Virus record (IMG/VR): IMGVR_UViG_3300021400_002728
Coordinates: 330,267 to 394,266 of that record
Source of the DNA: a virus
Taxonomy: Duplodnaviria; Heunggongvirae; Uroviricota; Caudoviricetes
DNA length: 64,000 bases
Reading direction: 5' to 3' (one strand)
In this document: in pieces, positions 1 through 64,000 of the stretch
How the letters are laid out: the number at the start of each line of letters is the position of its first letter
How positions within the stretch are numbered: position 1 is the first letter of the stretch
Position numbers and translations under genes: made by a program
Notes under the pieces: model-generated
Seen by the model: only the letters and a program-made list of their open reading frames with translations
Told to the model about the DNA's origin: nothing
Database searches by the model: none

Positions 1-93
1 TGCTTGAGCAGTTTCATTTCTATGTTTCAAACTTTGCCAAGCCTTTGGAAGCACTACAGTAGTTTTTTCTTTGCTTTTCTTTTCCTTAGCCAT
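1..93 (-). CDS. Hypothetical protein, N-terminal part only (runs off the window)
   Basis: ATG at 93 with upstream AAGGAG; frame is open to base 1 (MAKEKKSKEKTTVVLPKAWQSLKHRNETAQA...). Not in the ORF track. Confidence 0.6.
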   Translation of the reverse strand, partial: MAKEKKSKEKTTVVLPKAWQSLKHRNETAQA

Positions 94-110
94 GCTAGTC
101 ACTCCTTTCT

Positions 111-686
111 TTATTTAGTCAATTGTTTCTTTATGTCTTCCATTCCGACATGCTGTCTGCCAAATACTTTGGCAAATATATCATCTTCTGTAAAATTTCC
201 ATATGATCTAGAATCAGCTGAATTCTGTCTATTATCACCTAAACAAAAATAGTGTTCATTATCTAGAGTAACACTAAAATCGTCAGTTCCACCATAGTTA
301 TAGGCATCATATGTCGGTTCACCATTTATATAAAGTGTATTTCCTTTATATTCAACAGTTTCACCAGGTAGACCAATTACCCTTTTAATTAGAGTCTTTT
401 GTGCATTGTCTGAGTAGATTACAACTACATCAAATCGCTGTAAATAATTATAATGTCTTTCAGCTAACAATATGTTAGCATCTTGATAATTAGGTTCCAT
501 AGATGGACCTGCTACTAATACTATTGTGTATTTAATATTAAATAGCATTACAAGGACTATAGCAATCATTAATATGATACACTTGATTTGTTTATACCAA
601 GGTTTCGTTTGTGGAACAATTTCATCTTTTTCTATTTCTTCAACATTTTCTTCTTTAGTTGTTTCAACTTTTACTTCTTCATCCAT
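111..686 (-). CDS. lepB: Signal peptidase I (S26)
   Basis: One TM segment, then GPSMEP (catalytic Ser), LIKRVIGLPGE (catalytic Lys) and GDNRQNSADSR. Start moved to 686 (MDEEVK), which follows GAGGA. Confidence 0.93.
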   Translation of the reverse strand: MDEEVKVETTKEENVEEIEKDEIVPQTKPWYKQIKCIILMIAIVLVMLFNIKYTIVLVAGPSMEPNYQDANILLAERHYNYLQRFDVVVIYSDNAQKTLIKRVIGLPGETVEYKGNTLYINGEPTYDAYNYGGTDDFSVTLDNEHYFCLGDNRQNSADSRSYGNFTEDDIFAKVFGRQHVGMEDIKKQLTK

Positions 687-1803
687 TATTCGCTTCCTCA
701 CTTTGTGTACTCTTTACAGTAGAATCAAGCAACATTTTATATGCAGATTCTTCCTTAATAGAATAATTAGTAATTCTCTGTGCTGGAGCTGTCCAAGGCG
801 CTACGAATAATCTACAAGTTCCAAGTCCTTTTGCTTCTTTATACGCTTTTTTAACTTGTTCTACAATATAATTATTGCCACACAAGTATAATAAGAAACC
901 AAAGACCATATTATCTTTATAAGACTTCATAATTTTATCATAACGATTACCAGTCTTAGCAGAGAGTTCCATTTCAATTGCCCAACTTTGCGGCTGTCCA
1001 TTAGGTAGTCTAAATGCTGGAATTACTAAGTCAGGACGCTGTGTATAGATCCCATCTTTATTCTTTTCAGGATCTTCTGTAGCTAATGTAAAGAGTGAAT
1101 AGTCTTGAAATTCTGCAGTAAATTTTGCTTTATTTCTAATAGACTGAATAAGTTTGTCTTGACCTTCTCTTACTGAAGCAGCGTCAATTTTGCCTTTATA
1201 TTCTTCTTCAGTAAAGATAGGTACACCAACTTTCTGTTGTGATTTGATCTTTAATGGATGATATGTAGGTAAGCATTGTGCTTCACTCTTTTGAATAAAA
1301 TACCAAATTTCTGATGTAGGATTTCCCATCATAACATCAAACATAATCTGCATTTCTGCACATGTATGATTAAGTAAATTAAATGGAACATCTACATATC
1401 CAGGTCTATTTTTATGTTCTATTCCATTTTTATCAACCCAGGTAGAATCATAAATATCCATTAAATCAAATAAAAAGTAGGTTGGTCTGATAAACACACC
1501 AGTTGAACCAGTCTGTGCCCATACTAAACCAACTCTAATAAATCTCTCAATCTGATTATAACCGTTAGTTGCATATACTTCATACCACTGCTGAATTAAC
1601 CAAGCAGGAGCCCATCTAAAACGAGCTATAATATAAAGTACTACTTCATCAAGAGTATAAATAGAAGCCACGTCATCAATCGTTTTGATCTCGACGTGAT
1701 CTGCATACATATTTACATGAGGTGTAACTTTTGGATATCGATAGTATGTATTTTTTACAGCTTCTTCATCCTGTATTTCTAGTAATTCTAATTGACTTCT
1801 CAT
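679..1803 (-). CDS. Replication-relaxation / MOBC-like relaxase (PD-(D/E)xK fold)
   Basis: LLNHTCAE, then RPD...AIEMELSAKTGNRY, matching the MOBC-type D-xn-ExE-xxxK-xxx-RY signature. Confidence 0.7.
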   Translation of the reverse strand: MRSQLELLEIQDEEAVKNTYYRYPKVTPHVNMYADHVEIKTIDDVASIYTLDEVVLYIIARFRWAPAWLIQQWYEVYATNGYNQIERFIRVGLVWAQTGSTGVFIRPTYFLFDLMDIYDSTWVDKNGIEHKNRPGYVDVPFNLLNHTCAEMQIMFDVMMGNPTSEIWYFIQKSEAQCLPTYHPLKIKSQQKVGVPIFTEEEYKGKIDAASVREGQDKLIQSIRNKAKFTAEFQDYSLFTLATEDPEKNKDGIYTQRPDLVIPAFRLPNGQPQSWAIEMELSAKTGNRYDKIMKSYKDNMVFGFLLYLCGNNYIVEQVKKAYKEAKGLGTCRLFVAPWTAPAQRITNYSIKEESAYKMLLDSTVKSTQSEEANNG

Positions 1804-2342
1804 TCTTTAATCTCAACTTTCTGAACAGTGTATCTTTTACCGTCAGTTGCTACGAAATCATTAATAGCTGTAAAGTAGATATAAGGAATTACTGGAATTA
1901 CTGCCCACAATATAATCCACCAAGGATTTTTCTTGTGTTTCATTGTGAACTGCCACATCATCATGCACCATAAAACTAATGTTATAAGAGCAAATGCTAT
2001 CAGTACATACTTAGTAGCTACTGCAATAGTTCCTATAGTTGTAGGTACCTGAACTTCTACTGTACTAAATTCACCTTCAGAAGAAGGTAAAGTAATTGCA
2101 TAAGCATATGTCTGCATAATCCAGATTTCGTATCCAAAACAGAAGGCAAAGTATAACCAAAATACTACATGTGATATTCCATTAGCAATAGCTAATTTTT
2201 TACATCCTACAGACTTTCCTAATTTATATTTATTAAATCCTGGTATAAATGCTTGCTTAACAGGTATACCTCGTTTATAGAACATAATGGCTCTACATAC
2301 AGCACATATAATAGTTAATATAAATACTGCACCAATTGTCAT
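1800..2342 (-). CDS. 4-TM membrane protein, DUF5684-like
   Basis: Hydrophobic helices with FYKRGIPVKQAFIPGFNKY and WAVIPVIPYIYF; stop overlaps the relaxase start (ATGA). Confidence 0.55.
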   Translation of the reverse strand: MTIGAVFILTIICAVCRAIMFYKRGIPVKQAFIPGFNKYKLGKSVGCKKLAIANGISHVVFWLYFAFCFGYEIWIMQTYAYAITLPSSEGEFSTVEVQVPTTIGTIAVATKYVLIAFALITLVLWCMMMWQFTMKHKKNPWWIILWAVIPVIPYIYFTAINDFVATDGKRYTVQKVEIKE

Positions 2343-2406
2343 TTTTCTAACTTCCTTTCTAAAATCATCATTCTTTATCTACTAGAATGATATCTATATT
2401 GCATAT

Positions 2407-2424
2407 TATTATTAAATAGCTTTT
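2407..2424 (-). promoter_or_regulatory. Element-specific box (AAAAGCTATTTAATAATA) upstream of the relaxase/lepB operon
   Basis: One of 10 same-orientation copies of the GAAGAGCTATTTAATWWTA consensus. Confidence 0.65.
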
Positions 2425-2440
2425 GAGATAAAAACACCCC

Positions 2441-3811
2441 TTAAGCGAGTGTTTTAGCTAGCTCAAGGAGTGCTGTTCTTTCATTTTTAACCTGATCATC
2501 AATAACTGCATCAAAGAGACTTTTAAGAATTTGACCTACAAGAGGACCTGGCTTGATGTTGAGTAGATCGATAATATCTTTACCACCAACCTCAAGGTCA
2601 GTGATCTTGAAAGCATTTTCCTGCTCTACTACAATATCAATATTTTTCTTAAATATCTCAAATCTCTGAAGCATATCGTTCCAAGCATCTTCTTCACCTA
2701 CAGGACATCTATGGTCCATAATATCAGCTTCTTTAAGGAAGATCCAGTCTCTTACAAGTTCTTCACTAGTATTGACGATAAATCTTCTAATGTGTTTGTA
2801 TTCAGGACTAACCGTATCATCGTGATGAAGAATAAGATCAATAATCCGTTCTCTTTCTCTTACAGAAAGTCTAAGGTCTTTTTCAAATACTTCTCTTGCA
2901 ATATCTACACTGACAAGCTGATGTCCGTAGAAATGATCACAATTGTATTCATCATCATGAACTCTACTAGCAGGTTTACCAATATCATGAAGCAGTGCCG
3001 CAAGCTTAATCTCAAACTTATTAGACTTGCAACCATCTACAACATAAAGAATATGCTCGTAAATATCATGAGGATGCCATCTACTATTGTGAGGTGCACC
3101 AATACAAGGTTTCATCTCAGGAATGATAACACTCACAATATCAGAAAACTCAGTGAAGATTTCTCTAATAGGATTACCACTTACAAGCATCTTACGAAGC
3201 TCATCAGTGATTCTTTCTTTAGAGATACATTCATCAAGTCTCTTAAGAACTTCAACATCATGCATTGCAACCTTAGTAGAATCTTCAATAGTGAAGCCAT
3301 ACTTAATTGCAAATCTCATAGCACGAAGAACTCTAAGAGGATCTTCAATGAATCTCTGTTTTGCATCACCAACACAACGAACAATACCTTTTGCAAGATC
3401 ATCTCTACCATTGAAAGGATCTACGAATTCGTTCGTAACAGGATTCTTAGCAATAGCATTCATAGTGAAGTCACGTCTTGCAAGATCTTCTTTAAGTGAA
3501 GGTGTGAAAGTAACAGTATCAGGATGACGTCCATCATCATACTTACCATCAATTCTATATGTAGTCACTTCATAGAAGTCAGAGTCTTTGTTAACTCTAA
3601 CAGAAACAGTACCATGTTTCAGGCCTGTATCTATGTGTGAATTAAATAGTCTTTGAACCTGTTCAGGTAATGCATTAGTAGTAATGTCTATATCTTTTGC
3701 ATCACGACCCATGATAGAATCTCTAACGAATCCACCAACAAGGTAAGCCTCAAATCCATTCTTGATTAAGACTTCTGAAACTTTAATTGCATTTTCTAAC
3801 ATCTTGTCCAT
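2441..3811 (-). CDS. cca: CCA tRNA nucleotidyltransferase (class II) with HD domain
   Basis: VGGFVRD, DIDI, RRDFTMNA, EDPLRVLRAMRF, ERI and LLHDIGK motifs. Confidence 0.9.
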   Translation of the reverse strand: MDKMLENAIKVSEVLIKNGFEAYLVGGFVRDSIMGRDAKDIDITTNALPEQVQRLFNSHIDTGLKHGTVSVRVNKDSDFYEVTTYRIDGKYDDGRHPDTVTFTPSLKEDLARRDFTMNAIAKNPVTNEFVDPFNGRDDLAKGIVRCVGDAKQRFIEDPLRVLRAMRFAIKYGFTIEDSTKVAMHDVEVLKRLDECISKERITDELRKMLVSGNPIREIFTEFSDIVSVIIPEMKPCIGAPHNSRWHPHDIYEHILYVVDGCKSNKFEIKLAALLHDIGKPASRVHDDEYNCDHFYGHQLVSVDIAREVFEKDLRLSVRERERIIDLILHHDDTVSPEYKHIRRFIVNTSEELVRDWIFLKEADIMDHRCPVGEEDAWNDMLQRFEIFKKNIDIVVEQENAFKITDLEVGGKDIIDLLNIKPGPLVGQILKSLFDAVIDDQVKNERTALLELAKTLA

Positions 3812-3839
3812 ACTATCACCTCAATTTCATTATAGATAT

Positions 3840-3873
3840 ATTATAACATGAAAAAGATGTGATGTAAATAGTT
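3840..3873 (-). promoter_or_regulatory. Sigma-A type promoter for cca
   Basis: AACTATTTACA-17 nt-TATAAT with extended -10 TG. Confidence 0.8.
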
Positions 3874-3903
3874 TATATTTTAATTTTGTGGACTTCTTCT
3901 AGT

Positions 3904-4065
3904 TTATATATCTAATTCATCCATTTCCACTTCAGCGTCTAATGAGGTATCACCAGAGGTCTTAGGATAAACCATTGTATATTTATGATTTACATATTTA
4001 ACTATGATTATAGTTATCACCGTGAGTACACTAAGTACTGCTAGGATAGTATATAGCCTGCTCAT
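3904..4065 (-). CDS. Small single-TM protein with acidic tail (53 aa)
   Basis: GGGAGG SD, then MSRLYTILAVLSVLTVITIIIVKY...DAEVEMDELDI; below the ORF-track cutoff. Confidence 0.6.
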   Translation of the reverse strand: MSRLYTILAVLSVLTVITIIIVKYVNHKYTMVYPKTSGDTSLDAEVEMDELDI

Positions 4066-4087
4066 ATAAAGTTACCTCCCAATATTT

Positions 4088-4777
4088 TTATTTTACAATC
4101 TTCTTTTTAGACCCTCTTCTCAAATTCTCTTTTCTAGAGGGTCTTGCGGCAATATGATTAAATTTAGGTTGGTAAGATTCAATCATTGCTTGCTCCGCAT
4201 AAGTAAGAAGTTCATTAAACTCAAATTCATCTTTAAGTTTAGGAACTCTAAACAAAGTCTTATAAGATAGATCTGGAAGGTTATAGTTCTTTGCCATCTC
4301 ATAATATTTGAACTCTACCTTATGAGGCATCTTACTAATTGAAATTCTTTGTTTATGAAGTTTAGTTCCATTAATCTGGAATTTTGCTTTCTTAAAATTT
4401 TCTTTGTGCTGTTTGATTCTCATTGAAATATTGACACTTTGACCTACATACAAACAAGTAGATCCACAGAAGATTCCATAGATTCCCGCAGTATTTGATA
4501 TTCTCTGCATAAATTGAGACTGGTATCTTCTATTCAAATGAGTTAATCTTTTTCTATATGGATATAAGAAATGTGTTTTAGTGATCTTATCACCAAATCT
4601 ATCCTTATTATCCTTAACTAAATAAATAGCAGTTTTTAGTTCTAAACATTTTTGGCATTGTCGATTTATAAACCAAGTATTGCCATGTATTTTACAAGTA
4701 TCTTTGTATTTTGTATCTTTGTGATCCCAACATACAACATACTTGCCGCTATTACATCCGCATATCTTGCATTTCAT
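4088..4777 (-). CDS. GIY-YIG nuclease with Cys-rich N-terminus (free-standing homing endonuclease-like)
   Basis: AGIYGIF...LYVGQSVNISMRIKQH...AEQAMIESYQPKFN; N-terminal CxxC motifs. Confidence 0.8.
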   Translation of the reverse strand: MKCKICGCNSGKYVVCWDHKDTKYKDTCKIHGNTWFINRQCQKCLELKTAIYLVKDNKDRFGDKITKTHFLYPYRKRLTHLNRRYQSQFMQRISNTAGIYGIFCGSTCLYVGQSVNISMRIKQHKENFKKAKFQINGTKLHKQRISISKMPHKVEFKYYEMAKNYNLPDLSYKTLFRVPKLKDEFEFNELLTYAEQAMIESYQPKFNHIAARPSRKENLRRGSKKKIVK

Positions 4778-4803
4778 TTAGCGACCTCCTTACTAGAAAA
4801 TAT

Positions 4804-5076
4804 CTAATGATTTTTTACCTCCGTCCATGCGGCTTTCAAATGTTTTTCTATTTCTGGTAAGTTAGACTTAGCACAATAATAAGCTGTATATGTAGCAGTT
4901 ATTCCTTTATCACCTAAATATAATACTAAATTTAAGCCATTTTTATTAGTAGTAAAGTATGGATATATACTATCCCATGTTTTATCACATAATTTTTGAT
5001 GGATTATATAATGATCTTTTTTATATAACGAATATCCACGCTTTTTTACAGTACCATATTTATCAAATAAACACAT
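4804..5076 (-). CDS. Hypothetical protein
   Basis: ORF packed between neighbours with an upstream purine-rich SD. Confidence 0.5.
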   Translation of the reverse strand: MCLFDKYGTVKKRGYSLYKKDHYIIHQKLCDKTWDSIYPYFTTNKNGLNLVLYLGDKGITATYTAYYCAKSNLPEIEKHLKAAWTEVKNH

Positions 5077-5096
5077 TGTCTAACTTCCCTCTTTCA

Positions 5097-5294
5097 TTAA
5101 TTATTTTCTAGTTTTTTAAGTGCACTTTGATATACTTGTGGAATATATTCATAAATCATTCCTTTATCATTACATACTTGTACACCAGTTATACTACTGA
5201 TGGTCTGACAAAATTTTTTGATCCTTTCAATATCCTGAGATTTAGGTCTGAAACGATCATCAAATAATGCTTCACGCTCCTCTTGAATATTCAT
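5097..5294 (-). CDS. Hypothetical protein
   Basis: AAGGAG SD; 65 aa. Confidence 0.55.
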   Translation of the reverse strand: MNIQEEREALFDDRFRPKSQDIERIKKFCQTISSITGVQVCNDKGMIYEYIPQVYQSALKKLENN

Positions 5295-5447
5295 CTGCCA
5301 ATTCTCCTTTTATATATAGATTTGACTTTCGTCAATTATTTTCAAATTTAGTAGAGGGCCTACTGAAATAGACCCTCTGAATAGTATTATGTTAATTCAT
5401 TAAAATTTTCTTCAGTCTAAACATTAATTTGAGTTAGTTCAGATTTC

Positions 5448-6101
5448 TTACTCTGTAATTGTTATATAACTTGTTGCAGTTGCTCCATCTGTAGATGTCC
5501 AATAAATTGGAAATGTTCCAATTCCATTAATAGCTCCGGCATCACATACTACCGTTCCAGAACTACTATCTAATGCACTATTTAATGCCGCTTCAATTGC
5601 AGCAGTTCCACCACTAGCTGAAGCAGTTACATCATGTACTTTTATATAAGCCTGTACTTTTGGTTGATCTGTAACAGAAGGTTTATTTTCTCCACTATTA
5701 GTAGAAGGCTTAGTGTCAGTTTTAGGCTGTTCTGTATTCTTATTATTATTCTTAGCGTCTTCAGCTTTCTTAGTGTCTTCCTCTGCTTGTTTATCTGCCT
5801 CTTCTTGTAATTCCTTGATCTTATCATCTAACTCAGACTCAATAGTAGTATATGCAGCATTATATGCTTCTTCATATACTTCATCATAAAGCTCTTGTCG
5901 AACTTCTTCTTTAACTTCTTCTTTTAACTCTGCTTTAATCTCTTCTCTTAAAGCATCATTACTAGTTGTAGTCTCTACAGTAGGTTTAGCCTGTTGAACT
6001 GACCTTGAACTTTTTGAACCTATATAGTAACCAGTCACTCCAACAAATCCTAAACATACTATAAACGCTCCTATAAGAAGTATTATAGTAGACTTCTTCA
6101 T
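5448..6101 (-). CDS. Membrane-anchored coiled-coil protein with small C-terminal beta domain
   Basis: N-terminal TM, E/K-rich stalk, C-terminus GTFPIYWTSTDGATATSYITITE similar to those of 6161 and 8446. Confidence 0.7.
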   Translation of the reverse strand: MKKSTIILLIGAFIVCLGFVGVTGYYIGSKSSRSVQQAKPTVETTTSNDALREEIKAELKEEVKEEVRQELYDEVYEEAYNAAYTTIESELDDKIKELQEEADKQAEEDTKKAEDAKNNNKNTEQPKTDTKPSTNSGENKPSVTDQPKVQAYIKVHDVTASASGGTAAIEAALNSALDSSSGTVVCDAGAINGIGTFPIYWTSTDGATATSYITITE

Positions 6102-6160
6102 TCTAATACCTCCTTACATTTTAATATAGAGGTCTCCTAAATAATTAAGAGACCTCATGT

Positions 6161-7348
6161 TTATTCTGTTAAAGTTACATATTGTGTACAAGATAATGAT
6201 CCATCAGGTGTTTGCCAATTTATAGTATATGTTCCAGGACCATCAGGTTGGTACGACAAAAATACTCCGCCAGTTTCAGGACTACAATATGCGTTATTTT
6301 TATCATAGTCATAGTAATGAATATGAGATTGAGCTCTCATTAAAAATGCTTGCATGACAATTGGATCACCACCAGGTGGACCATCAACTGACATTGACCA
6401 AGTAAAACTATCAGCAGTTAATTGTGGATGTTTTATTGTATTAGTTCCATCATCATTTATACCTGCATCTTGATCACCGTATCCAGAATCATTATCATTG
6501 TTAGGATTATCATCATCTCTATTAGTTTGTTCTGTTAATTGATTTACTTGTTCTTGTCGCTCTATAAGATCTCCAACATCTCTATTAGCAATAGTTTGTT
6601 TAACTAATAAAATTTGTAAATCAATTTTAGATATATTTCCAGAACTATCTGTAGCAGTATAAGTTACAATAATATTATCGTCAGAACTACTATCAAAATT
6701 CGGTTTTTCAGGATATGTTATAGTTATATCTTTTAAAGCTGAATAGTTATCAGTTATAGACATAATATAATCTTCTGCATTCCAATTTTTAGTATCATTA
6801 GTATATCTACGTAAAGTAACATTATGATACAGACCTTCACTAGTTTTAGGAAGTTCTTTTCCAGTTTTAGGATCTTTAAGAGTAACTACAGGTCCAGTAA
6901 TATCTTTAACTCTAACTGAAAGAGTAGTTGTATTATGTTTTACTCTATTATTAGAATTATATGTTATTATATAATCACCAATTGTAGCAGTATCTACATT
7001 TCCTTCAATAGTAAATGAATAAGCTTTATTTTCTGGATCTATAAAAGATTCATATTCTCGAGTATTAACTGTATCAATATAACTATCTGCAATAAAGTTA
7101 AAGTTCTCTTGATTATATGGAATTTCAATGTAAAATCCATTATCATCTTGACTTACATTTTTTAACATAATTTGAGGATTAGTAAGTGCATCATAAATAA
7201 AATCTCGTAAGAAAAATCCAGCGACGCATACATCAATAACTGTTATTACGGTTATCGCAAGTATGATTTTTGGTGCTTTACTTATATGTATCTCACCAAA
7301 TACGACGTCAGCGTCACCTTTATATTTCCAGGTAACAGTTTTGCTCAT
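6161..7348 (-). CDS. Membrane-anchored Ig-like (DUF5011/HYR-like) protein, paralogue 3
   Basis: WKYKG motif + TM + RDFIYD; VDTATIGDYIITY, VKDITGPVVTL, TYTATDSSGN. Confidence 0.75.
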   Translation of the reverse strand: MSKTVTWKYKGDADVVFGEIHISKAPKIILAITVITVIDVCVAGFFLRDFIYDALTNPQIMLKNVSQDDNGFYIEIPYNQENFNFIADSYIDTVNTREYESFIDPENKAYSFTIEGNVDTATIGDYIITYNSNNRVKHNTTTLSVRVKDITGPVVTLKDPKTGKELPKTSEGLYHNVTLRRYTNDTKNWNAEDYIMSITDNYSALKDITITYPEKPNFDSSSDDNIIVTYTATDSSGNISKIDLQILLVKQTIANRDVGDLIERQEQVNQLTEQTNRDDDNPNNDNDSGYGDQDAGINDDGTNTIKHPQLTADSFTWSMSVDGPPGGDPIVMQAFLMRAQSHIHYYDYDKNNAYCSPETGGVFLSYQPDGPGTYTINWQTPDGSLSCTQYVTLTE

Positions 7349-7366
7349 ACGTATTTTCCTTTCTTT

Positions 7367-8422
7367 TTATTGATGTGCATGCGAAGCTCTATGTTCAATC
7401 CATTCTGATTCTGGTACTTTTGCTCCACATTCTGGACAAGTATATATAAGATTATCTGAGTTTCCTCCTCCATTATTGTTATTATTTCCGCCACCACTAG
7501 AAGGTTTAGTAACAATAATAGGTTCTTCTTGTTTTTCATTCCATTCACTAATACGAGCTTGAAGTTTGTCATATAATATATCAGAATCTAGACTAACTAC
7601 TATACTAAGAATTTCTGAACTTATATTACCAAATTCATCTGTAGTAGTAAATTCTATAGAATAACTTTTAGTAGGAAGGTCAATAAGTTCTAAGTATCTA
7701 TTTTGTAGTTCTTCCATTTCTTCTAAGCTATATTTTTCTATATTTGTATCAAACTCACTTGTATCAATATATAAATTTTGAATGTCTAGTAATTGTACAG
7801 AATTACCTGATATAGTAATTTCATAAGTTAGGTTATCTCTTAAATAACTATTAGAAGATTTATCATCGGATATTGACTGAATAAAATTCATAGGATCAAA
7901 AGTTTGAATATCTTCATGATTATAGTAAAGAGTAACTTCATTTGTTTTAAGTGTAATAGTAGGTGCAATTTCATCTTTAGGAGTTAGAACTGTAACATTC
8001 ATAGTAATCTCATTTTCTTGAATGTGATTAGAAGAATGATAAGTAACAGTGTATTGTTCAGGACGTTGTGTATCTACATTACTGTCAATTACTAAAGTAT
8101 ATGGAAATTCTATAGATTCATCTGTAATATTATTTAGTGATTCTATAAACTTATCATATTTGATAGTTTTAGTTTTATCAATGTAGTCCAAAGGATCAAA
8201 ATCACTTTGGTATTGAACTACTATATTATCTTTAATAAGAACTATATGCGGATTATTGAGTTTGTCGTAGATAAAATCTCTTTTAATAAAGCCAATAATA
8301 CCAATAACAATGACAGCTAGAACTATAAAGGCAGTCAATATTTTTGGTAAAGGGCTTGCATGTCGCTCACCAAGAGTAATATCAGCTTCGCCCTTATAAT
8401 TCCAGGTCATTGTTTTACTCAT
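7367..8422 (-). CDS. Membrane-anchored Ig-like protein with C-terminal C2H2-like motif, paralogue 2
   Basis: WNYKG + TM + RDFIYD; DEIAPTITL, TTDEFGN; ends CPECG...HRASH. Confidence 0.75.
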   Translation of the reverse strand: MSKTMTWNYKGEADITLGERHASPLPKILTAFIVLAVIVIGIIGFIKRDFIYDKLNNPHIVLIKDNIVVQYQSDFDPLDYIDKTKTIKYDKFIESLNNITDESIEFPYTLVIDSNVDTQRPEQYTVTYHSSNHIQENEITMNVTVLTPKDEIAPTITLKTNEVTLYYNHEDIQTFDPMNFIQSISDDKSSNSYLRDNLTYEITISGNSVQLLDIQNLYIDTSEFDTNIEKYSLEEMEELQNRYLELIDLPTKSYSIEFTTTDEFGNISSEILSIVVSLDSDILYDKLQARISEWNEKQEEPIIVTKPSSGGGNNNNNGGGNSDNLIYTCPECGAKVPESEWIEHRASHAHQ

Positions 8423-8445
8423 ATTATCTTAATTTTCCTTTCATA

Positions 8446-9579
8446 TTATTCTGTAGTTTCTTCTATATAGTCTTCTTCTACATGTGTATCATCTTTTACG
8501 GTGATCTTTTGTGTACAAGTTAGACCATCAGTTGTACTCCAAAGAACTTCATAGGTACCTGGTTCAGTGATATTTTCTGTTACAAAAGCACCAGAAACAG
8601 GATAGAATGATTCTTCTCCATTATAATCAATGAGTTCCATAGCAGCTAATACAAATCCATCCGAACCACTAGATAAAGGCCAAATCATATCATTAGCTTC
8701 TATACTAATAGTAGGAGTTTCTGTAATAGGTTCTGGATCATCTTCCTTAGTTCTTTCCCAGTTACCTAATAAAATATTCAATTCACGTTCCATAGCATTG
8801 ATTCTCTCTTTTTGAGATTCTGCTACAGCATCATATTTATCCATTACTGTAAGAGGAAGTCTAGCAACACTAGAGTTACCTGCTTTATCTACTGCAGTAT
8901 AGATAATTTCAAAGTTTTGTATTCCTTTTCCATTTTCGAGATCGATATCCTGACCAGTATTATCAAGTTTTATATCTTTCTCTTCATAGAAATCATCTGT
9001 TACAGACACTAAATAGTCATTAGCATTAAAGTCTAAAGTACCTAAAATATCATCACTATTATGAGCGCCTCTAACTAATATAATAGGATCATATTCACCA
9101 CTATCGTTAAAAGTAGATTTTAGTTTAATTACAGGAGCAGTTAGATCTTTAACATGAACCATTACTTTAATAGTCTGTTCAGACATTTTATTGGCTGAAT
9201 GATATATTAAGGTATAATCTCCTATAACATTTGTATCAACACTACCTTCTATAGAATAAGTATAGTTAGTGTTATTAGGATCCATAAACTCTTCATATTT
9301 TAATGTTGTTTCATCGTTTATATAATTTTCCGGATGAAACTCATACTTGTATGGTAGATTCAAATAATAACCATTTTCATTAATATTTGCATACAACTGT
9401 ATTTGAGGATTATTCACTATATCATAGATATAATCTCTTAAAATGAAAGCAGCGCCGCCTATAGCTACCAATACAAGTGTAGTAAAAATAGCAATAATAG
9501 TAGGTAAAGGACTATTCGCCTTAGCACCAAAGGACGCAGTAGGTCGGCCTTTATAATACCATTCTTGTATTTGACTCAT
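8446..9579 (-). CDS. Membrane-anchored Ig-like protein, paralogue 1
   Basis: WYYKG + TM + RDYIYD; VDTNVIGDYTLIY, VKDLTAPVIKL, YTAVDKAGN. Confidence 0.75.
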   Translation of the reverse strand: MSQIQEWYYKGRPTASFGAKANSPLPTIIAIFTTLVLVAIGGAAFILRDYIYDIVNNPQIQLYANINENGYYLNLPYKYEFHPENYINDETTLKYEEFMDPNNTNYTYSIEGSVDTNVIGDYTLIYHSANKMSEQTIKVMVHVKDLTAPVIKLKSTFNDSGEYDPIILVRGAHNSDDILGTLDFNANDYLVSVTDDFYEEKDIKLDNTGQDIDLENGKGIQNFEIIYTAVDKAGNSSVARLPLTVMDKYDAVAESQKERINAMERELNILLGNWERTKEDDPEPITETPTISIEANDMIWPLSSGSDGFVLAAMELIDYNGEESFYPVSGAFVTENITEPGTYEVLWSTTDGLTCTQKITVKDDTHVEEDYIEETTE

Positions 9580-10427
9580 ACGACTCCTCTTCCTTTCAAG
9601 AAAATTAATGCTATTAATCCTATATCAATTGCTAGAACTACAATATCTAATATAGTATTGATTAGTCCACCAGTTGTACAAGTAATAGGAAGTTTGCATT
9701 TAAACCAACAATGCCCACCTATTGGTATAGGCCATAAAAGTGGTACACCACCGTCTGCGAAGAAATCCTCCAGACAGTGAAATATATAGCCAAAACCTAT
9801 GCATAAACCTAAGATTCGTAAATGATCATAATCCAAAGTAAATGTATAGAGAAGTACAAGTACTGGAAGAATATAACTTAATAGTTTAGGTAGTTTGAAT
9901 AATTTTATAATTCGATATAAGATCATATCACTACCACAAAGAACTGCCATAAATAAAACTACCATAAAGAATAAGACTGCAACATTACTTTGTAAGAATC
10001 CATCAAATGTTTCTTCTTTAATCCCACCAAATATTGTAGTTTCACCTGTAGGCATTCCAAACCAAAATAAGCATAAAATTCCACCACCTGCGACTAATGT
10101 ATGCCAAAAATATCTATGTGGAGTCATCGGCATTCTTTCTCTTCTTGTATGAACTAGTGTCCATATAATAGAGCTTGTGGATTGCATAAAGATAGTGATG
10201 ATACTTCCCATAAATCCTAAAGTAGATCCAGCAGAACTAGAACAGTTATCTAGGTCTGGAAGTAAAGCCCCACCAACAAGAACCGTTAATCCAATAATAA
10301 AGAATAAGATGTTATCTTTCAATAGCCAAAGTGTTTCTTCGAAGACATTTACAGGAATAAGCAAACAAATGCATAAAAACATCACGGACAATAGTGCGTG
10401 CGTTTTTCCCATAAATCCCTTAACCAT
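9576..10427 (-). CDS. YdjM-like membrane-bound metal-dependent hydrolase
   Basis: MGKTH, GALLPDLD, HRYFWH and HCLEDFFADGGVPLLWP motifs; multiple TM segments. Confidence 0.8.
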   Translation of the reverse strand: MVKGFMGKTHALLSVMFLCICLLIPVNVFEETLWLLKDNILFFIIGLTVLVGGALLPDLDNCSSSAGSTLGFMGSIITIFMQSTSSIIWTLVHTRRERMPMTPHRYFWHTLVAGGGILCLFWFGMPTGETTIFGGIKEETFDGFLQSNVAVLFFMVVLFMAVLCGSDMILYRIIKLFKLPKLLSYILPVLVLLYTFTLDYDHLRILGLCIGFGYIFHCLEDFFADGGVPLLWPIPIGGHCWFKCKLPITCTTGGLINTILDIVVLAIDIGLIALIFLKGRGVV

Positions 10428-10455
10428 TGTTTTAATTTCCTTTCTCTTAAAATAG

Positions 10456-10487
10456 ATGACGACCGCATATTGCTATACGGCCGCCAT
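10456..10487 (-). terminator. Probable intrinsic terminator after the 1306-aa gene
   Basis: ATGGCGGCCGTAT/ATGCGGTCGTCAT stem followed by CTATTTT. Confidence 0.5.
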
Positions 10488-10497
10488 ATAAGTAGTT

Positions 10498-13400
10498 TTA
10501 CTGTCTACCGCCATTATTATCAGTGTTATTTCCATAAATACCACTAATTGTACGACGATCTTGACGCATTGCGTCCATTCTAGCTTCATCAGCTGTGTAC
10601 TCAGATTTCTGTGCACCATGCTCATGACTGATAGATTGAGTCTTCTGATCAATAATATCATTCATTGCCTGCTGAGCTCTCATAGCTTCACCTTGTCTAG
10701 CTTCAGATGCTGATACAGTTTCTCTCTGATTGATTACAGAACTCATATCAGGTTGCTGCTGTGGTGTAGTACCATACATTCCTGCTGCGACATTTCTCTG
10801 AGGAGGAGTGTTAGGTCTAGTTGGAACAGGTCCATTAGCTCTACCAGGTTGTGGTTGTGCCTGCTGAGGTCTAGCATTTTGCATAGACTGAGGTGTAGGT
10901 CTAGCTGCCTGTTGAGGCTGCTGAGTAGGATTAGTTGCCTGTTGAGGCTGAGGTGTAGGTCTTGTTGCCTGTGGCTGCGGTCTAGACTGTTGAGGTCTAG
11001 CAGCTTGTTGAGGCTGAGGTCCAAGATTATCTAATCCTTCTAATACACTACCATCGCTCTTACCACTAGGTGTTGGTGCTTGTGCCTGTGTATTGTTATA
11101 CATAGACATTGGCTGAGGTTTAGGTTGTGCTTGAGCTTGAGGTTGTGGCTGACTCTGTGGCTGAGGTGCAGATTGAGCACCTGGCTTAGTCTTCAAGTTA
11201 ATTGTAGTTTTAGAAGCTGCTGCTTCTTGTGCGCTAACAACTGAAGCCATATCATTTCCACTGTTACTACTACTGCTACCACTACCAGAATCAGTTTTAC
11301 CATTAGGAGTATAGTTATTGATAGCACTTTGAAGCTGTTCTTGTACAGATGCAGAACGTACAACTTTACCAGCATCGGATTTAGCTTGAGCATATTGACC
11401 CTTAACTGCAGCCTTCTGCTCACCATGGGCTTCATTTTGTCTATCAACCTCTTTATTCCATGCTTCAACCGCTGCATCATACTCTTCTTGAGATTTAGCT
11501 TCTTGCATATTCTTCATTAAGCCTTCTCTAACGTGAGCATCTGCAGAATGCTTATCTTTATCATAGTGCTGAGAAACTCTATCAACAATATCTTTGATTT
11601 CTTCCTGAGCTTCTCTAGATGATTTAACATCTTCACCATTCTGAAGTTGTTTTAACTGAAGCATAGCTGCTGCCTGAGCAGATGCTGCTTCTTTATTAAG
11701 CTTCTGAGTAGATCCACGACCAATCTTACCTTGAAGAGTAGTATTATTAACTTCATCTGACATAGTATTAATAGCTGAAGTAAGTGCTGCTTCAAGCTCA
11801 TCTTTATGCTTAGCAACTGCAGCGTCTTTAGTAGCATTCTTGATCTTTTCATCAATATTACCACCTGTAGCAGAATCATAATCGATCCCACGTTTTGCCA
11901 GAGCTTCTCTAGCTGCACGCTCCTTAATAGCTTCTTTAACTTTCTCTTTTTCAGTAGTAATCTGCTGAGTCTTAGCGGCAATTTTCTTTTTATACTCAGC
12001 TAATCTAGCTTCATCTTCTTCAGCCATCTTATGAGGTTCTTCGCCTTCTTTAAGCTTAGCATTAAGTCTCTGAAGTTCTTCTCTTTGTTTAATAAGGTCT
12101 TTATAGTCAGCGTTATTCTGTAATTCTTCTAACTCTTCTCTATGACCTCTATGATCAGCTACCATACGTCTTTCTTCTTCAGTAAGCAATGCATCATCAA
12201 ATGTAGTATCACCATACTCATCTGTACCAGTAATAGCATCAGTTAAAGTACGATTAACTTCATTGTTGACTGCGGTATTTTCTTTTGCAGCTTCAGCATA
12301 CATTGCCGCACGTTTCTCTTCAACGATACTTTCAGCATTTTTACGTATCTGTGAAGCGGCAGTAGCTTTGCTAATCTGACGATCTTTATTAAGCTTAGTA
12401 TGCATTCCAATAAGACCTTCATGCTCATTACCTTCTGCAAATACTGCATTAGTACCAGTATGCATAAGCTTAGAAAGTGCATTACCTTTACGTGATTCAA
12501 CGATAGCTTTACCGTCTTTATCATAACCAACAACTTTACCTGACTTATCATAAGCATCTACTGCTTCTCTTGATTTCTGCTTAGCCCAGTTCTTAAATGC
12601 TCTTCTCTGATCAACAAGTGCTGGAGAAATATTTCTTTCAGTTCTCTCCATGACCTGTTTAATTTTCTGAGCAATTACAGGGTTAAAGTAAAGTAATAAT
12701 AGCAATAAGCCTAAAGTTGCCAATAATGCAAGAAGTGTAGGCTGGAACATTGCACATACTGTATAAAGAATAATATCAAAAATAATAGAATATATAGTAA
12801 TCTCTAAGAATGATACTAACAACATTCCGAGAATACCTTTACCAGTCTGAACTAATTTCTTATTTGATGTAAGAATTAATGGACCTGCAAGAATCATACC
12901 TAATAATGCAATAAATAACTGAATTTTAGCAATAACTACATTAAGTGCATACTTAAATAATACTACAGCTAACATTGCTAATACAACTGCAAATAATAAT
13001 AAGCATAACATTCTTGCACCACCACCAGGTGTAGCAAATGCAGCAACTGTAGTTATAATTCGCTGTTTAACTGCAGCATCAGATGTATTATTATATTGTG
13101 TTTGTAAATAAGTCATCATAGATGACATTTTATTATAACAAGATTGTGTATCTGTTGATGGATATGTTTTATTCAAACTTGTTTTACTAGTGGCACTAGA
13201 ATTAGCAAACCAATAGTAATAACCTAAGTTTTCATTAAAATCATTATGCATATTAGCACCACTTACACCAGATAAGTAGCTAGATGCCGTAGATCCGCCT
13301 GAATCACCAAACTTATCAAATTTAAGATCATCTATATGATTTGTATTAAACTGACAGCATAATTGTAAATCAATAAATGCTTTATTAACTAAAGCCATTT

Positions 13401-14418
13401 CACACATTTGTGTAACTTCTGTTTCACGAGATGCGTCAGTTATATCAATTGAAAATGCATCACCGTCACCACCTGTACTTATAGCTTCAGCAGCTGAATA
13501 CATTACTTTATTTGCTAAAGTTGATACAGTAGATCCGAGTGATGAAAGTCTACCAGTTAAACAAATACCAATTATAATAGCACCAAGTGCTATAGTACCA
13601 ATAATTTCCCAAATACCTTGAGTTTTATCTTTACCTCTAACCCATCTTATAGCAAATGCAGCTATAGTAAAGATTAAAACTATAAGACAAAAACCAGTAA
13701 ATGCCGATAATTTAGCATGATCACCATCATATAAGAAATTCTTAGTCATGGTTTCATTTAGTTTATCTAAGTGTAAAAGACTCATAATAAGATCCATACT
13801 AAGATTCTTTGCTCGTATAATAAGACTAATAATAAGAACAGCTAACCATGCAAGATGCTGTAAAATCCAATATCCAGCCATTCCTAACCACAATAAAAAT
13901 CCGGTAGTTGTTTGAGAAGCTGCATACAATCTTAATGATGTTACTCCACTAGCATTTACTTCTTCTGCTGTTGGAACATTCTTAAACCATTCTGCAGATA
14001 CACCACTACCCCAGTATTCAGCTGCACTTGGAGTATGTAATGCACCATAACTAGGATTACTACCAGTTGCAGATGTGCCATCTTCTGCGTAGTAACCTGC
14101 CCAACCTTCTACATATTCATCGTCTTCATCATAAATAGCGTCATATGGAAATTCACCATGATATGCCGCTAAACTATGAGTAGCGCCATAAGTAACATCC
14201 ATACTAACCTTTTTAACTGTTATTCCAGTAGTATCATATGGATATGTATCTACAGCAGATGAATTCATTTTATTATCTAGGTTATTCCAGTTTTTATCCG
14301 ATTTCTGAAAGCTAGTTGATGCACTGGCTATAGCAAAACTGAATATTGTACCAATCATCATTAATACTACTAACACAATAACTGGTAAAAAAGTATTTAG
14401 TATTCGTTTTTTATTCAT
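10498..14418 (-). CDS. VirB6/TcpH-like polytopic membrane protein with long coiled-coil and Q/P-rich C-terminus
   Basis: Signal-like N-terminus, about 7 TM segments around a large loop, then a long hydrophilic tail; lies downstream of the TcpC-like gene. Confidence 0.6.
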   Translation of the reverse strand: MNKKRILNTFLPVIVLVVLMMIGTIFSFAIASASTSFQKSDKNWNNLDNKMNSSAVDTYPYDTTGITVKKVSMDVTYGATHSLAAYHGEFPYDAIYDEDDEYVEGWAGYYAEDGTSATGSNPSYGALHTPSAAEYWGSGVSAEWFKNVPTAEEVNASGVTSLRLYAASQTTTGFLLWLGMAGYWILQHLAWLAVLIISLIIRAKNLSMDLIMSLLHLDKLNETMTKNFLYDGDHAKLSAFTGFCLIVLIFTIAAFAIRWVRGKDKTQGIWEIIGTIALGAIIIGICLTGRLSSLGSTVSTLANKVMYSAAEAISTGGDGDAFSIDITDASRETEVTQMCEMALVNKAFIDLQLCCQFNTNHIDDLKFDKFGDSGGSTASSYLSGVSGANMHNDFNENLGYYYWFANSSATSKTSLNKTYPSTDTQSCYNKMSSMMTYLQTQYNNTSDAAVKQRIITTVAAFATPGGGARMLCLLLFAVVLAMLAVVLFKYALNVVIAKIQLFIALLGMILAGPLILTSNKKLVQTGKGILGMLLVSFLEITIYSIIFDIILYTVCAMFQPTLLALLATLGLLLLLLYFNPVIAQKIKQVMERTERNISPALVDQRRAFKNWAKQKSREAVDAYDKSGKVVGYDKDGKAIVESRKGNALSKLMHTGTNAVFAEGNEHEGLIGMHTKLNKDRQISKATAASQIRKNAESIVEEKRAAMYAEAAKENTAVNNEVNRTLTDAITGTDEYGDTTFDDALLTEEERRMVADHRGHREELEELQNNADYKDLIKQREELQRLNAKLKEGEEPHKMAEEDEARLAEYKKKIAAKTQQITTEKEKVKEAIKERAAREALAKRGIDYDSATGGNIDEKIKNATKDAAVAKHKDELEAALTSAINTMSDEVNNTTLQGKIGRGSTQKLNKEAASAQAAAMLQLKQLQNGEDVKSSREAQEEIKDIVDRVSQHYDKDKHSADAHVREGLMKNMQEAKSQEEYDAAVEAWNKEVDRQNEAHGEQKAAVKGQYAQAKSDAGKVVRSASVQEQLQSAINNYTPNGKTDSGSGSSSSNSGNDMASVVSAQEAAASKTTINLKTKPGAQSAPQPQSQPQPQAQAQPKPQPMSMYNNTQAQAPTPSGKSDGSVLEGLDNLGPQPQQAARPQQSRPQPQATRPTPQPQQATNPTQQPQQAARPTPQSMQNARPQQAQPQPGRANGPVPTRPNTPPQRNVAAGMYGTTPQQQPDMSSVINQRETVSASEARQGEAMRAQQAMNDIIDQKTQSISHEHGAQKSEYTADEARMDAMRQDRRTISGIYGNNTDNNGGRQ
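10860..11170. repeat. Imperfect Q/P-coding repeats (QPQQA(A/T)RPT...)
   Basis: Recurring gcctgttgaggctg and gaggtgtaggtct units. Confidence 0.7.
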
Positions 14419-14435
14419 TTTACTAATTTCCTCCT

Positions 14436-14960
14436 TTAGCCAGCATTTGCGCCAGATTCATAATATTCCCATTCTTCTAATGATACACATCTTAAGAAAC
14501 TGTGCATTTTAGTTGCGTCATAACTACATACATAAGTTTTCTTTGTACCATCTTCAAACGTAGTTTCTACATAAACTTGAAACTGATTAGATGTATCTAA
14601 TATTTCTTCTGAAGAAATTTTTCCATGCGATTCTTCATCAGCAGCAGCTCTTCCATGTAATTTTGATATCATAGAAGATTTATCTGCAGCTTGTTCATTA
14701 GTAAGTCTTTCTGCATGATAAATATTGATATCACCAATTTGAATCATCTTTTCAGTAATAACTTCAGTTTCTTCTGAATTTTCTTCGACAGGATCTTTTA
14801 TATCCTCTCGATCTTTAACTTCATTATATGCATAATTATGCTCGCTAGTAGAAGGTTCTTCTTCTACAGGTCTCTTATGAAATATCGCAATACATACAAT
14901 TGCAATAACAAAGACTGAGAGAATAATAGATACTAAAATAATTTTTGTTTTTTGATTCAT
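14436..14960 (-). CDS. Single-TM hypothetical protein in the transfer operon
   Basis: N-terminal TM and acidic linker; GGAG SD. Confidence 0.7.
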   Translation of the reverse strand: MNQKTKIILVSIILSVFVIAIVCIAIFHKRPVEEEPSTSEHNYAYNEVKDREDIKDPVEENSEETEVITEKMIQIGDINIYHAERLTNEQAADKSSMISKLHGRAAADEESHGKISSEEILDTSNQFQVYVETTFEDGTKKTYVCSYDATKMHSFLRCVSLEEWEYYESGANAG

Positions 14961-14974
14961 ATCTTTTATTCTCC

Positions 14975-16345
14975 TTAAAATACATTAGCTATATAACAAA
15001 TCTGTGCAATTCCATAATTTCCATTTCTATTGCTGCCAGAATTGAGTAAAGCTCTTACTTGTATATCTTTCCAAACAAAATTTCCACTACCATCCATTGG
15101 TCCTTCATATCCTCCAGCTAATCCTCTAGCAGAATCAATTCCATACCAAAGTCCAGTAGATTCTTCATATTTAGTAATTAAGATAGCATGATTTCCTTCA
15201 CCATCTCCATCATAATCAAAATAAAGCAATATACCAGCGTCACCACAAACATTAGGATCGCATAAAAGATCTTTAATAGTATCACCAGTAATAGCTGTAC
15301 CACCTGGAGACGTATTTTCAATACATAATATTGAATCTACACCTAAAACTTGTGACCAATAAACAGCCCAAGATGAACCTGCGCCGTTATTTGGAATAGA
15401 TAAGTCAAATACCCATTTATCACTATCAGCATTAGATAAATAATAATCACTTGTAGCATCCCATGCAGATAGATCTAATGATTCATCTCTTAAATATCCC
15501 CAATTGGCCATTGTCCAACCACCTACACCATTTTTACTTGCAAATGCAGCTGCACCATTAGCTGGGCTACCACAAGTAGTATCAGTAACTGCAGATGTAC
15601 CACCATTAATTGCTTTTCTAATAGTAACAGGCGTAGATACTAATGAAGAATCAAGAGTTTCACCACACATTTGATACTGTCCAGTTTCATCCCAAAGATA
15701 ATCAAAGAAATTTAATCCTTGTGATGTATAGTATCTCATAAACATATTTGCGGTTGCACAATCAGTACATGGGCCAGAACCATCTTGTATAATATAATGT
15801 CCATTAAGGTTTTCAAGATCAAATCCTCTGTCTCCACAATATTGCTGATATACAGCAGTTTTCTTTAAAGATGCACTTGCTTCTGTATCACAATAGTAAT
15901 GTGGTGTAGGAGATACTGACTCTATTATACTAATAGCAAATAATGTACCATTATATAATACTAGTACAACAGCCGTTACAATTGCTATTGGATATGCATG
16001 TGCTGCTACCCATGAAGCAACTTTTTGAATCTTTAAAAACATCTCTTTCATTTTCTTATAAAATTCATAACTTTTAAATTTTTGAGATGCTTTATTTGCT
16101 ATAAGTCCAGCCTTACCTTTAAATCCCTTTGCATTTTTAAATTCTTGTCCAAAAGCTTTTGCATTCTTAAAGCCTTCAACAGGTTTAGAGTGCATAAATT
16201 TTTGTTTTTCGAGGTCGATTTTATCACTTACTCCCTTTTTAACGCTATCGGCAGCATTTTTTGGAGCATTATGAGCACGTTCTTTTGCATTATTAAATGC
16301 GCGTGTCCAACGATTATCGCCTCCAGTATTACTACCTTGTCCCAT
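14975..16345 (-). CDS. Membrane-anchored papain-fold (C39-like) peptidase, candidate cell-wall hydrolase
   Basis: Basic N-terminus, TM, then QDGSGPCTDCATAN (Cys), NHAILI (His) and IDSA (Asp). Confidence 0.55.
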   Translation of the reverse strand: MGQGSNTGGDNRWTRAFNNAKERAHNAPKNAADSVKKGVSDKIDLEKQKFMHSKPVEGFKNAKAFGQEFKNAKGFKGKAGLIANKASQKFKSYEFYKKMKEMFLKIQKVASWVAAHAYPIAIVTAVVLVLYNGTLFAISIIESVSPTPHYYCDTEASASLKKTAVYQQYCGDRGFDLENLNGHYIIQDGSGPCTDCATANMFMRYYTSQGLNFFDYLWDETGQYQMCGETLDSSLVSTPVTIRKAINGGTSAVTDTTCGSPANGAAAFASKNGVGGWTMANWGYLRDESLDLSAWDATSDYYLSNADSDKWVFDLSIPNNGAGSSWAVYWSQVLGVDSILCIENTSPGGTAITGDTIKDLLCDPNVCGDAGILLYFDYDGDGEGNHAILITKYEESTGLWYGIDSARGLAGGYEGPMDGSGNFVWKDIQVRALLNSGSNRNGNYGIAQICYIANVF

Positions 16346-16350
16346 AAGCG

Positions 16351-16647
16351 TTAACCCTCTCTAAGTACTGATAAAATACTCTCTTGCTGTTTCTTATTAA
16401 GACCTGAAGACAGAGATGAAATAAATCCTTTAATCTTTTCTTCATTTGCCTTAATTGAGAAATTAGCATCCTTTTTGTCAACGGTACCACTAATATCAAT
16501 ATAGTTCATACCGCCCTTCTCGTGTCGTACTGCAAGTGCAGCATTATCGAGAACATGACAACAACGTTTCTTACCTACATTCTCGTCAGAAGCATAGCAT
16601 ATACTACATCCACCGTCCTTACGAGCACGCATCATTCCCTGTGCCAT
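16351..16647 (-). CDS. Small Cys/His-containing hypothetical protein
   Basis: GGAGGTG SD before MAQG; CSICYA...GKKRCCH motif. Confidence 0.65.
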   Translation of the reverse strand: MAQGMMRARKDGGCSICYASDENVGKKRCCHVLDNAALAVRHEKGGMNYIDISGTVDKKDANFSIKANEEKIKGFISSLSSGLNKKQQESILSVLREG

Positions 16648-16669
16648 TGTCTTCACCTCCTATATTATT

Positions 16670-18046
16670 TTACATAAATTCTCTAATTACCCAAGTTCCG
16701 CCATTCTGCTCTACTAACATATATGTTTCAAGAGTATATTTGAAACCTGTATCTGTAATAATTGAATATGCAACATGTACATTATAACCTAAATAATTAG
16801 GCTCAGAATATGCCTGAAAATCTTCAATTTGAACAAACTGTGCATTATAGTTATTAAACTTACGGAAGTTCTGGAAATCCTGAGATGTATCAGTAGTTCC
16901 CTCATATAATGCTTTAAGAGTATTGTTTACCTTAGTCTGCATTTTACTTGTTGTATCTTCATCAAGAAGCTTATCTTCATCAAAAGCAAATACAGGATCT
17001 ACAGTAATCTCTTTAAAGTCAACCATATCAGTTTCTACTAATGAGTAAAGATTCATTTCATCAACAATTGCATAACCTGTAGTTACAACAGTAGTCTCAT
17101 CAGTATCATACTGATATGCAAGTTTTACTGGTACATAGAAACTGTATCTTTCTCTAATAACTTCACCAGATTCCATAATTGCACCATTACTTGTCATGTA
17201 ATAGTGTTTTGCCTCACCAGTCTGATTTACCTGATAATCAACAGATGTATTAGGAATTTCTAACTCTTCTTCAGGTTCTGGTGTAGGTGTTGCTTCAGCT
17301 ACTTCTGTTTCAGTTTTTTCAACAGGAATAGGATTTCCTTCATCATCTAATACTAATTCACCATTTTCATCTACAACATACTCAATTTCAGTCTCTTCAG
17401 TTGTTTCACCTTCAGTAGTATCAGTTACTTCTTCTGTAGGTGCTGGAGTAGGTGTAACAGTTTTTTCAACTGGTTCAGAAGTCTTAGATAAATCTGCGCC
17501 AAATCCACTTCTCTTTAACTGTTCAATAATATTTTTATCTGTAACAGGTTTATCATTCATAGTAGTAATAATATCTACTGAGAAATATACCTGTGCTAAA
17601 GTAGGACTAAGTTTTCTTACTTTGAAAATATAGCAAGAATCTTTATCAACTTCTACAGATGCAATATTTACTCCTTGACCGGCTCTATTATCGTTGTAAT
17701 ATTTTAAGAATAAGTTTTCACAATTATCTCTAATATAACCATCAAGACCTTCACTAGGATAAATATCTGTATATCTAGCACTATTAACTATACCAGCTAC
17801 ATCATCTTCGGTTAATCCTTGTTTAAAGAATGTGTTATAAGTACCAAATGTGATGAGTATACCAGAAACTAATACAATTAGCAAAGTAATGATTACTTTA
17901 TTTGTTTTCTGTTTACTATGTAATGCCTGTAATTTCTTTTGTCTTTCAAGTATAGACGCCTGAATTTCGGCTTCTTGTTCTCGCTCCTTTTTTGCACGTT
18001 CTGCTTCAAGTTCTTCAGGAGTTTTTCCTAAAACGAGTTTACCCAT
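16670..18046 (-). CDS. TcpC/VirB8-like conjugal transfer protein
   Basis: Short cytoplasmic N-terminus, single TM, then two globular domains with an acidic T/E/P insertion; first gene of a membrane-protein operon. Confidence 0.55.
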   Translation of the reverse strand: MGKLVLGKTPEELEAERAKKEREQEAEIQASILERQKKLQALHSKQKTNKVIITLLIVLVSGILITFGTYNTFFKQGLTEDDVAGIVNSARYTDIYPSEGLDGYIRDNCENLFLKYYNDNRAGQGVNIASVEVDKDSCYIFKVRKLSPTLAQVYFSVDIITTMNDKPVTDKNIIEQLKRSGFGADLSKTSEPVEKTVTPTPAPTEEVTDTTEGETTEETEIEYVVDENGELVLDDEGNPIPVEKTETEVAEATPTPEPEEELEIPNTSVDYQVNQTGEAKHYYMTSNGAIMESGEVIRERYSFYVPVKLAYQYDTDETTVVTTGYAIVDEMNLYSLVETDMVDFKEITVDPVFAFDEDKLLDEDTTSKMQTKVNNTLKALYEGTTDTSQDFQNFRKFNNYNAQFVQIEDFQAYSEPNYLGYNVHVAYSIITDTGFKYTLETYMLVEQNGGTWVIREFM

Positions 18047-18123
18047 TAAATAATTTCCTCCTATGCATGAAATATCGATTAAAGCCAGTCATTCCAACTG
18101 GCGTTGGATTTGACATTTGTATA

Positions 18124-18142
18124 TATTATTAAATAGCTCTTC
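18124..18142 (-). promoter_or_regulatory. Element-specific box (GAAGAGCTATTTAATAATA) upstream of the TcpC-like operon
   Basis: Exact match to the consensus. Confidence 0.7.
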
Positions 18143-18163
18143 ACATAAAAGATTTATTTTAAA

Positions 18164-18197
18164 GGCTATTTACATGCAGGTATATAGAAATTATAAT
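18164..18197 (+). promoter_or_regulatory. Sigma-A type promoter with no downstream ORF
   Basis: GGCTATTTACA-17 nt-TATAAT on the + strand. Confidence 0.6.
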
Positions 18198-18249
18198 TCA
18201 AATAATTAAGTGTCCTTAGTGGTCAACTAAGAATACTAGAGATATATAA

Positions 18250-18292
18250 ACGAAAACCTGATAGTAGATTTTGGTCTACTACCAGGTTTCGT
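18250..18292 (-). terminator. Terminator hairpin after the giant adhesin
   Basis: ACGAAACCTGGTAGTAGA...TCTACTATCAGGTTTTCGT followed by TTATAT. Confidence 0.75.
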
Positions 18293-18327
18293 CATAAGAT
18301 GAGAGTAAGAACTAAAACAGTTCTATA

Positions 18328-21300
18328 TTAGAATCCAGAATCATTGTGACCATCGCCATCAATTTCTTCTGTCATCATACTAGTCATGGCCTCCATTACG
18401 TCTTCCTCAACATCTTCATCTACATTATCTGTAGAATCATTGTCAGTTACAGTCTTTTTTCTTCTGGTTGCGAAGAAAGCACCTATGCAAAGTACACCAA
18501 GAAGTGAAAGAATTGTAATAGGAAGGATTGGTAAGTTATCACCAGTCTTAGGAGGAATGATAATGATCTTATCGAACATCTTAAGATTGATTGCACAGAT
18601 ACCATCAGATTCCTTCAATGAAGTATCTTCAGTATAATCTGTCTTATCTTCACTAGCTCCATAATAAGGTGAACCCTTAATAGGAATTACAGTGTTGCAA
18701 ATCTTATATCCAAATGGTGCTTTGGTTTCCTTAGCGTAGAATATCTGATTTTCATCATAGGTGATGATGATAAATTCAACTTCACCATTCTCGTTAGTCT
18801 TACCAACGCAATCATTACCATTTATATCCTTAGCAATCTGTGTGCAGTTCTCATCTGTAAAGATTGTAATCTCTGCATTTCTAAGTACATACACATGATT
18901 GTCAAAATCAGACTTGACAAGCTTAACATGAAGTTTCATGCTAGTATCGAATGTCTGTTTCTCATCATTGATGTCAGAGTGTGTTGCAACTCTTACATTA
19001 TTAAGATACATATCCTCGAATACAACTACTTTTCTACCAGCTACAAGTCCAGCATTGAACTTGAACGTAACATTAACTGTTCCAGAAGCAAGTCCATCTT
19101 CACCAATTGTAGAGTTTTCTTCAGTAGGAGTGATTTCTGCACTTGCAGTAATCTTATTACCTTCAGCATCCTTTACGTACTCGTACTCTTCGTCTTCACC
19201 ATATTCTCTCTTGAATACAAGTGTACCTGTTACAGTATACTTCTTTCCAGGAACAAGGTGTTCATAAGAAACGGTATCAATAATAGTCTGCGTCTGAGTA
19301 CCATCTAAGAATACCTGAGTGTTTCCATCCTCATCCTTAACAGTAGTTCTAACTTTAGGAATGTAAATTGTCTGATCTTCATCAGAAATGTCTTCGTGCT
19401 TAGCAACAGCTTCCTTATTTGGCGTACCATCTTTCTTAGCACCAACATATAAGCATTCTTCGAATACTACTAATGTTTTACCTTCAAGACCTGTTGTATC
19501 AAGGGTAAAGATAACTTCTACCTTACCAGAAGATTCTGCAGGTAAGAATCTGGTAACTGCTGTAACGGTCTTACCGTCAATTTCAAGGGCTTTTCCAGTT
19601 TCCTTATCCATTACAATACCAGACATATCATACCATACACCAGGGAGTAACTTGTTATATTCAACAACATCAACAATCTGTACAGTTTCGCCATAAGGTA
19701 CAACCTTTTCACGATATTCTATACCCTTGTTTTCTATTGCTCTTACATAACCGTTTGCTGTAGTACCAATTTCAGGAACGAATGTCCACTGCCACTGATC
19801 ATCGATTTCTGAGTGAGTAGCAACCTTGATTTCATTGTAGTAGCAGTCCTCAAATGCAACTACGTGAGTTCCCTTGAGCGCTGTAGAATCAAATGTAAAT
19901 ACAAGATCTACGTTACCAGAAGCAATCAACTTACCATCACTAATTGTTACCTGAGTATCAGGTAAGTCCTTAGGAATGAATGTCTTTGTAGCAGTAATTC
20001 TGTTGCCATCTTTGTCAAGTATAGGTTCTCCAGTATCAACGTTTACAAGGTAACCTTTGATTGTGTATTCCTTATCTGCCTGCAAACTTACGAATGTAAC
20101 AGTATCGGTAATAGTCTCTTTAGTATTCCAACGTGATACATGATCACCAATAACAGTGTCAATCAAGTGTGTGAAGATTCTAGGAATAAGAATAGTCTGT
20201 TTCTCATCTTCAATGTCTGCGTGAATTGCGTACACATGACTAGGCTCTTCATCAGAGATGCATCTTTCGAATGCAATGATCTGTGTACTCTTGGTAACAT
20301 TGATCTTCTCTTCATCAGAGATACCACGCTCTGTACGAGCCTCTTCTTCAGTGTATTCATTAGTAATAACTCTAGTATCATCATTACCAGATACATCTGT
20401 AGGCTCTACGACAGGATTTCCATCATCATCAACTTCAGGAGCAGTACCAGTATCGGTTACTGTTCTATTAATGTTAAGATGATCTTTGTCAAGATTGTGG
20501 TCAAAATCATGTAACTGATCAGCAGGAATTGTGAATGATACTTCTACATCGCCTTCACCTGTATCAGAAGCTGTGAAAGGAACATCCTGAGTAATAAGCT
20601 CAAGAGTATCTTCAGATTCATTTGTCAAGTGGTAAGGCTCACCAGTACTCTTATCCATCAATACGCACTGCATAATGTATTTCTTACCAGGAACAAGACC
20701 TGTGTAGTGTACATAGTCAGTAACAGTAGTATCTTCCTCAAGAGGAACCACATGAATTTCAGTATGAGATTCTAAGAACTCAGTGTGAATTTCAGGGATA
20801 ACGATGGTCTGCTCAGCATCGTTGATGTCGTTATGATATGCATAGCAATCATTAGGAACAGCAACAGTCTCGTCAGGAACATAAGTGTTATTTGTACCAA
20901 GAAGCATGTACTCATAAACTACGAATGTACCACCATTACGTGCATCTGTCTTGTTGAGGTTGAGCTCGATGTCGAACTCGTCATCAACTGCGATAATACC
21001 TACACAACCATCTTTTCCACATTCGCACTTGTACTCAACTGCAGCACCTGTAGCTACGCTTGCAGGAGACTTGTAAGGAGTATACTGTATAAACTTAGAA
21101 CCATCAGCAAGGTTTACAACCGGCTTTCCAGTATCTTTGTTTATAACGATAGTTACTAATGTGTAATCAGTGTTAGGTGTAATCTTGTTCATGCTTACGG
21201 TATCTTTAATCTTCCAATCGTATGTAGAAGGATCTTCAGCATGGAGATACCAGTCATCACCTGTAGCATTGTTACCACTTATGGTGATTGTGTGTTCTCC

Positions 21301-24300
21301 GGTTTCAGCATCAACAGCAGTAGTATGAAGGTCAGGTACAGTTACCTGCTGCTCTACGTTAGTAAAGTCATCCTCAATGAGAACTTCATGTCCTTCTGTA
21401 TCAAATTCACCGAAGTACAGTCTTTCTTCGAACATGATGGTCTTACCCTTGTACTTAGTTGCATCAATAGTGAGATCGATGTCTACGAGGATAGGCTTGT
21501 CATCAGTACCAAGAAGTAACTGAGTAAAGTCTGTTCCGTTTCCATCAGGATACTGCTTGAAGAAAGCTTCTCCACTATTCTCTACGCCATTGATTGTAGT
21601 AACATAAGGAGTAATTACCTTACCATCAGCGTCACGTTTAACGTCAACAATAACTTTCTTTGTAGCTGTGAACTGCTTACCATCTGCATCGACAATAGGC
21701 TCACCAGTTTCACCATCTACAGCAGCAATTCTTAATGTAAATGTGCTAGGAATGATGTCAGTAATAGTATTGTCTGTGTCTTTAAGATTACTCTTAATAA
21801 CAGTATCAAGTCCTACGTTCTTAATCTCAACAGTATCAGTTATAGTCTGGTTAGGAGCTGCCTGAATCTGTCTATCCTTTGCATTTACTGCTGCTTCTGC
21901 TGCAGGATCTGCAACTGTAGAAACTACAGTGGTTCTGAATGTAGGAAGGTGCACAGTCTGTCTCTCATCATAGATGTTGTTGTGAACAGCATACTTAAAT
22001 TCAGTATTATCACCTTTAGTCATAGACTCGAAGCATACCCATGAAGGATCACTCTCCCAATCCAGTGCAGTTAATACCTGCTTAAATGTAATAGGAATCT
22101 CAATTGTACCATAAGCTCTGCCTGTTACAGGATCAATTGTTGAGTTGTTTGCATCTGGAGTAATTGTTCCAGTTGCTACTACAGGATTTCCTTCAGCGTC
22201 AAGTACAGGCTGTTTGGTCTCCTGATCCATAAGCTCAGCAGTGAATACCCAAGGCTCACCTACTTTAAGATTCTTAAATGTTACAGTATCGTATACAGTT
22301 ACATCTGCATACTCTCTAGATACAACCTTGTAATTAGTTCCTTCATGTCTATTAACAAGATGTGTTTCAATTTCAGGAATAGAAACTGTCTGCATCATAT
22401 CGTTAAGATCTTCATGAAGTGCAATAAGTACTTCGGTAGTACCATCATCGTTGAGATAGTAGTTATCATTTGTTATAGTATCATATCTGATCTGTTTTGC
22501 ACAGTGATGATGATTACGTCTCTCATGATATTTAGATTCATCATAAGAAGTGAATGTTTCTCCACACTGTACACAAGTGTATACTGTATGTCTAGCATCC
22601 ATTTCTGATCCAGGACCAGGAACGTATTTACCATCTGCATGTACGCCAGCATGACCAGGAAGTTCCATATAAACTCTTTCGCATACTACAAGATCACGAT
22701 TAGCGTACTGTCCAGAGTCTATAATGTTGTACTGCATTTCTAAACTACCTTCAGTATCAGTTAAGCTGAAGTTTTTAGTCTCATGAGCTACATAAGGAGT
22801 ATCAAGACCGTTGTTTTTATCAACGACTCTATTACCCTCTTCATCGTAACCAACAAGATATACATAACCTTCAACTCTGACATCGATAGCTTCTGCAAGG
22901 TTACTATAGTCAATTCTATCTCTAAGTATTGCATCATTCTTAATCAAGTTACCATCGAGATCCCAAGATCTACCATTAGGAAGAATGCCTTCTTCTCCAT
23001 CTTCTGACATAGCAGTAGTGTCGATCTGAATCCATCTAATGTTCTCTTCTTCTTCATCTAAGTCGAAGTTGTGACAAGTAATTACAGGACCACTTGCATC
23101 ATATAAGTAAGTCTTTATGTAAACAGTCTCAGCGTCGTTAGGCATGTTAGGAATAATCCAATCCATTATACCAAGATCGCTAAATGTAATCTCACCGTCA
23201 CAAGGTCCCTCAAGTGAGTGCTGTAAGATAGTATTTGCACCATTGTTTTCGTAAACAATATCAGTACCATATACTACATGATCAAGATCTTTGTCAATGA
23301 GAATTGCAACAAGACCAGTTGAACAATCATGTCCATAAATGTCTTTTACAACTGTATCATTACCATTTTCATCAACATAAGTAAGTTTTGCTGTAAATCT
23401 ATAGTTATGTCCATCTCCAAGATTGCTATAAACAATCTTATCATCAATAAGAGTATAACCTACGATTTCACCATCAGCATTATAAACAAGGTTTCCAGTG
23501 TTTTCTGCATTATTAACGAGAGGCATTCCTTCTTCGCCATAAGCGTATCCACCGATACCTGCAACTCTTGTACGAGTAGTTTTGTCTGTTGACTCAGTTG
23601 AAAACTTAATAACTCCTACATACTGAGACTTTTCATCTAAGTACTGGTTATGCTGTTTTAATAAGCTCCAACCCTGTGTACCCATACTCTTATAAAGATC
23701 AACTGCAAATACAAGTTTCTCGCCTTCCTGCATCATAGATGTATCAAGATTGAAATCCTGAATAATGCTTAAGTTGTAAAGAGTATCAATACGGTTGTAA
23801 GTAGGATCATGCTGAGGAGCATATTCCTGCGTAAAGTTACCATCAGCATCACGGAATAATACGTAATTATTGTCAACAACTGTGAATGAACCATGTTCAG
23901 TGACAAATGTACCAGGCATTACACTTTCAAATGTTGTGTTTGCGTTTCTAATAGTATTATAGGTTCTTCCACCTTCAGTATGAGTATCACCAGTAAAGTC
24001 AAGTGTACACATATCAGAAGTATAAATCTTCTCTATAGGATTACCATCTTCATCGCATCTCCAGATATAAGTTATATATCCGTATCTCTGAGTAGTAGTA
24101 AGACCACCAAAGGTAACTGTATCACGAAGTAAGCCATCAGAATCAGGAATAGTAGAGTTAGTCTCTGTTATCGCATCGATAGCTTCTGATTCAATTGTAA
24201 GAGGTACGTCTACACCGATATCCCAGTCGTCAAGATAGAATACAGGATTAGGATTATCATGAATTACTCTAAGAGTAGAACTGATCATATCATAATCTTC

Positions 24301-27300
24301 TGTGTTCCACATAATGGTTCTAACCTGACCATTACCAAGATTTATTTCTTCCTGAGCACCTTCGCCATTCTTAGGATATCCGTATTCTGTAACACGAGGA
24401 ATCTCCTGAATTACGTAAGTACCGGCAAGTAAAGCACCTCTTTTATTAGTAAGATATTTACTGTTAGGCTGTTCAAGGGCAAGCTCACCAAACCAAATAT
24501 TACCGGTTGTAGCGTTCTTAAGATCTTCCTTAGTACCTGTCCAAACTAACTTATTAAGAGTTGTATCAAATGTTACATAACTATCATACTGATTTACATT
24601 ATTAACAGTCTTAGGACGTGCATCCCAGTTTCTAGAATCAAATGTTGAATCGAAATCAAGAACCATTACGTGCTGTTCAATTACATTATAACTACCATCT
24701 GCGTTCTGAATAGGATCACCGTTCTCGTCAGATTCCACAAGAGAAACTAACCAAGGAACATATGCCATAAGTCTACCATCAAGGTTAACTTTCTGCATTC
24801 TGAAGTCACCACGAATAGGTAAGTCACTCCAAGTAAACTGAAATTCCTGAGGAACATAGGTAGGACCATACTGCTTATTAGTAGTTAATCCATTATAACC
24901 ACGAATTGTTCTATCATCTTCTGTATGAGTTTTATAAGCTGAACCAATTTGATGTTTCCACTCAGGCTGAACAACAAAGTAATTAGCAATGTTTTCATTC
25001 CAAGTGTACCATTCATTAGCTCTATCATCGTTACCAAAGTATTGACCTTCCTGACCAGCAATACCGTTTACAGCAGTACCAGCTTCCTTAGCCTGGCAAT
25101 CTTTAGTCCAATCTTTATATGCAGCCATAGCTTGGTCATTCCATACAAAGTGAGGCTGAATACTATTACCATAGCATTCTTTCTCGATGAGCTGACCATT
25201 ATTATCTGCGATATTGATTGTTCTAACCTGTGTATTATAAGACTGATTAATACGAAGCTCATATACTTCATAAGTACCATAAGGCAAATGCTCGATGAAA
25301 CATTCACCATTCTCATCAGTTTCGAGAACTGCAATTACTTCATTAGGTGCAAAATATCTATCCTCAGCATTAGCAAGATCTTCTGTATAAGGATAGCATA
25401 CAGACCAATAAGATCTATTTACGATAGCAAACTGAACATGATTAAGTTTATTAGAACCTTGGTTATGACCTGTAATCTTAGTCTCATCATCAATCTTACG
25501 AATTCTGATATTACCATAGACTGTTTCATTATCCCAAGTATCTTCACCATTATCATCTACAGTGTATAAATCACCCATAGCAATAAGTTCACCAGCAGTA
25601 GCAGTTCCTGCACCACCATTTGATACATTACCACCATTGTGATCATCGCTACCTGTACCTGTATCATGAAGTGTGTAGTAGAAGTAAATGTCACCTCTAT
25701 AAAGCATAGAAGGATTTCCATTTACAGCTGTACGTATTGAATTAAGCTGGCTATTTGTTCTGTAGTTAGCAAAACAGCTTGTACCAAGCTTAGTTGAAGT
25801 ATCATAGTTTTCGCCAACCTGGATAGTAGCATCAGATCTTAACTCACGAATCTCATATTGACCGTAAGGAAGACCATAGAGTGATACGTATCCCTGCTCA
25901 TAACCCTTAGTTAACTCATCTGTAGCAACATTAGACTTCTGATGTGAAGTTAAAATAGCAACTACACAACCAGGATTAATTGCTACATTATCTCTGATTT
26001 CAACATAAGGCTGATCAGAAGTAGGCATTAACTGTGTATACTTATTGAACATCTTAACCTGGTCATCAGATCTGTTAATTACAACGAATCTAATATCATT
26101 CCAAGTTGAATCGCCCTGAGGATGATCTGTAGTAAAGTGATATACACTATCTCTCTTCCAGAATGAAAAACCGTCACGATATACATCGTCAGTATAACGA
26201 CTTGTACCAGTATTATACGGATCATTATGAATAGCTAATGCACTAGAAACAGTATTATGAGGAGTTGAATGATTGATATCAGTTAAATCATAAGTAATAG
26301 AAATGTTATTCCAATAGAAGGAATCATTTGCGTAAATACTTGTACCTTTATTTACTGAATTCCAATTCTGACCAACGCTAATTTCAGCATCACGTCTTAA
26401 CTCAACAACTTCATATGTACCATAAGGAAGACCATAGATAGCAAAATAACCATCTACTTTCGCTCCAGTATGTGTACCAGCTGTAACTGTGCTAGGTCCA
26501 TTATGAGTAGTAAGAATTGCAACTACTTCGCCAGGAGCGATTCTTGCATTCGCATTACCAGTACCAATACCAGCAATTGAAGTACCACCAGGAATGAACT
26601 GTACGTTAGGAACGTTAAGTACAGTATTAGTAGCATTCCAATTAGGATCAACCTGTGATAACTGATTAATATCAGACTGAAGAATTTCAACTTCATATGC
26701 TGATCTATTGATAACTGCAAATCTAATACCGTTAGCATTAGAGTCACCTTCAGTTACCTGTAAGTAATCTTCATCTAACTTATAACCCTGGAAACCATCT
26801 ACAAATGCTTTGTTCTCTGCAATATGATCAGGATTTGAAGTAGGTGTATTATAATTCCAAGTAAAGTGACTCATACTTGAGCTACTATCACCATGATATA
26901 ATTTGTTACCAGCAGTAGTATAGTCAATTGAGAAATAATTACTACCATCCCACATAATACCACTATTATTGGCATAAGTACTATTACCCATTCCGTTTCC
27001 GTCATAAGTCTGGCCAATAAGAGATGTATTATCAGCAGCATCATATTTAAGCTCTACAATGTCATATACACCATAAGGTAAACCATACATTGTAAGATAA
27101 CCTTCAAGACCGTTATGAGTATGTGTAGTTATAACTGCACAAATACGATCTTTACCAATTTCCTGACTATCATTAATTGTTACATAACTGCTATCAACAG
27201 TATTATAGATAGATCTCATCACAACATGATTATTAGATCTATTGATTACAGCAAATCTAATACCATTAAGTGAAGTATTACCTTGAGTATTGCTAAGTGT

Positions 27301-30300
27301 ATCATTAGAATTAGTTAAATCCTTCTTCCACATAGCAAAACCATATCTATAAACTAAATCTTCTGCAGCGCCAAATCTACGAGAATTTATTATTCCGACT
27401 GCATTTACATGACCAGAATAATTATCAAGTCCGATAAGTGTATCACCGTTTTCACCAGTAGTCCAGTTATCTGTAACAACTTGAATCTGAGTATTTATTG
27501 TATAGCCAGTAGGTGCCTTGATTTCTACAAATCTATACTCACTTGAATAAGGAAACTTAAGATCAGTCTGTGCATAACCATTTGAATTTGTAGTGATAAC
27601 TACTGGCTGTCCATCTGATAATACTGGATAGAGCGTAGTTCCAAATGATGTAGTACCTGCAACGCCAAACCCATCAAGTGTAGATACAGAACTTACGCCA
27701 CTTCCTAATGATAATACTTTTGTACCATTTGGATTATTCATAGTATAAGAGAAGAATGAATTTCCATATGTATTCTGTGTTGTAGTAGTAAATAACTGGA
27801 ACTGCGCACCGTCATATGTACTACTACCTTCAGGAATACCTAAAATAGTGTTTGAAGTATATCCTAGTACAGCAAAGTCCATATCTGCCTTATAAATTCC
27901 AAGAGGATACCATACTTCACCCTCAACAGTACGGATTATATCTTCATCTTGTTCATATGTATAGAGTAAGTCATCTCCACCATATTTATAGTCGCTGTTT
28001 ACATATCCTGTTTCTGTATCATATACTAAAATATCATTTTCATAAAATTTTTTATATGCAGCAGTAACATTTGTACCTCCGCTTGAATAAGTATTTGGTC
28101 TATAATACAATTTATATATAGATGTATTTCTTATCAATCCAGTCTGTTGTGCATTAGTTGGAACCTTTGTTTCTTGAATAGTATAATAACCATATGTCCA
28201 ACAATATATATTATTTATCAAAGGATGTTTTAATGGTTCATCGCCTCTAACAAAATAATACGGATCTTCAAAGTCAACTTTACCATATTCATCGGTCTTA
28301 AATACACTAGTTCGTAACACAGTATCTGTTGCATTACCATTTGCATCTAATTCATACATTGTTATAGTATATTCTGCATTTTCAGGCCTTGTACCTGCAT
28401 CCCAAACTGGCTGTCCTGTTTTATCGCTAATTTTGACAAATTGTAAGTGAGTAGGGTCAGTAAGTGGTGTATTATTTAATACAGCAGTAGCAGTTTCGCC
28501 TCCGCCAATATTCATAGATACTGTACCAGTTTCGCCAGCATTATAGCCTCTACCAGTTTTAGTCTCCTTAATATACAATGTATGTCCTTGATATAAATTG
28601 TATAGTAATGTTGCAGTAGAAGTACTATTTCCATTTGCATCCACAGTAAATATTACGTCCTGATTTGAAATAGCATCTTTTACAGGATTAGAAAAATTAG
28701 AGTCAGAATATACTGCAAATGTTGCGCCTTCAAGAGAAAAATATGAATTCCCTCGTACTAAATACTGGAATTGTTCGTCGCATTGTTTGCGTAAATTTAG
28801 ATATATATAATTCCAGCACCATGCATCTGCAGAACCTGCATATATCTGATTCTGTGTACACTGTTCATATTTTTGTGACAATCCACCTGAAGTTAATAAT
28901 CCAGTTAAATCACCAACATTTCGCTTACCTTTATACGGTGTAAGTACTACAACATGTTTTTTTGCTTCAGCTGCTGCTGCACCTGCTGCATTTGATTTTG
29001 CAGTATTCTCATATGTACTCATATCACTAGTAGATAAATACAATGAATTATTTTCATAAGTGTAATCACCTTCCCATGTTTGTACTGTTGTATCATCTGT
29101 TTTTTTGGTAAGTTTCCAGTGAGTCTTAATTGTCAGTCTATGTTCAGTCTTACCATCAGGAAGAGCTCCATTAACCCATTTTCCAGATCCATTTAAATGC
29201 TCAATACTAGTAGATTTAATTGTTGTATCTACAGTATATGTATCAGTATGTTCTGTCCATGTACGTGCTTTAAAGTTATCATTACTAAATAATACGCTGA
29301 AAACTACATTTGTAGTATTACCATTATCTGAAACAGTGGCTGTAGCCTGATAATTTACTGTAGGTCCTGTGAGGACAAATGCATAGTGTGACTGTGTATT
29401 ATTACCATGTGCTTCGTGACCTTCACAATCAACATCAATTGTTCTTCCATTAAAAATTTGTTCAAAAACATTATTATTTCCTGAAATAGTTACATAGCCA
29501 TAACCAGGGTTGTCTACGTCAGGAGTAAATGAACAGGTTCCAGTATAAGTTCCAGATATAGTGTTCATTACATCTTTAGTAATTTCTACATTTGTAGCAG
29601 TTCCTTGTAATACAAAATCAAATGGCTCTGATTCTTCCTCTTCTGGAATATAGATTTCAACTTTACCGTTTTCATCTATTGAGTAGTCATACCCAGTCTG
29701 TTCAACAAATGCCTTTATGAATGGATTTGCGTCCAAATCAGATAAATCTCTTTCAGGCTCTATGACTTCTTCAATTATAGTAGGATTATAATCACCATCA
29801 AATAATATAGAAGACTCAGTTATTCCAGCTGAATAAAGACCAGTAAAAATAGCAGTAGCATCAGAAGTATAATCAGCTACTACATAGTAATCTGCATCAT
29901 AGTTTGAAATAGATTTCTTACTACCATCTGAATTAGCAGCACCAATAGTAATTACCGCATCAATACAACCAGGAATAAACTTAGTTGCAGAAATATTATA
30001 GTTACCTGCAGCACCAATTACTACAATACCATTATTTATTGCTTCCTGAATTACATCTTTAACAATAGCATTCTTTTCAACGTCAGAACCAACTAATGAT
30101 AAGTTGATAATCTTAACGTTATTTGCTATTGCTAATTTGATACCTGAATAAACAGATGCAGCATCTGTTGTAGATCCGTTAAATACTTTAATAGACATTA
30201 CTTTAGCATCAGGATTTTCACTTTTTATGAGTTCTAACATCCTTGAACCATGCCCATTAGAGTCATTAACATCATCGCCAACAACAGAGAATTTAACATC

Positions 30301-31431
30301 TGCATTGTCTGATCCAGTATCAATAAGAGCAATGTAATCAGAATAATCAGTAGTTTCAGTATTTTCAACTTCCTCATTTAACTGAGCGAGAGCATCATTA
30401 CCATCGTTAAGATCTTCAAGATCAGCTACGTCTTCATTATTCTCATCAGTTGCGATAGAAATTACCTTTGACAAGTCAGAGATAGAATCTACCTTATCAA
30501 CATAGTAAGAATAAACGTATCTTGCTTCCTCAACAGACGAACACTCAATAATATAGACGTCGTCGAAATTAGATACTACGTTTGTGTTCTTTGTGAAAAC
30601 AGAAGAGTCACTAGTCTTTACAAGTAAATCAGAAGTCTCTACAAGAGATTCATCAATTTCAGTAAAGTAATGATCGAAAACTACGATAGGATTAACTTTA
30701 ATAGTCATCTCATCAGATGCAACTTCTTCGTCATCTACAATTAACTTACCAACAATTGTGTATTCACCAGCTTTGTCGAAAGTAATTGCTGCGCCAGTTG
30801 CAGACTTAGTTTCGATATTGACTCCATCACCAGAAAATTCGAATGTATATTCTACATCCTTAGTCTCTTCGTCAATAGTTACCTTTGCAACTACTTCTGC
30901 TTCGATTTCAAGTGTGTCACCCTCACTTACAGTTTTGTCACTAGGTAAAGTAACGCTGTACTCATATTCAGGTTCAGCAGTCTCTTCAACTTCTTCTTCA
31001 TCAATTGGATCTTCATCAACGATTTCATCTTCCTCAGTAGGTTCAGCATCCTCGTCAGTATTGTCCTCGTCTTCATCATCAACTGATATCACAGTGTCAG
31101 GGTCGGTTCCATCAGTATCAGAACCGTTATCAATGTTTGGCGGAGTATCTACATCAGGATTATCTTGATCCTGTGCATCCTCGTCGCCAGGAATTGCGTC
31201 TACATTTTCATCATTAGACTCATCTTCAACAATGATAGTATACGAGTCGTTATCCTCCCCGTCAACATGTACTCCATTTTCATCTACAACAATAGTTGTA
31301 GTTTCTACAGGAGTATTGTCAACATCATCATCTGCAAAAGCAGTAACAGGACAAGCAGATACTACCATTAAGAGAGAAAGAAACCCAGAAAGGATTCTTG
31401 CCCCAAGCGAATTAGTTTTAATTCTTCTCAT
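18328..31431 (-). CDS. Giant cell-wall-anchored adhesin: S8 peptidase + SpaA-like isopeptide domains + VaFE (T-Q ester) repeats
   Basis: Signal peptide (VTAFA), acidic stalk, IALIDTG/NGHGS/AAGN/YTSDA subtilase motifs, EIKAPTGY and ETKAPFGY, repeated V(V/A)FE...HxDxxDxxQT, then PPKTG + TM + RRKK. Confidence 0.85.
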   Translation of the reverse strand: MRRIKTNSLGARILSGFLSLLMVVSACPVTAFADDDVDNTPVETTTIVVDENGVHVDGEDNDSYTIIVEDESNDENVDAIPGDEDAQDQDNPDVDTPPNIDNGSDTDGTDPDTVISVDDEDEDNTDEDAEPTEEDEIVDEDPIDEEEVEETAEPEYEYSVTLPSDKTVSEGDTLEIEAEVVAKVTIDEETKDVEYTFEFSGDGVNIETKSATGAAITFDKAGEYTIVGKLIVDDEEVASDEMTIKVNPIVVFDHYFTEIDESLVETSDLLVKTSDSSVFTKNTNVVSNFDDVYIIECSSVEEARYVYSYYVDKVDSISDLSKVISIATDENNEDVADLEDLNDGNDALAQLNEEVENTETTDYSDYIALIDTGSDNADVKFSVVGDDVNDSNGHGSRMLELIKSENPDAKVMSIKVFNGSTTDAASVYSGIKLAIANNVKIINLSLVGSDVEKNAIVKDVIQEAINNGIVVIGAAGNYNISATKFIPGCIDAVITIGAANSDGSKKSISNYDADYYVVADYTSDATAIFTGLYSAGITESSILFDGDYNPTIIEEVIEPERDLSDLDANPFIKAFVEQTGYDYSIDENGKVEIYIPEEEESEPFDFVLQGTATNVEITKDVMNTISGTYTGTCSFTPDVDNPGYGYVTISGNNNVFEQIFNGRTIDVDCEGHEAHGNNTQSHYAFVLTGPTVNYQATATVSDNGNTTNVVFSVLFSNDNFKARTWTEHTDTYTVDTTIKSTSIEHLNGSGKWVNGALPDGKTEHRLTIKTHWKLTKKTDDTTVQTWEGDYTYENNSLYLSTSDMSTYENTAKSNAAGAAAAEAKKHVVVLTPYKGKRNVGDLTGLLTSGGLSQKYEQCTQNQIYAGSADAWCWNYIYLNLRKQCDEQFQYLVRGNSYFSLEGATFAVYSDSNFSNPVKDAISNQDVIFTVDANGNSTSTATLLYNLYQGHTLYIKETKTGRGYNAGETGTVSMNIGGGETATAVLNNTPLTDPTHLQFVKISDKTGQPVWDAGTRPENAEYTITMYELDANGNATDTVLRTSVFKTDEYGKVDFEDPYYFVRGDEPLKHPLINNIYCWTYGYYTIQETKVPTNAQQTGLIRNTSIYKLYYRPNTYSSGGTNVTAAYKKFYENDILVYDTETGYVNSDYKYGGDDLLYTYEQDEDIIRTVEGEVWYPLGIYKADMDFAVLGYTSNTILGIPEGSSTYDGAQFQLFTTTTQNTYGNSFFSYTMNNPNGTKVLSLGSGVSSVSTLDGFGVAGTTSFGTTLYPVLSDGQPVVITTNSNGYAQTDLKFPYSSEYRFVEIKAPTGYTINTQIQVVTDNWTTGENGDTLIGLDNYSGHVNAVGIINSRRFGAAEDLVYRYGFAMWKKDLTNSNDTLSNTQGNTSLNGIRFAVINRSNNHVVMRSIYNTVDSSYVTINDSQEIGKDRICAVITTHTHNGLEGYLTMYGLPYGVYDIVELKYDAADNTSLIGQTYDGNGMGNSTYANNSGIMWDGSNYFSIDYTTAGNKLYHGDSSSSMSHFTWNYNTPTSNPDHIAENKAFVDGFQGYKLDEDYLQVTEGDSNANGIRFAVINRSAYEVEILQSDINQLSQVDPNWNATNTVLNVPNVQFIPGGTSIAGIGTGNANARIAPGEVVAILTTHNGPSTVTAGTHTGAKVDGYFAIYGLPYGTYEVVELRRDAEISVGQNWNSVNKGTSIYANDSFYWNNISITYDLTDINHSTPHNTVSSALAIHNDPYNTGTSRYTDDVYRDGFSFWKRDSVYHFTTDHPQGDSTWNDIRFVVINRSDDQVKMFNKYTQLMPTSDQPYVEIRDNVAINPGCVVAILTSHQKSNVATDELTKGYEQGYVSLYGLPYGQYEIRELRSDATIQVGENYDTSTKLGTSCFANYRTNSQLNSIRTAVNGNPSMLYRGDIYFYYTLHDTGTGSDDHNGGNVSNGGAGTATAGELIAMGDLYTVDDNGEDTWDNETVYGNIRIRKIDDETKITGHNQGSNKLNHVQFAIVNRSYWSVCYPYTEDLANAEDRYFAPNEVIAVLETDENGECFIEHLPYGTYEVYELRINQSYNTQVRTINIADNNGQLIEKECYGNSIQPHFVWNDQAMAAYKDWTKDCQAKEAGTAVNGIAGQEGQYFGNDDRANEWYTWNENIANYFVVQPEWKHQIGSAYKTHTEDDRTIRGYNGLTTNKQYGPTYVPQEFQFTWSDLPIRGDFRMQKVNLDGRLMAYVPWLVSLVESDENGDPIQNADGSYNVIEQHVMVLDFDSTFDSRNWDARPKTVNNVNQYDSYVTFDTTLNKLVWTGTKEDLKNATTGNIWFGELALEQPNSKYLTNKRGALLAGTYVIQEIPRVTEYGYPKNGEGAQEEINLGNGQVRTIMWNTEDYDMISSTLRVIHDNPNPVFYLDDWDIGVDVPLTIESEAIDAITETNSTIPDSDGLLRDTVTFGGLTTTQRYGYITYIWRCDEDGNPIEKIYTSDMCTLDFTGDTHTEGGRTYNTIRNANTTFESVMPGTFVTEHGSFTVVDNNYVLFRDADGNFTQEYAPQHDPTYNRIDTLYNLSIIQDFNLDTSMMQEGEKLVFAVDLYKSMGTQGWSLLKQHNQYLDEKSQYVGVIKFSTESTDKTTRTRVAGIGGYAYGEEGMPLVNNAENTGNLVYNADGEIVGYTLIDDKIVYSNLGDGHNYRFTAKLTYVDENGNDTVVKDIYGHDCSTGLVAILIDKDLDHVVYGTDIVYENNGANTILQHSLEGPCDGEITFSDLGIMDWIIPNMPNDAETVYIKTYLYDASGPVITCHNFDLDEEEENIRWIQIDTTAMSEDGEEGILPNGRSWDLDGNLIKNDAILRDRIDYSNLAEAIDVRVEGYVYLVGYDEEGNRVVDKNNGLDTPYVAHETKNFSLTDTEGSLEMQYNIIDSGQYANRDLVVCERVYMELPGHAGVHADGKYVPGPGSEMDARHTVYTCVQCGETFTSYDESKYHERRNHHHCAKQIRYDTITNDNYYLNDDGTTEVLIALHEDLNDMMQTVSIPEIETHLVNRHEGTNYKVVSREYADVTVYDTVTFKNLKVGEPWVFTAELMDQETKQPVLDAEGNPVVATGTITPDANNSTIDPVTGRAYGTIEIPITFKQVLTALDWESDPSWVCFESMTKGDNTEFKYAVHNNIYDERQTVHLPTFRTTVVSTVADPAAEAAVNAKDRQIQAAPNQTITDTVEIKNVGLDTVIKSNLKDTDNTITDIIPSTFTLRIAAVDGETGEPIVDADGKQFTATKKVIVDVKRDADGKVITPYVTTINGVENSGEAFFKQYPDGNGTDFTQLLLGTDDKPILVDIDLTIDATKYKGKTIMFEERLYFGEFDTEGHEVLIEDDFTNVEQQVTVPDLHTTAVDAETGEHTITISGNNATGDDWYLHAEDPSTYDWKIKDTVSMNKITPNTDYTLVTIVINKDTGKPVVNLADGSKFIQYTPYKSPASVATGAAVEYKCECGKDGCVGIIAVDDEFDIELNLNKTDARNGGTFVVYEYMLLGTNNTYVPDETVAVPNDCYAYHNDINDAEQTIVIPEIHTEFLESHTEIHVVPLEEDTTVTDYVHYTGLVPGKKYIMQCVLMDKSTGEPYHLTNESEDTLELITQDVPFTASDTGEGDVEVSFTIPADQLHDFDHNLDKDHLNINRTVTDTGTAPEVDDDGNPVVEPTDVSGNDDTRVITNEYTEEEARTERGISDEEKINVTKSTQIIAFERCISDEEPSHVYAIHADIEDEKQTILIPRIFTHLIDTVIGDHVSRWNTKETITDTVTFVSLQADKEYTIKGYLVNVDTGEPILDKDGNRITATKTFIPKDLPDTQVTISDGKLIASGNVDLVFTFDSTALKGTHVVAFEDCYYNEIKVATHSEIDDQWQWTFVPEIGTTANGYVRAIENKGIEYREKVVPYGETVQIVDVVEYNKLLPGVWYDMSGIVMDKETGKALEIDGKTVTAVTRFLPAESSGKVEVIFTLDTTGLEGKTLVVFEECLYVGAKKDGTPNKEAVAKHEDISDEDQTIYIPKVRTTVKDEDGNTQVFLDGTQTQTIIDTVSYEHLVPGKKYTVTGTLVFKREYGEDEEYEYVKDAEGNKITASAEITPTEENSTIGEDGLASGTVNVTFKFNAGLVAGRKVVVFEDMYLNNVRVATHSDINDEKQTFDTSMKLHVKLVKSDFDNHVYVLRNAEITIFTDENCTQIAKDINGNDCVGKTNENGEVEFIIITYDENQIFYAKETKAPFGYKICNTVIPIKGSPYYGASEDKTDYTEDTSLKESDGICAINLKMFDKIIIIPPKTGDNLPILPITILSLLGVLCIGAFFATRRKKTVTDNDSTDNVDEDVEEDVMEAMTSMMTEEIDGDGHNDSGF

Positions 31432-31520
31432 CTTAATGCTCCTTTATTTTTAATTTGCATACTAAAAAGACTATGTGTCGCTGATAACACATAGCCTGGT
31501 GACCTAATTAATGTGTTCAT
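31428..31520 (-). CDS. 30-aa leader ORF overlapping the adhesin start
   Basis: GGGAGG SD 10 nt upstream; MNTLIRSPGYVLSATHSLFSMQIKNKGALR; its TGA overlaps the adhesin ATG (ATGA). Confidence 0.45.
   Translation of the reverse strand: MNTLIRSPGYVLSATHSLFSMQIKNKGALR
31464..31496 (-). terminator. Terminator in the adhesin leader
   Basis: GGCTATGTGT-TATCAGCG-ACACATAGTC followed by TTTTT. Confidence 0.7.
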
Positions 31521-31560
31521 TTTTCAGCATCCTCCCAAATTTGTGATTTTTTCACATTTA

Positions 31561-31579
31561 TAATAATAAATAGCTCTTC
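31561..31579 (-). promoter_or_regulatory. Element-specific box (GAAGAGCTATTTATTATTA) upstream of the adhesin
   Basis: One mismatch to the consensus. Confidence 0.65.
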
Positions 31580-31593
31580 ATCGAAGGACCATT

Positions 31594-31628
31594 ATTATAT
31601 CATATTTATATTAGAGTTGTAAATAGTT
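31594..31628 (-). promoter_or_regulatory. Sigma-A type promoter towards the adhesin
   Basis: AACTATTTACA-18 nt-TATAAT with extended TG. Confidence 0.65.
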
Positions 31629-31669
31629 TTTTCAAAAAACAGTTACAATCTTTTATAAGAACCATTGTA

Positions 31670-31687
31670 TATTCTTAAATAGCCTTT
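31670..31687 (-). promoter_or_regulatory. Variant element-specific box (AAAGGCTATTTAAGAATA)
   Basis: GCTATTTAA core in the same orientation as the other copies. Confidence 0.4.
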
Positions 31688-31722
31688 GTTTTGTATAAAA
31701 TAAATACAATAAATTTTGCAAA

Positions 31723-31756
31723 ATATATTTACAAATCATAACATTCATGATATAAT
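31723..31756 (+). promoter_or_regulatory. Sigma-A type orphan promoter (+), first of a tandem pair
   Basis: TATTTACA-17 nt-TATAAT with extended TG. Confidence 0.7.
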
Positions 31757-31830
31757 TATCTCATAATAAATATTACGGATGTAACCCCGGTAATACTCCG
31801 TTAAAAAATTTAATAAAGAAATTTTTAAGA

Positions 31831-31864
31831 AACTATATACAAATCGAACATTTCATGATATAAT
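31831..31864 (+). promoter_or_regulatory. Sigma-A type orphan promoter (+), second of the tandem pair
   Basis: AACTATATACA-17 nt-TATAAT; spacer resembles that of the first promoter, suggesting duplication. Confidence 0.6.
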
Positions 31865-32003
31865 ATATCTATAATAAATAATTAGTTCCTTGAAAAATCT
31901 ATATTCTAAAAATTATCCTACCCAATAATTTTTAGTTTAATGAGAAATCATATTACCCAATGAAACTCATTTACAGCATCTAATAACTTAATATTCACAA
32001 TTA

Positions 32004-32040
32004 AATAAGATGCTATAACTCGATAGCATCTTATTATTTT
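32004..32040 (+). terminator. Terminator for the + strand non-coding transcript
   Basis: AATAAGATGCTA-loop-TAGCATCTTATT followed by ATTTTT. Confidence 0.65.
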
Positions 32041-32059
32041 TGGGCTCATTTTTAGGAAT

Positions 32060-32092
32060 AAAATAAAAGAGCCTCAACTTTCGTCAAGGCTC
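32060..32092 (-). terminator. Terminator after the HHDA lipoprotein gene
   Basis: GAGCCTTGAC-GAAA-GTTGAGGCTC followed by TTTTATTTT. Confidence 0.85.
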
Positions 32093-32118
32093 ATAGTTCT
32101 TTGAAAATTTATTTTATT

Positions 32119-32841
32119 TTATTTCTTTTCTTCACCACATTCAGAACAAACTGTATGAGTATGAGGAACTTCTACTTCAACTTCTTCATCGTAAGCATCA
32201 ACTGTTTCTGTATGAGTCTGAGCGTCATGATGAATGGTTTTATAAGTAGTATCATGATGTACTGTAGAAGTATGTGGAATCTGTACAGTAACTTGTTCGT
32301 CCCAAGCAGGTGTATCAACTACTGTTTCATCCCAAGCAGGTGTATCTTCTACCCAAACACGAATATACTTAGATATATAACCACCATCTGGTGTATATTC
32401 GCGCTCTTCTTGATATTCATAATGACCAGTAGCATCATGATGAACAATTTTATAAGTAGCATCATGATGGATTGTTTGTGTCTCTGTAGTATATGTGGTT
32501 ACTGTTTCATCCCATGCAGCTTTATCAACAACTTGTTCATCGTAAGCTTCTTTATCAACAACTGTAGTAGTTTCGGCATCATGATGTACAGTCTGTATCT
32601 CTGTAGTATAATATGTTTCTTCTACCCAATTATGTTCGCAAACTTCCTGTGTAGATTCAGAGGTCTCCTGAGTAGCTTCAGAAGAATCCTGAGTTTCAGT
32701 TTCGTCTTCAACTGTCTGCTCGATCTGAGTAGGATTAGTCAAAGGGTCATTAGATAAATTATGTGCACCGCATCCAGTTAAAATTCCAAGTGAAATTGCT
32801 GTAACGATTGTGATTGTAACTACAAGACTTTTGTTTTTCAT
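32119..32841 (-). CDS. Lipoprotein with HHDA / A(W/Y)DE repeats closed by a CxH...CxxC site
   Basis: Lipobox LTGC; CEHNW...5x HHD(A/T) and 5x A(W/Y)DE...HTVCSECG. Confidence 0.8.
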   Translation of the reverse strand: MKNKSLVVTITIVTAISLGILTGCGAHNLSNDPLTNPTQIEQTVEDETETQDSSEATQETSESTQEVCEHNWVEETYYTTEIQTVHHDAETTTVVDKEAYDEQVVDKAAWDETVTTYTTETQTIHHDATYKIVHHDATGHYEYQEEREYTPDGGYISKYIRVWVEDTPAWDETVVDTPAWDEQVTVQIPHTSTVHHDTTYKTIHHDAQTHTETVDAYDEEVEVEVPHTHTVCSECGEEKK

Positions 32842-33038
32842 GGTTTATACCTCCAGATATAAATTTGTGCTAAAGTTTTACCTTTAGCTGCCATTTAGTA
32901 AATCAAGTTCTCCAGCACTACCACTATTGTGATCACTGGATTTTTATCTGACTTACTATTTGAAGTATTTACTTACTAAAATACAGGTAATTTCTTACCT
33001 TCCACCTTTTATAGAACTATTATTTTATTTCTAATTAT

Positions 33039-33072
33039 ATTATAACAAGTTCTATGAAGAATGTAAATAGTT
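33039..33072 (-). promoter_or_regulatory. Sigma-A type promoter for the lipoprotein (about 190-nt leader)
   Basis: AACTATTTACA-17 nt-TATAAT with extended TG and an A-tract UP element. Confidence 0.8.
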
Positions 33073-33173
33073 TTTTTGAAAAAAGTTTCAAATTTTTTAT
33101 AAAAATATTTTCATTCTTCTAATCATCTAACTTCGATTTACCCGATCGAAATCATTTGATTTATTATGATTAT

Positions 33174-33207
33174 ATTATAACATGAATTTTTGTATTTGTA
33201 AATAGTT
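33174..33207 (-). promoter_or_regulatory. Sigma-A type tandem promoter
   Basis: AACTATTTACA-17 nt-TATAAT; upstream A-tracts resemble those of the 33039 promoter. Confidence 0.75.
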
Positions 33208-33348
33208 TTTTGAAAAATTTTTTAAATTTTTTTGTATTTATCTATTAACGAATTTTTCAATTATTTACTATTCGCTTCCTCCTTAAAACTTTTTAATCGT
33301 TAAAGGAATACATTTACCCAGATGAATTTCTTTATTGATTATGATATA

Positions 33349-33382
33349 ATTATATCAAGTAAAGCTAAATTTGTAAATAGTA
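33349..33382 (-). promoter_or_regulatory. Sigma-A type tandem promoter
   Basis: TACTATTTACA-17 nt-TATAAT with extended TG. Confidence 0.75.
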
Positions 33383-33401
33383 AAAGTAAAATATTTTATA
33401 T

Positions 33402-33440
33402 AAAAACAAAAGCGAGCAGACAGCATATCTACTCGCTTTT
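33402..33440 (-). terminator. Terminator closing the MinD/DivIVA/pilin operon
   Basis: AAAAGCGAGTAGA-loop-TCTGCTCGCTTTT followed by GTTTTT. Confidence 0.85.
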
Positions 33441-33513
33441 AGTAATTTTCATACTTAGTGAATTGTACTTCCGCTCATACTATAGAGTGTCCGCACAATT
33501 CCAATTAAGTTGG

Positions 33514-34224
33514 CTAGAACCATTTATCCTTTAGCACATCATCAGGATCTTTACCTACTATATCATAATCAGGAAGAAGTAGAACTTTATTATCAGGTGT
33601 GATAGTAAATCTACCTACTTTCATTCGATCAACAATAGGGTTAGATTTTCTGCTATTTTTTGCTTTTTCAAAATATTCCATCCATAATGTCTTCTTACTA
33701 TATTCTGTACCTGTGCTATTAAAGATGTCGTCATCAGTAAGTTCTCTCGGTTCTTGAGGAACATCAGACTGAAGTACTGAACTGATTTCATCGTCATCAG
33801 GTGGAGTATATTTCGGAATGACTGCCTGTGGTTGCTGTTGTTTTTGCTGTACAGGTTGCTGAACAACTTGAGGTTGAGGAGCAGGTTGCTGAACAGACTG
33901 TTGTACAACGGGCTGAACTTGAGGTTGTTCAACGGGTCTAGAGACTGGTTGAAGCTTTTGATGTTCAGGTTCATGAGTAACAGGTTGCAAAATAGGTTTT
34001 TGTACCTGAGGTTGTACAATAGGTTGAACAGGTGTTTGTTCCACAGGTTTTTGTTTTATTTTTAACTTAATTACCTTTGGCGTCGGTTCTAAAACCGGGC
34101 TTTCAGGTGGAATTATTTTTATGCACTGATTTTCAGGCGGAATAACTCTTATAGAAGGCTGAGGCGGAGTACTATATACAATATCCTGTTCTTGCAGTGA
34201 TTGTATAAAGTCCTGTAATGCCAT
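33514..34224 (-). CDS. P/Q-rich hypothetical protein
   Basis: GGAG SD; low-complexity QPVVQQ core and small C-terminal globular region. Confidence 0.7.
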   Translation of the reverse strand: MALQDFIQSLQEQDIVYSTPPQPSIRVIPPENQCIKIIPPESPVLEPTPKVIKLKIKQKPVEQTPVQPIVQPQVQKPILQPVTHEPEHQKLQPVSRPVEQPQVQPVVQQSVQQPAPQPQVVQQPVQQKQQQPQAVIPKYTPPDDDEISSVLQSDVPQEPRELTDDDIFNSTGTEYSKKTLWMEYFEKAKNSRKSNPIVDRMKVGRFTITPDNKVLLLPDYDIVGKDPDDVLKDKWF

Positions 34225-34358
34225 ATTGTCAATCTCCTATCTTAAACAAAAGATTCTCCTAGAAAATTAACTGAATCTAAACATTAAGTGAGCGATCCAT
34301 TAGTGTTAACATCTAGAAGAATCTTTGTCTATTCATTTAGTTTTCTAAATGTTCTGTA

Positions 34359-34709
34359 TTACTTAAGAATTACATTAGCTTCATTATTAGCCTTCTCAAT
34401 TACCTTATTACCCAATGTCTCAGCAGTATTACCAAGTTTCTTATAATTTACTGCCAGGAATACGAGACCGATAATAAGGATAAGGAATAATGCCTTACCA
34501 ACAATCTTAAAGATAGATACAGATCCCTGACCTTTTGCAAATTCAATACCGTCCTTAACAAGAGAAACGATAAGGAATAATGCAATGATACCACCACCAA
34601 TACCAGCAGCCCAGCTAACCAATGTGTTCATAAAGGTTGACTCAGTAGGAGCTGCGAATGCGAGGGTAATTGGTAAAATCTTTGAGATAAATTCAATTAC
34701 TGCAGTCAT
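34359..34709 (-). CDS. TcpD/VirB2 pilin-like small membrane protein
   Basis: 116 aa: leader ending LAFA, then two hydrophobic helices separated by KDGIEFAKGQGS. Confidence 0.55.
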   Translation of the reverse strand: MTAVIEFISKILPITLAFAAPTESTFMNTLVSWAAGIGGGIIALFLIVSLVKDGIEFAKGQGSVSIFKIVGKALFLILIIGLVFLAVNYKKLGNTAETLGNKVIEKANNEANVILK

Positions 34710-34724
34710 CGTTCAATCCTCCTT

Positions 34725-35231
34725 TTAGAATTTACTATACATGTAATCAAAGATCATTGCCATAGACTTATCATCAAATCTATTGATCTTATAATTACGT
34801 TTACGAAGATCGTCAACCAGGTCCTTGGCTACCTGATCAAACACTGGATTTGATGCATTGTCTGTTGCATCAACAACTACCTTAGCAGGAGCACCTTCAG
34901 ATTTGTTTCTGCGTTTATACTCGCGCTTAGGTTTATTGTTATTATTAAATAGCTCTTCAGATTCACTAGGTGACACCTCTGAACCTTCAGGAATACCTGT
35001 AGATTCCTCTGCACCTAATTCATCTTCTCCATTATTCGATTTTTCGTCGTCATCAAGAGTCACCTCTTCAACTAAATGACTCATCTGACTTTTTGCTGCA
35101 AGAGACATTCCATCAAGAAATTCATCTGTAGATACAGAATCCATCTGCTCTTCAAGAGTAAATTCTCTTTCATCAGAGGGTTCCTGCAGTTTATTAAGTC
35201 TATCTAATGCAGTTTCGTTATTATTAGCCAT
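34725..35231 (-). CDS. Acidic hypothetical protein
   Basis: GGAGG SD; part of the same operon. Confidence 0.7.
   Translation of the reverse strand: MANNNETALDRLNKLQEPSDEREFTLEEQMDSVSTDEFLDGMSLAAKSQMSHLVEEVTLDDDEKSNNGEDELGAEESTGIPEGSEVSPSESEELFNNNNKPKREYKRRNKSEGAPAKVVVDATDNASNPVFDQVAKDLVDDLRKRNYKINRFDDKSMAMIFDYMYSKF
34940..34958 (-). promoter_or_regulatory. Element-specific box inside a CDS, about 230 nt upstream of the pilin-like gene
   Basis: GAAGAGCTATTTAATAATA exact; translates as EELFNNN. Confidence 0.6.
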
Positions 35232-35242
35232 ATTGTACCTCC

Positions 35243-35794
35243 TTACTGCGGCTTCTTAGGCAATTTAAGATTTATTTTAGGTTTATTTGCCGGAGTTTGA
35301 GGCTGCTGATAAGGCTGTTGAGCCTGTTGCAATTTCATATCTGCAACTGAAGCACTATCATAATTTCCAGTTATAGAATCTATCCTACTCAACATAGTGA
35401 ATCCTTCTTCTGCAGAAACGTCCGGCACTTCCATAAGAGACATCTGCATCTTCAACTGACTTAACTCACTCTGAACAGACTTAAGTTTGTTCTGAGTATC
35501 ATTTAAGTCTTCTGATAATGTCTTATTCTCTTTAGTAAGATCAGAAACGGTTTTTTGAAGATCTGCAATAATAGGATCTACGTCTTCCGGATAATATCCA
35601 TATGGACTTGACACTCTAATACCTAAATCTTTAGCTAACTGCGAAAGCTCATGCTCAATCTTAGAACCCTTACGACTATTTTTCTGCTTAGGTTCTTTAG
35701 GCTGTTTTGGAGCTTTCTGAGGTTTTTCCTTTACAGGTTTTTCCTTCTTAGCAGGAGCCTCGGTTTTAGGTGTGTTATTATCCTTCTTAAACAT
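35243..35794 (-). CDS. DivIVA/GpsB-like coiled-coil protein
   Basis: SSPYGYYPEDVDPIIADLQKTVSDLTKENKTL resembles the DivIVA GY-xx-EVD...L-xx-EN-xx-L signature, followed by a coiled coil. Confidence 0.6.
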   Translation of the reverse strand: MFKKDNNTPKTEAPAKKEKPVKEKPQKAPKQPKEPKQKNSRKGSKIEHELSQLAKDLGIRVSSPYGYYPEDVDPIIADLQKTVSDLTKENKTLSEDLNDTQNKLKSVQSELSQLKMQMSLMEVPDVSAEEGFTMLSRIDSITGNYDSASVADMKLQQAQQPYQQPQTPANKPKINLKLPKKPQ

Positions 35795-35795
35795 A

Positions 35796-36137
35796 TTACA
35801 GCACCTCCACGTATTCCTGAATATCCTCGTTAAATCTAATTCTTACAATTTTTTCTGCACAAAGAATTTTATTGTACACTACTTTGTTACTAGATGTGAC
35901 GTATTGTTCAGAGTCTATTTTACCATAGACTCTGATCATAGCGCCTTGTTGAAGAATATCTTCAAGTCTTTCATCTACTTCACCAGGATAGATTACTCTA
36001 ATATAAGTAAATCTATTCTTTACTGTGTTGTCCATACAAGTATATTTTCCTGTAATGGCTGATACATTGAAATTTGCTATCTCTTCAAAGAGTTTCACAT
36101 CTTTTTGGACACAGCAATCTAAAATTACTTTATTCAT
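35796..36137 (-). CDS. SSB-like OB-fold protein without acidic tail
   Basis: MNKVILD...LQQGAMIRVYGKIDSEQYVT...VYNKILCAEKI follows the SSB pattern. Confidence 0.6.
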   Translation of the reverse strand: MNKVILDCCVQKDVKLFEEIANFNVSAITGKYTCMDNTVKNRFTYIRVIYPGEVDERLEDILQQGAMIRVYGKIDSEQYVTSSNKVVYNKILCAEKIVRIRFNEDIQEYVEVL

Positions 36138-37567
36138 ACGCTGTCTCCTTCAAATGTTACAATCTTATTGAGCTGTTCAATAATCTCGTCACTAGTATCA
36201 ATAGTAATCCACTGCTGATACCACTGAACCTGTTTGATTACTTTATCAATCTGACCAAACTGTGCTACAATAGGAGCAAATCTATTGATATTCTGCTCAA
36301 CAATCTTATTGATGTCGTCATCGTCTTTATCAATACGTGTAAGAACAACCTGAATCTTTTCAAGAATATTATCACCAGGTCTAAAGATATTATTCTGTCT
36401 CTGACCAGATAAAGTCTTGAACTGTTTGATTACAGACTTAACGGCATTAATTGAAGGGTTACAGGTGATGATAATCTTATCAGCAATCTTATAAAGATTA
36501 CTAATAGGAAGTTTTCCAATATAGTCAATACCGCTATCAAAGAAAACTACATCGTAATTATTAATGAGCTTATTGAATATATCATTCCAAAATTCATTGT
36601 CATTAGTAATTGTAGGAATATCCTGCGAAGGTGCAAGATAAAAGTCAATGTTAGGACTAAAGTGATCAGACTTAACCTTACAGTTCTCAAGATAACTAAA
36701 GTCTTTACGTTCATTTCTATAAAGTTTGTAGTAATCCTGCATAGTAGGTGTAAGTTTATTGATCGTAATACCAACCTGACCATCAATAATATCAAAGTCT
36801 GCTAATGCAATTCTTTCAGTTGGATGAGTCTTAGCATACCAGTAAGCGCTAATCAAACACGTAAATGTCTTACCAGTACCACCCTTAGAAGATCCAAATA
36901 AAATTACTTTTGCAGGAGCTGCTTTTCTATTTTTACTTCTATCACCAGCGTCATAGTCATCATACTGAAGCATATTACCTAAGTTAGTCTGCATCTGCTG
37001 AGTAGTTAACTGTTGCATCTGATTCTGACTCATAGGTTTAGGCTGAGTCTGAGGCTGTACAGGTGGCTGCGGCTGAATCGTAGGCTGTGGATTATATACA
37101 GGCTGCGAATAAGGCTGCTGATAGGGTTGCTGATATGGCTGCTGATACTGCTGAGGCTGAGGTGCAGGCTGTGGCTGCTGCATCTGAGGCATCTGCTGAA
37201 TCTGCTGCATTTGTGGCTGCACAGGTTCTGGCTGAACATAAGGTTCAGGCTCTGGCTCCTCATCTATTTTGGGTTCAGGTACATATGTAGAATATGTTCT
37301 AATTTCCTGAGTAATTGTAAATGTAGGAGCAGGTCTGTCATCAAATCTGTAATACATGATATTGACACCGGCTTCAACGTAAGCATTCAATCCTTGATAA
37401 ATCTCTTCCGTTAAATCAGCGACATCATACCAAATACCTTCATCAATTTCAAGACCGTCATCATCTGACGCACGAGTAAAGAACTCATTAGGCGTCCATT
37501 GCTCAACCTGAAAACCCTGTGCAAGATCCTCAGGAAGGCGCTGATCGGTACTTACTACAATGTACAT
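36134..37567 (-). CDS. MinD/ParA/CpaE-family ATPase with N-terminal domain and Q/P linker
   Basis: Deviant Walker A SSKGGTGKT, ALADFD, YDVVFFDS and ADKIII. Confidence 0.85.
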   Translation of the reverse strand: MYIVVSTDQRLPEDLAQGFQVEQWTPNEFFTRASDDDGLEIDEGIWYDVADLTEEIYQGLNAYVEAGVNIMYYRFDDRPAPTFTITQEIRTYSTYVPEPKIDEEPEPEPYVQPEPVQPQMQQIQQMPQMQQPQPAPQPQQYQQPYQQPYQQPYSQPVYNPQPTIQPQPPVQPQTQPKPMSQNQMQQLTTQQMQTNLGNMLQYDDYDAGDRSKNRKAAPAKVILFGSSKGGTGKTFTCLISAYWYAKTHPTERIALADFDIIDGQVGITINKLTPTMQDYYKLYRNERKDFSYLENCKVKSDHFSPNIDFYLAPSQDIPTITNDNEFWNDIFNKLINNYDVVFFDSGIDYIGKLPISNLYKIADKIIITCNPSINAVKSVIKQFKTLSGQRQNNIFRPGDNILEKIQVVLTRIDKDDDDINKIVEQNINRFAPIVAQFGQIDKVIKQVQWYQQWITIDTSDEIIEQLNKIVTFEGDSV

Positions 37568-37616
37568 ATAAGTTTCCTCCTATTTGTGAGGGCCATTTTT
37601 TGACCCTCACTATTAT

Positions 37617-37634
37617 ATAAATTAAATAGCTTTT
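37617..37634 (-). promoter_or_regulatory. Element-specific box upstream of the MinD-like operon
   Basis: AAAAGCTATTTAATTTATA; followed by a GTGAGGGTCA/TGGCCCTCAC hairpin at 37586-37610. Confidence 0.6.
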
Positions 37635-40363
37635 TATAGACGTTTCTTAGCACGCTGAACTTTAGCCTTAGTATCTTGATACATATGTCTAACGTCTTTC
37701 CAATTGAATCCAAGAATGACAATACAACATGCAATGTATAAGAATAATTCTATGAATCCTTTATCTACAAAGACATAATATAAAGTAATCATAAGGTTAA
37801 GCTTTAATGCAGCTGTAAAATAATCTACAAATGATTTCTTAACTGAATCAAAGAATGGTGCTATTCCCAAATCTGGTTTAAAGATTTCCAGCATTGTGAA
37901 ATAGATCATCTTAAATGTGGTAATCAATAATAAGAAGAATGATGTAATCTTCTTAATGATTACTGGGAACATGAAGAGTAATAATCCAGCATTAAATAAT
38001 GCAACATAACTTTGCCATTCAAAATGGTTATTTAATAAGTGTGCACGCTGATAGTTATTATTTATTGAACCATTAGCATAATACTGAGGTGAAATATTCA
38101 TCTGTGCATCAATAATTCTAAATAAATCAGCAGGTAAATCTGGATCATTTGCAGTAGTTTTAGTTAAATGATTAGGAAATTTAACTTCATCAACAGTCAA
38201 ATCAATTTCTTCTACTGCTTCCTCATCTAATGTAGAATCAATATGATATATTGTACCGCATGAATATGCATAAGCAGCCCAATTTCTGATCTCATTTCCA
38301 CCACCAGTAGGAACAAATACGTCACCAGTAGATTCTACACTATTATAGAATGCTTTACCAGTCATATCAGTCGTATCTATTTCCTCATTATCTTGTGGCA
38401 TCATATGATCTTCTGATACTGATGCATAATGTGTATATAAGTCTTCATAATTTCTATTATCAAACTGACCTCTACACCAAGGATTAAATACAGCCTTTCG
38501 CCATAATACTGCATGAACAGCTAAATCTGGATCAGAAACGTTAATTACTTCATCATTAGCTAATGATGCAGTTAATGCTTCATTAAAGATTGTATCAATA
38601 ATTGTAACTGCTTTTGTTATAGTTTCATTAAATATAGCAGGTTTAGCAATAGCTGCAAACATCATACCTAAACAAATGAAACCAACAAGAAATCGATTTA
38701 TTGCATCTCTAGCAGCGCCTTGACCTTTAGCATATTTAATCGCTTTACCAACTAGAGAGAATATAAAGAAGATCATTGCTAAACCTAAAATAACTAAAAT
38801 AGGCGCTTTAAGTACTGTCCAAACAGATGTACTTTCAAGATATTCTACTAATTCTACAAACACTTCTCTAAGCTCAGGTCCTATCATTAACGATACAATT
38901 GCAACAAACAGTTTAGCAATAGAAAGTTTAAGTGATCCTGAAACATAGAAATATCCATTAAACCATCCTAAATAAAGTGATGTTACACGAGGATCTTTTT
39001 CACTTCCACCTGGTGGTATATCATCTGTAGTTAGAACTAATGGTCTATCTGGGTAAACATTACAAGATAAGTAATTATATGCGTCATAATTAATTGAGTT
39101 AACTTTACGTAACTCTTTAATTTTATCTTGATCAATTGCGCTCCATACATGGTCTAATAGTGTAGGTGTATATGTAGCTTCACCCATATATCTAAACCAA
39201 TGTACATCTTCACCATATAATTCAAATAAACTATATGATGATGAACTATCACCATTACCTTGTAAATTATTTATATATCCAGTCCATACTTCTTTGTTAT
39301 GTTCTCTAAGATCATCATTTTTAGTTAAGTTAGCAATAAATCCACCATTTCTAGGATAATATGCAGCTGTTGAAGCATAACTATATAAAATACCTCTGTC
39401 TTGAATACCATCTCTAATGACGATACCTTTAAGACCTGCCATATTTATTACTTTATTAGCATATTTTTGATTCCAATCTTTTCCATGGAACATTTCCCAA
39501 AGAGGAATTGCTAATGCTTGTCTATGGGCAACAAAACTAGAAAGTTCATGACCATTAATAAATGTATGGAAATATGATTCTACACATTCATCAAGTGATT
39601 TTCCTTCTGTTTCTTCTATCCAAGCATTAATATCAGCATAACTATATCCTCCAATATCATGATCAGCTAAGAAATAAGATAACTGCTGTTCGAAAATATA
39701 CCATCTATCACCATTACCTTGCGCCCAAGAACATAGTCTACCAAAATTACCTTTACCAGTAAACTGATATAATCCACAACCAAGCCAACCTACACCTGCT
39801 TCATCATAATATCCACCACGTAAAGATAAGGTAGTACCAACTACACTTGAATACGTAGAACCACTCCAATCTGGTGGCGTATTTTCATGAATCTTATCAA
39901 TTGTATCTTGTGGAATATTATAGCCATTTACTAACAGTGTATCTGTACATAGTGTTCTAAAGTCAGCATTCGTATCCATCATCTGGCTATAATTATTGAT
40001 ATAAGCAACTGCTTCATCTTGTGAATCACCTAATTCTCCCAATCCCATTGGATCTGGACCTTCAATAATTTCTGGTCTATATCCACTCTCTGCCTCCATA
40101 CATGCTAATGCTGCACAGGCTTGGTTATCGTCCATACCTAAACCTTTGAATACACACCAAGCTCTGTATCGATACATTGCTTTCATGCTATTTTCAAAGT
40201 CATGAATATCTTCTGGATCTTCTAGTCCAGTATAACCATCAGTCGATGTGTAAGCATTAGCACGCGTAATAGTAGGCAAGGAAGATACAGCAAAGGATAG
40301 CATCGCAATGATGACTAGTCCTAATGCAATAATTGCACTAGCTTTACTAATCTTCTTTTTCAT
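37634..40363 (-). CDS. Phage-tail-lysozyme-like domain fused to a VirB6-like polytopic membrane region
   Basis: GMDDNQACAALACMEAESG...GCGLYQFTG...QLSYF lysozyme motifs, then about 6 TM segments around a large loop. Confidence 0.65.
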   Translation of the reverse strand: MKKKISKASAIIALGLVIIAMLSFAVSSLPTITRANAYTSTDGYTGLEDPEDIHDFENSMKAMYRYRAWCVFKGLGMDDNQACAALACMEAESGYRPEIIEGPDPMGLGELGDSQDEAVAYINNYSQMMDTNADFRTLCTDTLLVNGYNIPQDTIDKIHENTPPDWSGSTYSSVVGTTLSLRGGYYDEAGVGWLGCGLYQFTGKGNFGRLCSWAQGNGDRWYIFEQQLSYFLADHDIGGYSYADINAWIEETEGKSLDECVESYFHTFINGHELSSFVAHRQALAIPLWEMFHGKDWNQKYANKVINMAGLKGIVIRDGIQDRGILYSYASTAAYYPRNGGFIANLTKNDDLREHNKEVWTGYINNLQGNGDSSSSYSLFELYGEDVHWFRYMGEATYTPTLLDHVWSAIDQDKIKELRKVNSINYDAYNYLSCNVYPDRPLVLTTDDIPPGGSEKDPRVTSLYLGWFNGYFYVSGSLKLSIAKLFVAIVSLMIGPELREVFVELVEYLESTSVWTVLKAPILVILGLAMIFFIFSLVGKAIKYAKGQGAARDAINRFLVGFICLGMMFAAIAKPAIFNETITKAVTIIDTIFNEALTASLANDEVINVSDPDLAVHAVLWRKAVFNPWCRGQFDNRNYEDLYTHYASVSEDHMMPQDNEEIDTTDMTGKAFYNSVESTGDVFVPTGGGNEIRNWAAYAYSCGTIYHIDSTLDEEAVEEIDLTVDEVKFPNHLTKTTANDPDLPADLFRIIDAQMNISPQYYANGSINNNYQRAHLLNNHFEWQSYVALFNAGLLLFMFPVIIKKITSFFLLLITTFKMIYFTMLEIFKPDLGIAPFFDSVKKSFVDYFTAALKLNLMITLYYVFVDKGFIELFLYIACCIVILGFNWKDVRHMYQDTKAKVQRAKKRL

Positions 40364-40381
40364 TTACTGTATCTCCTTTCA

Positions 40382-43300
40382 TTAATCCTTAACTCCACCA
40401 ATTTTAGGTGGGTTTTTCTTCTTCTCTGATCCAGAACCCGTCTTAGTTTCCTGAGAATCTGTTGGACCATCACCATACATATCATTTACACTTTGTTGAT
40501 TGTCTGGTCTTTCTGACTGCTGCTTAGAAGGTCTTTCAATTCCATCGTCAGTCTTAATTCCGTGATGAGATATACCATGTCCAGCATCTACTCTATCTTC
40601 ATCTTTATAATCAGACTTATGATCAATATGCGTTCTATAAGTATAATCTTTTACATCGCGGTTTGTCTTATCTACTGTCTGTGTTTCTGCAGTAACAACA
40701 TGTTTAAGTTTAACTTGACCAATTTTTCCAGCTGCCATATGTTCTCTAATAGATTCTCCAACATTATCTTGACCATGCTCAAGATTTCTCATCTGACGTC
40801 TAGTCTGTTCATCATGCATCTTGTTATATGCAGGTCCTTCTTGAGCTTTAGCTCTATTATACCAGTTCATAACCTGAGTATCATACTTCTTAGCGCGATA
40901 TTGAGATCTACGATTACCATTCTCATCAAAGAGAACGTCGCGCTGTTCTTCAAGACTCATATTTGAATACTCTTCTGGCATATCATTATCAATATCCTGA
41001 TTCTTAGCTGCATTCTGAATTCTATCTTGCTGTAATCTTTGCTGAGCACGTGATAAGTTAGTTAACCAATACATCCAAATCAATGTATTAGGGAACCATA
41101 CCTGTCTACCAAAATCATGCCACCATCTGATCATCATAAATGTTAACCAGAATAAGAAGATTTCAAGAAGTAAACCAAATATTCCTTCTGCATCCATACC
41201 CATAAACATTACGATACCAGCGTATAAACCGATCATAATCATTGCTATAGTAGGAGCAAAAGTTTCAAGAATGATTCTACCCATTGGTTTACCTTCTGCA
41301 CCTCTACCTAAGATTACTCTAAAGATAAAGATATATAATACAAACCATTGCCATAAGAAAGTTAACATCTTAATTAACGATAACAAGCAACAGAGTATAC
41401 AGTTCAGAAGTTTTACAATAAGGTTGAGCATTCCAGATTGGAACTCTCCATTATAGTTTTCATTCATTCTTGTAGACATAGATAGACTATCACCATTATC
41501 AGTAATAGTAACTCTTGGGGCAAGGAAATGGTCAACTACACGATAAGCATTATTGTTTATCTTTGATCCATTATAAGTATGCCCACCAACTGTTACTGTG
41601 TTGGCAACAGAATTTGAATATCCCCAATAATGGAATGAATCCATTAATAATACTGACCAGTGTTTAACTTCAACACCACCAATTGTAGGAAATTCTTTTT
41701 CTACAGTCTCTCTATAGTCAGTTGCATCATTTATAACTTGTTCACTCTTTAATATACCATAACCAGTATTATACTTTGACCAAGTATCAAGATATGGCAT
41801 ATAATAAGTAACTTCCATATCAGATGCAGTACCATATAGATATGTTAATTCTGGAACGCTGTATATTGTAGACATTTCGCCTAGGTTAATTACCTTAGTA
41901 TCTACATTCTTAATCATCGTCCAAACTTTAGTTGGATTAGCAAACGTAGCAGTAATTAAACCTAATTCAAATACAAGTATAAAGAATGCTAGAATTAATT
42001 TAGCACCAGATTGAGTACCCATTTTTATGATGGCTACTACAGTCTTAAATATAAAGAAGACTGCTAACAAACACATCATAAGAGTTACATATCCACTAAC
42101 CCACATATTAGCAGGCGATAATCCATAACCGTCTAATACATCAAAATTACATAGCTGTTGCATAAATACTGAGAACTCAGTAATTCTACCTGCAAGCTTA
42201 ACTATAGTTTTTTGTGGTTTAATATAAATTCCAAGTGCTAATGGATTAATTGCAAAATCTGAAATTAACTTACCTACAACATGTGTTTTATATAGCTCAA
42301 CACGTGGATCATTTACACCATAATTTTCTCTGTCTCGTGCTAAAAGAGAAGCAGTATCATATGGCATTACACGTTTATCATCAGATATAACCATTGTAAG
42401 TGGTGCCATATTGCCTTCATTTTTAGCAGTAGCACACATAATTTTCATCATATTAGAAATTACTTCACTATAATATGGTCCACAATATGCTTCTAGTTTT
42501 GTAAGAATTTCATGTGTATCAGCATCTGTTAATTCATGTTTAGACTCTGGATAATCTTCAGTAACTGTCCAAATTCTACTATACGCATAAACATGAACTG
42601 TTGTAAGCGATGTCTTATCATCGCCATATTTTCTAGACCAGCACTCATCTTCTTTTTCACTCTCATTTGTAATTAAACATTGTCTATATAAGAGTTCTTT
42701 CTTAGATGTATCATCTGGCTGATCATCACCCTTCTTAAGAAGTTCAATGAATCTATCATGTTTTTCCATTAACTCTTGATTCTTAAGATAAGTGTTATAA
42801 ATATTCTGTAACTGTGCTGGAATAAAATCTGACTTATCAAATGTAAAGCTTTCAAAACTACAAGTAGCTATAAAGTCTTTATAATCATCGTAAGTCATTG
42901 TATTAGTAGTATCATTTTTAGCATATAAGTAAATAATTTTATAGTTAATATACTTTATTTCTGTTTGAGTATATGTAGTTTCTGACCATACTGTCCAACT
43001 AGTATCATCTGGTCCTTCTTTATCGTCATTACTACTAGAAGTTGCGGGTCCATTTTCATATGAATAATTATCATAATATTCAGGATCATCTCTAAATGGT
43101 TCAGTATCAGTAAAAACCATTTCTTCAATTTCATCTGTAATAGTAGTAGTCCAAGGGCCAATATCAGTATGTTCATTATAAATTGTATAACCACTTGGTA
43201 TTGCAACTGAATCTGAATATTCTGTTATAGTTCTTGTTCTAGTTTGAATTTGATATGATACATGTGCTTTAAAATTAGTACTAGTTTCAGTATATTTTAA

Positions 43301-44476
43301 AATATCTGCAGCTAAACTAATTGAATTATTTAAGTCTTCATTTTCAGTAAATTCAGTAGTAGTTATACCGTACTTAGCAGGTCTATTAAGATTCGTTCCG
43401 CTACCGCCATATCTTTTAAAACTACCGCAAGCAGCGTTAATCATAATATATGCTTTATTAGGATTAGCATTTACCCAATTAAGAAATACTGAATTATATG
43501 AAGGAATACTTGCTAAAAAATGCCATGCGTCATATTTTCTATTACCTACTAAAGTAGTAAGTGATAAACAAGCTTCAATACCAGCTGCTCCGCCACCAGC
43601 ACTTTCATAAGCATCCCAATATTCCATTCTTTGACATGCTTCTTTATATTCATCTGAATGTGTTTCATTATAGAGCTTAGCTTTACTATATGCTTCTTCA
43701 GTAACAGCTAATTCAATAACTTCTTCTGGTCCAGAAAAATACTCACCAGATAATTCAGCTTTAGATGCTTCAATTGTATCAACTGGAATTTGTCTTTCAA
43801 AATAATCTAAATAGTATAATTTAAAGAAATCTAAAATATAATCACTTTTATCTTTATATTCATGATTCAGATAAGTAATTGTATTAAAGTTATCTGCATC
43901 TGGTGCTTTTAAGAAAGACACACCGAATAAAGATTTAATCGCTCTCCAAGCTACTTCCCACCAATGTTTAGGATTAGGTAAAATACCAGCAGTAGACATT
44001 ACTTCTTTAGGATATTCGCCCATATAAGTATAACTTGGAACTTGAAAACCATATTTTGTTATGACATTTTCAGTAGTAGCGTTTTTACCAACTTTTACAA
44101 CCCATTCTGTATCTTCAATTTTATAAGTATCATCTGTATAACCATCATCAACCGATGAAATAACACGATTCTTACAAATAGATTGAAGATTTGGTGTGTT
44201 AAAATAACCTTTATAGATAGTCTCCCCGCTATCATCATATTTCTTTATGACTGTATAAGTCTTAAATTGAAATATCCAACTTACTATATCTGGAATATCG
44301 TAAATAGTGAAATCAAATAACTTTTCGACATCTTTTCCTTCAATAATATAATAAGTTGCATCAGATCCACTATCGCTAGGTATGTAGTTATCTGCAAAAG
44401 CTGGACTGAACGAAGATAATATCGTGATGGTACAAATACTCACTGCTAAAAATTGTTTTAACCATTCTTTAAACAT
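40382..44476 (-). CDS. Large VirB6-like membrane protein with about 750-aa exported N-terminal region
   Basis: Signal peptide (SPAFA), TM pair, large loop, TM cluster and charged tail; same layout as 37634 and 10498. Confidence 0.55.
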   Translation of the reverse strand: MFKEWLKQFLAVSICTITILSSFSPAFADNYIPSDSGSDATYYIIEGKDVEKLFDFTIYDIPDIVSWIFQFKTYTVIKKYDDSGETIYKGYFNTPNLQSICKNRVISSVDDGYTDDTYKIEDTEWVVKVGKNATTENVITKYGFQVPSYTYMGEYPKEVMSTAGILPNPKHWWEVAWRAIKSLFGVSFLKAPDADNFNTITYLNHEYKDKSDYILDFFKLYYLDYFERQIPVDTIEASKAELSGEYFSGPEEVIELAVTEEAYSKAKLYNETHSDEYKEACQRMEYWDAYESAGGGAAGIEACLSLTTLVGNRKYDAWHFLASIPSYNSVFLNWVNANPNKAYIMINAACGSFKRYGGSGTNLNRPAKYGITTTEFTENEDLNNSISLAADILKYTETSTNFKAHVSYQIQTRTRTITEYSDSVAIPSGYTIYNEHTDIGPWTTTITDEIEEMVFTDTEPFRDDPEYYDNYSYENGPATSSSNDDKEGPDDTSWTVWSETTYTQTEIKYINYKIIYLYAKNDTTNTMTYDDYKDFIATCSFESFTFDKSDFIPAQLQNIYNTYLKNQELMEKHDRFIELLKKGDDQPDDTSKKELLYRQCLITNESEKEDECWSRKYGDDKTSLTTVHVYAYSRIWTVTEDYPESKHELTDADTHEILTKLEAYCGPYYSEVISNMMKIMCATAKNEGNMAPLTMVISDDKRVMPYDTASLLARDRENYGVNDPRVELYKTHVVGKLISDFAINPLALGIYIKPQKTIVKLAGRITEFSVFMQQLCNFDVLDGYGLSPANMWVSGYVTLMMCLLAVFFIFKTVVAIIKMGTQSGAKLILAFFILVFELGLITATFANPTKVWTMIKNVDTKVINLGEMSTIYSVPELTYLYGTASDMEVTYYMPYLDTWSKYNTGYGILKSEQVINDATDYRETVEKEFPTIGGVEVKHWSVLLMDSFHYWGYSNSVANTVTVGGHTYNGSKINNNAYRVVDHFLAPRVTITDNGDSLSMSTRMNENYNGEFQSGMLNLIVKLLNCILCCLLSLIKMLTFLWQWFVLYIFIFRVILGRGAEGKPMGRIILETFAPTIAMIMIGLYAGIVMFMGMDAEGIFGLLLEIFLFWLTFMMIRWWHDFGRQVWFPNTLIWMYWLTNLSRAQQRLQQDRIQNAAKNQDIDNDMPEEYSNMSLEEQRDVLFDENGNRRSQYRAKKYDTQVMNWYNRAKAQEGPAYNKMHDEQTRRQMRNLEHGQDNVGESIREHMAAGKIGQVKLKHVVTAETQTVDKTNRDVKDYTYRTHIDHKSDYKDEDRVDAGHGISHHGIKTDDGIERPSKQQSERPDNQQSVNDMYGDGPTDSQETKTGSGSEKKKNPPKIGGVKD

Positions 44477-44512
44477 GATAAATCTCCTTTCAGTTTAATA
44501 ATGGATATCTGA

Positions 44513-44971
44513 TTATTTTTTAGCTATTCTTGATCTTTTCGTTTTCTTTGTAATCTCTTCTGCAACAGGTGTAAATGCTTCTATACAATCACTTTCAGCA
44601 TATCCATTAGTAGAGATCCAATTATGTGGCCAATTTTTAACTTTAGTATTATGTACATCAAATCCTATATGAGAAAACGTTTTTACAATATTCGATTTTC
44701 TCTTATGTTCTCGATAGTAAATCATTTTTACACCATAGCCTGCCCACATATTTACGCAGTATGAGAATAGCGAAACCATATCTTCTTTCTTAGTAACGTA
44801 AATATAGTGAATTATGGCTATAGTAAAACCGTTTACTTCTCTGAAACCAAAGGAAATAAATGCATCGCCTAAAGTTACAGTATACCCATCAAGAGGAACA
44901 TTACGATGATAATTCGTACCATGTTCATCATTGATAAGTCTTTGTAATTTTACCTTATCATAATTTACCAT
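44513..44971 (-). CDS. Hypothetical protein
   Basis: GAGG SD; 152 aa. Confidence 0.65.
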   Translation of the reverse strand: MVNYDKVKLQRLINDEHGTNYHRNVPLDGYTVTLGDAFISFGFREVNGFTIAIIHYIYVTKKEDMVSLFSYCVNMWAGYGVKMIYYREHKRKSNIVKTFSHIGFDVHNTKVKNWPHNWISTNGYAESDCIEAFTPVAEEITKKTKRSRIAKK

Positions 44972-44986
44972 TGTTTTAATTTCCTC

Positions 44987-45406
44987 CTAAATTTCTATCA
45001 AGTTGTCCATATCAAGGACCGCCCAATTATTTTCGATAAAGGCTTGAAAGTCTTCATATATATTTGTAAATTCTAATAGCGAGGCAAACTCAAAGATATT
45101 GATAGTTTTTAAGCTCTTTATCAATTCTTTTACTTCGGCTATTGATAGAATTTCTGTAAAAAAACGACGCTGATTATTATAAAAATCTTCAGCGTCAATG
45201 TAAAGAAATTCGTCCAGATCTTCATCGGACTCTGTATATAATATAAAACACTCTTGATGCTTGATGTCTGCCTTTAATCCGATTTTATATAGAACTTTTC
45301 GAATGACATTTCCATCATTATATGTTACTCTTAATTCTTCAGTTAAAGGCTTTAGACGATCTAAGCAATAATAATTAAACTCTTGATGTTGCTTAGTCAG
45401 ATTCAT
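44987..45406 (-). CDS. Hypothetical protein
   Basis: Start overlaps the sbcD stop (ATGA). Confidence 0.65.
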   Translation of the reverse strand: MNLTKQHQEFNYYCLDRLKPLTEELRVTYNDGNVIRKVLYKIGLKADIKHQECFILYTESDEDLDEFLYIDAEDFYNNQRRFFTEILSIAEVKELIKSLKTINIFEFASLLEFTNIYEDFQAFIENNWAVLDMDNLIEI

Positions 45407-46437
45407 GCGTGTTCTATTGCCTCCTTTGCCTTAATAAATATACCATCGTAATCAGGATAATTTTCCTTGACCCAATCATAAATATTAAGTGCAATAGAGG
45501 TTGTAGAATTTTCAGATTCTGACTCAGTTTCATGCTTGACAATATCAATAACAAGATTAACTGCTGTATTCTTAGCAGTGACGAATGTATCATTATCGAT
45601 AACATTTACATCACCGTCAAAAGTAATCTTGTAAATATCTTCAGTCACATTCTTGAGTATATCATTTATATTTTTATCTGTACAATTGAGTTTTATAATA
45701 TGAGGAGTCTTAACCTTAATCTTATGCCACTTCATTGTATCTGTATCAAGTATAATTGGACCTGTTCTGTCTTCATATGCTTGGTAGTCAATCATTGCAC
45801 CAGGGGAAAGAACTAATGTATTATCCTGATAGTAATCATAAGGAGTATGAATATGTCCTATAATTACAAGATCAAATAATTTTACTAATCCGTCAGATAA
45901 CATAATAGGATCACTAATAAGACTATCTTTATAATACTTTTCAGTTACTCCATGAGTCACTAAGATTTTCTTAGAACAGGTTGAATCTAAGGCTGCTTTT
46001 CTACAGCTATTCAAATAGTTAGCAATGACTTCTGCTTTACCATAAATATAAGGCATCATGATAAAGCAGATATCGTCAATTTCAACTACTCTTAATTCAT
46101 AATCTGCAAAATAAGTATGATTAGTCATTGATACTGCACTACATTTGCTGGCCATATTTGCAAAGCTAAAATCATGATTTCCGAGAATAGTCATAGTCGG
46201 AATATCTTTTAATTCATTCATTGCTTCGAAATATTTTGTCATAGCTAGTACAGATGGATTTGGTGTTTCAAATGTATCACCTGCATTGATAATTAGGTCT
46301 GGTTTTTCTTCTTTAATAATTCTTACATTTTCTTTTAAAGCATTATATCCACACCATTCAAATGCATTATAGTTATTTTCATCAGTACGATACTGACGCT
46401 TACCTATATGGCAATCACTAATAATGGCTAATTTCAT
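45403..46437 (-). CDS. sbcD: SbcD/Mre11-like metallophosphoesterase nuclease
   Basis: SDCHIG, AGDTF, GNHD, VTHG, GHIH and SPG motifs. Confidence 0.85.
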   Translation of the reverse strand: MKLAIISDCHIGKRQYRTDENNYNAFEWCGYNALKENVRIIKEEKPDLIINAGDTFETPNPSVLAMTKYFEAMNELKDIPTMTILGNHDFSFANMASKCSAVSMTNHTYFADYELRVVEIDDICFIMMPYIYGKAEVIANYLNSCRKAALDSTCSKKILVTHGVTEKYYKDSLISDPIMLSDGLVKLFDLVIIGHIHTPYDYYQDNTLVLSPGAMIDYQAYEDRTGPIILDTDTMKWHKIKVKTPHIIKLNCTDKNINDILKNVTEDIYKITFDGDVNVIDNDTFVTAKNTAVNLVIDIVKHETESESENSTTSIALNIYDWVKENYPDYDGIFIKAKEAIEHA

Positions 46438-46462
46438 TTTGCAAATTTCCTTTCACTCTATA

Positions 46463-47245
46463 TTAAAAAGATAATGTCAAATCTAATGACTTAGTCAATT
46501 CGATATTATTATTAAATAGCTCTTCCAATAATTCTGGCATAATAATTTGTTCAGGTTCATAACCAGAAGCGCCATAACATGCTTCTTCCATACACATAGC
46601 AGATTTTCTAATTATATCATTAGTACTAGGTACAGATGTTGCAGCTGGATCTCTAACTTCGATCAAATTTACTGTTTTTGAAGTAGTAAAATTGAGTCTA
46701 TTTACAATATTCTGAACAGCTTCTACACCATAATTGATACAAGCTGTATAAAGTTCCTGCATAGTTTCAGCTCTAAGCTTATTAGAAATATTATAATGAT
46801 AATCACACTTGAATTCTTTTTCTGTACACATGTTGAATACATCCATAAGATCTTCAACTACAGTATCTCCAAAATCAAGAACTGCAACAAGATTAAGGCT
46901 TGCTTCATAATATAAGAAGTTTTCCTTCATCTTACGTGTATAATTATTTCGCAGTGTCTGATTAAGCTTATTATATTCTGACTCAGAGATTGGATTCTTT
47001 TTAGCATCTACGTAATAATATTCTTTATAAGTAATCTTTCTAATATTAACATTTGCCTGGTGATATGAATCAGGCTGATAAGATCTCTTTCCAATAATAA
47101 AAGTCTTAACAAGATTTCTATTATTGTTTAGATTAGCAATAGCTTCTTTAGCTGTCTGTGCCTTTTCATTTAAAGAAATACTTAAACCTACAATATCAGG
47201 TTTAACTTTTTTTGAAGCATTACTGTGATAAATCATTGTACTCAT
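46463..47245 (-). CDS. SIMPL (DUF541)-like protein without signal peptide
   Basis: KKVKPDIVGLSISL N-terminal pattern and IELTKSLDLTLSF C-terminal strand. Confidence 0.55.
   Translation of the reverse strand: MSTMIYHSNASKKVKPDIVGLSISLNEKAQTAKEAIANLNNNRNLVKTFIIGKRSYQPDSYHQANVNIRKITYKEYYYVDAKKNPISESEYNKLNQTLRNNYTRKMKENFLYYEASLNLVAVLDFGDTVVEDLMDVFNMCTEKEFKCDYHYNISNKLRAETMQELYTACINYGVEAVQNIVNRLNFTTSKTVNLIEVRDPAATSVPSTNDIIRKSAMCMEEACYGASGYEPEQIIMPELLEELFNNNIELTKSLDLTLSF
46507..46525 (-). promoter_or_regulatory. Element-specific box in the 3' end of the SIMPL gene, 70 nt upstream of sbcD
   Basis: GAAGAGCTATTTAATAATA exact; translates as EELFNNN. Confidence 0.7.
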
Positions 47246-47259
47246 AATTATTTTCCTCC

Positions 47260-47439
47260 TTATAAATCAAGATCATCTAAGAAATCATCTTCATCATCAA
47301 AATAATCATCTTCAACATTATTATATTTAATTGTCTTTTTAGTAACCGAATCATAAATTATAGCTATTATAACTGCTAATATTCCAATAATAGTCATAGT
47401 ACCTACAACCTGTGTCAGAGCTTTCCAGGCTTTCAACAT
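47260..47439 (-). CDS. Small single-TM protein with very acidic tail (59 aa)
   Basis: AAGGAG SD; MLKAWKALTQVVGTMTIIGILAVIIAIIY...DDYFDDEDDFLDDLDL; not in the ORF track. Confidence 0.65.
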   Translation of the reverse strand: MLKAWKALTQVVGTMTIIGILAVIIAIIYDSVTKKTIKYNNVEDDYFDDEDDFLDDLDL

Positions 47440-47472
47440 TTATTTATCTCCTTTTTCTTAAGTATTATAGAA

Positions 47473-47952
47473 CTAAAAGTCCCATTGATTTTCGTGTTCA
47501 TCTACGTTATAGGCAAATAATTTGATTACATCATAATAATCAAATGTCTTAATATCAAATGTATTTTCATCAAATGTATTTTCATCAATATAAATTTTTG
47601 AACCATCTTCGTATGTTACAATGTAACCAATATCTTTCTCTGGGCCTTCAATATTTTTAATATATCTAGTAGAAAATCGTCTTACATTATTTATAACATA
47701 TCTTGGAATGACTTGATTATCTATTCTATAATAAGTAATATTTACTCCAGATGATTCATACAAAACTAAGTTATTATATAAGTCTTCAGTAAGTACATTA
47801 ACATCAATTACTAATCCTTCATCATATTCAGAAAAACCATCTTCAGACATGGCAGCAGTAACAAATTCTTTTGCTGTCAATCTTTTATAATTATAATATG
47901 TTAGTTTGAATGATTCTGGAAATACTGATTTATTACTAATTACAATATACAT
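47473..47952 (-). CDS. Copy of the MinD-like N-terminal domain fused to an 'EFALEV'-type module
   Basis: MYIVIS...DEGL...LTEDLY...GVNITYYR aligns with the 36134 N-terminus; start at MYIV follows GGGAGG. Confidence 0.7.
   Translation of the reverse strand: MYIVISNKSVFPESFKLTYYNYKRLTAKEFVTAAMSEDGFSEYDEGLVIDVNVLTEDLYNNLVLYESSGVNITYYRIDNQVIPRYVINNVRRFSTRYIKNIEGPEKDIGYIVTYEDGSKIYIDENTFDENTFDIKTFDYYDVIKLFAYNVDEHENQWDF
47539..47588. repeat. 15-bp tandem repeat (DENTF-DENTF-DIKTF)
   Basis: atcaaatgtattttc x2 plus one degenerate unit. Confidence 0.8.
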
Positions 47953-48503
47953 CAAAAATCCTCCCAAAGATCTTTAAGAGAATTATTATATAGTTCGCGT
48001 GTAACCTGTACGTCAGATTCAGAATATATAAGAGTAGGCGCATCAAATGGATGTGTATAAATATCATCAAAATTAAGATCAAAAATATCTTTTTTATTAT
48101 TCTTTGGTCTTGTATCATTAGTGATAATATTAACATCTAAAGCAAACTCTTTAATAACATCTTCTTTAGAAAGCGAATTCATTTCATCAGAATATCTATT
48201 ATAATCATCTATAGACACAGTTACCATAGTATCGTCTGAATACATTAACACTATATATCTTTCATCATTAGACTTAATATTTGTAGTAGCAGATTTAATA
48301 TACGGCAATCCATTAGTAATCTTATATTTATTCTTGAGTTCTTGTTCAGTATAAGTATCACAGTTAAAATCTTTACCTAATATTGAAGCTAAAGATTTTA
48401 ATGTAGTAGTCTTACCAGAGCCAAAAGAAGCAGACATTCTACCAGTACTAACACCAGTACTATGATATCTAGTTGAGTGTTCAATAGACATTCGTGTTCT
48501 CAT
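47952..48503 (-). CDS. 'EFALEV'-module paralogue
   Basis: MYSDDTMVTVS...DVIKEFALDV. Confidence 0.65.
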   Translation of the reverse strand: MRTRMSIEHSTRYHSTGVSTGRMSASFGSGKTTTLKSLASILGKDFNCDTYTEQELKNKYKITNGLPYIKSATTNIKSNDERYIVLMYSDDTMVTVSIDDYNRYSDEMNSLSKEDVIKEFALDVNIITNDTRPKNNKKDIFDLNFDDIYTHPFDAPTLIYSESDVQVTRELYNNSLKDLWEDF

Positions 48504-48838
48504 TAGTATACCTCAAGAGCAAACTCTCTAATAATAGTATCTTTACTATAGTCATTAATGAAAAGTTCATTATCATCATAATCTACTCTGGAAATAATCA
48601 CAATAGTAGAATCAGAAAATCTAATACTAACAATATCTTTCATAATTTTTATCTGAATAATCGTAGAATCCATCTTAAATACGTCCTTAAATTCTTCTGT
48701 ATCATTTTCATCGACGAACTCATTATATAATTCATCTACGTCTTTAAATATTTCGTCTAATATACTATAATTATAGTTATTCGTTGTATAAACATCTAAA
48801 TCATGTATATAAATTGGAGTTAACATCTTTGGATGCAT
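48503..48838 (-). CDS. 'EFALEV'-module paralogue
   Basis: IRFSDSTIVIIS...TIIREFALEV. Confidence 0.65.
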   Translation of the reverse strand: MHPKMLTPIYIHDLDVYTTNNYNYSILDEIFKDVDELYNEFVDENDTEEFKDVFKMDSTIIQIKIMKDIVSIRFSDSTIVIISRVDYDDNELFINDYSKDTIIREFALEVY

Positions 48839-49208
48839 AATATTCTTTATCCTTTACCTCTAAAGCAAATTCTCGAATTACTTCTTCGATTGGCATATCA
48901 TGAAGTGCTTCATGATACTTATCCCATACTTCCTTTGTTATGTAAACTAATGTTTCATTTGAATATCTGATACATACAGTATCTGGATCGACGCCGTCTA
49001 CATAACTAATGTAGACTTTGTCTTTCCAGTATTCTTTTTGTTTTTTGTTATTTAAGGATGGACCATATAATTCATGAAGAACTACATATAATTCTTCGTC
49101 TGACATATCATCAAAAGGATAATTATCTTTCTTCCACTCAATAGCCCTCATAATATCGAGCATAGAAGATTCACTTTCAAACATATTATTGTCTAATAAA
49201 GCGAACAT
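48801..49208 (-). CDS. 'EFALEV'-module paralogue
   Basis: IRYSNETLVYIT...EVIREFALEV. Confidence 0.65.
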   Translation of the reverse strand: MFALLDNNMFESESSMLDIMRAIEWKKDNYPFDDMSDEELYVVLHELYGPSLNNKKQKEYWKDKVYISYVDGVDPDTVCIRYSNETLVYITKEVWDKYHEALHDMPIEEVIREFALEVKDKEYYASKDVNSNLYT

Positions 49209-49217
49209 ATAATCTCC

Positions 49218-50864
49218 TTAAAGAAGTCTTTCATCGTGAGATACAATAATCCACTGATTATTATCTTCATGAATAATTCTTCTAATTGCTGCAATGTTAT
49301 CTGCATCTAGGTTAGAGAAAGATTCATCCATAACAAGTGGAAGTGAAGGTAAGAAAAGGTTTCTGATTACAAGGATCAGAGATAATGCAACAATAGTTTT
49401 CTCACCTTTAGAAAGACACTGAACTGCATATACATTCTCTGATTTGAAGTCTTTATCAAAGAGTCTAGCTTTATAAACACCATTCTCAATAAAGATCTCA
49501 GTGTATCGTGTATTGATTGTCTTAACAATCTCAGAAGCTTTCTTTACAAGTTCCTGTGCGTACATTGCTTTTGCTTGTTCAATGAACTCGTCTACGATCT
49601 CAATACATTTCTTATCCTGATTCCAAATATCAGTTGCAAGAAGTAATTCATTGATCTTACCAAAGTCTTTACTAAGACTAGCAAATTCATTTCTCTTCTT
49701 ATCATATTCTGCATATAACTGATTAGTCTCAGCATTATATGAGTCAAGAATTGACTGATAATCATAATCAGCCGCGTATTTAAGAGGCTCTAACATCTTA
49801 ACGAAATGCCAATACTTTTTAGATTCAAGCAGCTTATCAAATGAATACTGCTTTTCTTCCTTTTCCTTAAGGATAGCTTCAAGTCGCTGGATTTTATCGT
49901 TGTCTACAGTATCATAATCAAGTTTAGGCTCAACAAATTTGCCTCCGCAAAGAATACAAGTATTATTATTGCACTTACTTTCATTAATCAACTGTGCAAT
50001 TGTATTTCTAGGATATTTTACAAGAGGTGAAGAAACTGGCTTAGACTTTTCAGCATTAAGCTCATCTTCAATTCCCTTGAAATAAGCATCCCATTCTTCA
50101 GGTGTCTTACCGTATCCATTAAGTTTAACACAAGTTTCACGATCATATGCAGGTTCAGGACAAGCATCCAGCATTTCCTTTACTTTAAGGTATTCTGCAT
50201 GATCTTCTTTAGCTTTCTTAGCTTTAACTACATCTGAGTCAGATACAAAAGCTTTTTCTTTGATCTTAGCTTCAATATCAGCAATTTCCTGTTCAAGCTT
50301 ATCAATATCTTCCTTAGTAACTTTCTGATTAGTGATAGCTTTTTCAAGAGTAGATTTCTGTTTCTGCTGATATGATCTATCAGATGTAAAATGCTGCTTT
50401 AATGAAAGTGGTTCAGCAAATTCATTTTCAAGCAGCGAGTAAAGGTAACTTGAATTAAGTACCTGTGAGAGTGCAAGTGATTCGTATCCCCAAAGTGAAG
50501 TAAGAACAGAATCAGGAATGATCTTATTAAGGATCTCTTTACATTCCTTATTGGTTCTAGCAATTAAAGACTCATCTTTAAAAAGCTTATAACCAGAAGT
50601 CTTACCAACCTCTCTTTCGACAACATAAGTAGATGCATTATGTGTGAAATGTAAGGTGATCTTTGAGGGTTTTTCAATATCTACAAGACTCGCAAAGTCA
50701 AGATTATCTGGACGTTTATCAAATAAACAGAGAACAATTGCTTCGATAAGTGATGTCTTACCTTCACCATTCTTCCAGTTGAACATTGTAAGACCGTTTT
50801 CAAAATCAACCTTCTTGTGATCGAAACACTTCCAGTTAATCATTTCAATTGAGTTAATCCTCAT
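49218..50864 (-). CDS. sbcC: SbcC/Rad50-like ABC ATPase with short coiled coil
   Basis: Walker A NGEGKTS, zinc hook CILC, signature LSKGEK, Walker B VMDE and IVSH. Confidence 0.85.
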   Translation of the reverse strand: MRINSIEMINWKCFDHKKVDFENGLTMFNWKNGEGKTSLIEAIVLCLFDKRPDNLDFASLVDIEKPSKITLHFTHNASTYVVEREVGKTSGYKLFKDESLIARTNKECKEILNKIIPDSVLTSLWGYESLALSQVLNSSYLYSLLENEFAEPLSLKQHFTSDRSYQQKQKSTLEKAITNQKVTKEDIDKLEQEIADIEAKIKEKAFVSDSDVVKAKKAKEDHAEYLKVKEMLDACPEPAYDRETCVKLNGYGKTPEEWDAYFKGIEDELNAEKSKPVSSPLVKYPRNTIAQLINESKCNNNTCILCGGKFVEPKLDYDTVDNDKIQRLEAILKEKEEKQYSFDKLLESKKYWHFVKMLEPLKYAADYDYQSILDSYNAETNQLYAEYDKKRNEFASLSKDFGKINELLLATDIWNQDKKCIEIVDEFIEQAKAMYAQELVKKASEIVKTINTRYTEIFIENGVYKARLFDKDFKSENVYAVQCLSKGEKTIVALSLILVIRNLFLPSLPLVMDESFSNLDADNIAAIRRIIHEDNNQWIIVSHDERLL

Positions 50865-51030
50865 GTTCTATCTCCTTAGTTTCTTTCTTTACTTTCTGAC
50901 GATTATACTGTTTCTTTGTAGAGAATACAGTTGCACGAGGACGTAAAGGCTGCTCATAAGAAGACTTATGTCCAGGATTGACTTTATTCTGATGTTCAAT
51001 TTTTTCCATAATCTTCTTAATCGAAGCCAT
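50854..51030 (-). CDS. Small basic protein (58 aa) with ArfA-like KKxYxR motif
   Basis: GAGAGG SD directly after a promoter; MASIKKIMEK...PLRPRATVFSTKKQYNRQKVKKE...; not in the ORF track. Confidence 0.6.
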   Translation of the reverse strand: MASIKKIMEKIEHQNKVNPGHKSSYEQPLRPRATVFSTKKQYNRQKVKKETKEIEHED

Positions 51031-51057
51031 ATTATTACCTCTCTTTCGTATATTGTT

Positions 51058-51091
51058 ATTATAACACGACAGATGTAAAATGTAAATAGTT
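51058..51091 (-). promoter_or_regulatory. Sigma-A type promoter for the small ORF/sbcC operon
   Basis: AACTATTTACA-17 nt-TATAAT with extended TG. Confidence 0.8.
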
Positions 51092-51498
51092 TAATCACAT
51101 ATTTTCACAACGTTAATACCTTCATCTCTAAGTACATCTACTGCCGATCCACTAGGACCTGCACCGCCGCCATAAGCATATACTTCATCAAGATAATCTG
51201 CGTACTCTTTTACTGTCATAGGTTTAGTAGTCTGAATAATTACATTAGGCCATCCACCGCCAGGACCTACCATATCAAGTACTTTAACAATTTTGTCAGG
51301 TATTCCGTTTTTCTCTTCATAATTGTTATAGGCTTCTACAAATGCGTCTTCATCATTTGTCTGTCCAGCCTTAATTAAGGTCTCATCCTCAAACCCATCA
51401 TAACAAATATCATATTCAAAACTGAATAAATACTTTGTCGGAGACTCAAGAATGTTATTAAAAGAAAAGTCGTTGTTTACACCAATTGATAGTATCAT
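51091..51498 (-). CDS. Hypothetical protein
   Basis: Start moved to MILSIG, which follows AAGGAGG; contains GPGGGWP. Confidence 0.65.
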   Translation of the reverse strand: MILSIGVNNDFSFNNILESPTKYLFSFEYDICYDGFEDETLIKAGQTNDEDAFVEAYNNYEEKNGIPDKIVKVLDMVGPGGGWPNVIIQTTKPMTVKEYADYLDEVYAYGGGAGPSGSAVDVLRDEGINVVKICD

Positions 51499-51514
51499 GT
51501 TTTTTATCCTCCTT

Positions 51515-51560
51515 AAAAGAAATAAGCCTAACGTAATATTGGACATACTACGCTAGGCTT
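51515..51560 (-). terminator. Terminator after ssb
   Basis: AAGCCTAGCGTAGT...ATTACGTTAGGCTT followed by ATTTCTTTT. Confidence 0.7.
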
Positions 51561-51593
51561 CATTTATAATTTGAACTCTCTTATGACTCGATT

Positions 51594-52040
51594 TTAGAAA
51601 TCATCATATGCATCATAAGACGCGGTTGCAGGGGCGGAATCAGGCGTAGCAGCGGGCTGTTCTGCAGGCTTAGATGCCGCAGGCTGTTCAGCAGGAGCTG
51701 ACTCTCCACCAGAAACGTTTCCGTCAGACTTCTTACCAAAGAACTCTACATTATCAATGATCATCTTAAAACCATACACCTTAGTTCCGTCTTCTTTGGT
51801 ATAGTTATTATTCTGGAATGATCCTTCAATGAGCGCCTTAGATCCCTTCTTAAAATACTTGGCGATAAACTCTGCAGTCTTACCGAATGCTACATACTGG
51901 AACCAGTCTGTATCAGGCTCGTTCTCTTTATGGAAGCGTCTTGCAACTGCTCCGCTAAAAGTAACAAGAGTTCCACCATCACCATAGGTTTTAACCTCGG
52001 GATCTCCACCAAAAGTAACTGTTTGAGTTGTTCTGTTCAT
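51594..52040 (-). CDS. ssb: Single-stranded DNA-binding protein
   Basis: DWFQYVAFGKTAEFIAKYFKKGSKALIEG, NVEFF, P/A linker and acidic DAYDDF tail. Confidence 0.93.
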   Translation of the reverse strand: MNRTTQTVTFGGDPEVKTYGDGGTLVTFSGAVARRFHKENEPDTDWFQYVAFGKTAEFIAKYFKKGSKALIEGSFQNNNYTKEDGTKVYGFKMIIDNVEFFGKKSDGNVSGGESAPAEQPAASKPAEQPAATPDSAPATASYDAYDDF

Positions 52041-52118
52041 AATTTGTTTCTCCTTTATATCTTACAATTTTTTATATACTAAACGCATTATTGCGTATTA
52101 GCCAAAAATTATTTCTTG

Positions 52119-52137
52119 TAATATTAAATAGCTCTTC
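52119..52137 (-). promoter_or_regulatory. Element-specific box upstream of ssb
   Basis: GAAGAGCTATTTAATATTA. Confidence 0.7.
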
Positions 52138-52141
52138 GTTG

Positions 52142-53827
52142 TTAAACCTTGAAGAAATCAACTGCATCTTTAAGATCATCTGCAAGATTCTTCATAGTAG
52201 TCATATCTTCTGATACACTATTTACTGCCTGAGATACTGTAACGGTAGTAGCAGTTACCTCTTCATTTGTAGCAGAAGTCTCTTCTGAAATAGCAGACAG
52301 ATCAGAAATTGCACCGGAAATAACTGACTTAATTTCATCAAGCTTCTTAGTAATATCTGATACTTTATTAATGTTATCTACTGAAGAAGTAATCTCATTA
52401 TTAAGTGCATCGAACTGTTCCATGGCAATCTGAAGAAGTTCCTGTTCTTTATCAATAATTGCCTTAACTTCATCTGCCTGAGTTACACAATTAGCAGAAA
52501 GATCAGTAATCTCATTTACAACATCTTTAATGTTCTTAGCAGATGCATTACTATCAGCAGCAAGTTTACCAATTTCATCAGCCACTACTGCAAATCCTCT
52601 ACCAGATTCACCAGCTCTTGCAGCTTCAATCTGAGCATTGAGTGATAAGAGATTAGTCTGACCAGCAATATCAGAGATAAGCTTAACCATTTCACTGATC
52701 TTTTCAACTGCAGTATTTGTATTGTTAATGCTCTGACGAATATTTGTAACAGCATCGACAGATTTCTTGCTACTTTCAGAAATATCAGAAATACACTGCA
52801 TAGCGTTTGTATTTGCATTAGACATTGTATCAGTACTATCTTTAAGAACTGAAACTATATCTACAGCATTAGATACAATTTTATCCATATCAGATACATT
52901 CTCACTAATATCCTGTACGTTCTCAGCAAGAGTAACTGTACCATCAGCAAGATTACTCATAGAATCAGAGATCTGTGACATATCACTAGATACCTGTTCT
53001 GCATTACAAGTAGTTTCTTCGATCTTTTCATCAAGACCGGTCATATTTGTATTGATCTTAGATAAAATTTCCTGAAGATTAGCTAAAAGAATCTTAATAC
53101 TATCAATAAGTGTAATAGTCTCAGTTATATGAGATTTGGTATTAAGCTCAATCTTAGTTTCACCAGTAGAAAGTGTTTTAAGACTATCTGCAACTTCTTT
53201 AATAGGATTAGAAACCTTTTTAGCAATCATAATAGCGACTATAGTAAAAAATCCAATAAGAAGTGCAGCAATACCTATAATAATAAGCATAATATGCTGT
53301 TCTGCTTTCTGAATCTGAGTAGCAGGTTTACCAGCAAATGCCATACCTACAACATTTTTATTAGCGTCATATAGAGGCATATAGTATACAAAATAATCAA
53401 TTCCACCAATTTTTACATCATTAGACTGGTAATCTTCTTTAGACTTAACAGCTTTCCATACCGCTTCAGATGCAGTAGTTCCTTCATTTCTTGTACCGTC
53501 TTCATTTCTAAGAGATGTCATAAACCGTACATCGTCTTTGAAAAGTGTAAGATGTACACCGACATTATTATTAACGACGTCAATATATTCAGTTGGATCA
53601 TACTCGACAAAACCATCAGTTAGATCCACATCATTTACCAAGTCATATTCATAATAACTCTTAAGACCCTGTGCAGCTAACTTCAGTTCTTCAAAAGTAG
53701 TAGTTTCAAGATTTGAATTCATTATGTTTAAAGAAACTACAGCTAACATAATGATTCCACATGTCAGAGGGACCAATGCAAATAAGATTAGCATTAGTCT
53801 CAAGTTAATACCCTTTTTATTATTCAT
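52142..53827 (-). CDS. Methyl-accepting chemotaxis protein with Cache-type sensor domain
   Basis: TM-sensor-TM-HAMP layout, then [34 protein letters not shown]. Confidence 0.95.
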
Positions 53828-53931
53828 TTTTTCTCCTTTTTGCCAACTTCTTTAATTGGCTTTGATAATGGCTTTGGTACAGGTTTAACCTTTATACCTC
53901 CGCAGTTAGATCTAGTATTTTTATCTTTCAT
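53824..53931 (-). CDS. 35-aa basic ORF coupled to the MCP start
   Basis: AAGGAG SD; [35 protein letters not shown]; its TGA overlaps the MCP ATG. Confidence 0.45.
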
Positions 53932-53941
53932 AATAACTCCT

Positions 53942-54634
53942 TTACATCGCTATAAGACCATAAGAATAACCATACTTCTTCTGATTCTTAAGCAACCAGT
54001 TATGTGAAGATACAAAGTATTTATTAGTTATATTATTGCATTTAGCATAATATTCTTTTTCAGCACTTGCATAAATTCTATCAGACATTTCCTGAGTCAT
54101 AACACCAATATTAAGCTGCATCTGAAGGAATGAATGTACTCTATTTAATTCAGCTTTTGCTTCGTCAATTTCAATATCAGTTTCTTTATCAATCTTAGCA
54201 TCATATTTTTTATAAGCTTCTACCATGCTAGGATCAAAATTTGTAAGTTTAGTAATGCTATAAACACCTTCTTTTGCAACAGCTCTATAAGTTCTAAGCT
54301 TTTTAAATTCTGCAAAATTATCTAAATCCAGACAGCTAAAAGTTCCACCAATAAGTAATTCTCGTCTAGGATGAAGATGTGAAAATACTGTAGACTTCTT
54401 ATATGCGTCTACAGTCATATTAACAAAACCTTTACAACCTTTGTGTTCCTCAATAACTTTTTTATCGTTTACTAAAATACCAAATTCAACTTTATTAGAA
54501 CGTCTTTTAGTTTCAAATTCAACGATTGACTGAGGAATATTTGCAACATAATCATCGCTATAAATTAAAGCGATAGGTAACTCAATTACCTTTCCATTAA
54601 CATCATTTACTGTTGTTGTCATAGTCTTTTTCAT
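53942..54634 (-). CDS. JAB/MPN-like domain protein
   Basis: VEFG...FSHLHP...GTFSCLDL, i.e. E...HxH...S-xx-D. Confidence 0.5.
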   Translation of the reverse strand: MKKTMTTTVNDVNGKVIELPIALIYSDDYVANIPQSIVEFETKRRSNKVEFGILVNDKKVIEEHKGCKGFVNMTVDAYKKSTVFSHLHPRRELLIGGTFSCLDLDNFAEFKKLRTYRAVAKEGVYSITKLTNFDPSMVEAYKKYDAKIDKETDIEIDEAKAELNRVHSFLQMQLNIGVMTQEMSDRIYASAEKEYYAKCNNITNKYFVSSHNWLLKNQKKYGYSYGLIAM

Positions 54635-54658
54635 TGAGTTACCTTATATTTTGTTTGC

Positions 54659-54724
54659 TTGGGCGTGGTGCAGTCGAAACACCCCTCAGTACTTATTTAG
54701 TCTTATGAGTCCGTTTACGCCCAA
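54659..54724 (-). ncRNA. tRNA-like structure (acceptor stem + T-arm, no D-arm)
   Basis: TGGGCGT/ACGCCCA 7-bp stem stacked on GGTGT-TTCGACT-GCACC; lies downstream of a promoter. Confidence 0.35.
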
Positions 54725-54776
54725 CCCTAAGAGGAGGTAAATAATCATGCAAGATATTTTATTATCTTACATAATT

Positions 54777-54810
54777 ATTATATCATGAGCATAAATAGCT
54801 GTAAATAGTT
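54777..54810 (-). promoter_or_regulatory. Sigma-A type promoter
   Basis: AACTATTTACA-17 nt-TATAAT with extended TG. Confidence 0.8.
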
Positions 54811-54820
54811 TTTTTAATAA

Positions 54821-56083
54821 TTATTCTGGAATATAATCAATATCTAATTTTGAATTAGTAGTTACATTTTTATTATGAATAGTAAAACTAAAATGATCCA
54901 TTCCAATATAAGATCCATCTTTAAGTTTTATATTTGCATAAGTAAAATCATATCCATTCTGTTGTGTCATATATTCACCAGAAGATTCTTTTACTATCTT
55001 TTGCTCCATAATTTCCTGTTCTTCATAATGAATACTATCTTCATCGTATTGATCAAGTTCACTTAATGGAATCTGTCTACCATTTTCATCTACTGGCACA
55101 GTTTCATATTCGCCAGTACCAACTTCGTATACTCTATCCAACATAATTTCAGCTGTCCAAAAATGAGCTTTTTTAGCCATCTTTACAGTATAATATACGA
55201 GTTCTCCGTTTGAATTATATGCACCTTCAATTACTAAATCACTATTAATATCTGTAGTAACTTCAACTGTTTCAATATTTCCATTTTCATCTTCAGATGT
55301 TTCTGTATAGTGAAGTTTTTTATTAATTGCATTTAATTCATCTTGTGTATATTCTAAAGATGCTTCATTAAGTGAAAATTTCCATATATAAGTAGTTCCC
55401 CAAATTTCATTAGTTCTAGTTTCAGATACTAAACTAAATATATCTTTAATATCACCAGACTGTCTACACTCATAATTTGTATTACAGAATTTGATAAGGT
55501 CTTCAAAATTATCAATTGGTCTAATTAGTTCATTTACTTCAATATCCTTAGTTCCAATTCTAAACTTATCAATTGCTGGTACAAACATTGCTAAACTTTC
55601 ATCATTATATTGTGCATTATATTTAAGATCAGATAAATCTAAAGACATATTATAACCTTCACAATAGATATGTTTAGTATTACTAAGCTCATTACGTTCA
55701 TTATCGTCGTCTGTACTAATTATATCGTCTAATATAAAATTATACGGTGCTATTTGTGCGACGGCTACATCATTTATATAAAACTTAGAATCTCTTTCAG
55801 TAGGATAAATATACTTTACATCGCCATAATTAACTACTTCAAGTTCTTTATCATTAGTTAGCTGTTGATTCCATGGATCGTCTTTATCTGGTATAGACGT
55901 AGTTACTGTATATTCTGGTTCAGTAGTTTCATTTGAATTATTATCTTCAGTCTTTTCTTTTATATCATTTTGAGCATAGTTATGCGCAACTGATGTAGAT
56001 TCAACATTATCTTTACCGCATGAAGTTAATCCAAGCATACAGCAAGTAATAAATGCTAATCCTAAACATAATTTCTTTTTCAT
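54821..56083 (-). CDS. Lipoprotein, hypothetical
   Basis: Lipobox LTSC; acidic mature region. Confidence 0.75.
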   Translation of the reverse strand: MKKKLCLGLAFITCCMLGLTSCGKDNVESTSVAHNYAQNDIKEKTEDNNSNETTEPEYTVTTSIPDKDDPWNQQLTNDKELEVVNYGDVKYIYPTERDSKFYINDVAVAQIAPYNFILDDIISTDDDNERNELSNTKHIYCEGYNMSLDLSDLKYNAQYNDESLAMFVPAIDKFRIGTKDIEVNELIRPIDNFEDLIKFCNTNYECRQSGDIKDIFSLVSETRTNEIWGTTYIWKFSLNEASLEYTQDELNAINKKLHYTETSEDENGNIETVEVTTDINSDLVIEGAYNSNGELVYYTVKMAKKAHFWTAEIMLDRVYEVGTGEYETVPVDENGRQIPLSELDQYDEDSIHYEEQEIMEQKIVKESSGEYMTQQNGYDFTYANIKLKDGSYIGMDHFSFTIHNKNVTTNSKLDIDYIPE

Positions 56084-56092
56084 AATGTCACC

Positions 56093-56839
56093 TCATCGAT
56101 ATGTAACGGTGTAGTTATATAAAACACCATTATGAAACTTAAAATAGTAGCCATGGTCACCTAGGTATTTCTCAGATAAAGTTGTGTATTCATATGTTTC
56201 ATCAACATTTGTAACTGCTTCATAAGAGTCATCATAATGACCGTCTTCTGATACTACCTCACCAGATTCGATTTCATCATGTTTTATATCAGATGCTTCT
56301 CCTGCATTTTCTACTAACTGTTCAGGTGTTAAATCAAATGGGCAAGATAGTTTAATAACTTCATTATCTATAACATCAAAATTGATATAGCTAAGTGGAC
56401 ATTCATTTATTGATCTATTTTCATCAGTAAAATTACTGAATGCTACATAAGCTAAATGATCATCATCTATAACAATTTCAAATGTTTCTGATTCATAATT
56501 TGGTCTAATATTATTATTAGCATTAGAAATATCTACAAAAGGAACTTCATTATCAATCATATCTTGAAGAGTACTTTCATTAAATGTGTACTTATGTCCA
56601 TTTATAAGAATAGACATATCATTAAAATCTACATAATTGTCTGATAAACTATCAGCTTCCTGTGGTGCCATACTTGGTATAGATGTAGCAGTAGGAATTT
56701 CAGTAGGTTCTTCTATAGGTTCAGTAGTTACTTCTTCTATAGTAGGTTCAATAACTGGCTCAGTTATCTGAGTTGAACAAGCAGTAAGAACTATAGAAAG
56801 TATCAGAAGTCCAATGACTGCTTTCGATTTATTTTTCAT
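56093..56839 (-). CDS. Lipoprotein, hypothetical
   Basis: Lipobox LTAC; E/P/T linker. Confidence 0.75.
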   Translation of the reverse strand: MKNKSKAVIGLLILSIVLTACSTQITEPVIEPTIEEVTTEPIEEPTEIPTATSIPSMAPQEADSLSDNYVDFNDMSILINGHKYTFNESTLQDMIDNEVPFVDISNANNNIRPNYESETFEIVIDDDHLAYVAFSNFTDENRSINECPLSYINFDVIDNEVIKLSCPFDLTPEQLVENAGEASDIKHDEIESGEVVSEDGHYDDSYEAVTNVDETYEYTTLSEKYLGDHGYYFKFHNGVLYNYTVTYR

Positions 56840-56858
56840 ATAATTTCCACACTCCTAA

Positions 56859-57404
56859 TTAAATAATAATAAGTCCTATATATGTACCAGTAGTAGTTCC
56901 ATCACTAGTAACTACATAGGTTCCAGAACTGATATTCTCAATTCTTTCATCTTTTGCTATAGTTGCATACTTTGGAAGTCTTGCAGGAATAGCAATCTTT
57001 TTATTTCCAATGGCAAGATTATGAATCAATGTATCTTTATCTACAAGATATAATCCAACCTTAGTTTCAATGGGTGCAATAGGAAACTTATCTATAGATG
57101 CAATTACATCTTTAATTGCTGCAGTTGCTTTGATAAGCTTAACCTTTTTCATCTCATCTTTTACAGTATGAGCTGTCTTTCTAATCTCTACTATCTGATC
57201 ATCTAAGAATTTGATTTGTTCATTTGTAGTAGTCAAGAATGTAGTATCATTATGCGCCATATAATTTCGCATAATTCTACATACTTTAAGTCTTTCCTGA
57301 CTAAGCGTATCTAATGAATTTTCATAATCAAGAACGGTCATTCCATCTGATTTGAGCTCTGTGTCTAATGCTCTAAATGCATCTAAAAACTTCTCATTTG
57401 CCAT
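56859..57404 (-). CDS. HEPN-like (RNxxxH) domain with degenerate CBS-like C-terminus
   Basis: FLDAF...RIMRNYMAH, then TVKDEMKKV...AIKDVI...FPIAPI...YIGLI. Confidence 0.45.
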   Translation of the reverse strand: MANEKFLDAFRALDTELKSDGMTVLDYENSLDTLSQERLKVCRIMRNYMAHNDTTFLTTTNEQIKFLDDQIVEIRKTAHTVKDEMKKVKLIKATAAIKDVIASIDKFPIAPIETKVGLYLVDKDTLIHNLAIGNKKIAIPARLPKYATIAKDERIENISSGTYVVTSDGTTTGTYIGLIII

Positions 57405-57433
57405 CTTTATAAATCCTTTCTATTATATTTCTT

Positions 57434-57476
57434 CAAAAAATAACCAAGAGACTATGTTTATAATCACTTGGCTATT
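57434..57476 (-). terminator. Terminator in the leader of the HEPN-like gene
   Basis: AATAGCCAAGTGATTAT-AAAC-ATAGTCTCTTGGTTATT followed by TTTT. Confidence 0.65.
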
Positions 57477-57495
57477 ATTAACTTATATAAGATTA

Positions 57496-57513
57496 TAAAA
57501 TTAAATAGCTCTT
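57496..57513 (-). promoter_or_regulatory. Element-specific box
   Basis: AAGAGCTATTTAATTTTA. Confidence 0.65.
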
Positions 57514-57516
57514 GAT

Positions 57517-57556
57517 AAACAAAAAGACTGACACTTCGTTAAAGTATCAGCCTTTA
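57517..57556 (-). terminator. Terminator after the FtsK-like gene
   Basis: AGGCTGATACTT...AAGTGTCAGTCT followed by TTTTGTTT. Confidence 0.75.
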
Positions 57557-57559
57557 TTA

Positions 57560-58180
57560 TCAACCATTCTTAAAGAAATTAAAGTTAGTGATGTTAGTAG
57601 CATTGTCTAAATAACCTTCTCCTAACTTTCCATTTAAATCTAAAGTTTCAAACATTTGTTCAAACATACCATCTACAGTCTTACCTAGAACAATTTTATT
57701 TTGAATATACTTAACTATATCATATGAAAATGCTTTATCTGACTGCGCAGTTAATATACAATCAATCTTAACACTAGGTCCAAGTTTAATAATAGTTTCT
57801 ATCATTCCAGTAACTGCTTCAGCTAATTCATCATTATCTTCATTTATAATATATTCATCAAATGAATCAATTACAGTTACAATATAACCATGTTCATCTA
57901 AAGATTTACCATTTTTAATCCATTCATATCTACGCATTACTTCTGGTAAAATAAGCTGTTTTAATTCTATTGAAATATCTTCTAGAGATCTAGCACTAGT
58001 TTTGAAATCTAAATAGTTATCATTTCCAGTAAAAATACTAATTGTATTTGTATGTTCGTTATTAAGTTTATATTGCTTTATTATGTTTTTAACAAGAGTT
58101 GTTTTACCTGAACCTGGTAATCCAACTATTATAGTAGAACCAGGATCTAGGCTTACAATCTTTGTACCTATTTCTATCAT
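57560..58180 (-). CDS. Small FtsK/SpoIIIE-like P-loop ATPase without TM
   Basis: GLPGSGKT, EVMRRY, VIDSF, KLGPSVKIDCILTAQ and GEGYL; start moved to MIEIG after AGGAG. Confidence 0.6.
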   Translation of the reverse strand: MIEIGTKIVSLDPGSTIIVGLPGSGKTTLVKNIIKQYKLNNEHTNTISIFTGNDNYLDFKTSARSLEDISIELKQLILPEVMRRYEWIKNGKSLDEHGYIVTVIDSFDEYIINEDNDELAEAVTGMIETIIKLGPSVKIDCILTAQSDKAFSYDIVKYIQNKIVLGKTVDGMFEQMFETLDLNGKLGEGYLDNATNITNFNFFKNG

Positions 58181-58192
58181 AAGCGAACTCCT

Positions 58193-58224
58193 AATAAAAA
58201 TGGCTACCCATTTCTGAGTAGCCA
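58193..58224 (-). terminator. Terminator
   Basis: TGGCTAC...GTAGCCA followed by TTTTTATT. Confidence 0.7.
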
Positions 58225-58240
58225 CAGTAAAACATTATCA

Positions 58241-58564
58241 TTAAGAGCATAACAGCTCTAACTGATTTTTAGCTTTTTCTGGAATATTGGTTCTAAGAAT
58301 TGATGCAGTAACTAAATCTTGATCTATACATTCTCGATTATCATATAAGAATGCTTCACCAATTATTGCAGAATCATGATCATCTTCAGGTGTAGGATAT
58401 ACACCTGGGTAGAAAATTATTGAATCTTCTGACATATCATGTGATTTTCCAAATAATACTTCAGGATTACTTTCCCATTTAGTACTTATCAAAAATTCAA
58501 AGAAAAATCCATCCTCTGTAGCTAAATAATGATTAGGATTAATTTTTTCAATATTCCAACTCAT
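58241..58564 (-). CDS. Hypothetical protein
   Basis: GAGGAG SD. Confidence 0.6.
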   Translation of the reverse strand: MSWNIEKINPNHYLATEDGFFFEFLISTKWESNPEVLFGKSHDMSEDSIIFYPGVYPTPEDDHDSAIIGEAFLYDNRECIDQDLVTASILRTNIPEKAKNQLELLCS

Positions 58565-58566
58565 AT

Positions 58567-59151
58567 TTACTCCTCTGTACTTATGTTTTCATTAACGTCT
58601 TCTACTGTTTTATCAGTAGGTTCATCAGAAGAAATATCAGTTTCTACTTCGCCAGGTTCAGTAATATCTTCTCTAGTACCGTCAAATTCTGTTACTGTAA
58701 TAGATCCATCATTACTAGCTTTTACAATAATAATAAGATCATTTTTAGCAGATGTAGCATGTCTTTCTGTTTTATATTCACCTACAAATGCATAAGACAT
58801 AGCATCTTCTTCAGTTTTAGTACCAAGTAAAATATACACATTATATCCAGCTTCATCTGCAGCGCTAGCATATTCAATAATAGATCTAGCATTATCAGAA
58901 TCAATACCTTCAAATACATCTATAAATGCACCAGTTCTTCCTGCAACTGGTACCCATTCATTAAGAACTTCGCCAGTATTTTCATCAACAACTAGCTTGT
59001 CAGGTGTACCAATATCGGCTACATTTACGACAGAATCTTTTACTGAAGCAGTATTCTCTACTGTAGATATTTTCTTTTCTTCTGTTTTACCACATGCTGC
59101 TAATGAACATACTAGTACTGTACTAAGCAGCATTACTACAAATTTCTTCAT
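58567..59151 (-). CDS. Lipoprotein, hypothetical
   Basis: Lipobox LAAC. Confidence 0.75.
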   Translation of the reverse strand: MKKFVVMLLSTVLVCSLAACGKTEEKKISTVENTASVKDSVVNVADIGTPDKLVVDENTGEVLNEWVPVAGRTGAFIDVFEGIDSDNARSIIEYASAADEAGYNVYILLGTKTEEDAMSYAFVGEYKTERHATSAKNDLIIIVKASNDGSITVTEFDGTREDITEPGEVETDISSDEPTDKTVEDVNENISTEE

Positions 59152-59180
59152 TTTTAAAAATTCCTTTCATATTTTTTACT

Positions 59181-59214
59181 ATTATATCACAGATTAGATA
59201 AAAAGTAAATAGTT
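59181..59214 (-). promoter_or_regulatory. Sigma-A type promoter
   Basis: AACTATTTACT-17 nt-TATAAT with extended TG. Confidence 0.75.
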
Positions 59215-60373
59215 AGTGTAATTCTTTGTAGTCCCAATCTTTTACTAAACCCTTAGCTTGCAATTCAGGATCTTGAATCATTTTATTAATTTCTTTAGAA
59301 AGGTTAGCATCAGGATCATCAAGAAGTTCTACTAGTCTAGCAGTAATCTCATCTTCAAAGAGTAAGAATTGAGTATCTACTAAGTATTTACCATTACTCT
59401 TAAGCATTTTCTGTGAAAGAATAATATTAAGCTGAAGAATAAGGTCAAGTGACAAATTTTTATCATTATCAAGGTGATATAAAAGTCTGTTAACTGTACC
59501 TGCAACATCAGAAGCATGGAAAGTTGTACTAGTAACATGACCTGTACGAGCTGCTTCAATAGCTGCACAAATAACTTCTTTATCTCTACACTCACCTACA
59601 ATAATGATATTAGGGTGTTCACGAAGAGCGGCCTTAATACCCATACCAAATGTTAAGAAATCTTTACCTAATTCTTTTTGGCTAATCTTTACACTATCAG
59701 TACTATTAAAAATATTTTCAATAGGATCTTCAAGTGTGATAAAAACTTTATTATCTAGTATCTCCCCTGGCTGAGTAAATGTGTTAATACATGCAGCCAT
59801 AGTAGTTGATTTACCAGAACCAGTAGGACCTGTTTCATAACAAATACCAGATGACTTTTTATATGCCCGTCTAAGTGCTTCTATACATTTCTCATTATAA
59901 TTAATTGTGTCAAATGTTGGCTGATCAGGTTTAATCATTCTGAATGTAGCAACGTTCTTTTCTTCTGAGAATCCAAAAGAAACACGATAACGATATACAT
60001 TATTCGGATATTTACCATAGTTAGGACTAGTTTCAGGAACTCTGACTGCAACTGATGTATCAAGAAGTTTCTGTCTAACATAACCAGCATTCAACTCATT
60101 AAGAATATACTTATCATAGAAGATTGACCATGTATCTTTTGAAATTGGCGCACAGGGAACTCTTACAATACGACCAAATCTTGAAATATAAGGATAGTCA
60201 AATGTTTTTATATATAAGTCTGAACAGTTATGTTCAGTAGTAAAGATGAGTAAATCCTCAATAGACATAGATTGTTTATTAAGCGCAAGTATATCTGCGT
60301 TAGGATTTTCTGGTGTAGATTCCTTAATTTCTTCATCTTTTGGTTTTATATTTAACTTCAATACCTCTGACAT
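59213..60373 (-). CDS. PilT/DotB/VirB11-family secretion ATPase
   Basis: SDLYI, GPTGSGKSTT, ITLEDPIE, ALREHPNIIIVGECRD and TGH...TFH motifs. Confidence 0.88.
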   Translation of the reverse strand: MSEVLKLNIKPKDEEIKESTPENPNADILALNKQSMSIEDLLIFTTEHNCSDLYIKTFDYPYISRFGRIVRVPCAPISKDTWSIFYDKYILNELNAGYVRQKLLDTSVAVRVPETSPNYGKYPNNVYRYRVSFGFSEEKNVATFRMIKPDQPTFDTINYNEKCIEALRRAYKKSSGICYETGPTGSGKSTTMAACINTFTQPGEILDNKVFITLEDPIENIFNSTDSVKISQKELGKDFLTFGMGIKAALREHPNIIIVGECRDKEVICAAIEAARTGHVTSTTFHASDVAGTVNRLLYHLDNDKNLSLDLILQLNIILSQKMLKSNGKYLVDTQFLLFEDEITARLVELLDDPDANLSKEINKMIQDPELQAKGLVKDWDYKELH

Positions 60374-60385
60374 GTGATCACCTCA

Positions 60386-61714
60386 TTATAAGTCTTCACC
60401 AATAGCAGGAGACCAAATAGGTTTGCCATTAGCAGTTGAAAGTCCTTCTGTATCACCTACAGTTGCACCAGAATTCTGCTGGAAGCTAAGCGGGAACATA
60501 AGAGGTCCAGTATGTAAGAACTTCTTAGGCTTCTTATTGATATAATTATCAAGGAAGTCAAGCGCCTGAGTAAGTGATTTAGAAACAAGAATATTTCTAT
60601 CCTTACATTCAGTAATAAGATTCATTACACGCTGTTTAAGCTCAGACTTAGACTCAGCATAAATAAGAATTGAGCAGTTAAACTGACATAATACAGTACC
60701 AGCTTCGAGATCCTGAATAGCCATAGTAGCAATATCAATGCTATTCTGTGTCTCTTCAATAGACTCAATTTCGGCACCTGCGTCAATAGCCTGATCACGC
60801 TCATATCTATCGGATGCTCTAGTTCTTTTTAACTTAAGCATAGCATCTTCTTTCTTAAGACACTGAATTGTTGTAACGACATTAGGATAATCCATAGGGA
60901 AGTTACAAGTTGAAATCTGAGGTGGAAATGCCTGAATATCAAGCATACAACCATAAGTTGTCTGAGGATCAAGACCAAAAATGTCCATACCTTCATTATG
61001 CATCTCAAACCAACCAAAATTATCAGATACAGTCTGAGTTACTGCTCCCATAATCGCAGTATAAGTCTTCTCACTAATATAAGAAAGTCTGTCATAAGAA
61101 ATCTCATAACATGGGAATACTTTACTTACAAAGTTATAGAAAACTAATTCCTTAGAAGCACGAACACATTTATAGTTAATTGTTCTATAAATGTTCTCTT
61201 CAATCTTCATAATCTTCTCTGGATCAGCTTTAAGGTTACCGAGACCTGCAAACTTATTAGCAGCATTCTTAGCAATAGCTTTAGCTGTATCTAAAAGGGT
61301 AAATTCTTCAACATCAGTAACAGTAGTCTGCTGAATATCAATACCAAGCATACAATAAGACTGAAGATCATCTCTTACATTTTTAGTAAACTCAGGTGGC
61401 ATATCATAATCTTCACGATAGATCTTAATGGTATTGTAAAGATTTTCAAGTACGTCTCTACGTCTAATAGTCTTCTCAATACGTTCAATCGTAAACTGAA
61501 CCGTAGGATTATTAGTAGTAAGGTTAGCAATCATATTAGTAATTTGCTGAACTGTACTATGTACTCCACCAGGTGAGTTTGTTGAGTAATTTGATAATGG
61601 AATTACATAAAAAGCTGTAATAACACCATTATTATAGAGAATGTTATCGCCAATAATGTCAATAGTATTTTGAACTCTGACATTTGTTCTAGCGGAAGTG
61701 TCTTGTTTAGCCAT
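60386..61714 (-). CDS. VirB4/TcpF-like N-terminal domain protein without ATPase motifs
   Basis: IGDNILY...AFYVIP start and position directly after the TcpE-like gene; no Walker A found in 442 aa. Confidence 0.5.
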   Translation of the reverse strand: MAKQDTSARTNVRVQNTIDIIGDNILYNNGVITAFYVIPLSNYSTNSPGGVHSTVQQITNMIANLTTNNPTVQFTIERIEKTIRRRDVLENLYNTIKIYREDYDMPPEFTKNVRDDLQSYCMLGIDIQQTTVTDVEEFTLLDTAKAIAKNAANKFAGLGNLKADPEKIMKIEENIYRTINYKCVRASKELVFYNFVSKVFPCYEISYDRLSYISEKTYTAIMGAVTQTVSDNFGWFEMHNEGMDIFGLDPQTTYGCMLDIQAFPPQISTCNFPMDYPNVVTTIQCLKKEDAMLKLKRTRASDRYERDQAIDAGAEIESIEETQNSIDIATMAIQDLEAGTVLCQFNCSILIYAESKSELKQRVMNLITECKDRNILVSKSLTQALDFLDNYINKKPKKFLHTGPLMFPLSFQQNSGATVGDTEGLSTANGKPIWSPAIGEDL

Positions 61715-61732
61715 ATTATCTAATTTCCTTTC

Positions 61733-62134
61733 TTATAGAATATTACGCACAAATCCTTTGAATTTTACATTAGTCAAATGAAATTCAGAATGTTTGAAGT
61801 CGTTCATATAAACTTTCTTTGGCTTAAAGTATGCAGCAAGATATTGATATAATCTATAACCAGCAAACTGAATATACCATAATGCACAACCGGCACCAAT
61901 ACCTAAAGCTGTCCAAAAGATTGTCCAAGCTGGCTTAAAATGTCCACCAAATGGATTAAAGAAACTAATTCCGAACGGAATTCCTAAAACTACACCAATA
62001 GCAATAACTACAATTGCAGCAGGTGCAACAACTTTAAGAAATTCAACTGAAAAACCACCGGCAATATTATAACCACCTACATTATAGATTTTTGTATCTC
62101 TTTTCTGAAGAGATGAATAGTTGTACAGAATCAT
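61733..62134 (-). CDS. TcpE/VirB3-like membrane protein
   Basis: YNYS...KIYNVGG, two TM segments, then GYRLYQYL...YFKPKK. Confidence 0.6.
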   Translation of the reverse strand: MILYNYSSLQKRDTKIYNVGGYNIAGGFSVEFLKVVAPAAIVVIAIGVVLGIPFGISFFNPFGGHFKPAWTIFWTALGIGAGCALWYIQFAGYRLYQYLAAYFKPKKVYMNDFKHSEFHLTNVKFKGFVRNIL

Positions 62135-62146
62135 AATTTACCTCCT

Positions 62147-62174
62147 AAATAAAAAGCTGATCTTTTGATCAGCT
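62147..62174 (-). terminator. Terminator immediately upstream of the TcpE-like gene
   Basis: AGCTGATC-AAAA-GATCAGCT followed by TTTTATTT. Confidence 0.75.
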
Positions 62175-62198
62175 AATAGTACAATTTATATATTTGGA

Positions 62199-62567
62199 TT
62201 AATAATCATCCAATCTTGGTCTAACTATCTGTTCAAATTGAACGTATACTTGTGGGAAATTACCACGTAGATACTGTAAAATGTCATGATAAACATTTTG
62301 TTTTGGATTGTCTGCAAATGCAGATAATTGTCGATTTAATCTTTCTACATATTGCTGAAATTCTCTCTTATTTGACTCAATCTTGCTACAAGTTTTCATT
62401 CCAACTTTGCAAGTCTCGACATTTCCCCAATTGAATCGTTTTACAATTTTTGGATCTGGAAGATTTAATCTGTCTAAGATTTCGTCAATTCGTTGCATTG
62501 CCTGTACTTTTCTACCACGTCTTTGGTATGTACATGACATACACATCGGATTAAGTTTATCCAACAT
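62199..62567 (-). CDS. Hypothetical basic protein, first gene after a box
   Basis: AAGGAG SD; CxxC...C...C residues. Confidence 0.65.
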   Translation of the reverse strand: MLDKLNPMCMSCTYQRRGRKVQAMQRIDEILDRLNLPDPKIVKRFNWGNVETCKVGMKTCSKIESNKREFQQYVERLNRQLSAFADNPKQNVYHDILQYLRGNFPQVYVQFEQIVRPRLDDY

Positions 62568-62605
62568 TTTATCATCTCCTTTTTACAAAATAGTACGTTT
62601 CCATA

Positions 62606-62623
62606 TATTATTAAATAGCACTT
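62606..62623 (-). promoter_or_regulatory. Element-specific box upstream of the TcpE/VirB4-N/PilT operon
   Basis: AAGTGCTATTTAATAATA. Confidence 0.65.
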
Positions 62624-62979
62624 TAATGCTTTTTATCTAAAAAACTTACACGTCTGATAAAATATTCAATGTCATAATTACCAAGATTTTCAGAAATGTA
62701 GAAAATATCTTCATCCTGATCAGTATCTTCTACTTCCCAAGTAAGAGGATCATTGTAGATTTCTTCCATAGCTTCCTTAACATACTCAACTCCCTTAGAA
62801 GTTTTGAATGTATCAATAGCAAGCTTAAGGTGTGCTTTAACTGCAGCAATTGCCTCAACGGGATTTTCAAACAATCTATAATCATAATTAAGACCTTTAT
62901 ACAATTCTACATAAAAGTCCTTATCTTGATTAATCTTAAAATAAGCAAGATAATAAGCATCTTTTCTATTTGTCTGCAT
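62623..62979 (-). CDS. Hypothetical protein
   Basis: Part of an overlapping chain of ORFs. Confidence 0.6.
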   Translation of the reverse strand: MQTNRKDAYYLAYFKINQDKDFYVELYKGLNYDYRLFENPVEAIAAVKAHLKLAIDTFKTSKGVEYVKEAMEEIYNDPLTWEVEDTDQDEDIFYISENLGNYDIEYFIRRVSFLDKKH

Positions 62980-63172
62980 TTTTCATATTCTCCCTTACAA
63001 TATTGTAAATGTCTATAATTTGTCTTATCATAACTAATATACCACAAATAGCAAAATCCACTGATAATATACAAGTTAGATAATCGTGTACAGTTGCAGT
63101 TAAGTATGCACCTAGAAACATTAGTACTGAAAATAACATACTGACTTCAAGTATAATGATCTTTTTAAGCAT
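62966..63172 (-). CDS. Small 2-TM protein
   Basis: Two hydrophobic segments; overlaps both neighbours. Confidence 0.5.
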   Translation of the reverse strand: MLKKIIILEVSMLFSVLMFLGAYLTATVHDYLTCILSVDFAICGILVMIRQIIDIYNIVRENMKNADK

Positions 63173-63638
63173 TCTTACCTACCTTTTCAATAGTACCTTT
63201 TATTAATTCTCTAAGATCATGATAAATAGGTGTTGGGTTGAAGCGCTCATACATTAGTCCTATATAGTTATTTTTAGGCGCATCTACTGGATAACCTAAC
63301 ATAACATTTTCAGGACAAAGTGTAATATATCTTCCAAATTCAACATTTGTGGTGAATCCTGGAAGTAAATCTAAATCTCTAGGAATCCAAAATAGAATGA
63401 CTTTACTACTTTCAAGTCTATCCCATTCCCAATATGCAGTCTTTCTAAGGCTGTCTGGAAATACTCCAGTTTTAGATTCTGGAATATAAAGATTACCATC
63501 AAATCCTAATTCTTCAAAGATCTTAACTGCCTCATATCTCCAAGATTCTTCAAATTTGCCATTTCTAATAGTAGGACCAGCTAAAAATATAGAAGGCAAA
63601 TTTGATAAATATATGTCTTCATAAAATGATGCTGTCAT
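63165..63638 (-). CDS. Nucleoside 2-deoxyribosyltransferase-like protein
   Basis: IFLAGP...SWR...WEWDRL...VILFW...LPGFTTNVEFG. Confidence 0.8.
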   Translation of the reverse strand: MTASFYEDIYLSNLPSIFLAGPTIRNGKFEESWRYEAVKIFEELGFDGNLYIPESKTGVFPDSLRKTAYWEWDRLESSKVILFWIPRDLDLLPGFTTNVEFGRYITLCPENVMLGYPVDAPKNNYIGLMYERFNPTPIYHDLRELIKGTIEKVGKNA

Positions 63639-64000
63639 AGTGTTCCTTTATCATATCTTCTGTGTAATTTGTTTATATATCTTCTATTTTTAAGTACAGT
63701 TTCAATACCATGCTTATTCATAGTATTAAATAATGTATCAATTAGTTTAAATGTATCTTCATGCATTTTGAATATAACTAATTGACGTTTATTCTGCCAC
63801 CATTCATATTCAGCTTCTATAGAGAATTTATCACCATAGTAAGCTCTACCAGCACCTAAGTAATCACACATCATTTCAAGTGCATATCTGAAAGGCATTT
63901 TCTTAGGAATAAATCCTTTTTCAAAATCATCCATCCAGTATTCCCAATGATGTTTATTACGACCTCTATGATGAAACCATGCCATAGAATAACCATTTTC
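63635..64000 (-). CDS. DUF5662-like HD-type protein, 5' truncated by the window edge
   Basis: WFHHRGRNKHHWEYW...MPFRYALEMMCDYLGA; frame is open to base 64000. Confidence 0.65.
   Translation of the reverse strand, partial: ENGYSMAWFHHRGRNKHHWEYWMDDFEKGFIPKKMPFRYALEMMCDYLGAGRAYYGDKFSIEAEYEWWQNKRQLVIFKMHEDTFKLIDTLFNTMNKHGIETVLKNRRYINKLHRRYDKGTL

Follow-up and report, generated by a model that had tools for sequence, protein, structure and literature searches.

A probable conjugation system of Gram-positive architecture, with a two-gene VirB4 and a DotB/PilT-family ATPase, in a giant circular element

Results

Genes of the transfer region

The window, meaning the whole stretch of 64,000 nucleotides that was analysed, makes up the final 64 kb of a 394-kb, circularly assembled IMG/VR record (G000) in which one strand carries nearly all of the coding. 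All window genes of the type IV secretion system (T4SS) set lie on the minus strand, at coordinates given by an earlier note on this DNA. That note had named a MOBC-like relaxase, TcpC-, TcpE- and VirB4-N-like proteins, a PilT-type ATPase and a signal peptidase, all of which are borne out by the matches described below. The features in the window, all on the minus strand, are:

111–701, minus: type I signal peptidase (S26)
679–1803, minus: MobC-family (MOBC-like) PD-(D/E)XK nuclease, candidate relaxase
1800–2342, minus: conserved membrane protein, four transmembrane (TM) segments by hydropathy, upstream of the relaxase-like gene
9576–10427, minus: YdjM-family membrane hydrolase
10498–14418, minus: VirB6/TrbL-like channel protein no. 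1, 1306 aa, seven predicted TM segments, long C-terminal tail
14975–16345, minus: membrane-anchored candidate cysteine-peptidase wall hydrolase, one TM segment and a Cys-rich motif
16670–18046, minus: TcpC/VirB8-like protein, N-terminal TM helix and two NTF2-like domains with an insertion
18328–31431, minus: surface adhesin, 4367 aa, with signal peptide, TQ-ester and SpaA domains and PPKTG sorting signal
34359–34709, minus: membrane protein, 116 aa, hydropathy plot with three hydrophobic segments, conserved in relatives
35243–35794, minus: DivIVA-like coiled coil
35796–36137, minus: tail-less SSB-like OB fold
36134–37567, minus: ParA/MinD-type ATPase
37634–40363, minus: fusion of a lysozyme domain and VirB6-like polytopic protein no. 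2, 909 aa
40382–44476, minus: polytopic protein no. 3, 1364 aa, large exported N-terminal part and C-terminal TM bundle
45403–46437, minus: SbcD-like phosphoesterase
49218–50864, minus: SbcC/SMC-like ATPase
51594–52040, minus: SSB
59213–60373, minus: DotB/PilT-family hexameric ATPase (VirB11 superfamily)
60386–61714, minus: VirB4 N-terminal half (N-half), stand-alone, 442 aa
61733–62134, minus: small TcpE/VirB3-like membrane protein, gene immediately 5′ of that for the VirB4 N-half

Outside the window, the same record holds:

G000:C1:168316-169446 plus a 7-codon first exon: VirB4 ATPase half (C-half), a separate gene
G000:C1:289310-289819: sortase
G000:C1:328306-329880: VirD4/TrwB-type coupling protein, 524 aa, 387 bp left of the window

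A comparison of related contigs, which range in size from 250 to 467 kb, placed the T4SS genes in one conserved syntenic module of 47–57 kb with variable cargo inserted; the spread over at least five loci described by the earlier note is true within the window and mostly an effect of cargo. For 73.5% of the window, the covering ORFs have an ortholog in two or all three of three relatives (57–75% identical in the VirB4 N-half), nearly all in the same gene order. Within the module, the genes for the ParA/MinD-type ATPase (Pfam AAA_31 and CbiA), the SSB-like protein (SSB, 24 bits) and the DivIVA-like protein (DivIVA, 24 bits) are syntenic in G002–G004 and are candidates for positioning and ssDNA handling. 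Syntenic orthologs also exist for the SbcD-like (Metallophos, E 8e-15), SbcC/SMC-like (SMC_N, E 1e-17) and SSB (SSB, E 5e-18) genes, with variable cargo between them. A group II intron and intein-like insertions are present in core genes.

DNA-processing genes

The NF041423 model (MobC_subf) matched 26 of the 27 members of the candidate relaxase family (best E 2e-8), all with scores far under its 200-bit cut-off, and a PD...ExE..K motif (P257-D258, E277, E279, K283) is invariant in the family. PD-(D/E)XK nucleases have many roles besides that of relaxase. The AF2 model (pLDDT 88) gave weak matches to PD-(D/E)XK nuclease folds in the PDB and, in the ESM-Atlas, resembled in shape (TM 0.60) a cluster with Replic_Relax in 16% of its members. 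The signal peptidase (Peptidase_S26, E 1.8e-32; SMEP and GDNR..DSR motifs) overlaps the end of the relaxase-like gene, with orthologs at the same position in G002–G004; on the upstream side, the four-TM protein matches no Pfam family and has syntenic orthologs. The earlier note saw no clear coupling protein in the window; a VirD4-type gene lies just outside it. The coupling protein has two N-terminal TM segments and a TrwB_AAD_bind match (E 1.5e-13), and in the four relatives its gene likewise neighbours those for the relaxase-like protein and the signal peptidase. The YdjM-family hydrolase (E 2e-13; orthologs 52–68% identical) holds the position of pCW3 TcpI after TcpH, the pCW3 order being tcpH followed by a ‘metal-dependent hydrolase’.

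Channel, wall-opening and surface proteins

Two of the three VirB6-like proteins proposed in the earlier note are supported by profile alignment. Protein no. 1 aligned by hhalign (98.7%, E 2e-16, 320 columns) to a gene annotated TrbL(weak) in the compact P0155 operon, and its protein-language-model matches were TrbL, TrbL_3 and DUF8208 at 0.92. Protein no. 2 is paralogous to this family (91.7%, E 8e-7, 277 columns) and carries a Phage_lysozyme2 domain (E 9e-9; 7e-21 in the G004 ortholog). Protein no. 3 matches no Pfam family and showed a weak TM-segment match to no. 2; protein-language-model features (DUF8208, the pLS20_p028 conjugation membrane protein, and TrbL_3, at 0.89–0.90) offer a lead that it may be VirB6-like. 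The 116-aa protein, whose first hydrophobic segment may be a signal sequence, aligned to residues 510–580 of no. 2 (93.7%, E 2e-7) and on that alignment reproduces the VirB6-like TM hairpin as a protein of its own. Its TcpD/VirB2-like identity, as suggested earlier, lacks sequence support, with no similarity to pCW3 TcpD; the TcpC and TcpH candidates likewise showed no significant similarity to the pCW3 proteins themselves, the latter in a comparison of protein no. 1 with TcpH.

For the TcpC/VirB8-like protein (AF2 pLDDT 71), all eight Foldseek matches at E ≤ 0.001 were to TcpC (3UB1, E 1e-6) or OrfG (7PKW/8S7L), and hhalign paired it (99.8%, E 5e-28) with the gene annotated TcpC(weak) that follows VirB4 in L074. 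The TcpE/VirB3-like protein has one strong and one weaker hydrophobic segment, a weak match to Pfam TcpE (17.6 bits), an N-terminal motif match to pCW3 TcpE (E 2e-3) and an hhalign match (93%, E 3e-7) to the gene that immediately precedes the unsplit VirB4. Several of these component assignments are remote or bridging homologies. Of the two wall hydrolases that had been proposed, the lysozyme domain of protein no. 2 is the firmer; the candidate cysteine peptidase matches no Pfam family in its window copy, and its assignment draws on ortholog matches to Peptidase_C39_2 (weak, G002) and NlpC/P60 (E 5e-7, G003). The adhesin contains six TQ copies (E 3e-115) and SpaA (E 3e-23), and ends in PPKTG, a hydrophobic segment and RRKK.

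A VirB4 in two genes

The 442-aa N-half matches Pfam CagE_TrbE_VirB weakly (19.9 bits), is collinear with residues 3–413 of a 781-aa unsplit VirB4 relative (P0155, E 4e-8) and aligns by hhalign to TcpF residues 277–422 (E 1e-3). P0155 runs on past residue 413 into an AAA_10 ATPase domain. The C-half, encoded ~220 kb from the N-half in G000, has this domain (E 7e-33), and its Walker A and DEAH motifs are preserved; its gene is interrupted by a group II intron, yet the coding is intact. On P0155 the end of the N-half and the start of the C-half are adjacent, ~20 residues before Walker A. The split is identical in all five giant genomes, with halves 90–230 kb apart, while in the smaller relatives L073 and L074 the halves are separate but neighbouring genes; most of the 48 relatives of the N-half are ~430 aa. 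On these alignments, two polypeptides make up VirB4, the main motor protein, with the break falling where the N-terminal domain meets the ATPase domain, and the halves would have to assemble in trans. The split is a second atypical feature, one that the earlier note missed.

A DotB/PilT-family ATPase beside VirB4

The ATPase gene begins 12 nt past the VirB4 N-half. Its product matches Pfam T2SSE (E 2e-34) and the NCBIfam models PilT_fam (E 1e-49), TraJ (E 6e-42) and DotB (E 1e-39), its Walker A, Asp box, Walker B and His box are visible, and the closest solved structure, over the full length, is DotB (6GEB, E 3e-34). Each of the five genomes has one T2SSE gene, this ATPase, and in none was a PilC/T2SSF platform protein found. 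In four of the five genomes, L007–L009 among them, the gene adjoins that of the VirB4 N-half; in L010/G004 it is split by an insertion and lies ~1.6 kb away. In the compact cluster of L073 the ATPase ortholog is 43% identical and the VirB4 N-half only ~30%, and in both L073 and L074 the ATPase is 5–6 kb from the VirB4 genes. Over a range of 30–93% VirB4-N identity it is kept inside the T4SS cluster. Among plasmids, most of its relatives are the TraJ/DotB of conjugative ones.

Discussion

The window is probably the transfer region of a giant, circular, plasmid-like monoderm element, encoding a conjugative T4SS of Gram-positive architecture. In the proposed mechanism, the MobC-family nuclease would nick and pilot the DNA, and the coupling protein would pass it to a channel of the TrbL/VirB6-like, TcpC/VirB8-like and TcpE/VirB3-like proteins. 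The DotB/PilT-family ATPase probably docks beneath the VirB4 hexamer, as VirB11/DotB does in diderm systems. The cell wall may be opened by the lysozyme domain fused to the VirB6 paralog and by the candidate cysteine peptidase, and the mating pair held by the sortase-anchored TQ/SpaA adhesin. The sortase, the PPKTG adhesin, the TcpC-type VirB8 and two homologs labelled ‘Bacilli bacterium’ MAG suggest a host among low-GC monoderm bacteria (Bacillota, probably Bacilli).

A jumbo phage or phage-plasmid is an unlikely alternative; on that reading its virion genes have diverged beyond the reach of Pfam, and the T4SS-like module was either acquired for conjugation and works in parallel with packaging, or was repurposed (e.g. 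for cell-to-cell spread or superinfection). IMG/VR does class G000–G004 as viruses, terminal repeats occur in four of the five, and single-strand coding, the intron and intein-like insertions, phage-type cargo (GIY-YIG endonuclease, CCA-adding enzyme, SbcCD, the Phage_lysozyme2 domain), RNA_pol_Rpb1_2 and replisome genes near the cluster in distant relatives, and the Uroviricota label of the ESM-Atlas clusters nearest the relaxase-like protein all fit such a reading. Against it stand the conserved full conjugation set (relaxase-like gene, coupling protein, VirB4, VirB6, VirB8, VirB3 and adhesin) and Pfam searches with seven informative families over G000, six of them also over four relatives, that found no Terminase_6N/6C, TerL_ATPase, Terminase_3, HK97 capsid, HK97 portal or tail sheath; the positive control for an eighth family (Gp23) gave no signal, and eight Pfam families could miss a divergent capsid or terminase. 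In addition, none of ten key proteins matched a PHROG of known virion function. The ‘virus’ labels may echo a single database classification, as comparable Bacillota megaplasmids, the ‘Hodors’, were first classed among huge phages (PMC12934698).

The ATPase could serve another machine or process (a pilus-like fibre, DNA uptake, defence) and merely share the conserved region. Its nearest family models are PilT/PilU, its PHROG matches are families of unknown function, and it is not adjacent to VirB4 in L073 and L074; however, the lack of a platform gene in any of the five genomes, its standing as the sole T2SSE gene in the same block as the VirB4 N-half, the 12-nt spacing, its retention in the cluster across divergent relatives and its kinship with DotB and with TraJ/DotB of conjugative plasmids make this quite improbable. 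Very improbable indeed is a T4SS for protein delivery or contact-dependent antagonism, or a decaying system with the split VirB4 as a pseudogene remnant. Some monoderm-type T4SSs lack a clear conjugative role, and a split VirB4 with scattered ATPase genes could resemble decay, but the relaxase-like and coupling protein genes are conserved as neighbours, the module also contains SSBs and a ParA-like gene, and neither VirB4 half is disrupted: their catalytic motifs are present, and they are kept in five complete genomes and over 40 clusters of ~430 aa, the C-half even across the intron in G000.

According to a 2025 review, VirB11 homologs are universally absent from Gram-positive T4SSs. Compared with the described Gram-positive systems, the conjugation system proposed here is set apart by gene content, with VirB4 in two genes and a DotB/PilT-type ATPase; a literature search found no description of a T4SS type with both, and searches of PLSDB plasmids and GenBank phages found no relative. 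The earlier suggestion of an undescribed T4SS subtype of giant elements agrees with the Gram-positive T4SS parts and the conserved ATPase, but not in its restriction to such elements: contigs of 51 and 136 kb hold the type as a compact cluster. In distant relatives, phage-like genes are found near the cluster: RNA_pol_Rpb1_2 (a domain of multisubunit RNA polymerase) and genes for DNA polymerase III alpha, DnaB and topoisomerase. Because the distant smaller relatives have adjacent VirB4 halves and an orthologous ATPase, the combination of split VirB4 and ATPase marks a wider T4SS lineage, one that extends beyond giant elements.

Organisation of the predicted transfer module

All substantial ORFs in the window are encoded on the minus strand (GC, 30–38%), and no tRNA was found in it. 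The genes assigned a putative role in transfer are as follows, with window coordinates except where the source contig (G000, 394,266 bp) is named:

111–701, minus strand, type I signal peptidase
679–1803, minus strand, candidate MobC-family relaxase (374 aa)
10498–14418, minus strand, large polytopic VirB6-like protein
16670–18046, minus strand, TcpC-like protein (458 aa)
34359–34709, minus strand, small transmembrane (TM) hairpin protein (116 aa)
37634–40363, minus strand, VirB6-like protein with a lysozyme domain
40382–44476, minus strand, large polytopic protein, tentatively VirB6-like
59213–60373, minus strand, DotB/PilT-family ATPase
60386–61714, minus strand, predicted VirB4 N-terminal half (N-half; 442 aa)
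61733–62134, minus strand, TcpE-like protein (133 aa)
G000:C1:328306-329880, predicted coupling protein (524 aa)
G000:C1:168316-169446, predicted VirB4 C-terminal half (C-half)
G000:C1:289310-289819, sortase

Judged from sequence, these genes appear to constitute a conjugation system of Gram-positive architecture that is set apart by two features, a VirB4 split in two and an ATPase of the DotB/PilT class; function, contacts between components, and host are predictions. Most of the gene assignments made in an earlier note held, the exceptions being the TcpD label given to the protein at 34359, which has no similarity to TcpD, and the third VirB6-like protein (40382).

The system had been described as spread over at least five loci, a picture replaced by comparison with the related IMG/VR contigs (G001–G004). 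Orthologs of the window transfer genes occur in the same order within 47–57 kb in G002 and G004, and in G003 the module is interrupted by a single 77-kb insertion. Of the window, 73.5% is covered by ORFs that have orthologs in two or more of the three contigs G002–G004, and the gaps correspond to genes missing from the relatives or located elsewhere in them, among which are those for a CCA-adding enzyme, a chemoreceptor, and lipoprotein-like products. Several further genes are kept inside the module (SbcCD-like genes, SSBs, a ParA/MinD-like ATPase, and a DivIVA-like protein). This synteny points to one conserved super-module into which cargo has been inserted. The one truly remote part in all five genomes is the VirB4 C-half, and TcpA-, TcpG-, and TcpI-like pieces, as named in pCW3, are present elsewhere in the G000 genome.

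The cargo includes, within 2441–3811 and 52142–53827, an HD-domain CCA-adding enzyme and a complete methyl-accepting chemotaxis protein (sCache_3_3 and MCPsignal domains). An ortholog of the chemoreceptor was present only in the 93%-identical relative, while the CCA-adding enzyme is encoded elsewhere in G002 and G003.

A VirB4 split into two genes

The product of 60386–61714, previously noted as VirB4-N-like, is best read from its alignments as the N-terminal half of VirB4. Its Pfam match (CagE_TrbE_VirB) is sub-threshold, and an exhaustive HMMER search recovered 48 relatives, nearly all of ~430 aa. An unsplit relative of 781 aa encoded in a compact operon (P0155) aligns to the window protein over its first 413 residues and then continues into an AAA_10 ATPase domain. 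The N-half family profile also aligns to the equivalent region of pCW3 TcpF, at a marginal score (hhalign, E 1e-3). The C-half is a separate gene (AAA_10, E 7e-33) ~220 kb from the N-half, with best matches in PLSDB that are only ~25% identical. Both halves are separate genes in five of five giant genomes, 90–230 kb apart; in two smaller, distant relatives (L073 and L074) the halves are adjacent yet still separate, and distant relocation of the C-half is specific to the giant elements.

The end of the N-half and the start of the C-half fall at adjacent positions of P0155, ~20 residues before the Walker A motif, such that the split is clean at the domain boundary and without an intein at the junction. 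A group II intron (Rfam RF00029 and RF02004; L001:2573-3170, equivalent to G000:C1:169463-170060) interrupts the G000 C-half after codon 7, and exon joining links MSTIKWS to PTTAQM..., collinear with the intron-free genes of G002 and G003. Complex prediction for the N-half and C-half gave a score of 0.49, with one control at 0.31, values that count neither for nor against an association of the two halves.

In G004, large in-frame insertions occur in the VirB4 C-half (725 aa; G004:C1:47568-49745, L034), where the insertion lies at Walker A, in the DotB/PilT-like ATPase (759-aa frame; 133924–136203, L038), and in the coupling protein (914-aa frame at ~90244, L036). From their sequences, these insertions in all three motor ATPases look like inteins. 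A sortase gene follows the VirB4 C-half at a distance of ~1 kb in G003 (G003:C1:212706-215496), and in G000 the sortase is elsewhere.

A DotB/PilT-class ATPase

The protein encoded at 59213–60373 matches T2SSE (Pfam, E 2e-34), with PilT, TraJ, and DotB as the top NCBIfam models, and its best solved full-length relative is Legionella DotB, in agreement with the PilT-type ATPase proposed earlier. All four nucleotide-binding boxes are present (GPTGSGKST, Walker A; EDPIE, Asp box; IIIVGECRD, Walker B; TTFHA, His box), and the protein has the other features of the VirB11/PilT/DotB group, a length of ~350–400 aa without a long N-terminal extension. Each of the five giant genomes has exactly one T2SSE gene, located in the VirB4 N-half gene block. 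Over its full length, the window protein shares 43% identity with the T2SSE protein of L073.

Homologs in PLSDB are 27–32% identical, and conjugation is predicted for 3,770 of the 4,749 plasmid records with a match; the ten commonest genera are Proteobacteria, and the nearest plasmid homologs, among the matches listed, include TraJ and DotB genes beside PilT-type ATPases. A distant-mode blastn search with the ATPase pair gave no match. Pfam and NCBIfam searches with the window proteins returned no Dot/Icm component beyond DotB (DotC, DotD, DotG, DotH, IcmE, and others). Approximately 1 kb downstream of the ATPase gene, 57560–58225 encodes a P-loop NTPase (221 aa) that has numerous weak matches of the AAA type and is conserved in close relatives only.

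Two other readings of these ATPase genes were considered. A PilT-like gene together with ParA-like genes could belong to a type IV pilus or Tad system, a reading rejected on the lack of a T2SSF platform gene: no T2SSF/PilC-type gene was detected at E ≤ 0.1 in the five genomes, and the control search found one in 13 of 14 reference genomes. Similarly, a VirB4 that ends before its ATPase domain could be a truncated pseudogene, but the ~430-aa form is widely conserved and an intact C-half exists, and this reading was also rejected. Preferred instead are a VirB4 split between two intact genes and an ATPase that probably belongs to the transfer machinery.

Putative channel proteins

The TcpC-like protein has no Pfam match. 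A Foldseek search with its AlphaFold model returned eight matches at E ≤ 0.001, to 3UB1 (TcpC), 7PKW, and 8S7L (OrfG), bearing out its earlier designation, and its family profile matches a weakly TcpC-annotated gene located after VirB4 in a distant relative (hhalign, 99.8%). The TM helix followed by two NTF2-like domains is the arrangement of VirB8 proteins of the TcpC/Orf13/OrfG type. The TcpE-like call likewise stands: the protein scores below the cut-off for Pfam TcpE (17.6 bits) and is marginal against pCW3 TcpE (hhalign, E 2e-3), but matches the gene directly before the unsplit VirB4 (hhalign, 93%), and its conserved position as a small membrane protein upstream of VirB4 is that of TcpE/Orf17 (VirB3-like).

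Of the three large polytopic proteins in the window that had been called VirB6-like, two are supported by homology. The 10498 family matches the gene weakly annotated as TrbL in the P0155 operon (98.7%, E 2e-16, 320 columns; gene order TrbL-like, 354 aa, TcpE-like, VirB4), and its language-model features indicate TrbL/TrbL_3; against TcpH itself, the polytopic VirB6-like protein of MPF_FA systems (TcpH/Orf15), the hhalign probability was 7%. In the window, a YdjM hydrolase gene follows that of the 10498 protein. The 37634 protein combines a Phage_lysozyme2 domain with a membrane domain paralogous to that of 10498. For the 40382 protein, the sole tie to conjugation membrane families is through language-model features, and hhalign comparisons of the 10498 family to it and to a 776-aa protein of L073 were not significant.

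The protein at 34359–34709, once labelled TcpD/VirB2-like, has no detectable relation to TcpD. It is homologous to one TM hairpin of the 37634–40363 protein (residues 510–580; 93.7%), sharing the loop KDGI/AIKYAKGQG, and is thus a small VirB6 segment standing on its own, which may serve as a pilin-like subunit or line the channel. Comparisons of the family profiles to pCW3 TcpC, TcpD, and TcpH by hhalign were not significant, and PDB profile searches with the TcpC-like, VirB4 N-half, and VirB6-like families gave nothing meaningful.

Relaxase candidate, coupling protein, and surface genes

The relaxase proposed at 679 remains a candidate member of the MobC family. Amongst its family, 26 of 27 members match the NCBIfam MobC model (NF041423; best E 2e-8) and a PD...ExE..K motif is invariant, but scores are far below the cut-off (~19 bits for the window protein vs. 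200 bits). A confident structural model resembles PD-(D/E)XK nucleases and an Atlas cluster that contains Replic_Relax.

The earlier note had found neither a clear coupling protein nor a sortase in the window, and both were located outside of it, 387 bp and 41 kb to the left, respectively. The flanking search it proposed recovered a VirD4-type gene close by and a VirB4 ATPase only at a great distance. The coupling protein has two N-terminal TM segments and a P-loop NTPase with the TrwB all-alpha domain, the features of the VirD4/TrwB group (TrwB_AAD_bind, E 1.5e-13, above the cut-off; TraG-D_C, weak match). Its gene is conserved in five genomes, and the leftward order of relaxase-like gene, signal peptidase, a 163-aa gene, and coupling protein is kept in four of four relatives.

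An adhesin of 4367 aa carries TQ/SpaA domains and a PPKTG sorting signal, which the G000 sortase fits. At its C-terminus (18328–18460), the PPKTG, a hydrophobic segment, and RRKK are followed by ~45 acidic residues; so long a cytoplasmic tail is unusual in a sortase substrate. The interval 6161–9579, which lies downstream of the VirB6-like gene and the YdjM gene, encodes three paralogs in tandem (395, 351, and 377 aa). All three have a cytoplasmic N-terminus, a single TM helix, and a surface domain of the bacterial Ig-like type; a single gene occupies this place in G002–G004, indicating local triplication of a surface protein.

Comparison to known systems

Among the closest known systems are the Tcp system of Clostridium perfringens pCW3 and the MPF_FA systems of Tn916 and ICESt3. 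Shared with these are a VirB8 of the TcpC/OrfG type that carries two NTF2-like domains, a TcpE-like gene immediately ahead of VirB4, and a wall hydrolase. With pCW3 in particular, the succession of a large, polytopic, VirB6-like protein and a YdjM hydrolase recalls tcpH-tcpI, and the SpaA-type sortase-anchored adhesin recalls CnaC and its sortase. There are also differences: VirB4 (TcpF/Orf16) is a single polypeptide of ~800 aa in MPF_FA systems, compared to two genes here; the coupling protein is of the TrwB/VirD4 type rather than only the FtsK-type TcpA of pCW3; and the relaxase candidate belongs to the MobC family and not to TcpM. Further, the module adds a DotB/PilT-family ATPase, has three VirB6-like proteins (one fused to lysozyme, the third a language-model lead only), and extends over 47–57 kb with DNA-metabolism genes inside.

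The additional ATPase resembles those of the Dot/Icm type IVB (DotB) and IncI MPF_I (TraJ) systems, with TraJ and DotB NCBIfam scores close to the PilT score, though at 27–32% identity, and with a host that is predicted here to be monoderm and a remaining machine that appears Gram-positive in type. Gram-positive T4SSs have been described as universally without a VirB11-superfamily ATPase (PMC12857230), a description that does not hold for the window system, in which a conserved DotB/PilT-family ATPase lies in the cluster.

Amongst the Rickettsiales, the rvh T4SS is reportedly anomalous, with genes scattered over several genomic islands, several large extended VirB6 paralogs, and duplicated components. 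The rvh system, however, is a diderm P-type with a canonical VirB11, its VirB4 is duplicated and not split at a domain boundary, and it is chromosomal and secretes effectors.

Amongst giant elements, the ‘Hodor’ conjugative megaplasmids of gut Bacillota (>300 kb) were also first filed among huge phages, lack TerL, and carry VirB4, VirD4, a divergent VirB6, sortases, and giant surface proteins (PMC12934698, preprint 2026). A reading of the window family as Hodors was rejected on their reported GC content (44–47%, compared to 27–33% here), MOBH-like relaxase, and unsplit, ‘highly conserved’ VirB4, a separation made from the published Hodor description; Rep_3 and ParABM are also reported for Hodors, and a VirB11/PilT-type ATPase is not (PMC12934698). 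Plasmid pXO16 of Bacillus thuringiensis sv. israelensis (350 kb), with a ‘tip’ locus described as a novel T4SS type, has very few homologs in databases and no assigned relaxase; its 25-kb transfer locus encodes two ATPases and a wall hydrolase, and mating is helped by aggregation proteins (PMC9673590). As described, pXO16 resembles the predicted element in being a giant Gram-positive conjugative plasmid, and it is an experimental precedent for such plasmids with an unrecognisable T4SS.

No account of this arrangement emerged from a full-text literature search for a split VirB4 or for a VirB11/PilT ATPase in conjugation of Gram-positive bacteria. The proposal of an undescribed T4SS subtype in giant Bacillota elements is partly supported; its restriction to giant elements is not, as L073 and L074 are smaller. 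Gram-positive conjugation is currently modelled with two ATPases, VirB4 and the coupling protein, and without VirB11. The naturally split VirB4 and conserved DotB/PilT-type ATPase offer a natural experiment on the role of the VirB4 N-terminal domain by itself and on the contribution of a VirB11-class motor where outer membrane and pilus are lacking.

The elements and their relatives

The source of the window (bases 330267–394266) is a single 394,266-bp contig listed in IMG/VR as a virus with terminal repeats, and a ~100-bp overlap between its ends indicates a circular assembly. Of the ORFs of at least 150 aa in the whole contig, the minus strand carries 300 and the plus strand 12. The GC skew stays negative over all 394 kb without a switch. 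This pattern is unusual for a circular replicon this large and suggests unidirectional replication or a strong transcription-driven skew. The one-strand layout was also found in G001–G004 where checked, with the same strand bias in G002–G004. These four relatives (250–467 kb; GC, 27–33%) have VirB4 N-halves 93, 75, 60, and 57% identical to that of the window, respectively. The name attached to homologs is that of a ‘Bacilli bacterium’ MAG, and the hosts are probably uncultured Bacilli.

Pfam searches found no terminase ATPase (three families), terminase nuclease (one family), HK97 or T4 capsid, HK97 portal, or tail sheath, with PF03237 and PF05065 run on G000 alone and PF17289, PF03354, PF04466, PF04860, PF07068, and PF04984 on five genomes; the PF07068 (T4 Gp23) result is uninformative, as its positive control gave no match, and divergent virion genes could be missed. 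Megablast of 20 kb against phages and plasmids gave no match, and neither did tblastn of the relaxase-like protein, the first VirB6-like protein, and the VirB4 N-half against 72,556 PLSDB plasmids, tblastn of the N-half against 50,697 phage records, or PHROGs searches for nine of ten key proteins. The carriers of what appears to be an undescribed system are giant, probably capsid-less elements that form a widespread family, together with smaller relatives. The family adds evidence that many 250–500-kb ‘huge phages’ in virus databases are conjugative megaplasmids, the transfer systems of which may be missed by plasmid collections and CONJscan-type models.

A compact cluster is seen on two contigs, of 136 and 51 kb, that encode distant relatives of the VirB4 N-half (~30% identity). 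The order in L073 is FtsK-type ATPase, T2SSE ATPase, several membrane proteins, TcpE-like, VirB4 N-half, AAA_10, and M23 peptidase, and the core in L074 is T2SSE ATPase, VirB4 N-half, AAA_10, and then a TcpC-like gene. Given the T2SSE genes of L073 (43% identity) and L074, and the single T2SSE gene per giant genome, the split VirB4 and the DotB/PilT-like ATPase are old, shared features of a T4SS lineage. A fuller account, given an even chance of being right, is that of a monoderm lineage with at least three motor ATPases, in which VirB4 would work as two polypeptides and a DotB/PilT-class hexamer would be a regular, vertically conserved part, and in which the motor genes of giant, capsid-less, single-strand-coded carriers would be spread across hundreds of kilobases and carry intron and intein insertions while still functional. 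On this account, the statement that VirB11 homologs are universally lacking from Gram-positive T4SSs would be overturned.

In some distant relatives, replication or transcription genes lie close to the T4SS genes (L074:20492-21290 and L075:2588-6400), encoding an RNA polymerase Rpb1 domain, or DNA polymerase III alpha with a DnaB-like protein and a topoisomerase. A further distant VirB4 N-half relative (L072, Logan SRR24145991 contig) translates only with TGA read as Trp, implying a code-4 host or element.

Follow-up and report, generated by a model that had tools for sequence, protein, structure and literature searches.

Hairpins with an invariant loop around a lipoprotein gene of a 394-kb phage-like element most likely belong to an undescribed RNA control circuit

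Four stem-loops that share the same loop are placed around a lipoprotein gene of a huge phage-like element, beside conserved opposing promoters, and most likely form an RNA control circuit that has not been described before. The source record (IMGVR_UViG_3300021400_002728) is a circular phage-like element of 394 kb that encodes 39 tRNAs and a tmRNA, and it is classed as a virus having terminal repeats; the Pfam phage hallmarks Terminase_6N and HK97 capsid had no match in this genome. The window, meaning the whole stretch of 64,000 nucleotides analysed here, carries a conjugation-like gene set and a 374-aa protein (679-1803) with weak likeness to Replic_Relax, located 30 kb from the hairpins. 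The lipoprotein gene (240 aa; 32119..32841, minus strand), followed by its intrinsic terminator (32069..32092, minus), has homologues in giant elements related to this one, as well as in integrative elements with Tn916-type Xis and Int. Downstream, the module borders a unit consisting of the sigma-A-type promoter Pm0 (31594-31623, minus) and a second-type 'box' promoter (31555-31579, minus), which together span 31555..31623, a leader ORF and a gene for a 4367-aa adhesin, the leader of which also contains a terminator. The lipoproteins encoded by hairpin-flanked genes may be exclusion-type proteins.

The original prediction placed TACCC-loop hairpins at four positions, and all four were found there. 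Hairpin A, on the minus strand, has its core at 33302-33333, is extendable to 33293-33341 and comprises 12 stem positions with two mismatches; its sense-RNA loop is CUGGGUAA, and in relatives this loop is invariant and A-U pairs of the stem are replaced by G-C. Hairpin B, also on the minus strand, has a core of 6 bp at 33132-33150, extendable to 33121-33161, with the sense-RNA loop CGGGUAA and two G-U pairs on the sense strand. Hairpins C and D follow one another in the interval from the lipoprotein terminator to the adhesin promoter region and may form on either strand, the plus-strand forms being designated C' and D'. Hairpin C (31939-31971), a 4-bp core with an outer stem, is conserved in 12 loci, and its loop, listed at these coordinates as ATTACCCA, reads UGGGUAAU on the sense strand and AUUACCCA on the plus strand. 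Hairpin D (31906-31935) has a perfect stem of 11 bp and a loop, listed as CCTACCCA, that reads UGGGUAGG on the sense strand and CCUACCCA on the plus strand; among relatives, four to five unrelated stem sequences carry the same loop. GGGTA is found on one strand for all copies, whatever the promoter direction. A TAACCCC-loop variant had also been proposed, and a hairpin of this kind is indeed present after the plus-strand promoter P1+ (31775-31801, plus), but it is kept in two close relatives only, is replaced by an unrelated hairpin in another, and is no firm or consistent member of the family.

As judged from the window alone and for an unspecified motif, the chance statistics are weak and only suggestive. 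TACCC occurs six times in 1660 nt against 0.56 expected, and under the strict rule it is found in three loops, compared to a mean of 0.05 and a maximum of two in 1000 dinucleotide shuffles; some GC-rich 5-mer reaches three loops in 13% of shuffles. Genome-wide, TACCC is non-coding at just 17 sites, four of them at the module. At the level of sequence, the comparative evidence for the hairpins is decisive. Each of the four was found again in 5-12 related elements with the loop GGGTA(R) invariant on the gene-sense (window minus) strand, the GGGTA itself being identical in every copy. The first five stem positions are paired at 95% in 26 distinct copies, versus 27-36% with a shifted partner. Among 16 distinct copies, compensatory changes were observed in 7/7 stem pairs, and the covariation score was 0.618 versus 0.183 in shuffles (0/500 as high) and 0.06-0.21 in slid controls, in lineages with flanks only ~55% identical. 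These values were obtained from loop-anchored alignments, because MAFFT/RNAalifold of the C-D region could not align the replaced stems of D. The earlier statement that the stems differ around a conserved loop is thus borne out. The same cannot be said for the suggestion that a G-T pair favours folding on the plus strand, as all seven wobble pairs in the core 7 bp of the 16 distinct copies lie on the minus (gene-sense) strand and none on the plus, and only the outer stem of hairpin A favours plus-strand folding.

Six strong sigma-A-type promoters were predicted in the region (minus strand at 31623, 33067, 33202 and 33377; plus strand at 31728 and 31836), belonging to a family of approximately 70 such promoters across the 394-kb element. 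Pm3 (33349..33377, minus), with TTTACA, a 17-nt spacing and a TG-extended TATAAT, is conserved in the related loci L001, L118, L120, L122 and L137. The sigma-A-type Pm2 (33174..33202, minus) is also conserved in relatives, and Pm1 (33039..33067, minus) is the proximal promoter for the 240-aa lipoprotein gene. The promoters had been described as convergent orphans; they are convergent and conserved in relatives, but Pm3 and Pm2 are distal members of tandem promoter pairs before lipoprotein genes and hence not orphans. Pm3 gives the appearance of an orphan because this genome is devoid of the lipoprotein gene that relatives have at that place. The Pm3 transcript is predicted to begin with hairpin A and the Pm2 transcript with hairpin B, the predicted first transcribed bases taking part in the outer stems of both; in hairpin A, the outer stem pairs with them. 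The distance from the -10 box to GGGUA is 30-31 nt for both promoters in the window, L001, L118 and L120. Furthermore, a strong SD-like AAGGAGG (33273..33284, minus) has no usable start codon and is conserved in relatives, likewise without an ORF; a STAB-SD-like stabilising element and the remnant of a leader are both conceivable.

On the opposite strand, the convergent sigma-A-type promoter P2+ (31836..31864, plus) consists of TATACA, a 17-nt spacing and a TG-extended TATAAT. It has a counterpart in eight loci, with a perfect TATAAT, a 10/12 promoter match and a distance of 54-69 nt from the D loop, and the spacers differ among them. The second plus-strand promoter, P1+ (31728..31756, plus), is present in L118, L120 and L122 and absent from L001, L117 and L123. 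With a start placed according to the -10 box at 31859-31864, P2+ would give rise to a predicted convergent small RNA (31872..32042, plus) with a single-stranded 5' end followed by D', C' and a terminator. This 171-nt RNA is predicted to fold into D', C' and the terminator (MFE -28.6, z = -4.86) and to display two (Y)UACCCA loops. The plus-strand intrinsic terminator (32004..32035), a 13-bp stem followed by a T-run, is restricted to the window and L140-type relatives and was not found in L001, L118 or L120. The boxA-like sequence GTTCCTTGAAAAA is located at 31885..31897 with a second copy at 32096-32108; both copies are on the plus strand, and this 12-mer has no further copy in 394 kb. It strikingly resembles the boxA of Firmicutes rRNA operons, but in L122 and L144 its reverse complement makes up the upstream portion of box-type promoters, which leaves the rrn boxA reading as one candidate only.

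The best reading of these data, which we put forward tentatively, is that an antisense small RNA pairs loop-to-loop with the sense GGGUA hairpins. Hairpins A and B would be the 5' ends of long transcripts from the distal promoters Pm3 and Pm2, while the opposite strand of C and D would be transcribed from the convergent promoter in most relatives. The terminated small RNA of ~170 nt would pair over 6-8 bp, loop to loop, with GGGUA hairpins, in cis with any read-through transcript running from the lipoprotein gene towards the adhesin gene and in trans with the 5' leaders A and B. Such pairing would tune or insulate the expression of lipoprotein genes and of the regulated genes downstream. The support in silico comprises covarying hairpins, promoters, a terminator and loops that are complementary; that both RNAs are synthesised, that they pair and that the pairing has an effect is what we infer. 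A regulator RNA should have its own opposite-strand promoter and a defined 3' end, which are predicted here as P2+ and the terminator at 32004-32035. The loops of the left and right groups had been said to be complementary, and the UACCC(A) loops of C'/D' do match the GGGUA(A) loops of A/B over 6-8 bp, at -8 to -11 kcal/mol as a loop-loop duplex score. Extended pairing was significant for C' with leader A in the window (z = -4.2) and for D' with leader B in L001 (z = -2.3). The kissing-loop proposal of the original prediction is thus strengthened by conserved opposing promoters with varying spacers, the terminator, the fold (z = -4.9) and the fixed distance of A and B from their promoters, but it is weakened by L118, L120 and L122, in which extended small RNA-leader pairing was not significant.

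There are additional observations against antisense pairing. The loops never co-vary and are simply invariant, so a third-party reader fits equally well. L144, L124, L129 and L125 keep C and/or D without a recognisable antisense promoter, while L117 and L123 have the antisense promoter together with C/D, yet neither A nor B. Since all seven core wobble pairs are on the sense strand, antisense C and D are the weaker hairpins, and the plus-strand terminator is missing from L001, L118 and L120, as already mentioned. No consistent YUNR U-turn motif was detected; among the loops, just the CUGG that hairpin A has in the window and in L001 conforms, and CCGG, CGGG, UUAC and CUAC do not.

Counter-transcript control by convergent promoters is known from Gram-positive transfer elements, for example with Anti-Q/Qs of pCF10, RNAIII of pIP501 and in pT181. 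The arrangement studied here is similar to Anti-Q/Qs (convergent prgX/prgQ promoters), RNAIII, RNAI of pT181 and CopA/CopT of R1 in its convergent promoters, in a short structured RNA with its own terminator (predicted here), in loops complementary to those of sense-leader hairpins, and in its placement before transfer/adhesin genes of a conjugation-type module. It differs from them in that pairing partners are found not just opposite the small RNA but also, as A and B, at a distance of 1.2-1.4 kb where other transcripts have their 5' ends, and in that the loop is the same in all copies and relatives and is not specificity-determining. Moreover, there is no YUNR motif, no evident terminator/antiterminator alternative in the targets and no sequence similarity to these systems.

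Somewhat less likely is the reading that the sense hairpins alone are functional and that a protein, or RNA polymerase itself, recognises their GGGUA(R) loop, similarly to nut, put and canT. Their role could be promoter-proximal processive antitermination, as for lambda nut boxB, HK022 put and Tn916 canT, an RNA processing or stability signal, or 5' stabilisation against RNase J; the convergent promoter would then cause transcriptional interference only, or be incidental. Such a reader would fit four loops that are on the same strand and invariant in diverged relatives despite replaced stems, as well as core-stem wobble pairs found exclusively on the sense strand and the retention of C and D where the antisense promoter is not seen. 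It would also fit the position of A and B, which have 5'-terminal stems at a fixed 30-31 nt from the -10 box, with terminators downstream (that of the lipoprotein gene and one in the adhesin leader). The order promoter-hairpin-terminator expected of antitermination is seen for A and B; C and D, however, are situated behind the lipoprotein terminator and lack a convincing upstream sense promoter, and therefore sense RNA would reach them by read-through only. In addition, the hairpins match no Rfam family, PrgU-like and NusG/LoaP-like proteins were not found in the genome, and no binding protein accompanies the motif. The boxA-like 12-mer on the plus strand is antisense to the GGGUA hairpins and would fit a plus-strand reading only.

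The closest parallels to such a sense-strand signal differ in size and setting. Like HK022 put and the lambda nut boxA/boxB, hairpins A and B directly follow promoters and have terminators downstream. Tn916 canT is a cis-acting processive antiterminator RNA of 340-450 nt with a complex fold (PMC11658703), and the conceptually related conAn2 of pLS20 is 260-600 nt long and also of complex fold (PMC8191782); the units here are single hairpins of ~45 nt or a pair spanning ~75 nt. Similarly to canT, they would represent non-coding, orientation-specific structured RNA in a conjugative element, and in integrative relatives C and D are found upstream of Tn916-type xis and int, the same place that canT occupies in Tn916 (PMC11658703). 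An 8-mer, TGGGTAGG, is found in the canT-equivalent region of a Tn1549-type element, but there is no alignable similarity to canT beyond it, and Tn916 itself has AATGAGTATGG at that spot. C and D follow a terminator and not a promoter, and antitermination is a candidate role here. Concerning RNA stability, Bacillus mRNA stabilisers of the 5' stem-loop or SD-like type include the ermC and aprE leaders, the cryIIIA STAB-SD and the early RNA of phage SP82. Hairpins A and B resemble them in starting a few bases from the predicted 5' end, and A is followed by a perfect SD without a start codon. Those stabilisers, however, need no particular loop, whereas the loop here is invariant and also present at C/D, away from a 5' end.

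An unlikely alternative is that the hairpins act as single-stranded DNA, namely as nick or recognition sites for an HUH Rep or relaxase, as sites at which a primase starts (CTA or TTA occurs in the plus-strand loops) or as recombination sites at the ends of lipoprotein-gene cassettes exchanged between integrative elements and the giant element. Rolling-circle and CRESS origins are characterised by a conserved loop whose stem is free to vary. The module resembles the origin hairpins of rolling-circle replicons and CRESS-DNA viruses, at which an HUH Rep nicks a nonanucleotide loop, as well as relaxase oriT sites, in the invariant loop, free stem and strict orientation, with all copies on one strand irrespective of promoter direction. 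It is also similar to them in having loop-joined chimeras: L140 carries a chimeric hairpin whose 5' arm is as in the window and whose 3' arm is as in L001, the junction being in the loop, and in L139 homology stops 8 nt past the D loop. Furthermore, integrative relatives have a gene for an HUH Rep (Rep_OBD with SF3 helicase; 3603-4910 in L139 and 845-2095 in L117) no more than 1.3 kb from the module, the window has its conjugation-like genes and Replic_Relax-like protein, and in some contexts the hairpins remain without promoters. On the other hand, neither an HUH Rep nor a Pfam relaxase was found in the 394-kb genome (PF01719, PF03432 and the L117 Rep gave no match), and GC skew is uniformly negative with no switch, so the origin proposed in the original prediction gained no signal in its support. 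The orientation of the Rep gene to the hairpins is not fixed: in L117 and L123 it is upstream and divergent, whereas in L139 and L125 it shares their strand, being downstream in L139 and upstream in L125. The hairpins, in contrast, are found after the lipoprotein gene in every case. Were a nickase active, four direct copies in 1.7 kb would not be stable, the loop matches no verifiable nick site, and the absent lipoprotein gene was not lost through hairpin-hairpin recombination. The exact spacing of two copies, A and B, from their promoters and the first transcribed bases in the stem indicate RNA. An ssoA-type single-strand origin, which carries CS-6 (TAGCGT) in its terminal loop together with an RSB, finds no support from the loops, as every loop read has GGGTA/TACCC and none has TAGCGT.

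In a more specific form, which we regard as highly improbable taken as a whole, the invariant loop would serve as a site of nicking or recombination on single strands, and mobile lipoprotein-gene cassettes would be bounded by the hairpins in the layout hairpin - gene - hairpin - gene - hairpin pair. Integrative elements of gut Firmicutes and the 394-kb phage-like element would exchange such cassettes in an integron-like or rolling-circle-like manner, with recognition specific to the loop and not to the stem bases, and the chimeric hairpins of L140 and L139, joined in or beside the loop, would be footprints of such events. Least probable of all is that the hairpins are repeat-derived with no function of their own and are kept through linkage to promoters and terminators, since a loose TCRW/WYGA stem pattern suggesting common descent, the weak single-window statistics and the loss of one of C/D in each integrative relative are opposed by compensatory change at each of the seven stem positions, with the loop kept invariant, within flanks so diverged.

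Concerning distribution and identity, the hairpins gave no Rfam match at the gathering threshold or at E <= 10, and blastn of the region against plasmid and phage collections returned no match. The exact hairpin-C 18-mer had 10 matches in 185,000 species genomes, one of which was real (a Lachnospiraceae MAG), and none in viral contigs; the hairpin-C 15-mer was present in 1/401 sampled Lachnospiraceae genomes. A loose promoter plus GGGTAAA pattern was discarded, its matches in viral contigs being almost all due to chance. The lipoprotein-based locus search of metagenome contigs found nothing, and the three-part pattern search yielded L144 as the sole new locus. CRISPR-repeat-like RNA, tRNA mimicry, CsrA GGA sites and anti-SD pairing were rejected on the basis of variable stems and loops off consensus. 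A take-off site like that of T4 gene 60 was likewise set aside; GGG is followed by UAA/UAG stop codons, but no ORF enters any hairpin.

If the loop were a DNA site, a new cassette-exchange mechanism would be indicated. If antisense pairing with the sense hairpins proves correct, the GGGUAR-loop hairpin and its convergent small RNA with complementary loops would constitute an undescribed RNA motif family, common to huge phage-like conjugative elements and to integrative elements of gut Clostridia. There may also be a connection to canT, the antiterminator RNA of Tn916-type elements that occupies the same position and has yet to be explained. The family would be located where strongly expressed lipoprotein genes meet tightly gated ones, such as that of the 4367-aa adhesin or xis/int, and it would thus offer a simple, testable handle on how neighbouring transcription units are insulated or coupled in such elements.

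Hairpins A (core 33302-33333, wider stem 33293-33341), B (core 33132-33150, wider stem 33121-33161), C (31939-31971) and D (31906-31935) were all found where the original prediction had placed them. Its claim that the loop is conserved while the stems differ also held, as in the relatives GGGTA is always found in the loop, on stems that have been modified or exchanged altogether; the loop TGGGTA(A/G)G of hairpin D sits on five or more stem sequences unrelated to one another. Judged from the window alone, the motif is only suggestive: TACCC falls in loops more often than in all 1000 shuffles, but in 13% of shuffles some GC-rich 5-mer attains the same loop count. Across the genome, TACCC shows a strong strand bias (132 on plus vs 35 for its complement), mostly a coding effect. 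Two extra non-coding TACCC sites with short flanking complementarity (genome positions 124130 and 112097-112113, plus coordinates) lie between tRNA genes and may be weak additional members of the hairpin family, or chance.

Homology to the flanking ORF and the lipoprotein led to related loci, which form three groups. The first comprises giant elements of 240-364 kb with the same gene order (L001, L118/119, L120/121, L122, L137) and the second short contigs, namely L117, where the module of tandem promoters, lipoprotein gene(s) and hairpins is followed downstream by an adhesin gene, L123, which ends in the conserved adhesin leader, and the rearranged L140. The third includes integrative elements with an FtsK-like ATPase and the lipoprotein (L124, L125, L129, L139, L144), Tn916-type Xis and Int being found in L124 and L125. 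L002, a more distant relative, has neither the lipoprotein module nor the hairpins. The hairpins recur at equivalent places in every module-bearing locus, with GGGTA in the loop on the gene-sense (minus) strand. Across 26 distinct copies, 95% of cells at stem positions 1-5 are paired, vs 27-36% with a shifted partner. When 16 distinct copies whose loops are 8 nt long were aligned without gaps, 7/7 pairs changed on both sides, and the covariation score was 0.618 vs 0.183 in shuffles (0/500 as high) and 0.06-0.21 in slid controls, so that the covariation among related elements to which the original prediction had looked is strong. Because the stems covary with GGGTA constant in the loop, these comparisons indicate a hairpin with a sequence-specific loop under selection, while a double-stranded protein site is unlikely since the arms vary freely. 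The element is rare, its exact hairpin-C sequence occurring in 1 of 185,579 species-representative genomes and 1 of 401 sampled genomes of that genome's family (Lachnospiraceae).

The window forms the final 64 kb of one contig of 394,266 bp (G+C 32%). This contig is recorded as a virus with terminal repeats and is probably circular, as its ends share an overlap of ~100 bp. The minus strand holds nearly all genes, including every one of the 39 tRNA genes and the tmRNA; the tRNA block occupies 104.9-125.2 kb of the genome, and one tRNA, with the anticodon UUA, would decode UAA. No match in the genome was obtained with the Pfam models for terminase and the HK97 capsid. The window encodes conjugation-type functions: three ATPases (VirB4-like, VirB11-like and ParA-like), proteins resembling TcpE and SSB, a cell-wall hydrolase, a signal peptidase and a 374-aa protein weakly matching Replic_Relax. 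The hairpin/promoter region encloses the gene of a 240-aa lipoprotein (32119-32841, minus) and is bordered by that of a 4367-aa secreted adhesin (18328-31431, minus) and by a 236-aa ORF (33514-34224, minus). A 30-codon leader ORF (31428-31520, minus), kept in L001, L117, L118, L120, L122, and L123, spans a terminator hairpin (31468-31497) and ends in an ATGA overlapping the adhesin start.

Six promoters lie within 1.8 kb; in each, AAAACTA stands upstream of a TTTACA or TATACA hexamer, which a spacer of 17-18 nt separates from a TG-extended TATAAT. The promoter family (AAAACTA-TTTACA, 17 nt with TG, TATAAT, then often ATCATAATAAAT) has ~70 copies genome-wide, nearly all on the minus strand and usually 20-40 nt ahead of an SD and start codon; minus-strand copies in the window are at 3868, 27963 (questionable), 31623, 33067, 33202, 33377, 51086 and 54805. 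Good plus-strand copies number only four genome-wide, three of them in the window (31728, 31836, 18169). The one at 18169-18197 aims into the 3' end of the adhesin gene, and thus each of the two surface-protein genes has a convergent promoter opposing its 3' end. Another conserved box (GAAGAGCTATTTAAT and an AT-rich TATAAT-like end) is found only on the minus strand, in the window at 31555-31579, 31662-31686, 2420, 18124, 34940, 37617, 46520, 52119, 57496 and 62606. One copy lies ~24 nt ahead of a tRNA gene, between many copies and the RBS lie a GTGAAAAAT stretch and a hairpin resembling a terminator, and the same box precedes xis in integrative relatives; it has the look of a further class of promoter, with attenuators in the leader.

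The promoters had been described as orphans, which the relatives contradict. There, the module runs from Pm3 (in the window 33349-33377, minus) through hairpin A, an SD-like box, a further promoter and lipoprotein gene 1 to Pm2 (33174-33202, minus) and hairpin B, and then through Pm1 (33039-33067, minus), lipoprotein gene 2 and terminator(s) to hairpins C and D, beyond which the adhesin gene has its promoter region or, in integrative elements, xis and int have theirs. Given this order, the right-hand GGGUA hairpins each belong to the distal promoter of a tandem pair before the lipoprotein genes. Both lipoprotein gene 1 and the promoter proximal to it are absent from the window, whose sequence picks up in a conserved stretch upstream of Pm2, and Pm3 looks orphan because of this loss. 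The missing gene (33205-33300 vs L118 1130-2140) is present in five relatives between hairpin A and Pm2, and as the junction falls in repeated sequence upstream of promoters, a deletion between promoter repeats is suggested. For hairpins A and B, GGGUA begins 30-31 nt past the -10 box in all relatives checked; since their outer stems pair with the first transcribed bases, both are predicted to be 5'-terminal stem-loops of long transcripts.

Concerning the strand that folds, the core 7 bp contain seven wobble pairs, every one of them a G-U on the gene-sense strand and not on plus, and the wider stems of B, C and D share this tendency. The wider stem of A is reversed, its conserved sense-strand A-C mismatch being a would-be G-U on plus, so the G-T pair in the 33302 stem proposed to favor plus-strand folding agrees with the outer stem of A but not with the core. 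The hairpin copies are not independent, hence only a weak lean toward sense-strand folding, and the pattern would be compatible with use of both strands, as in sense/antisense pairs. Opposite C and D, eight loci have a perfect-TATAAT promoter at a distance of 54-69 nt from the D loop, with conserved hexamers and differing spacers. In the window, P2+ (31836-31864) is followed on plus by a single-stranded stretch, hairpins D' and C' (UACCC loops) and a 13-bp terminator with a T-run, and the predicted 171-nt RNA folds at -28.6 kcal/mol (z = -4.86). Its loops can pair over a computed 6-8 bp with those of A and B, in line with the complementarity of up to 7 nt noted earlier. GTTCYTTGAAAA, the core of the Firmicutes/Mollicutes rRNA-operon boxA, has only two copies in the 394-kb genome, which flank the small-RNA unit (31885-31897 and 32096-32108, plus).

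The structure and conservation of the hairpins are solid on these comparisons; their mechanism is unproven. We tentatively consider, at somewhat less than an even chance, that an antisense small RNA would pair loop-to-loop with the sense GGGUA hairpins. Such a model gives a role to every conserved part (the promoters that oppose each other, the terminator, the loops that complement each other, and A and B lying at 5' ends) and has close precedents in Gram-positive transfer elements. The kissing-loop pairs originally proposed gain support from the promoters and the terminator; however, the loops are invariant rather than co-varying, and more extended pairing reaches significance only between C' and leader A (window) and between D' and leader B (L001). 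Furthermore, C and D are kept without a visible antisense promoter in L144, L124, L129 and L125, L117 and L123 have the small-RNA unit and no A or B, and the plus-strand terminator is absent from several relatives.

It is possible, though we think it less likely, that a protein or RNA polymerase reads the sense-strand loops for antitermination, processing or stability, which would account for loop invariance, the common strand and the fixed distance from the promoter. The position also matches canT, the cis-acting antiterminator RNA of Tn916 between orf8 and xis (PMC11658703), but there is no real sequence similarity (the Tn1549-type canT region has TGGGTAGG, Tn916 does not), C and D sit behind a terminator, and no candidate reader protein was found in the genome. 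A perfect 20-nt boxA-like sequence lies ~119-140 nt past the orf8 stop in L143, the Tn916-like copy of pCF10; this 20-mer is sense-oriented and sits on the 5' border of the canT fragment as published. In L118 (3395-3435; equivalents in L122 and L137), the lipoprotein terminator is followed by another sense terminator, which has a 19-bp stem and recalls the pLS20 long-stem terminators, reported to resist processive antitermination (PMC10325885).

That the hairpins act as DNA sites is improbable, as chimeric hairpins in L140 and L139 and the HUH Rep genes adjoining the module in integrative relatives are countered by the lack of any HUH Rep/relaxase-type enzyme found in this genome, the differing Rep orientation, the four copies present and the tie of A and B to promoters. 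The L140 chimera (1560-1600) joins a window-type 5' arm inside the conserved loop to an L001-type 3' arm, losing the stem, and the contig runs on into an inverted piece of coding sequence; at the L139 chimera (3340-3380), also a D hairpin, homology to other loci stops 8 nt past the loop. Reps with an HUH origin-binding domain (Rep_OBD / REP_ORF2-G2P) and SF3 helicase are encoded at L117 845-2095 (minus), L139 3603-4910 (plus) and L125 4488-5921 (plus), a fusion that in the integrative relatives has the domain layout of CRESS-DNA virus Reps; there the Rep genes adjoin the FtsK-like ATPase and lipoprotein.

No Rfam family matches the hairpin region, and by sequence the element falls outside every described family. 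In its working, it would be most like the counter-transcript systems of Gram-positive plasmids, or promoter-proximal antiterminator RNAs.

Follow-up and report, generated by a model that had tools for sequence, protein, structure and literature searches.

We have characterized, at one end of a 394-kb circular-looking mobile element, an operon in which the gene for a ParA/MinD-fold ATPase is followed by genes for a tail-less OB-fold protein of the SSB family and for a coiled-coil protein that, by profile comparison, is a genuine but remote relative of the DivIVA/GpsB N-domain. The explanation that we favour, tentatively, is that this ParA system is partnered by the DivIVA-like protein and tethers the DNA of the element, via the OB protein and a protein of the AT-hook type, at a membrane or polar site close to an envelope machine. 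An earlier first-pass annotation had proposed that the element encodes its own module for positioning a transfer machine or its DNA; the juxtaposition of a ParA/MinD ATPase with a DivIVA/GpsB-domain protein upholds one part of that proposal, whereas the type IV secretion assignments of neighbouring genes fall below family cut-offs. The element has a GC content of 32% and belongs to a family of uncultured mobile elements of 230–470 kb from cattle and other guts. The stretch analysed, hereafter the window, comprises its terminal 64,000 nt.

The operon and its conserved surroundings

All six features originally listed for the operon were found at the coordinates given, on the minus strand. The description of these genes as a single operon agrees with the gaps between them, which measure −4, 1, 11 and 15 nt from the ATPase gene to the last gene, and with RNA-library contigs from four studies that span each junction, these being assembled contigs in which DNA carry-over is possible. 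A promoter-like box and hairpin (37586..37635, minus strand) can be read from the sequence upstream of the ATPase gene: the box core, AGCTATTTAAT at 37631–37621 on the minus strand, is followed by TATATAAT, a 25-nt hairpin (37610–37586) and GGAGG, with the ATG of the ATPase gene at 37567. When up to one mismatch is allowed, the core is present in 11 copies on the minus strand of the whole window and in none on the plus strand, and the box precedes the ParA homologue by 37–98 nt in 14 of 31 related loci. A second core (34944..34954, minus strand) lies within the gene for the acidic protein, where it encodes E-L-F-N-N-N, 235 nt upstream of the final gene of the operon; it is a candidate internal promoter that may provide an extra start for the last genes, and the box occurs at the equivalent place in 17 of 36 related genes.

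The operon is part of a larger block in which genes for a polytopic membrane protein, a hydrolase, the ATPase, the OB protein, the DivIVA-like protein, the acidic protein, a protein with two transmembrane helices and, in most of the longer loci, a P/Q-rich protein follow one another in fixed order. This order is kept in all seven viral-collection loci, in one MAG locus and, of 42 metagenome loci, in every one that is long enough. The conserved unit is thus larger than was recognized at first pass, spanning at least 33514 to 44476. Because the element genomes are collinear overall, well beyond this block and including a conserved upstream sbcD, synteny is nevertheless weak evidence of function. 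At the upstream end, the polytopic protein (1364 aa; 40382..44476, minus strand), which has no family match, is always encoded upstream of the hydrolase gene, and the latter always directly upstream of the ATPase gene in related loci; its product is an envelope protein of 909 aa (37634..40363, minus strand) with an N-terminal Phage_lysozyme2 hydrolase domain (PF18013, 36.1 bits) and a polytopic membrane region. At the downstream end, the P/Q-rich protein (236 aa, 29% P+Q; 33514..34224, minus strand) has no family match in Pfam, NCBIfam or PHROG. It is preceded by the small membrane protein of 116 aa (34359..34709, minus strand), which has a signal-like N-terminus and two transmembrane helices and shows 29% identity over 89 aa to a transmembrane segment of the 909-aa protein. 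The label ‘pilin-like’ given to this small protein was not confirmed, because its weak match to T4SS_pilin (14.9 bits, E 0.028) was not reproduced in five homologues, leaving topology as the point of resemblance. Type IV secretion assignments of other neighbouring genes are likewise below cut-offs (TcpE, 17.6 bits; VirB4, 19.9 bits), and the nearest secretion ATPase, 22 kb from the operon, is of the PilT/TraJ/DotB type and not TadA; their sequences make a weak case for an identity in conjugation.

The ATPase and the small proteins encoded with it

The ATPase, ParA477 (477 aa; 36134..37567, minus strand), matches Pfam AAA_31 (29 bits, cut-off 27) and, as its best PHROG, PHROG 164, annotated ‘ParA-like partition protein’ (5.7e-13), in agreement with its initial designation as a MinD/ParA protein. 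An alpha/beta N-domain (residues 1–95) is joined by a disordered, P/Q-rich linker (97–213) to the ATPase domain (218–477), which carries the deviant Walker A motif SKGGTGKT. Residues K228, G229, G230, G232, K233, D257, D259 and D344 are invariant across an alignment of 17 homologues. In the AF2 model (pLDDT 74), residues 218–477 superpose on the ParA-family ATPase 3ea0 with a Z of 23.8 and on MinD with a Z of about 22 (VIA). A paralogue of the N-domain (47668..47952, minus strand; tblastn 41% identity over 96 aa, E 4e-16) lies within an ORF at 47473–47967 and carries a different C-terminus.

The stop codon of the ATPase gene overlaps the start of the next gene as ATGA, an arrangement by which the OB protein, ssb113 (113 aa; 35796..36137, minus strand), is predicted to be translationally coupled to the ATPase. 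Its score against Pfam SSB (24.2 bits) is slightly below the cut-off of 26, with no other Pfam match at E<=0.1. The family comprises 80 clusters, nearly all of exactly 113 aa and 48–90% identical, and in the PDB its profile finds no proteins other than bacterial SSBs (best 1.1e-5), aligned over profile positions 2–108 of 113, so that the earlier description as a tail-less SSB-like OB fold stands: both the Gly-rich linker and the acidic tail are lacking. The protein is acidic (pI 5.2) and, by reading of the alignment, keeps only two or three of the four aromatics that stack on ssDNA.

The coiled-coil protein, cc183 (183 aa; 35243..35794, minus strand), consists of a Lys-rich N-tail (residues 1–48; net positive in 77 of 80 family members), the motif IRVSxPYGYYPEDVD (59–73), a long helix (69–120) and a conserved SLMEVPDxSxEE..MLSR segment (118–138) followed by a P/Q/K-rich tail. 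The protein itself scores 24.2 bits against Pfam DivIVA (cut-off 28), but this model is matched at E<=0.01 by 49 of the 82 family members and the runner-up family by eight. The relationship to DivIVA claimed at first pass was borne out, as a remote one, when the family was aligned by hhalign with 28 genuine DivIVA/GpsB proteins (probability 87.7%, E 3.4e-6), the register being kept over GY....VD. The PDB matches in register are GpsB, Wag31 and DivIVA. In the AF2 model a short helix leads through an 11-residue loop into a long helix. The likeness does not extend past the N-domain and the first part of the coil; a membrane loop of the F17/R18 type is not clearly conserved, and residues of the GpsB groove, by reading of the alignment, are not conserved in register. 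In a distant high-GC relative (L081) the coiled-coil homologue directly follows the ParA homologue, the OB gene being absent between them, which favours these two as the core pair.

The acidic protein, acid168 (168 aa; 34725..35231, minus strand), was correctly described as such (pI 4.4; 39 D+E against 21 K+R) and has no match in Pfam, NCBIfam or PHROG. An acidic N-terminal half precedes a basic patch in the centre (KPKREYKRRNK), and the C-terminal part forms a conserved helical domain. The patch is a canonical RGRP-type AT-hook in 24 of 40 relatives, while the copy in the window has lost the GRP core. The acidity of the OB protein and its few retained aromatics, this lost core, the lack of a repeat array beside the operon and the remoteness of the DivIVA match count against a DNA tether.

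Alternative functions for the operon

A TadZ/CpaE-, FlhG- or BcsQ-like role, in which the ATPase and the DivIVA-like protein place an envelope machine at poles or septa, is in our judgement somewhat unlikely. That machine would comprise the PilT/DotB-like ATPase together with the 1364-aa, 909-aa and 2-TM membrane proteins, and the OB and AT-hook proteins would be separate DNA-processing accessories such as relaxosome or helicase helpers like HelP of ICEBs1. Like TadZ/CpaE (E. rectale TadZ, 3fkq), FlhG/FleN and BcsQ, ParA477 has an extra N-terminal domain in addition to the ParA/MinD ATPase domain; the latter aligns with 3fkq at a Z of 20.6 and matches MinD, FlhG, FleN and TadZ (20.6–22.1) as well as it does Soj/ParA (about 20; VIA). 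The gene also lies among envelope-machine genes, the operon being invariably found between the hydrolase/polytopic genes and the 2-TM gene, its box motif is common to the adhesin and further envelope operons, and in L082 and L083 a gene for a distant paralogue of the coiled-coil protein immediately follows that for a PilT-like ATPase. Orphan ParAs encoded within the operons of their cargo are well established (PMC9178275). However, the 3fkq alignment covers only residues 215–472, leaving the N-domain unaligned with the receiver-like domain of TadZ; a disordered P/Q linker of 117 residues separates the N-domain from the ATPase domain, and no membrane-targeting helix is present. Unlike the situation in Tad loci, tadA, flp and tadBC are not adjacent, the distant secretion ATPase being of another type. 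The sub-threshold type IV secretion assignments and the whole-genome collinearity further weaken the argument from neighbourhood, and inheritance of a 394-kb replicon with no other detectable partition NTPase is left unexplained. As regards the OB protein, Gram-positive ICEs do have OB-fold relaxosome auxiliaries; HelP of ICEBs1 and OrfL/OrfM of ICESt3, auxiliaries of the relaxosome or helicase, are small tail-less OB-fold proteins, as is ssb113 (PMC12857230). In contrast to these, ssb113 matches the SSB family itself, and the gene to which it is coupled encodes a ParA and not a relaxase or coupling protein.

Plain nucleoid-based partition, with ParA using a matrix provided by the host nucleoid, either the AT-hook or the OB protein acting as an unconventional centromere binder and cc183 as a mere ATPase-stimulating adaptor with no role at membrane or pole, appears unlikely. 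A deviant Walker A ATPase gene followed by small, translationally coupled partner genes is the classic layout of type I plasmid partition (ParA with ParB or an RHH ParG-type protein), and in the 394 kb of this large replicon, presumably kept at low copy number, no ParA-type ATPase besides ParA477 was found; the annotation of its top PHROG and the AT-hook in most acid168 relatives point the same way. Partition by a ParA–ParB pair, which the first-pass annotation had set against its own proposal, is not borne out, because ParB_N was not found in the element or in five relatives. Tubulin was not found in these six elements either. No StbA_N match indicative of ParM was detected, but the control for this search was likewise silent, so that an actin-type system may yet be encoded, which also counts against this explanation. 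Moreover, no centromere-like repeat array or other centromere candidate was seen beside the operon, the partners come from other fold families, the relatives of the DivIVA/GpsB head act at membranes, known partition systems make no use of an ssDNA-type OB protein, and the 95-aa N-domain and long linker are unlike type Ia/Ib ParAs.

Elements of such size carry many host-manipulating genes, and the MinD-like and DivIVA-like proteins might mimic or titrate host Min, DivIVA or GpsB, blocking or redirecting division or wall synthesis during replication or transfer of the element. We regard this as very improbable: the cc183 head does resemble GpsB/DivIVA, docks for division and wall-synthesis proteins, and a candidate host MAG has DivIVA and GpsB-like genes of its own, yet the SSB-like coupling and AT-hook partner indicate a DNA cargo, the GpsB groove appears not to be conserved in register and genes resembling minC or minE were not seen. 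Least credible of all is a true jumbo phage with unrecognizably divergent virion genes, whose operon would organize sites of phage DNA replication or packaging, for although the source record is classed as viral, has terminal repeats and is rated ‘complete’ by CheckV, and the element has 39 tRNAs, tmRNA, a CCA-adding enzyme, homing endonucleases and a one-stranded gene order, it matches none of the Terminase_6N, TerL_ATPase, Terminase_6C, HK97 capsid and Phage_portal profiles, five relatives likewise lack Terminase_6N, ParA and the DivIVA-like protein gave no tblastn match in 50,697 GenBank phage records, and TerL-less gut ‘huge phages’ have been reassigned to the conjugative megaplasmids (PMC12934698). 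These ‘Hodor’ megaplasmids of the human gut, with Bacillota hosts, are TerL-less, exceed 300 kb and were originally filed as huge phages (PMC12934698; bioRxiv 2026). The present element is similar in being large, in being filed as viral, in giving no terminase match and in encoding a Phage_lysozyme2 domain; Hodor elements, which share that domain and also have giant surface proteins and a T4SS, differ in GC content (44–47%) and in encoding Rep_3, ParA, ParB and ParM, whereas here the GC content is 32%, tRNAs number 39 and ParB is absent, and the Hodor paper mentions no DivIVA, MinD or SSB module (PMC12934698). The ATPase, OB and DivIVA-like proteins had no matches in 72,556 sequenced plasmids, which, like the lack of phage matches to the ATPase and the DivIVA-like protein, agrees with the first-pass remark that described Gram-positive conjugation systems are not known to include such a module.

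A proposed DNA tether at the membrane

The interactions, localisation and DNA cargo that we infer for the operon products are as follows. Given its intact deviant Walker A motif and its fold, the ATPase would form ATP-dependent dimers, and its direct partner would be the DivIVA/GpsB-domain protein encoded two genes downstream. ParB, MinE, McdB and ParG act on ParA-type ATPases through basic N-terminal peptides, and the Lys-rich N-tail of cc183 may contact or stimulate ParA477. The DivIVA-like head would anchor the complex to a membrane or envelope protein at a defined site, be it a pole, a septum or the envelope machine of the element, and the DNA end of the tether would be formed by the ParA-coupled OB protein and the acidic protein with its AT-hook or basic patch. 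In Agrobacterium, the ParA-like ATPase VirC1 of the Ti plasmid and its small DNA-binding partner VirC2 deliver the transfer intermediate to a type IV secretion machine at the pole. VirC1 is likewise encoded on a mobile element, but its sequence relationship to ParA477 is undetectable beyond the superfamily, and it is a Gram-negative protein with no DivIVA-like or SSB-like partner. Close parallels are found in the polar DNA anchoring centred on DivIVA in Firmicutes and Actinobacteria, namely RacA–DivIVA with Soj/Spo0J in B. subtilis, ParA–Wag31/DivIVA in Mycobacterium and ParA–Scy–DivIVA in Streptomyces. DivIVA/Wag31 is known to associate with ParA, and DivIVA is the polar anchor of RacA and Soj/Spo0J (PMC9178275). 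These systems, too, combine a ParA-type ATPase, a DivIVA-domain coiled coil and DNA-binding adaptors in tethering DNA to a membrane landmark (PMC9178275). Their parts are scattered on the chromosome, whereas here all are encoded in one mobile-element operon, the DivIVA-like protein shares the N-domain alone and has its own C-terminal motif, and, with neither ParB nor RacA present, SSB-type OB and AT-hook-type proteins would serve as adaptors.

As ParA477 is the sole ParA-type ATPase of the 394-kb replicon, and ParB, tubulin and a detectable ParM were not found, a role in segregation of the element is at least as likely as machine positioning. The outcome of the proposed tether would be that the 394-kb element DNA is held or moved at a membrane site, which may promote inheritance of the element, delivery of its DNA to the envelope-spanning machine encoded by the flanking genes, or both.

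Organization and conservation of the operon

All credible genes between 30 and 45 kb of the window lie on the minus strand. Read 5' to 3', the block begins with the gene for a polytopic protein of 1364 aa (TM1364; 40382-44476), followed by that for a 909-aa protein joining a Phage_lysozyme2 domain (PF18013, 36 bits) to a polytopic region (37634-40363) and, beyond a 66-nt spacer, by the genes for the ATPase ParA477 (36134-37567), the OB protein ssb113 (35796-36137), the coiled-coil protein cc183 (35243-35794), the acidic protein acid168 (34725-35231), a 116-aa two-TM protein (34359-34709) and the P/Q-rich 236-aa protein PQ236 (33514-34224). ParA477 and ssb113 overlap by an ATGA, and the gaps that follow ssb113 are, in order, 1, 11 and 15 nt long, the last two with Shine-Dalgarno sequences. 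The spacer upstream of ParA477 contains AAAAGCTATTTAATTTATATAAT, a 25-nt hairpin and GGAGG. The box noticed here in the first-pass annotation is real and oriented, since all 11 copies of its core, AGCTATTTAAT, that the window contains at up to one mismatch are on the minus strand and the plus strand has none; a 21-nt pattern around the ParA box matched nothing but itself, and the shorter core is the informative one. The box precedes the ParA homologue in 14 of 31 relatives and is missing from a more distant clade. One copy lies within acid168 (34954-34944), where it encodes ELFNNN, and recurs at the same place in 17 of 36 relatives (e.g. loci L001, L002, L007, L043, L044, L046, L047 and L049), the box and the LFNNN peptide being conserved together. 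To judge by its sequence, this internal copy has an apparent dual use, as coding sequence and as a putative internal promoter for the two-TM and P/Q-rich genes. Between the block and a giant adhesin gene there are also three to four copies of a unit of ~90 nt (33021-33381 and 31618-31661), each bearing a promoter close to consensus (TTTACA-17-TATAAT) and extended by TG.

Three of the operon products have P/Q-rich low-complexity stretches, namely the linker of ParA477 (36927-37279), the tail of cc183 (35243-35320) and PQ236 (33760-34020). Similar codon repeats of the CAGCAGCC type (repeat family D2) make up these stretches, which may act as spacers or condensate-forming segments; proline and glutamine account for 20, 19 and 29 % of the respective whole proteins.

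The synteny survey suggested in the first-pass annotation found a conserved gene order. The arrangement p152-TM1364-hydrolase-ParA-OB-cc-acid-PQ, in which the hydrolase is the 909-aa protein, is kept in all of seven IMG/VR loci (contigs of 14-467 kb, ParA identity 36-93 %), with the two-TM gene also seen in at least five of them; a search of 185,579 species genomes gave a single match, which lies on a 50-kb contig in the bin of a ‘Bacilli bacterium’ MAG and has this gene order too, and the order is kept in each sufficiently long locus among the 42 that the cc profile detected in metagenomes. Conservation extends upstream of the block to sbcD, so that the genomes are collinear overall and neighbourhood alone is weak functional evidence. 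In a high-GC relative, a 1.7-kb metagenome contig (L081, 58-1747), a 413-aa ParA homologue of the same architecture is followed directly by the cc homologue, with no OB gene between. DNA matching the whole or part of the stretch is present in 20 bovine gut metagenome runs from nine studies, and RNA libraries of four studies yielded contigs that span the operon genes and bridge every junction, i.e. hydrolase/ParA (37167-37684), ParA/OB/cc (35702-36166 and 35703-36419), cc/acid (35009-35726) and acid/two-TM (34613-35009); as these are assembled contigs, DNA carry-over is possible. By the same measure of assembled contigs, 31934-33334 is without RNA coverage in all four runs.

The ATPase and the proteins encoded with it

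ParA477 is firmly placed in the ParA/MinD (deviant Walker A, SIMIBI) superfamily, as the first-pass annotation had proposed. Its deviant Walker A motif is S-K228-G-G-T-G-K233-T (SKGGTGKT), with the signature lysine, the Walker A' and B aspartates are present as well, and residues K228, G229, G230, G232, K233, D257, D259 and D344 are invariant in 17 homologues of 42-91 % identity, as are DFDIIDGQ, FFDSGIDY and a family-specific QWYQxW motif. The same alignment falls into three parts, a conserved N-domain of ~95 aa, a variable P/Q-rich linker and the C-domain; correspondingly, the AF2 model (pLDDT 74) has a confident alpha/beta N-domain and C-domain and is disordered over residues 97-213. Superposed with VIA, residues 218-477 match the ParA-family structure 3ea0 with a Z score of 23.8 (rmsd 2.5, 233 residues aligned), and the ATPase domain matches MinD 3r9j (22.1) and Soj 8jmj (20.4); Z scores for McdA, FleN/FlhG, TadZ 3fkq and BcsQ are 21.1, ~21, 20.6 and 19.6, and the Foldseek E value for the fold is 1.9e-11. 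The subfamily is unassignable from structure, because these scores (19.6-23.8) are near-tied across MinD, FlhG, McdA, TadZ, Soj and BcsQ. Among sequence profiles, Pfam AAA_31 scores 29 bits (cut-off 27), CbiA scores 24.3 bits, and PHROG 164, ‘ParA-like partition protein’, matches at 5.7e-13; NCBIfam gave nothing but far-sub-threshold matches to RepA, MinD and ParA, and a search of PDB sequences with the ParA profile gave no match. We reject MinD proper, as the NCBIfam minD_bact score, 19.1 bits, is far below the cut-off (212.9) and the protein has neither a MinD-type C-terminal amphipathic membrane-targeting helix nor any hydrophobic stretch, its C-terminus (..IIEQLNKIVTFEGDSV) being acidic and packed in the AF2 model. 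Metagenomes contain more than 250 homologues, nearly all of them unnamed, on contigs as long as 586 kb. The N-domain has a single paralogue in the element, at 47668-47952, fused to another C-terminus (41 % identity, E 4e-16), and the protein Atlas returned nothing for this domain.

The description of ssb113 as a tail-less SSB-like OB fold overlapping the ATPase gene was likewise upheld. The Pfam SSB profile PF00436 scores 24.2 bits against a cut-off of 26, aligning residues 1-97 with positions 1-101 of 104, and TIGR00621 scores 23.8 bits. The family, the best conserved of the block, comprises 80 clusters, nearly all of exactly 113 aa and 48-90 % identical, about half of which carry PF00436. 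Its profile matched only bacterial SSBs in the PDB (7d8j at 1.1e-5, over positions 2-108 of 113, and 5yyu at 3.1e-5), whereas ssb113 alone had no match among PDB sequences. The Pfam match is borderline, and we place ssb113 among the SSB-type OB folds. In the profile alignment, Y45 and the invariant Y79 fall on two of the four aromatic positions that we take to be the ssDNA-stacking residues of characterized SSBs; of the other two, one has an aromatic residue only adjacent to it (Y50) and one is lost. The acidic C-terminal tip of SSBs recruits partner proteins; ssb113 ends at residue 113 (..EYVEVL), with neither this tip nor the disordered linker. Compared by hhalign with the element's own canonical SSB, the OB family was not significantly similar (probability 1.0 %, E 0.056).

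Among 1.84 billion representatives, searched in full with HMMER, cc183 has 92 relatives (82-237 aa), which share a basic N-tail, a (I/F)R(V/I)SxPxGY(Y/F)PEDVD motif in which P64 and G66 are invariant, a coiled coil and the motif LKMQxSLMEIPDxSxEEDFxMLSR. The N-tail, of 10-89 aa, carries a net positive charge in 77 of 80 members (median +5). Although Pfam DivIVA scores only 24.2 bits against cc183 (cut-off 28; residues 64-117 on profile positions 15-68), it is matched at E<=0.01 by 49 of 82 family members, compared with eight for the next coiled-coil family, and the PDB matches of the family profile, to GpsB (4ug1, 0.0088; 4ug3, 0.016), Wag31 (6lfa, 0.05) and DivIVA (7o39, 0.2), all align at the same place. 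Single DivIVA or GpsB sequences gave weak hhalign results (1.5 and 53 %); the one informative comparison was that with an alignment of 28 real DivIVA/GpsB genes taken from Bacilli genomes, and here 62 columns aligned at a probability of 87.7 % (E 3.4e-6), GY....VD being in register and the loop before the motif bearing an insertion of 3 residues. The membrane-inserting loop of Bacillus subtilis DivIVA pairs a hydrophobic residue with an arginine, F17/R18, and the cc183 family has a conserved (I/F)-R pair before its motif, offset from that loop by the insertion. In the AF2 model (pLDDT 80), helix 52-57, an 11-residue loop and helix 69-120 follow what we take to be the layout of the DivIVA N-domain, with a further helix at 128-138; Foldseek and VIA searches with this model retrieved generic long helices only and are uninformative on the DivIVA fold. 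What stands of the DivIVA-like assignment in the first-pass annotation is therefore the N-domain: cc183 is remotely related to the DivIVA/GpsB head and has no DivIVA C-terminal tetramerization domain, the Pfam match ending at profile position 68 of 131 and the C-terminal part carrying the different, family-specific motif SLMEIPDxSxEEDFxMLSR. Searches of viral contigs with the distant cc homologues P0212 and P0208 found no relatives, and alignment A4 was too divergent for scanning. ORF 58567-59151, which adjoins the PilT-like ATPase, is a lipoprotein rather than a cc183 paralogue.

No Pfam, NCBIfam or PHROG family matched acid168, and the Atlas yielded only a poor model (pLDDT 0.50) and nothing useful. 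In 40 non-redundant homologues the N-half is acidic, the centre bears a basic patch and ~45 aa at the C-terminus form a conserved domain. A canonical AT-hook (RGRP, KRGRGRPRK or PGRP) occupies the basic patch in 24 of the 40; in the window's own acid168 the patch is a degenerate KPKREYKRRNK without a GRP core, and by the R-G-R-P core this copy is not an AT-hook protein.

For the 116-aa protein, called pilin-like in the first-pass annotation, the topology holds but the family does not. Hydrophobic stretches at residues 1-21, ~29-59 and 61-93, with an AFA-AP site after the first, predict a signal-like start and a two-TM hairpin, a topology common to many small membrane proteins. The T4SS pilin profile PF18895 (VirB2) scores 14.9 bits against a cut-off of 26.6, and the match was not reproduced in five homologues, which gave unrelated weak matches (TrbL fragments at E 0.03-0.07). 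The protein (34359-34709) and a TM hairpin encoded within the 909-aa gene (38576-38836) are paralogous membrane modules, with 29 % identity over 89 aa that takes in a FAKGQG/YAKGQG loop.

The element carrying the operon

The window makes up the final 64 kb of one record of 394,266 bp, which has a 101-bp terminal overlap and 32 % GC and is filed as viral. Outside the window, at record positions 104893-125227, 39 tRNA genes form a block, and there is a tmRNA whose tag is ANNVQMAA; one tRNA has the anticodon UUA and would read the TAA stop, and table 11 gives a normal reading of the window's ORFs. GC skew stays negative over all 394 kb, in each 5-kb bin, without a switch point, and the credible genes of the window are all on one strand; replication or transfer in one direction (possibly of rolling-circle type), or an effect of transcription alone on the skew, may underlie this. 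Searches with Terminase_6N, TerL_ATPase, Terminase_6C, HK97 capsid and Phage_portal gave no match; Terminase_6N was also not found in five relatives of 126-467 kb, all of which have a PilT/DotB-like ATPase. The corresponding ATPase of the window (59213-60373), its only T2SSE ATPase and 22 kb from the operon, scores 169 bits with PilT, 144 with TraJ (plasmid), 137 with DotB, 48 with VirB11 and 33 with the TadA family, and, should the machine be a T4SS, would belong with the ATPases of type IVB systems or of pilus retraction. Matches to TcpE (17.6 bits) and VirB4 (19.9 bits) in the element fall under their cut-offs, and the T4SS assignments are weak.

The element is probably a giant, non-viral episome with a divergent envelope machine. 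No relative of ParA477, the OB protein or cc183 was found among 72,556 sequenced plasmids, and none of ParA477 or cc183 among 50,697 phage records. Other TerL-less ‘huge phages’ from guts were shown in a 2026 preprint to be conjugative megaplasmids (PMC12934698). By their description, the ‘Hodor’ megaplasmids are set apart from this element by another GC content and by Rep_3, ParA, ParB and ParM (PMC12934698), and we reject identity with them on GC and gene content; ParB is present in the Hodors, whereas no ParB_N was found here. We also dropped a defence-system reading, because the PADLOC matches (LmuB, JetC) were coiled-coil noise.

Possible roles of the operon

The pairing of a ParA/MinD ATPase with a coiled-coil landmark is a well-known principle. 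In this operon the ATPase is accompanied by two candidate DNA binders, one of ssDNA type (the OB protein) and one of AT-hook type in most relatives (acid168), and by a putative membrane-landmark-type partner, cc183 with its basic tail. Our working hypothesis, to which we would give slightly less than an even chance, is therefore that the operon tethers DNA at a membrane site, much as in the known RacA/Soj-DivIVA and ParA-Wag31 systems (PMC9178275).

A second reading, rather unlikely but alive, is that the envelope machine itself is positioned in the manner of TadZ. It draws on the place of the operon among envelope genes, on the box common to both, and on locus L082 (430-3331; also L083), in which a PilT-like ATPase is followed, after an intervening zinc-finger/endonuclease-like ORF of 329 aa, by a distant cc paralogue of 146 aa (IRISQPFGYFPEDVD); in L082 a canonical tailed SSB is found 1.7 kb further on. 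On the other side, ParA477 is not in a tad locus, its neighbours being the lysozyme-polytopic protein and the SSB-like gene instead of tadA, flp and tadBC, and the secretion ATPase, 22 kb away, is PilT-like rather than TadA. TadZ/CpaE proteins have an atypical receiver domain at the N-terminus; the superposition (VIA) on TadZ 3fkq covers model residues 215-472 and 3fkq residues 120-354.

Plain partition of the element, which we consider improbable, stays alive because ParA477 is its only ParA-type ATPase. The first-pass annotation had named action with a ParB as the alternative to its own proposal, and this did not find support: ParB_N (PF02195) had no match at E<=0.1 in the 394-kb element, nor at E<=0.01 in six elements, with a control that rang in 11 of 14 genomes, and ParA477 is thus not a type I ParABS ATPase by its partner. 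Tubulin was not found in the six elements, and the StbA_N (ParM) control was silent, so that the absence of ParM cannot be read from that search. No repeat array flanking ParA477 or the operon was seen; the promoter-like repeats at 33021-33381 are downstream of the block and resemble promoter units. Interference with host division is very unlikely, and a phage role for the operon less likely again.

Tethering of DNA at a membrane site can be taken a step further. We suggest, as a speculative extension, that a self-contained polar-landmark kit of DivIVA-domain protein, ParA ATPase and ssDNA/dsDNA adaptors docks the ~400-kb genome to the element's envelope-spanning transfer machine. In the literature that we searched, we found no mobile element whose single operon combines a ParA with a DivIVA-domain partner, an OB protein derived from SSB and an AT-hook protein; nor is there, in those papers, a description of these partners as a set, of their joint encoding in an operon of a mobile element or of their confinement to an undescribed family of giant elements from guts. 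The carriers form a widespread uncultured family of tRNA-rich, terminase-less elements of 230-470 kb from cattle and other guts, and the operon is an obvious starting point for work on their inheritance and spread, as it holds the only recognizable positioning ATPase there. The cc183 family offers a natural minimal DivIVA-head protein for study of that domain's recognition. If the docking kit is real, ParA cargo systems would gain a new kind, one that in Gram-positive hosts couples inheritance of the DNA to its conjugative hand-over.
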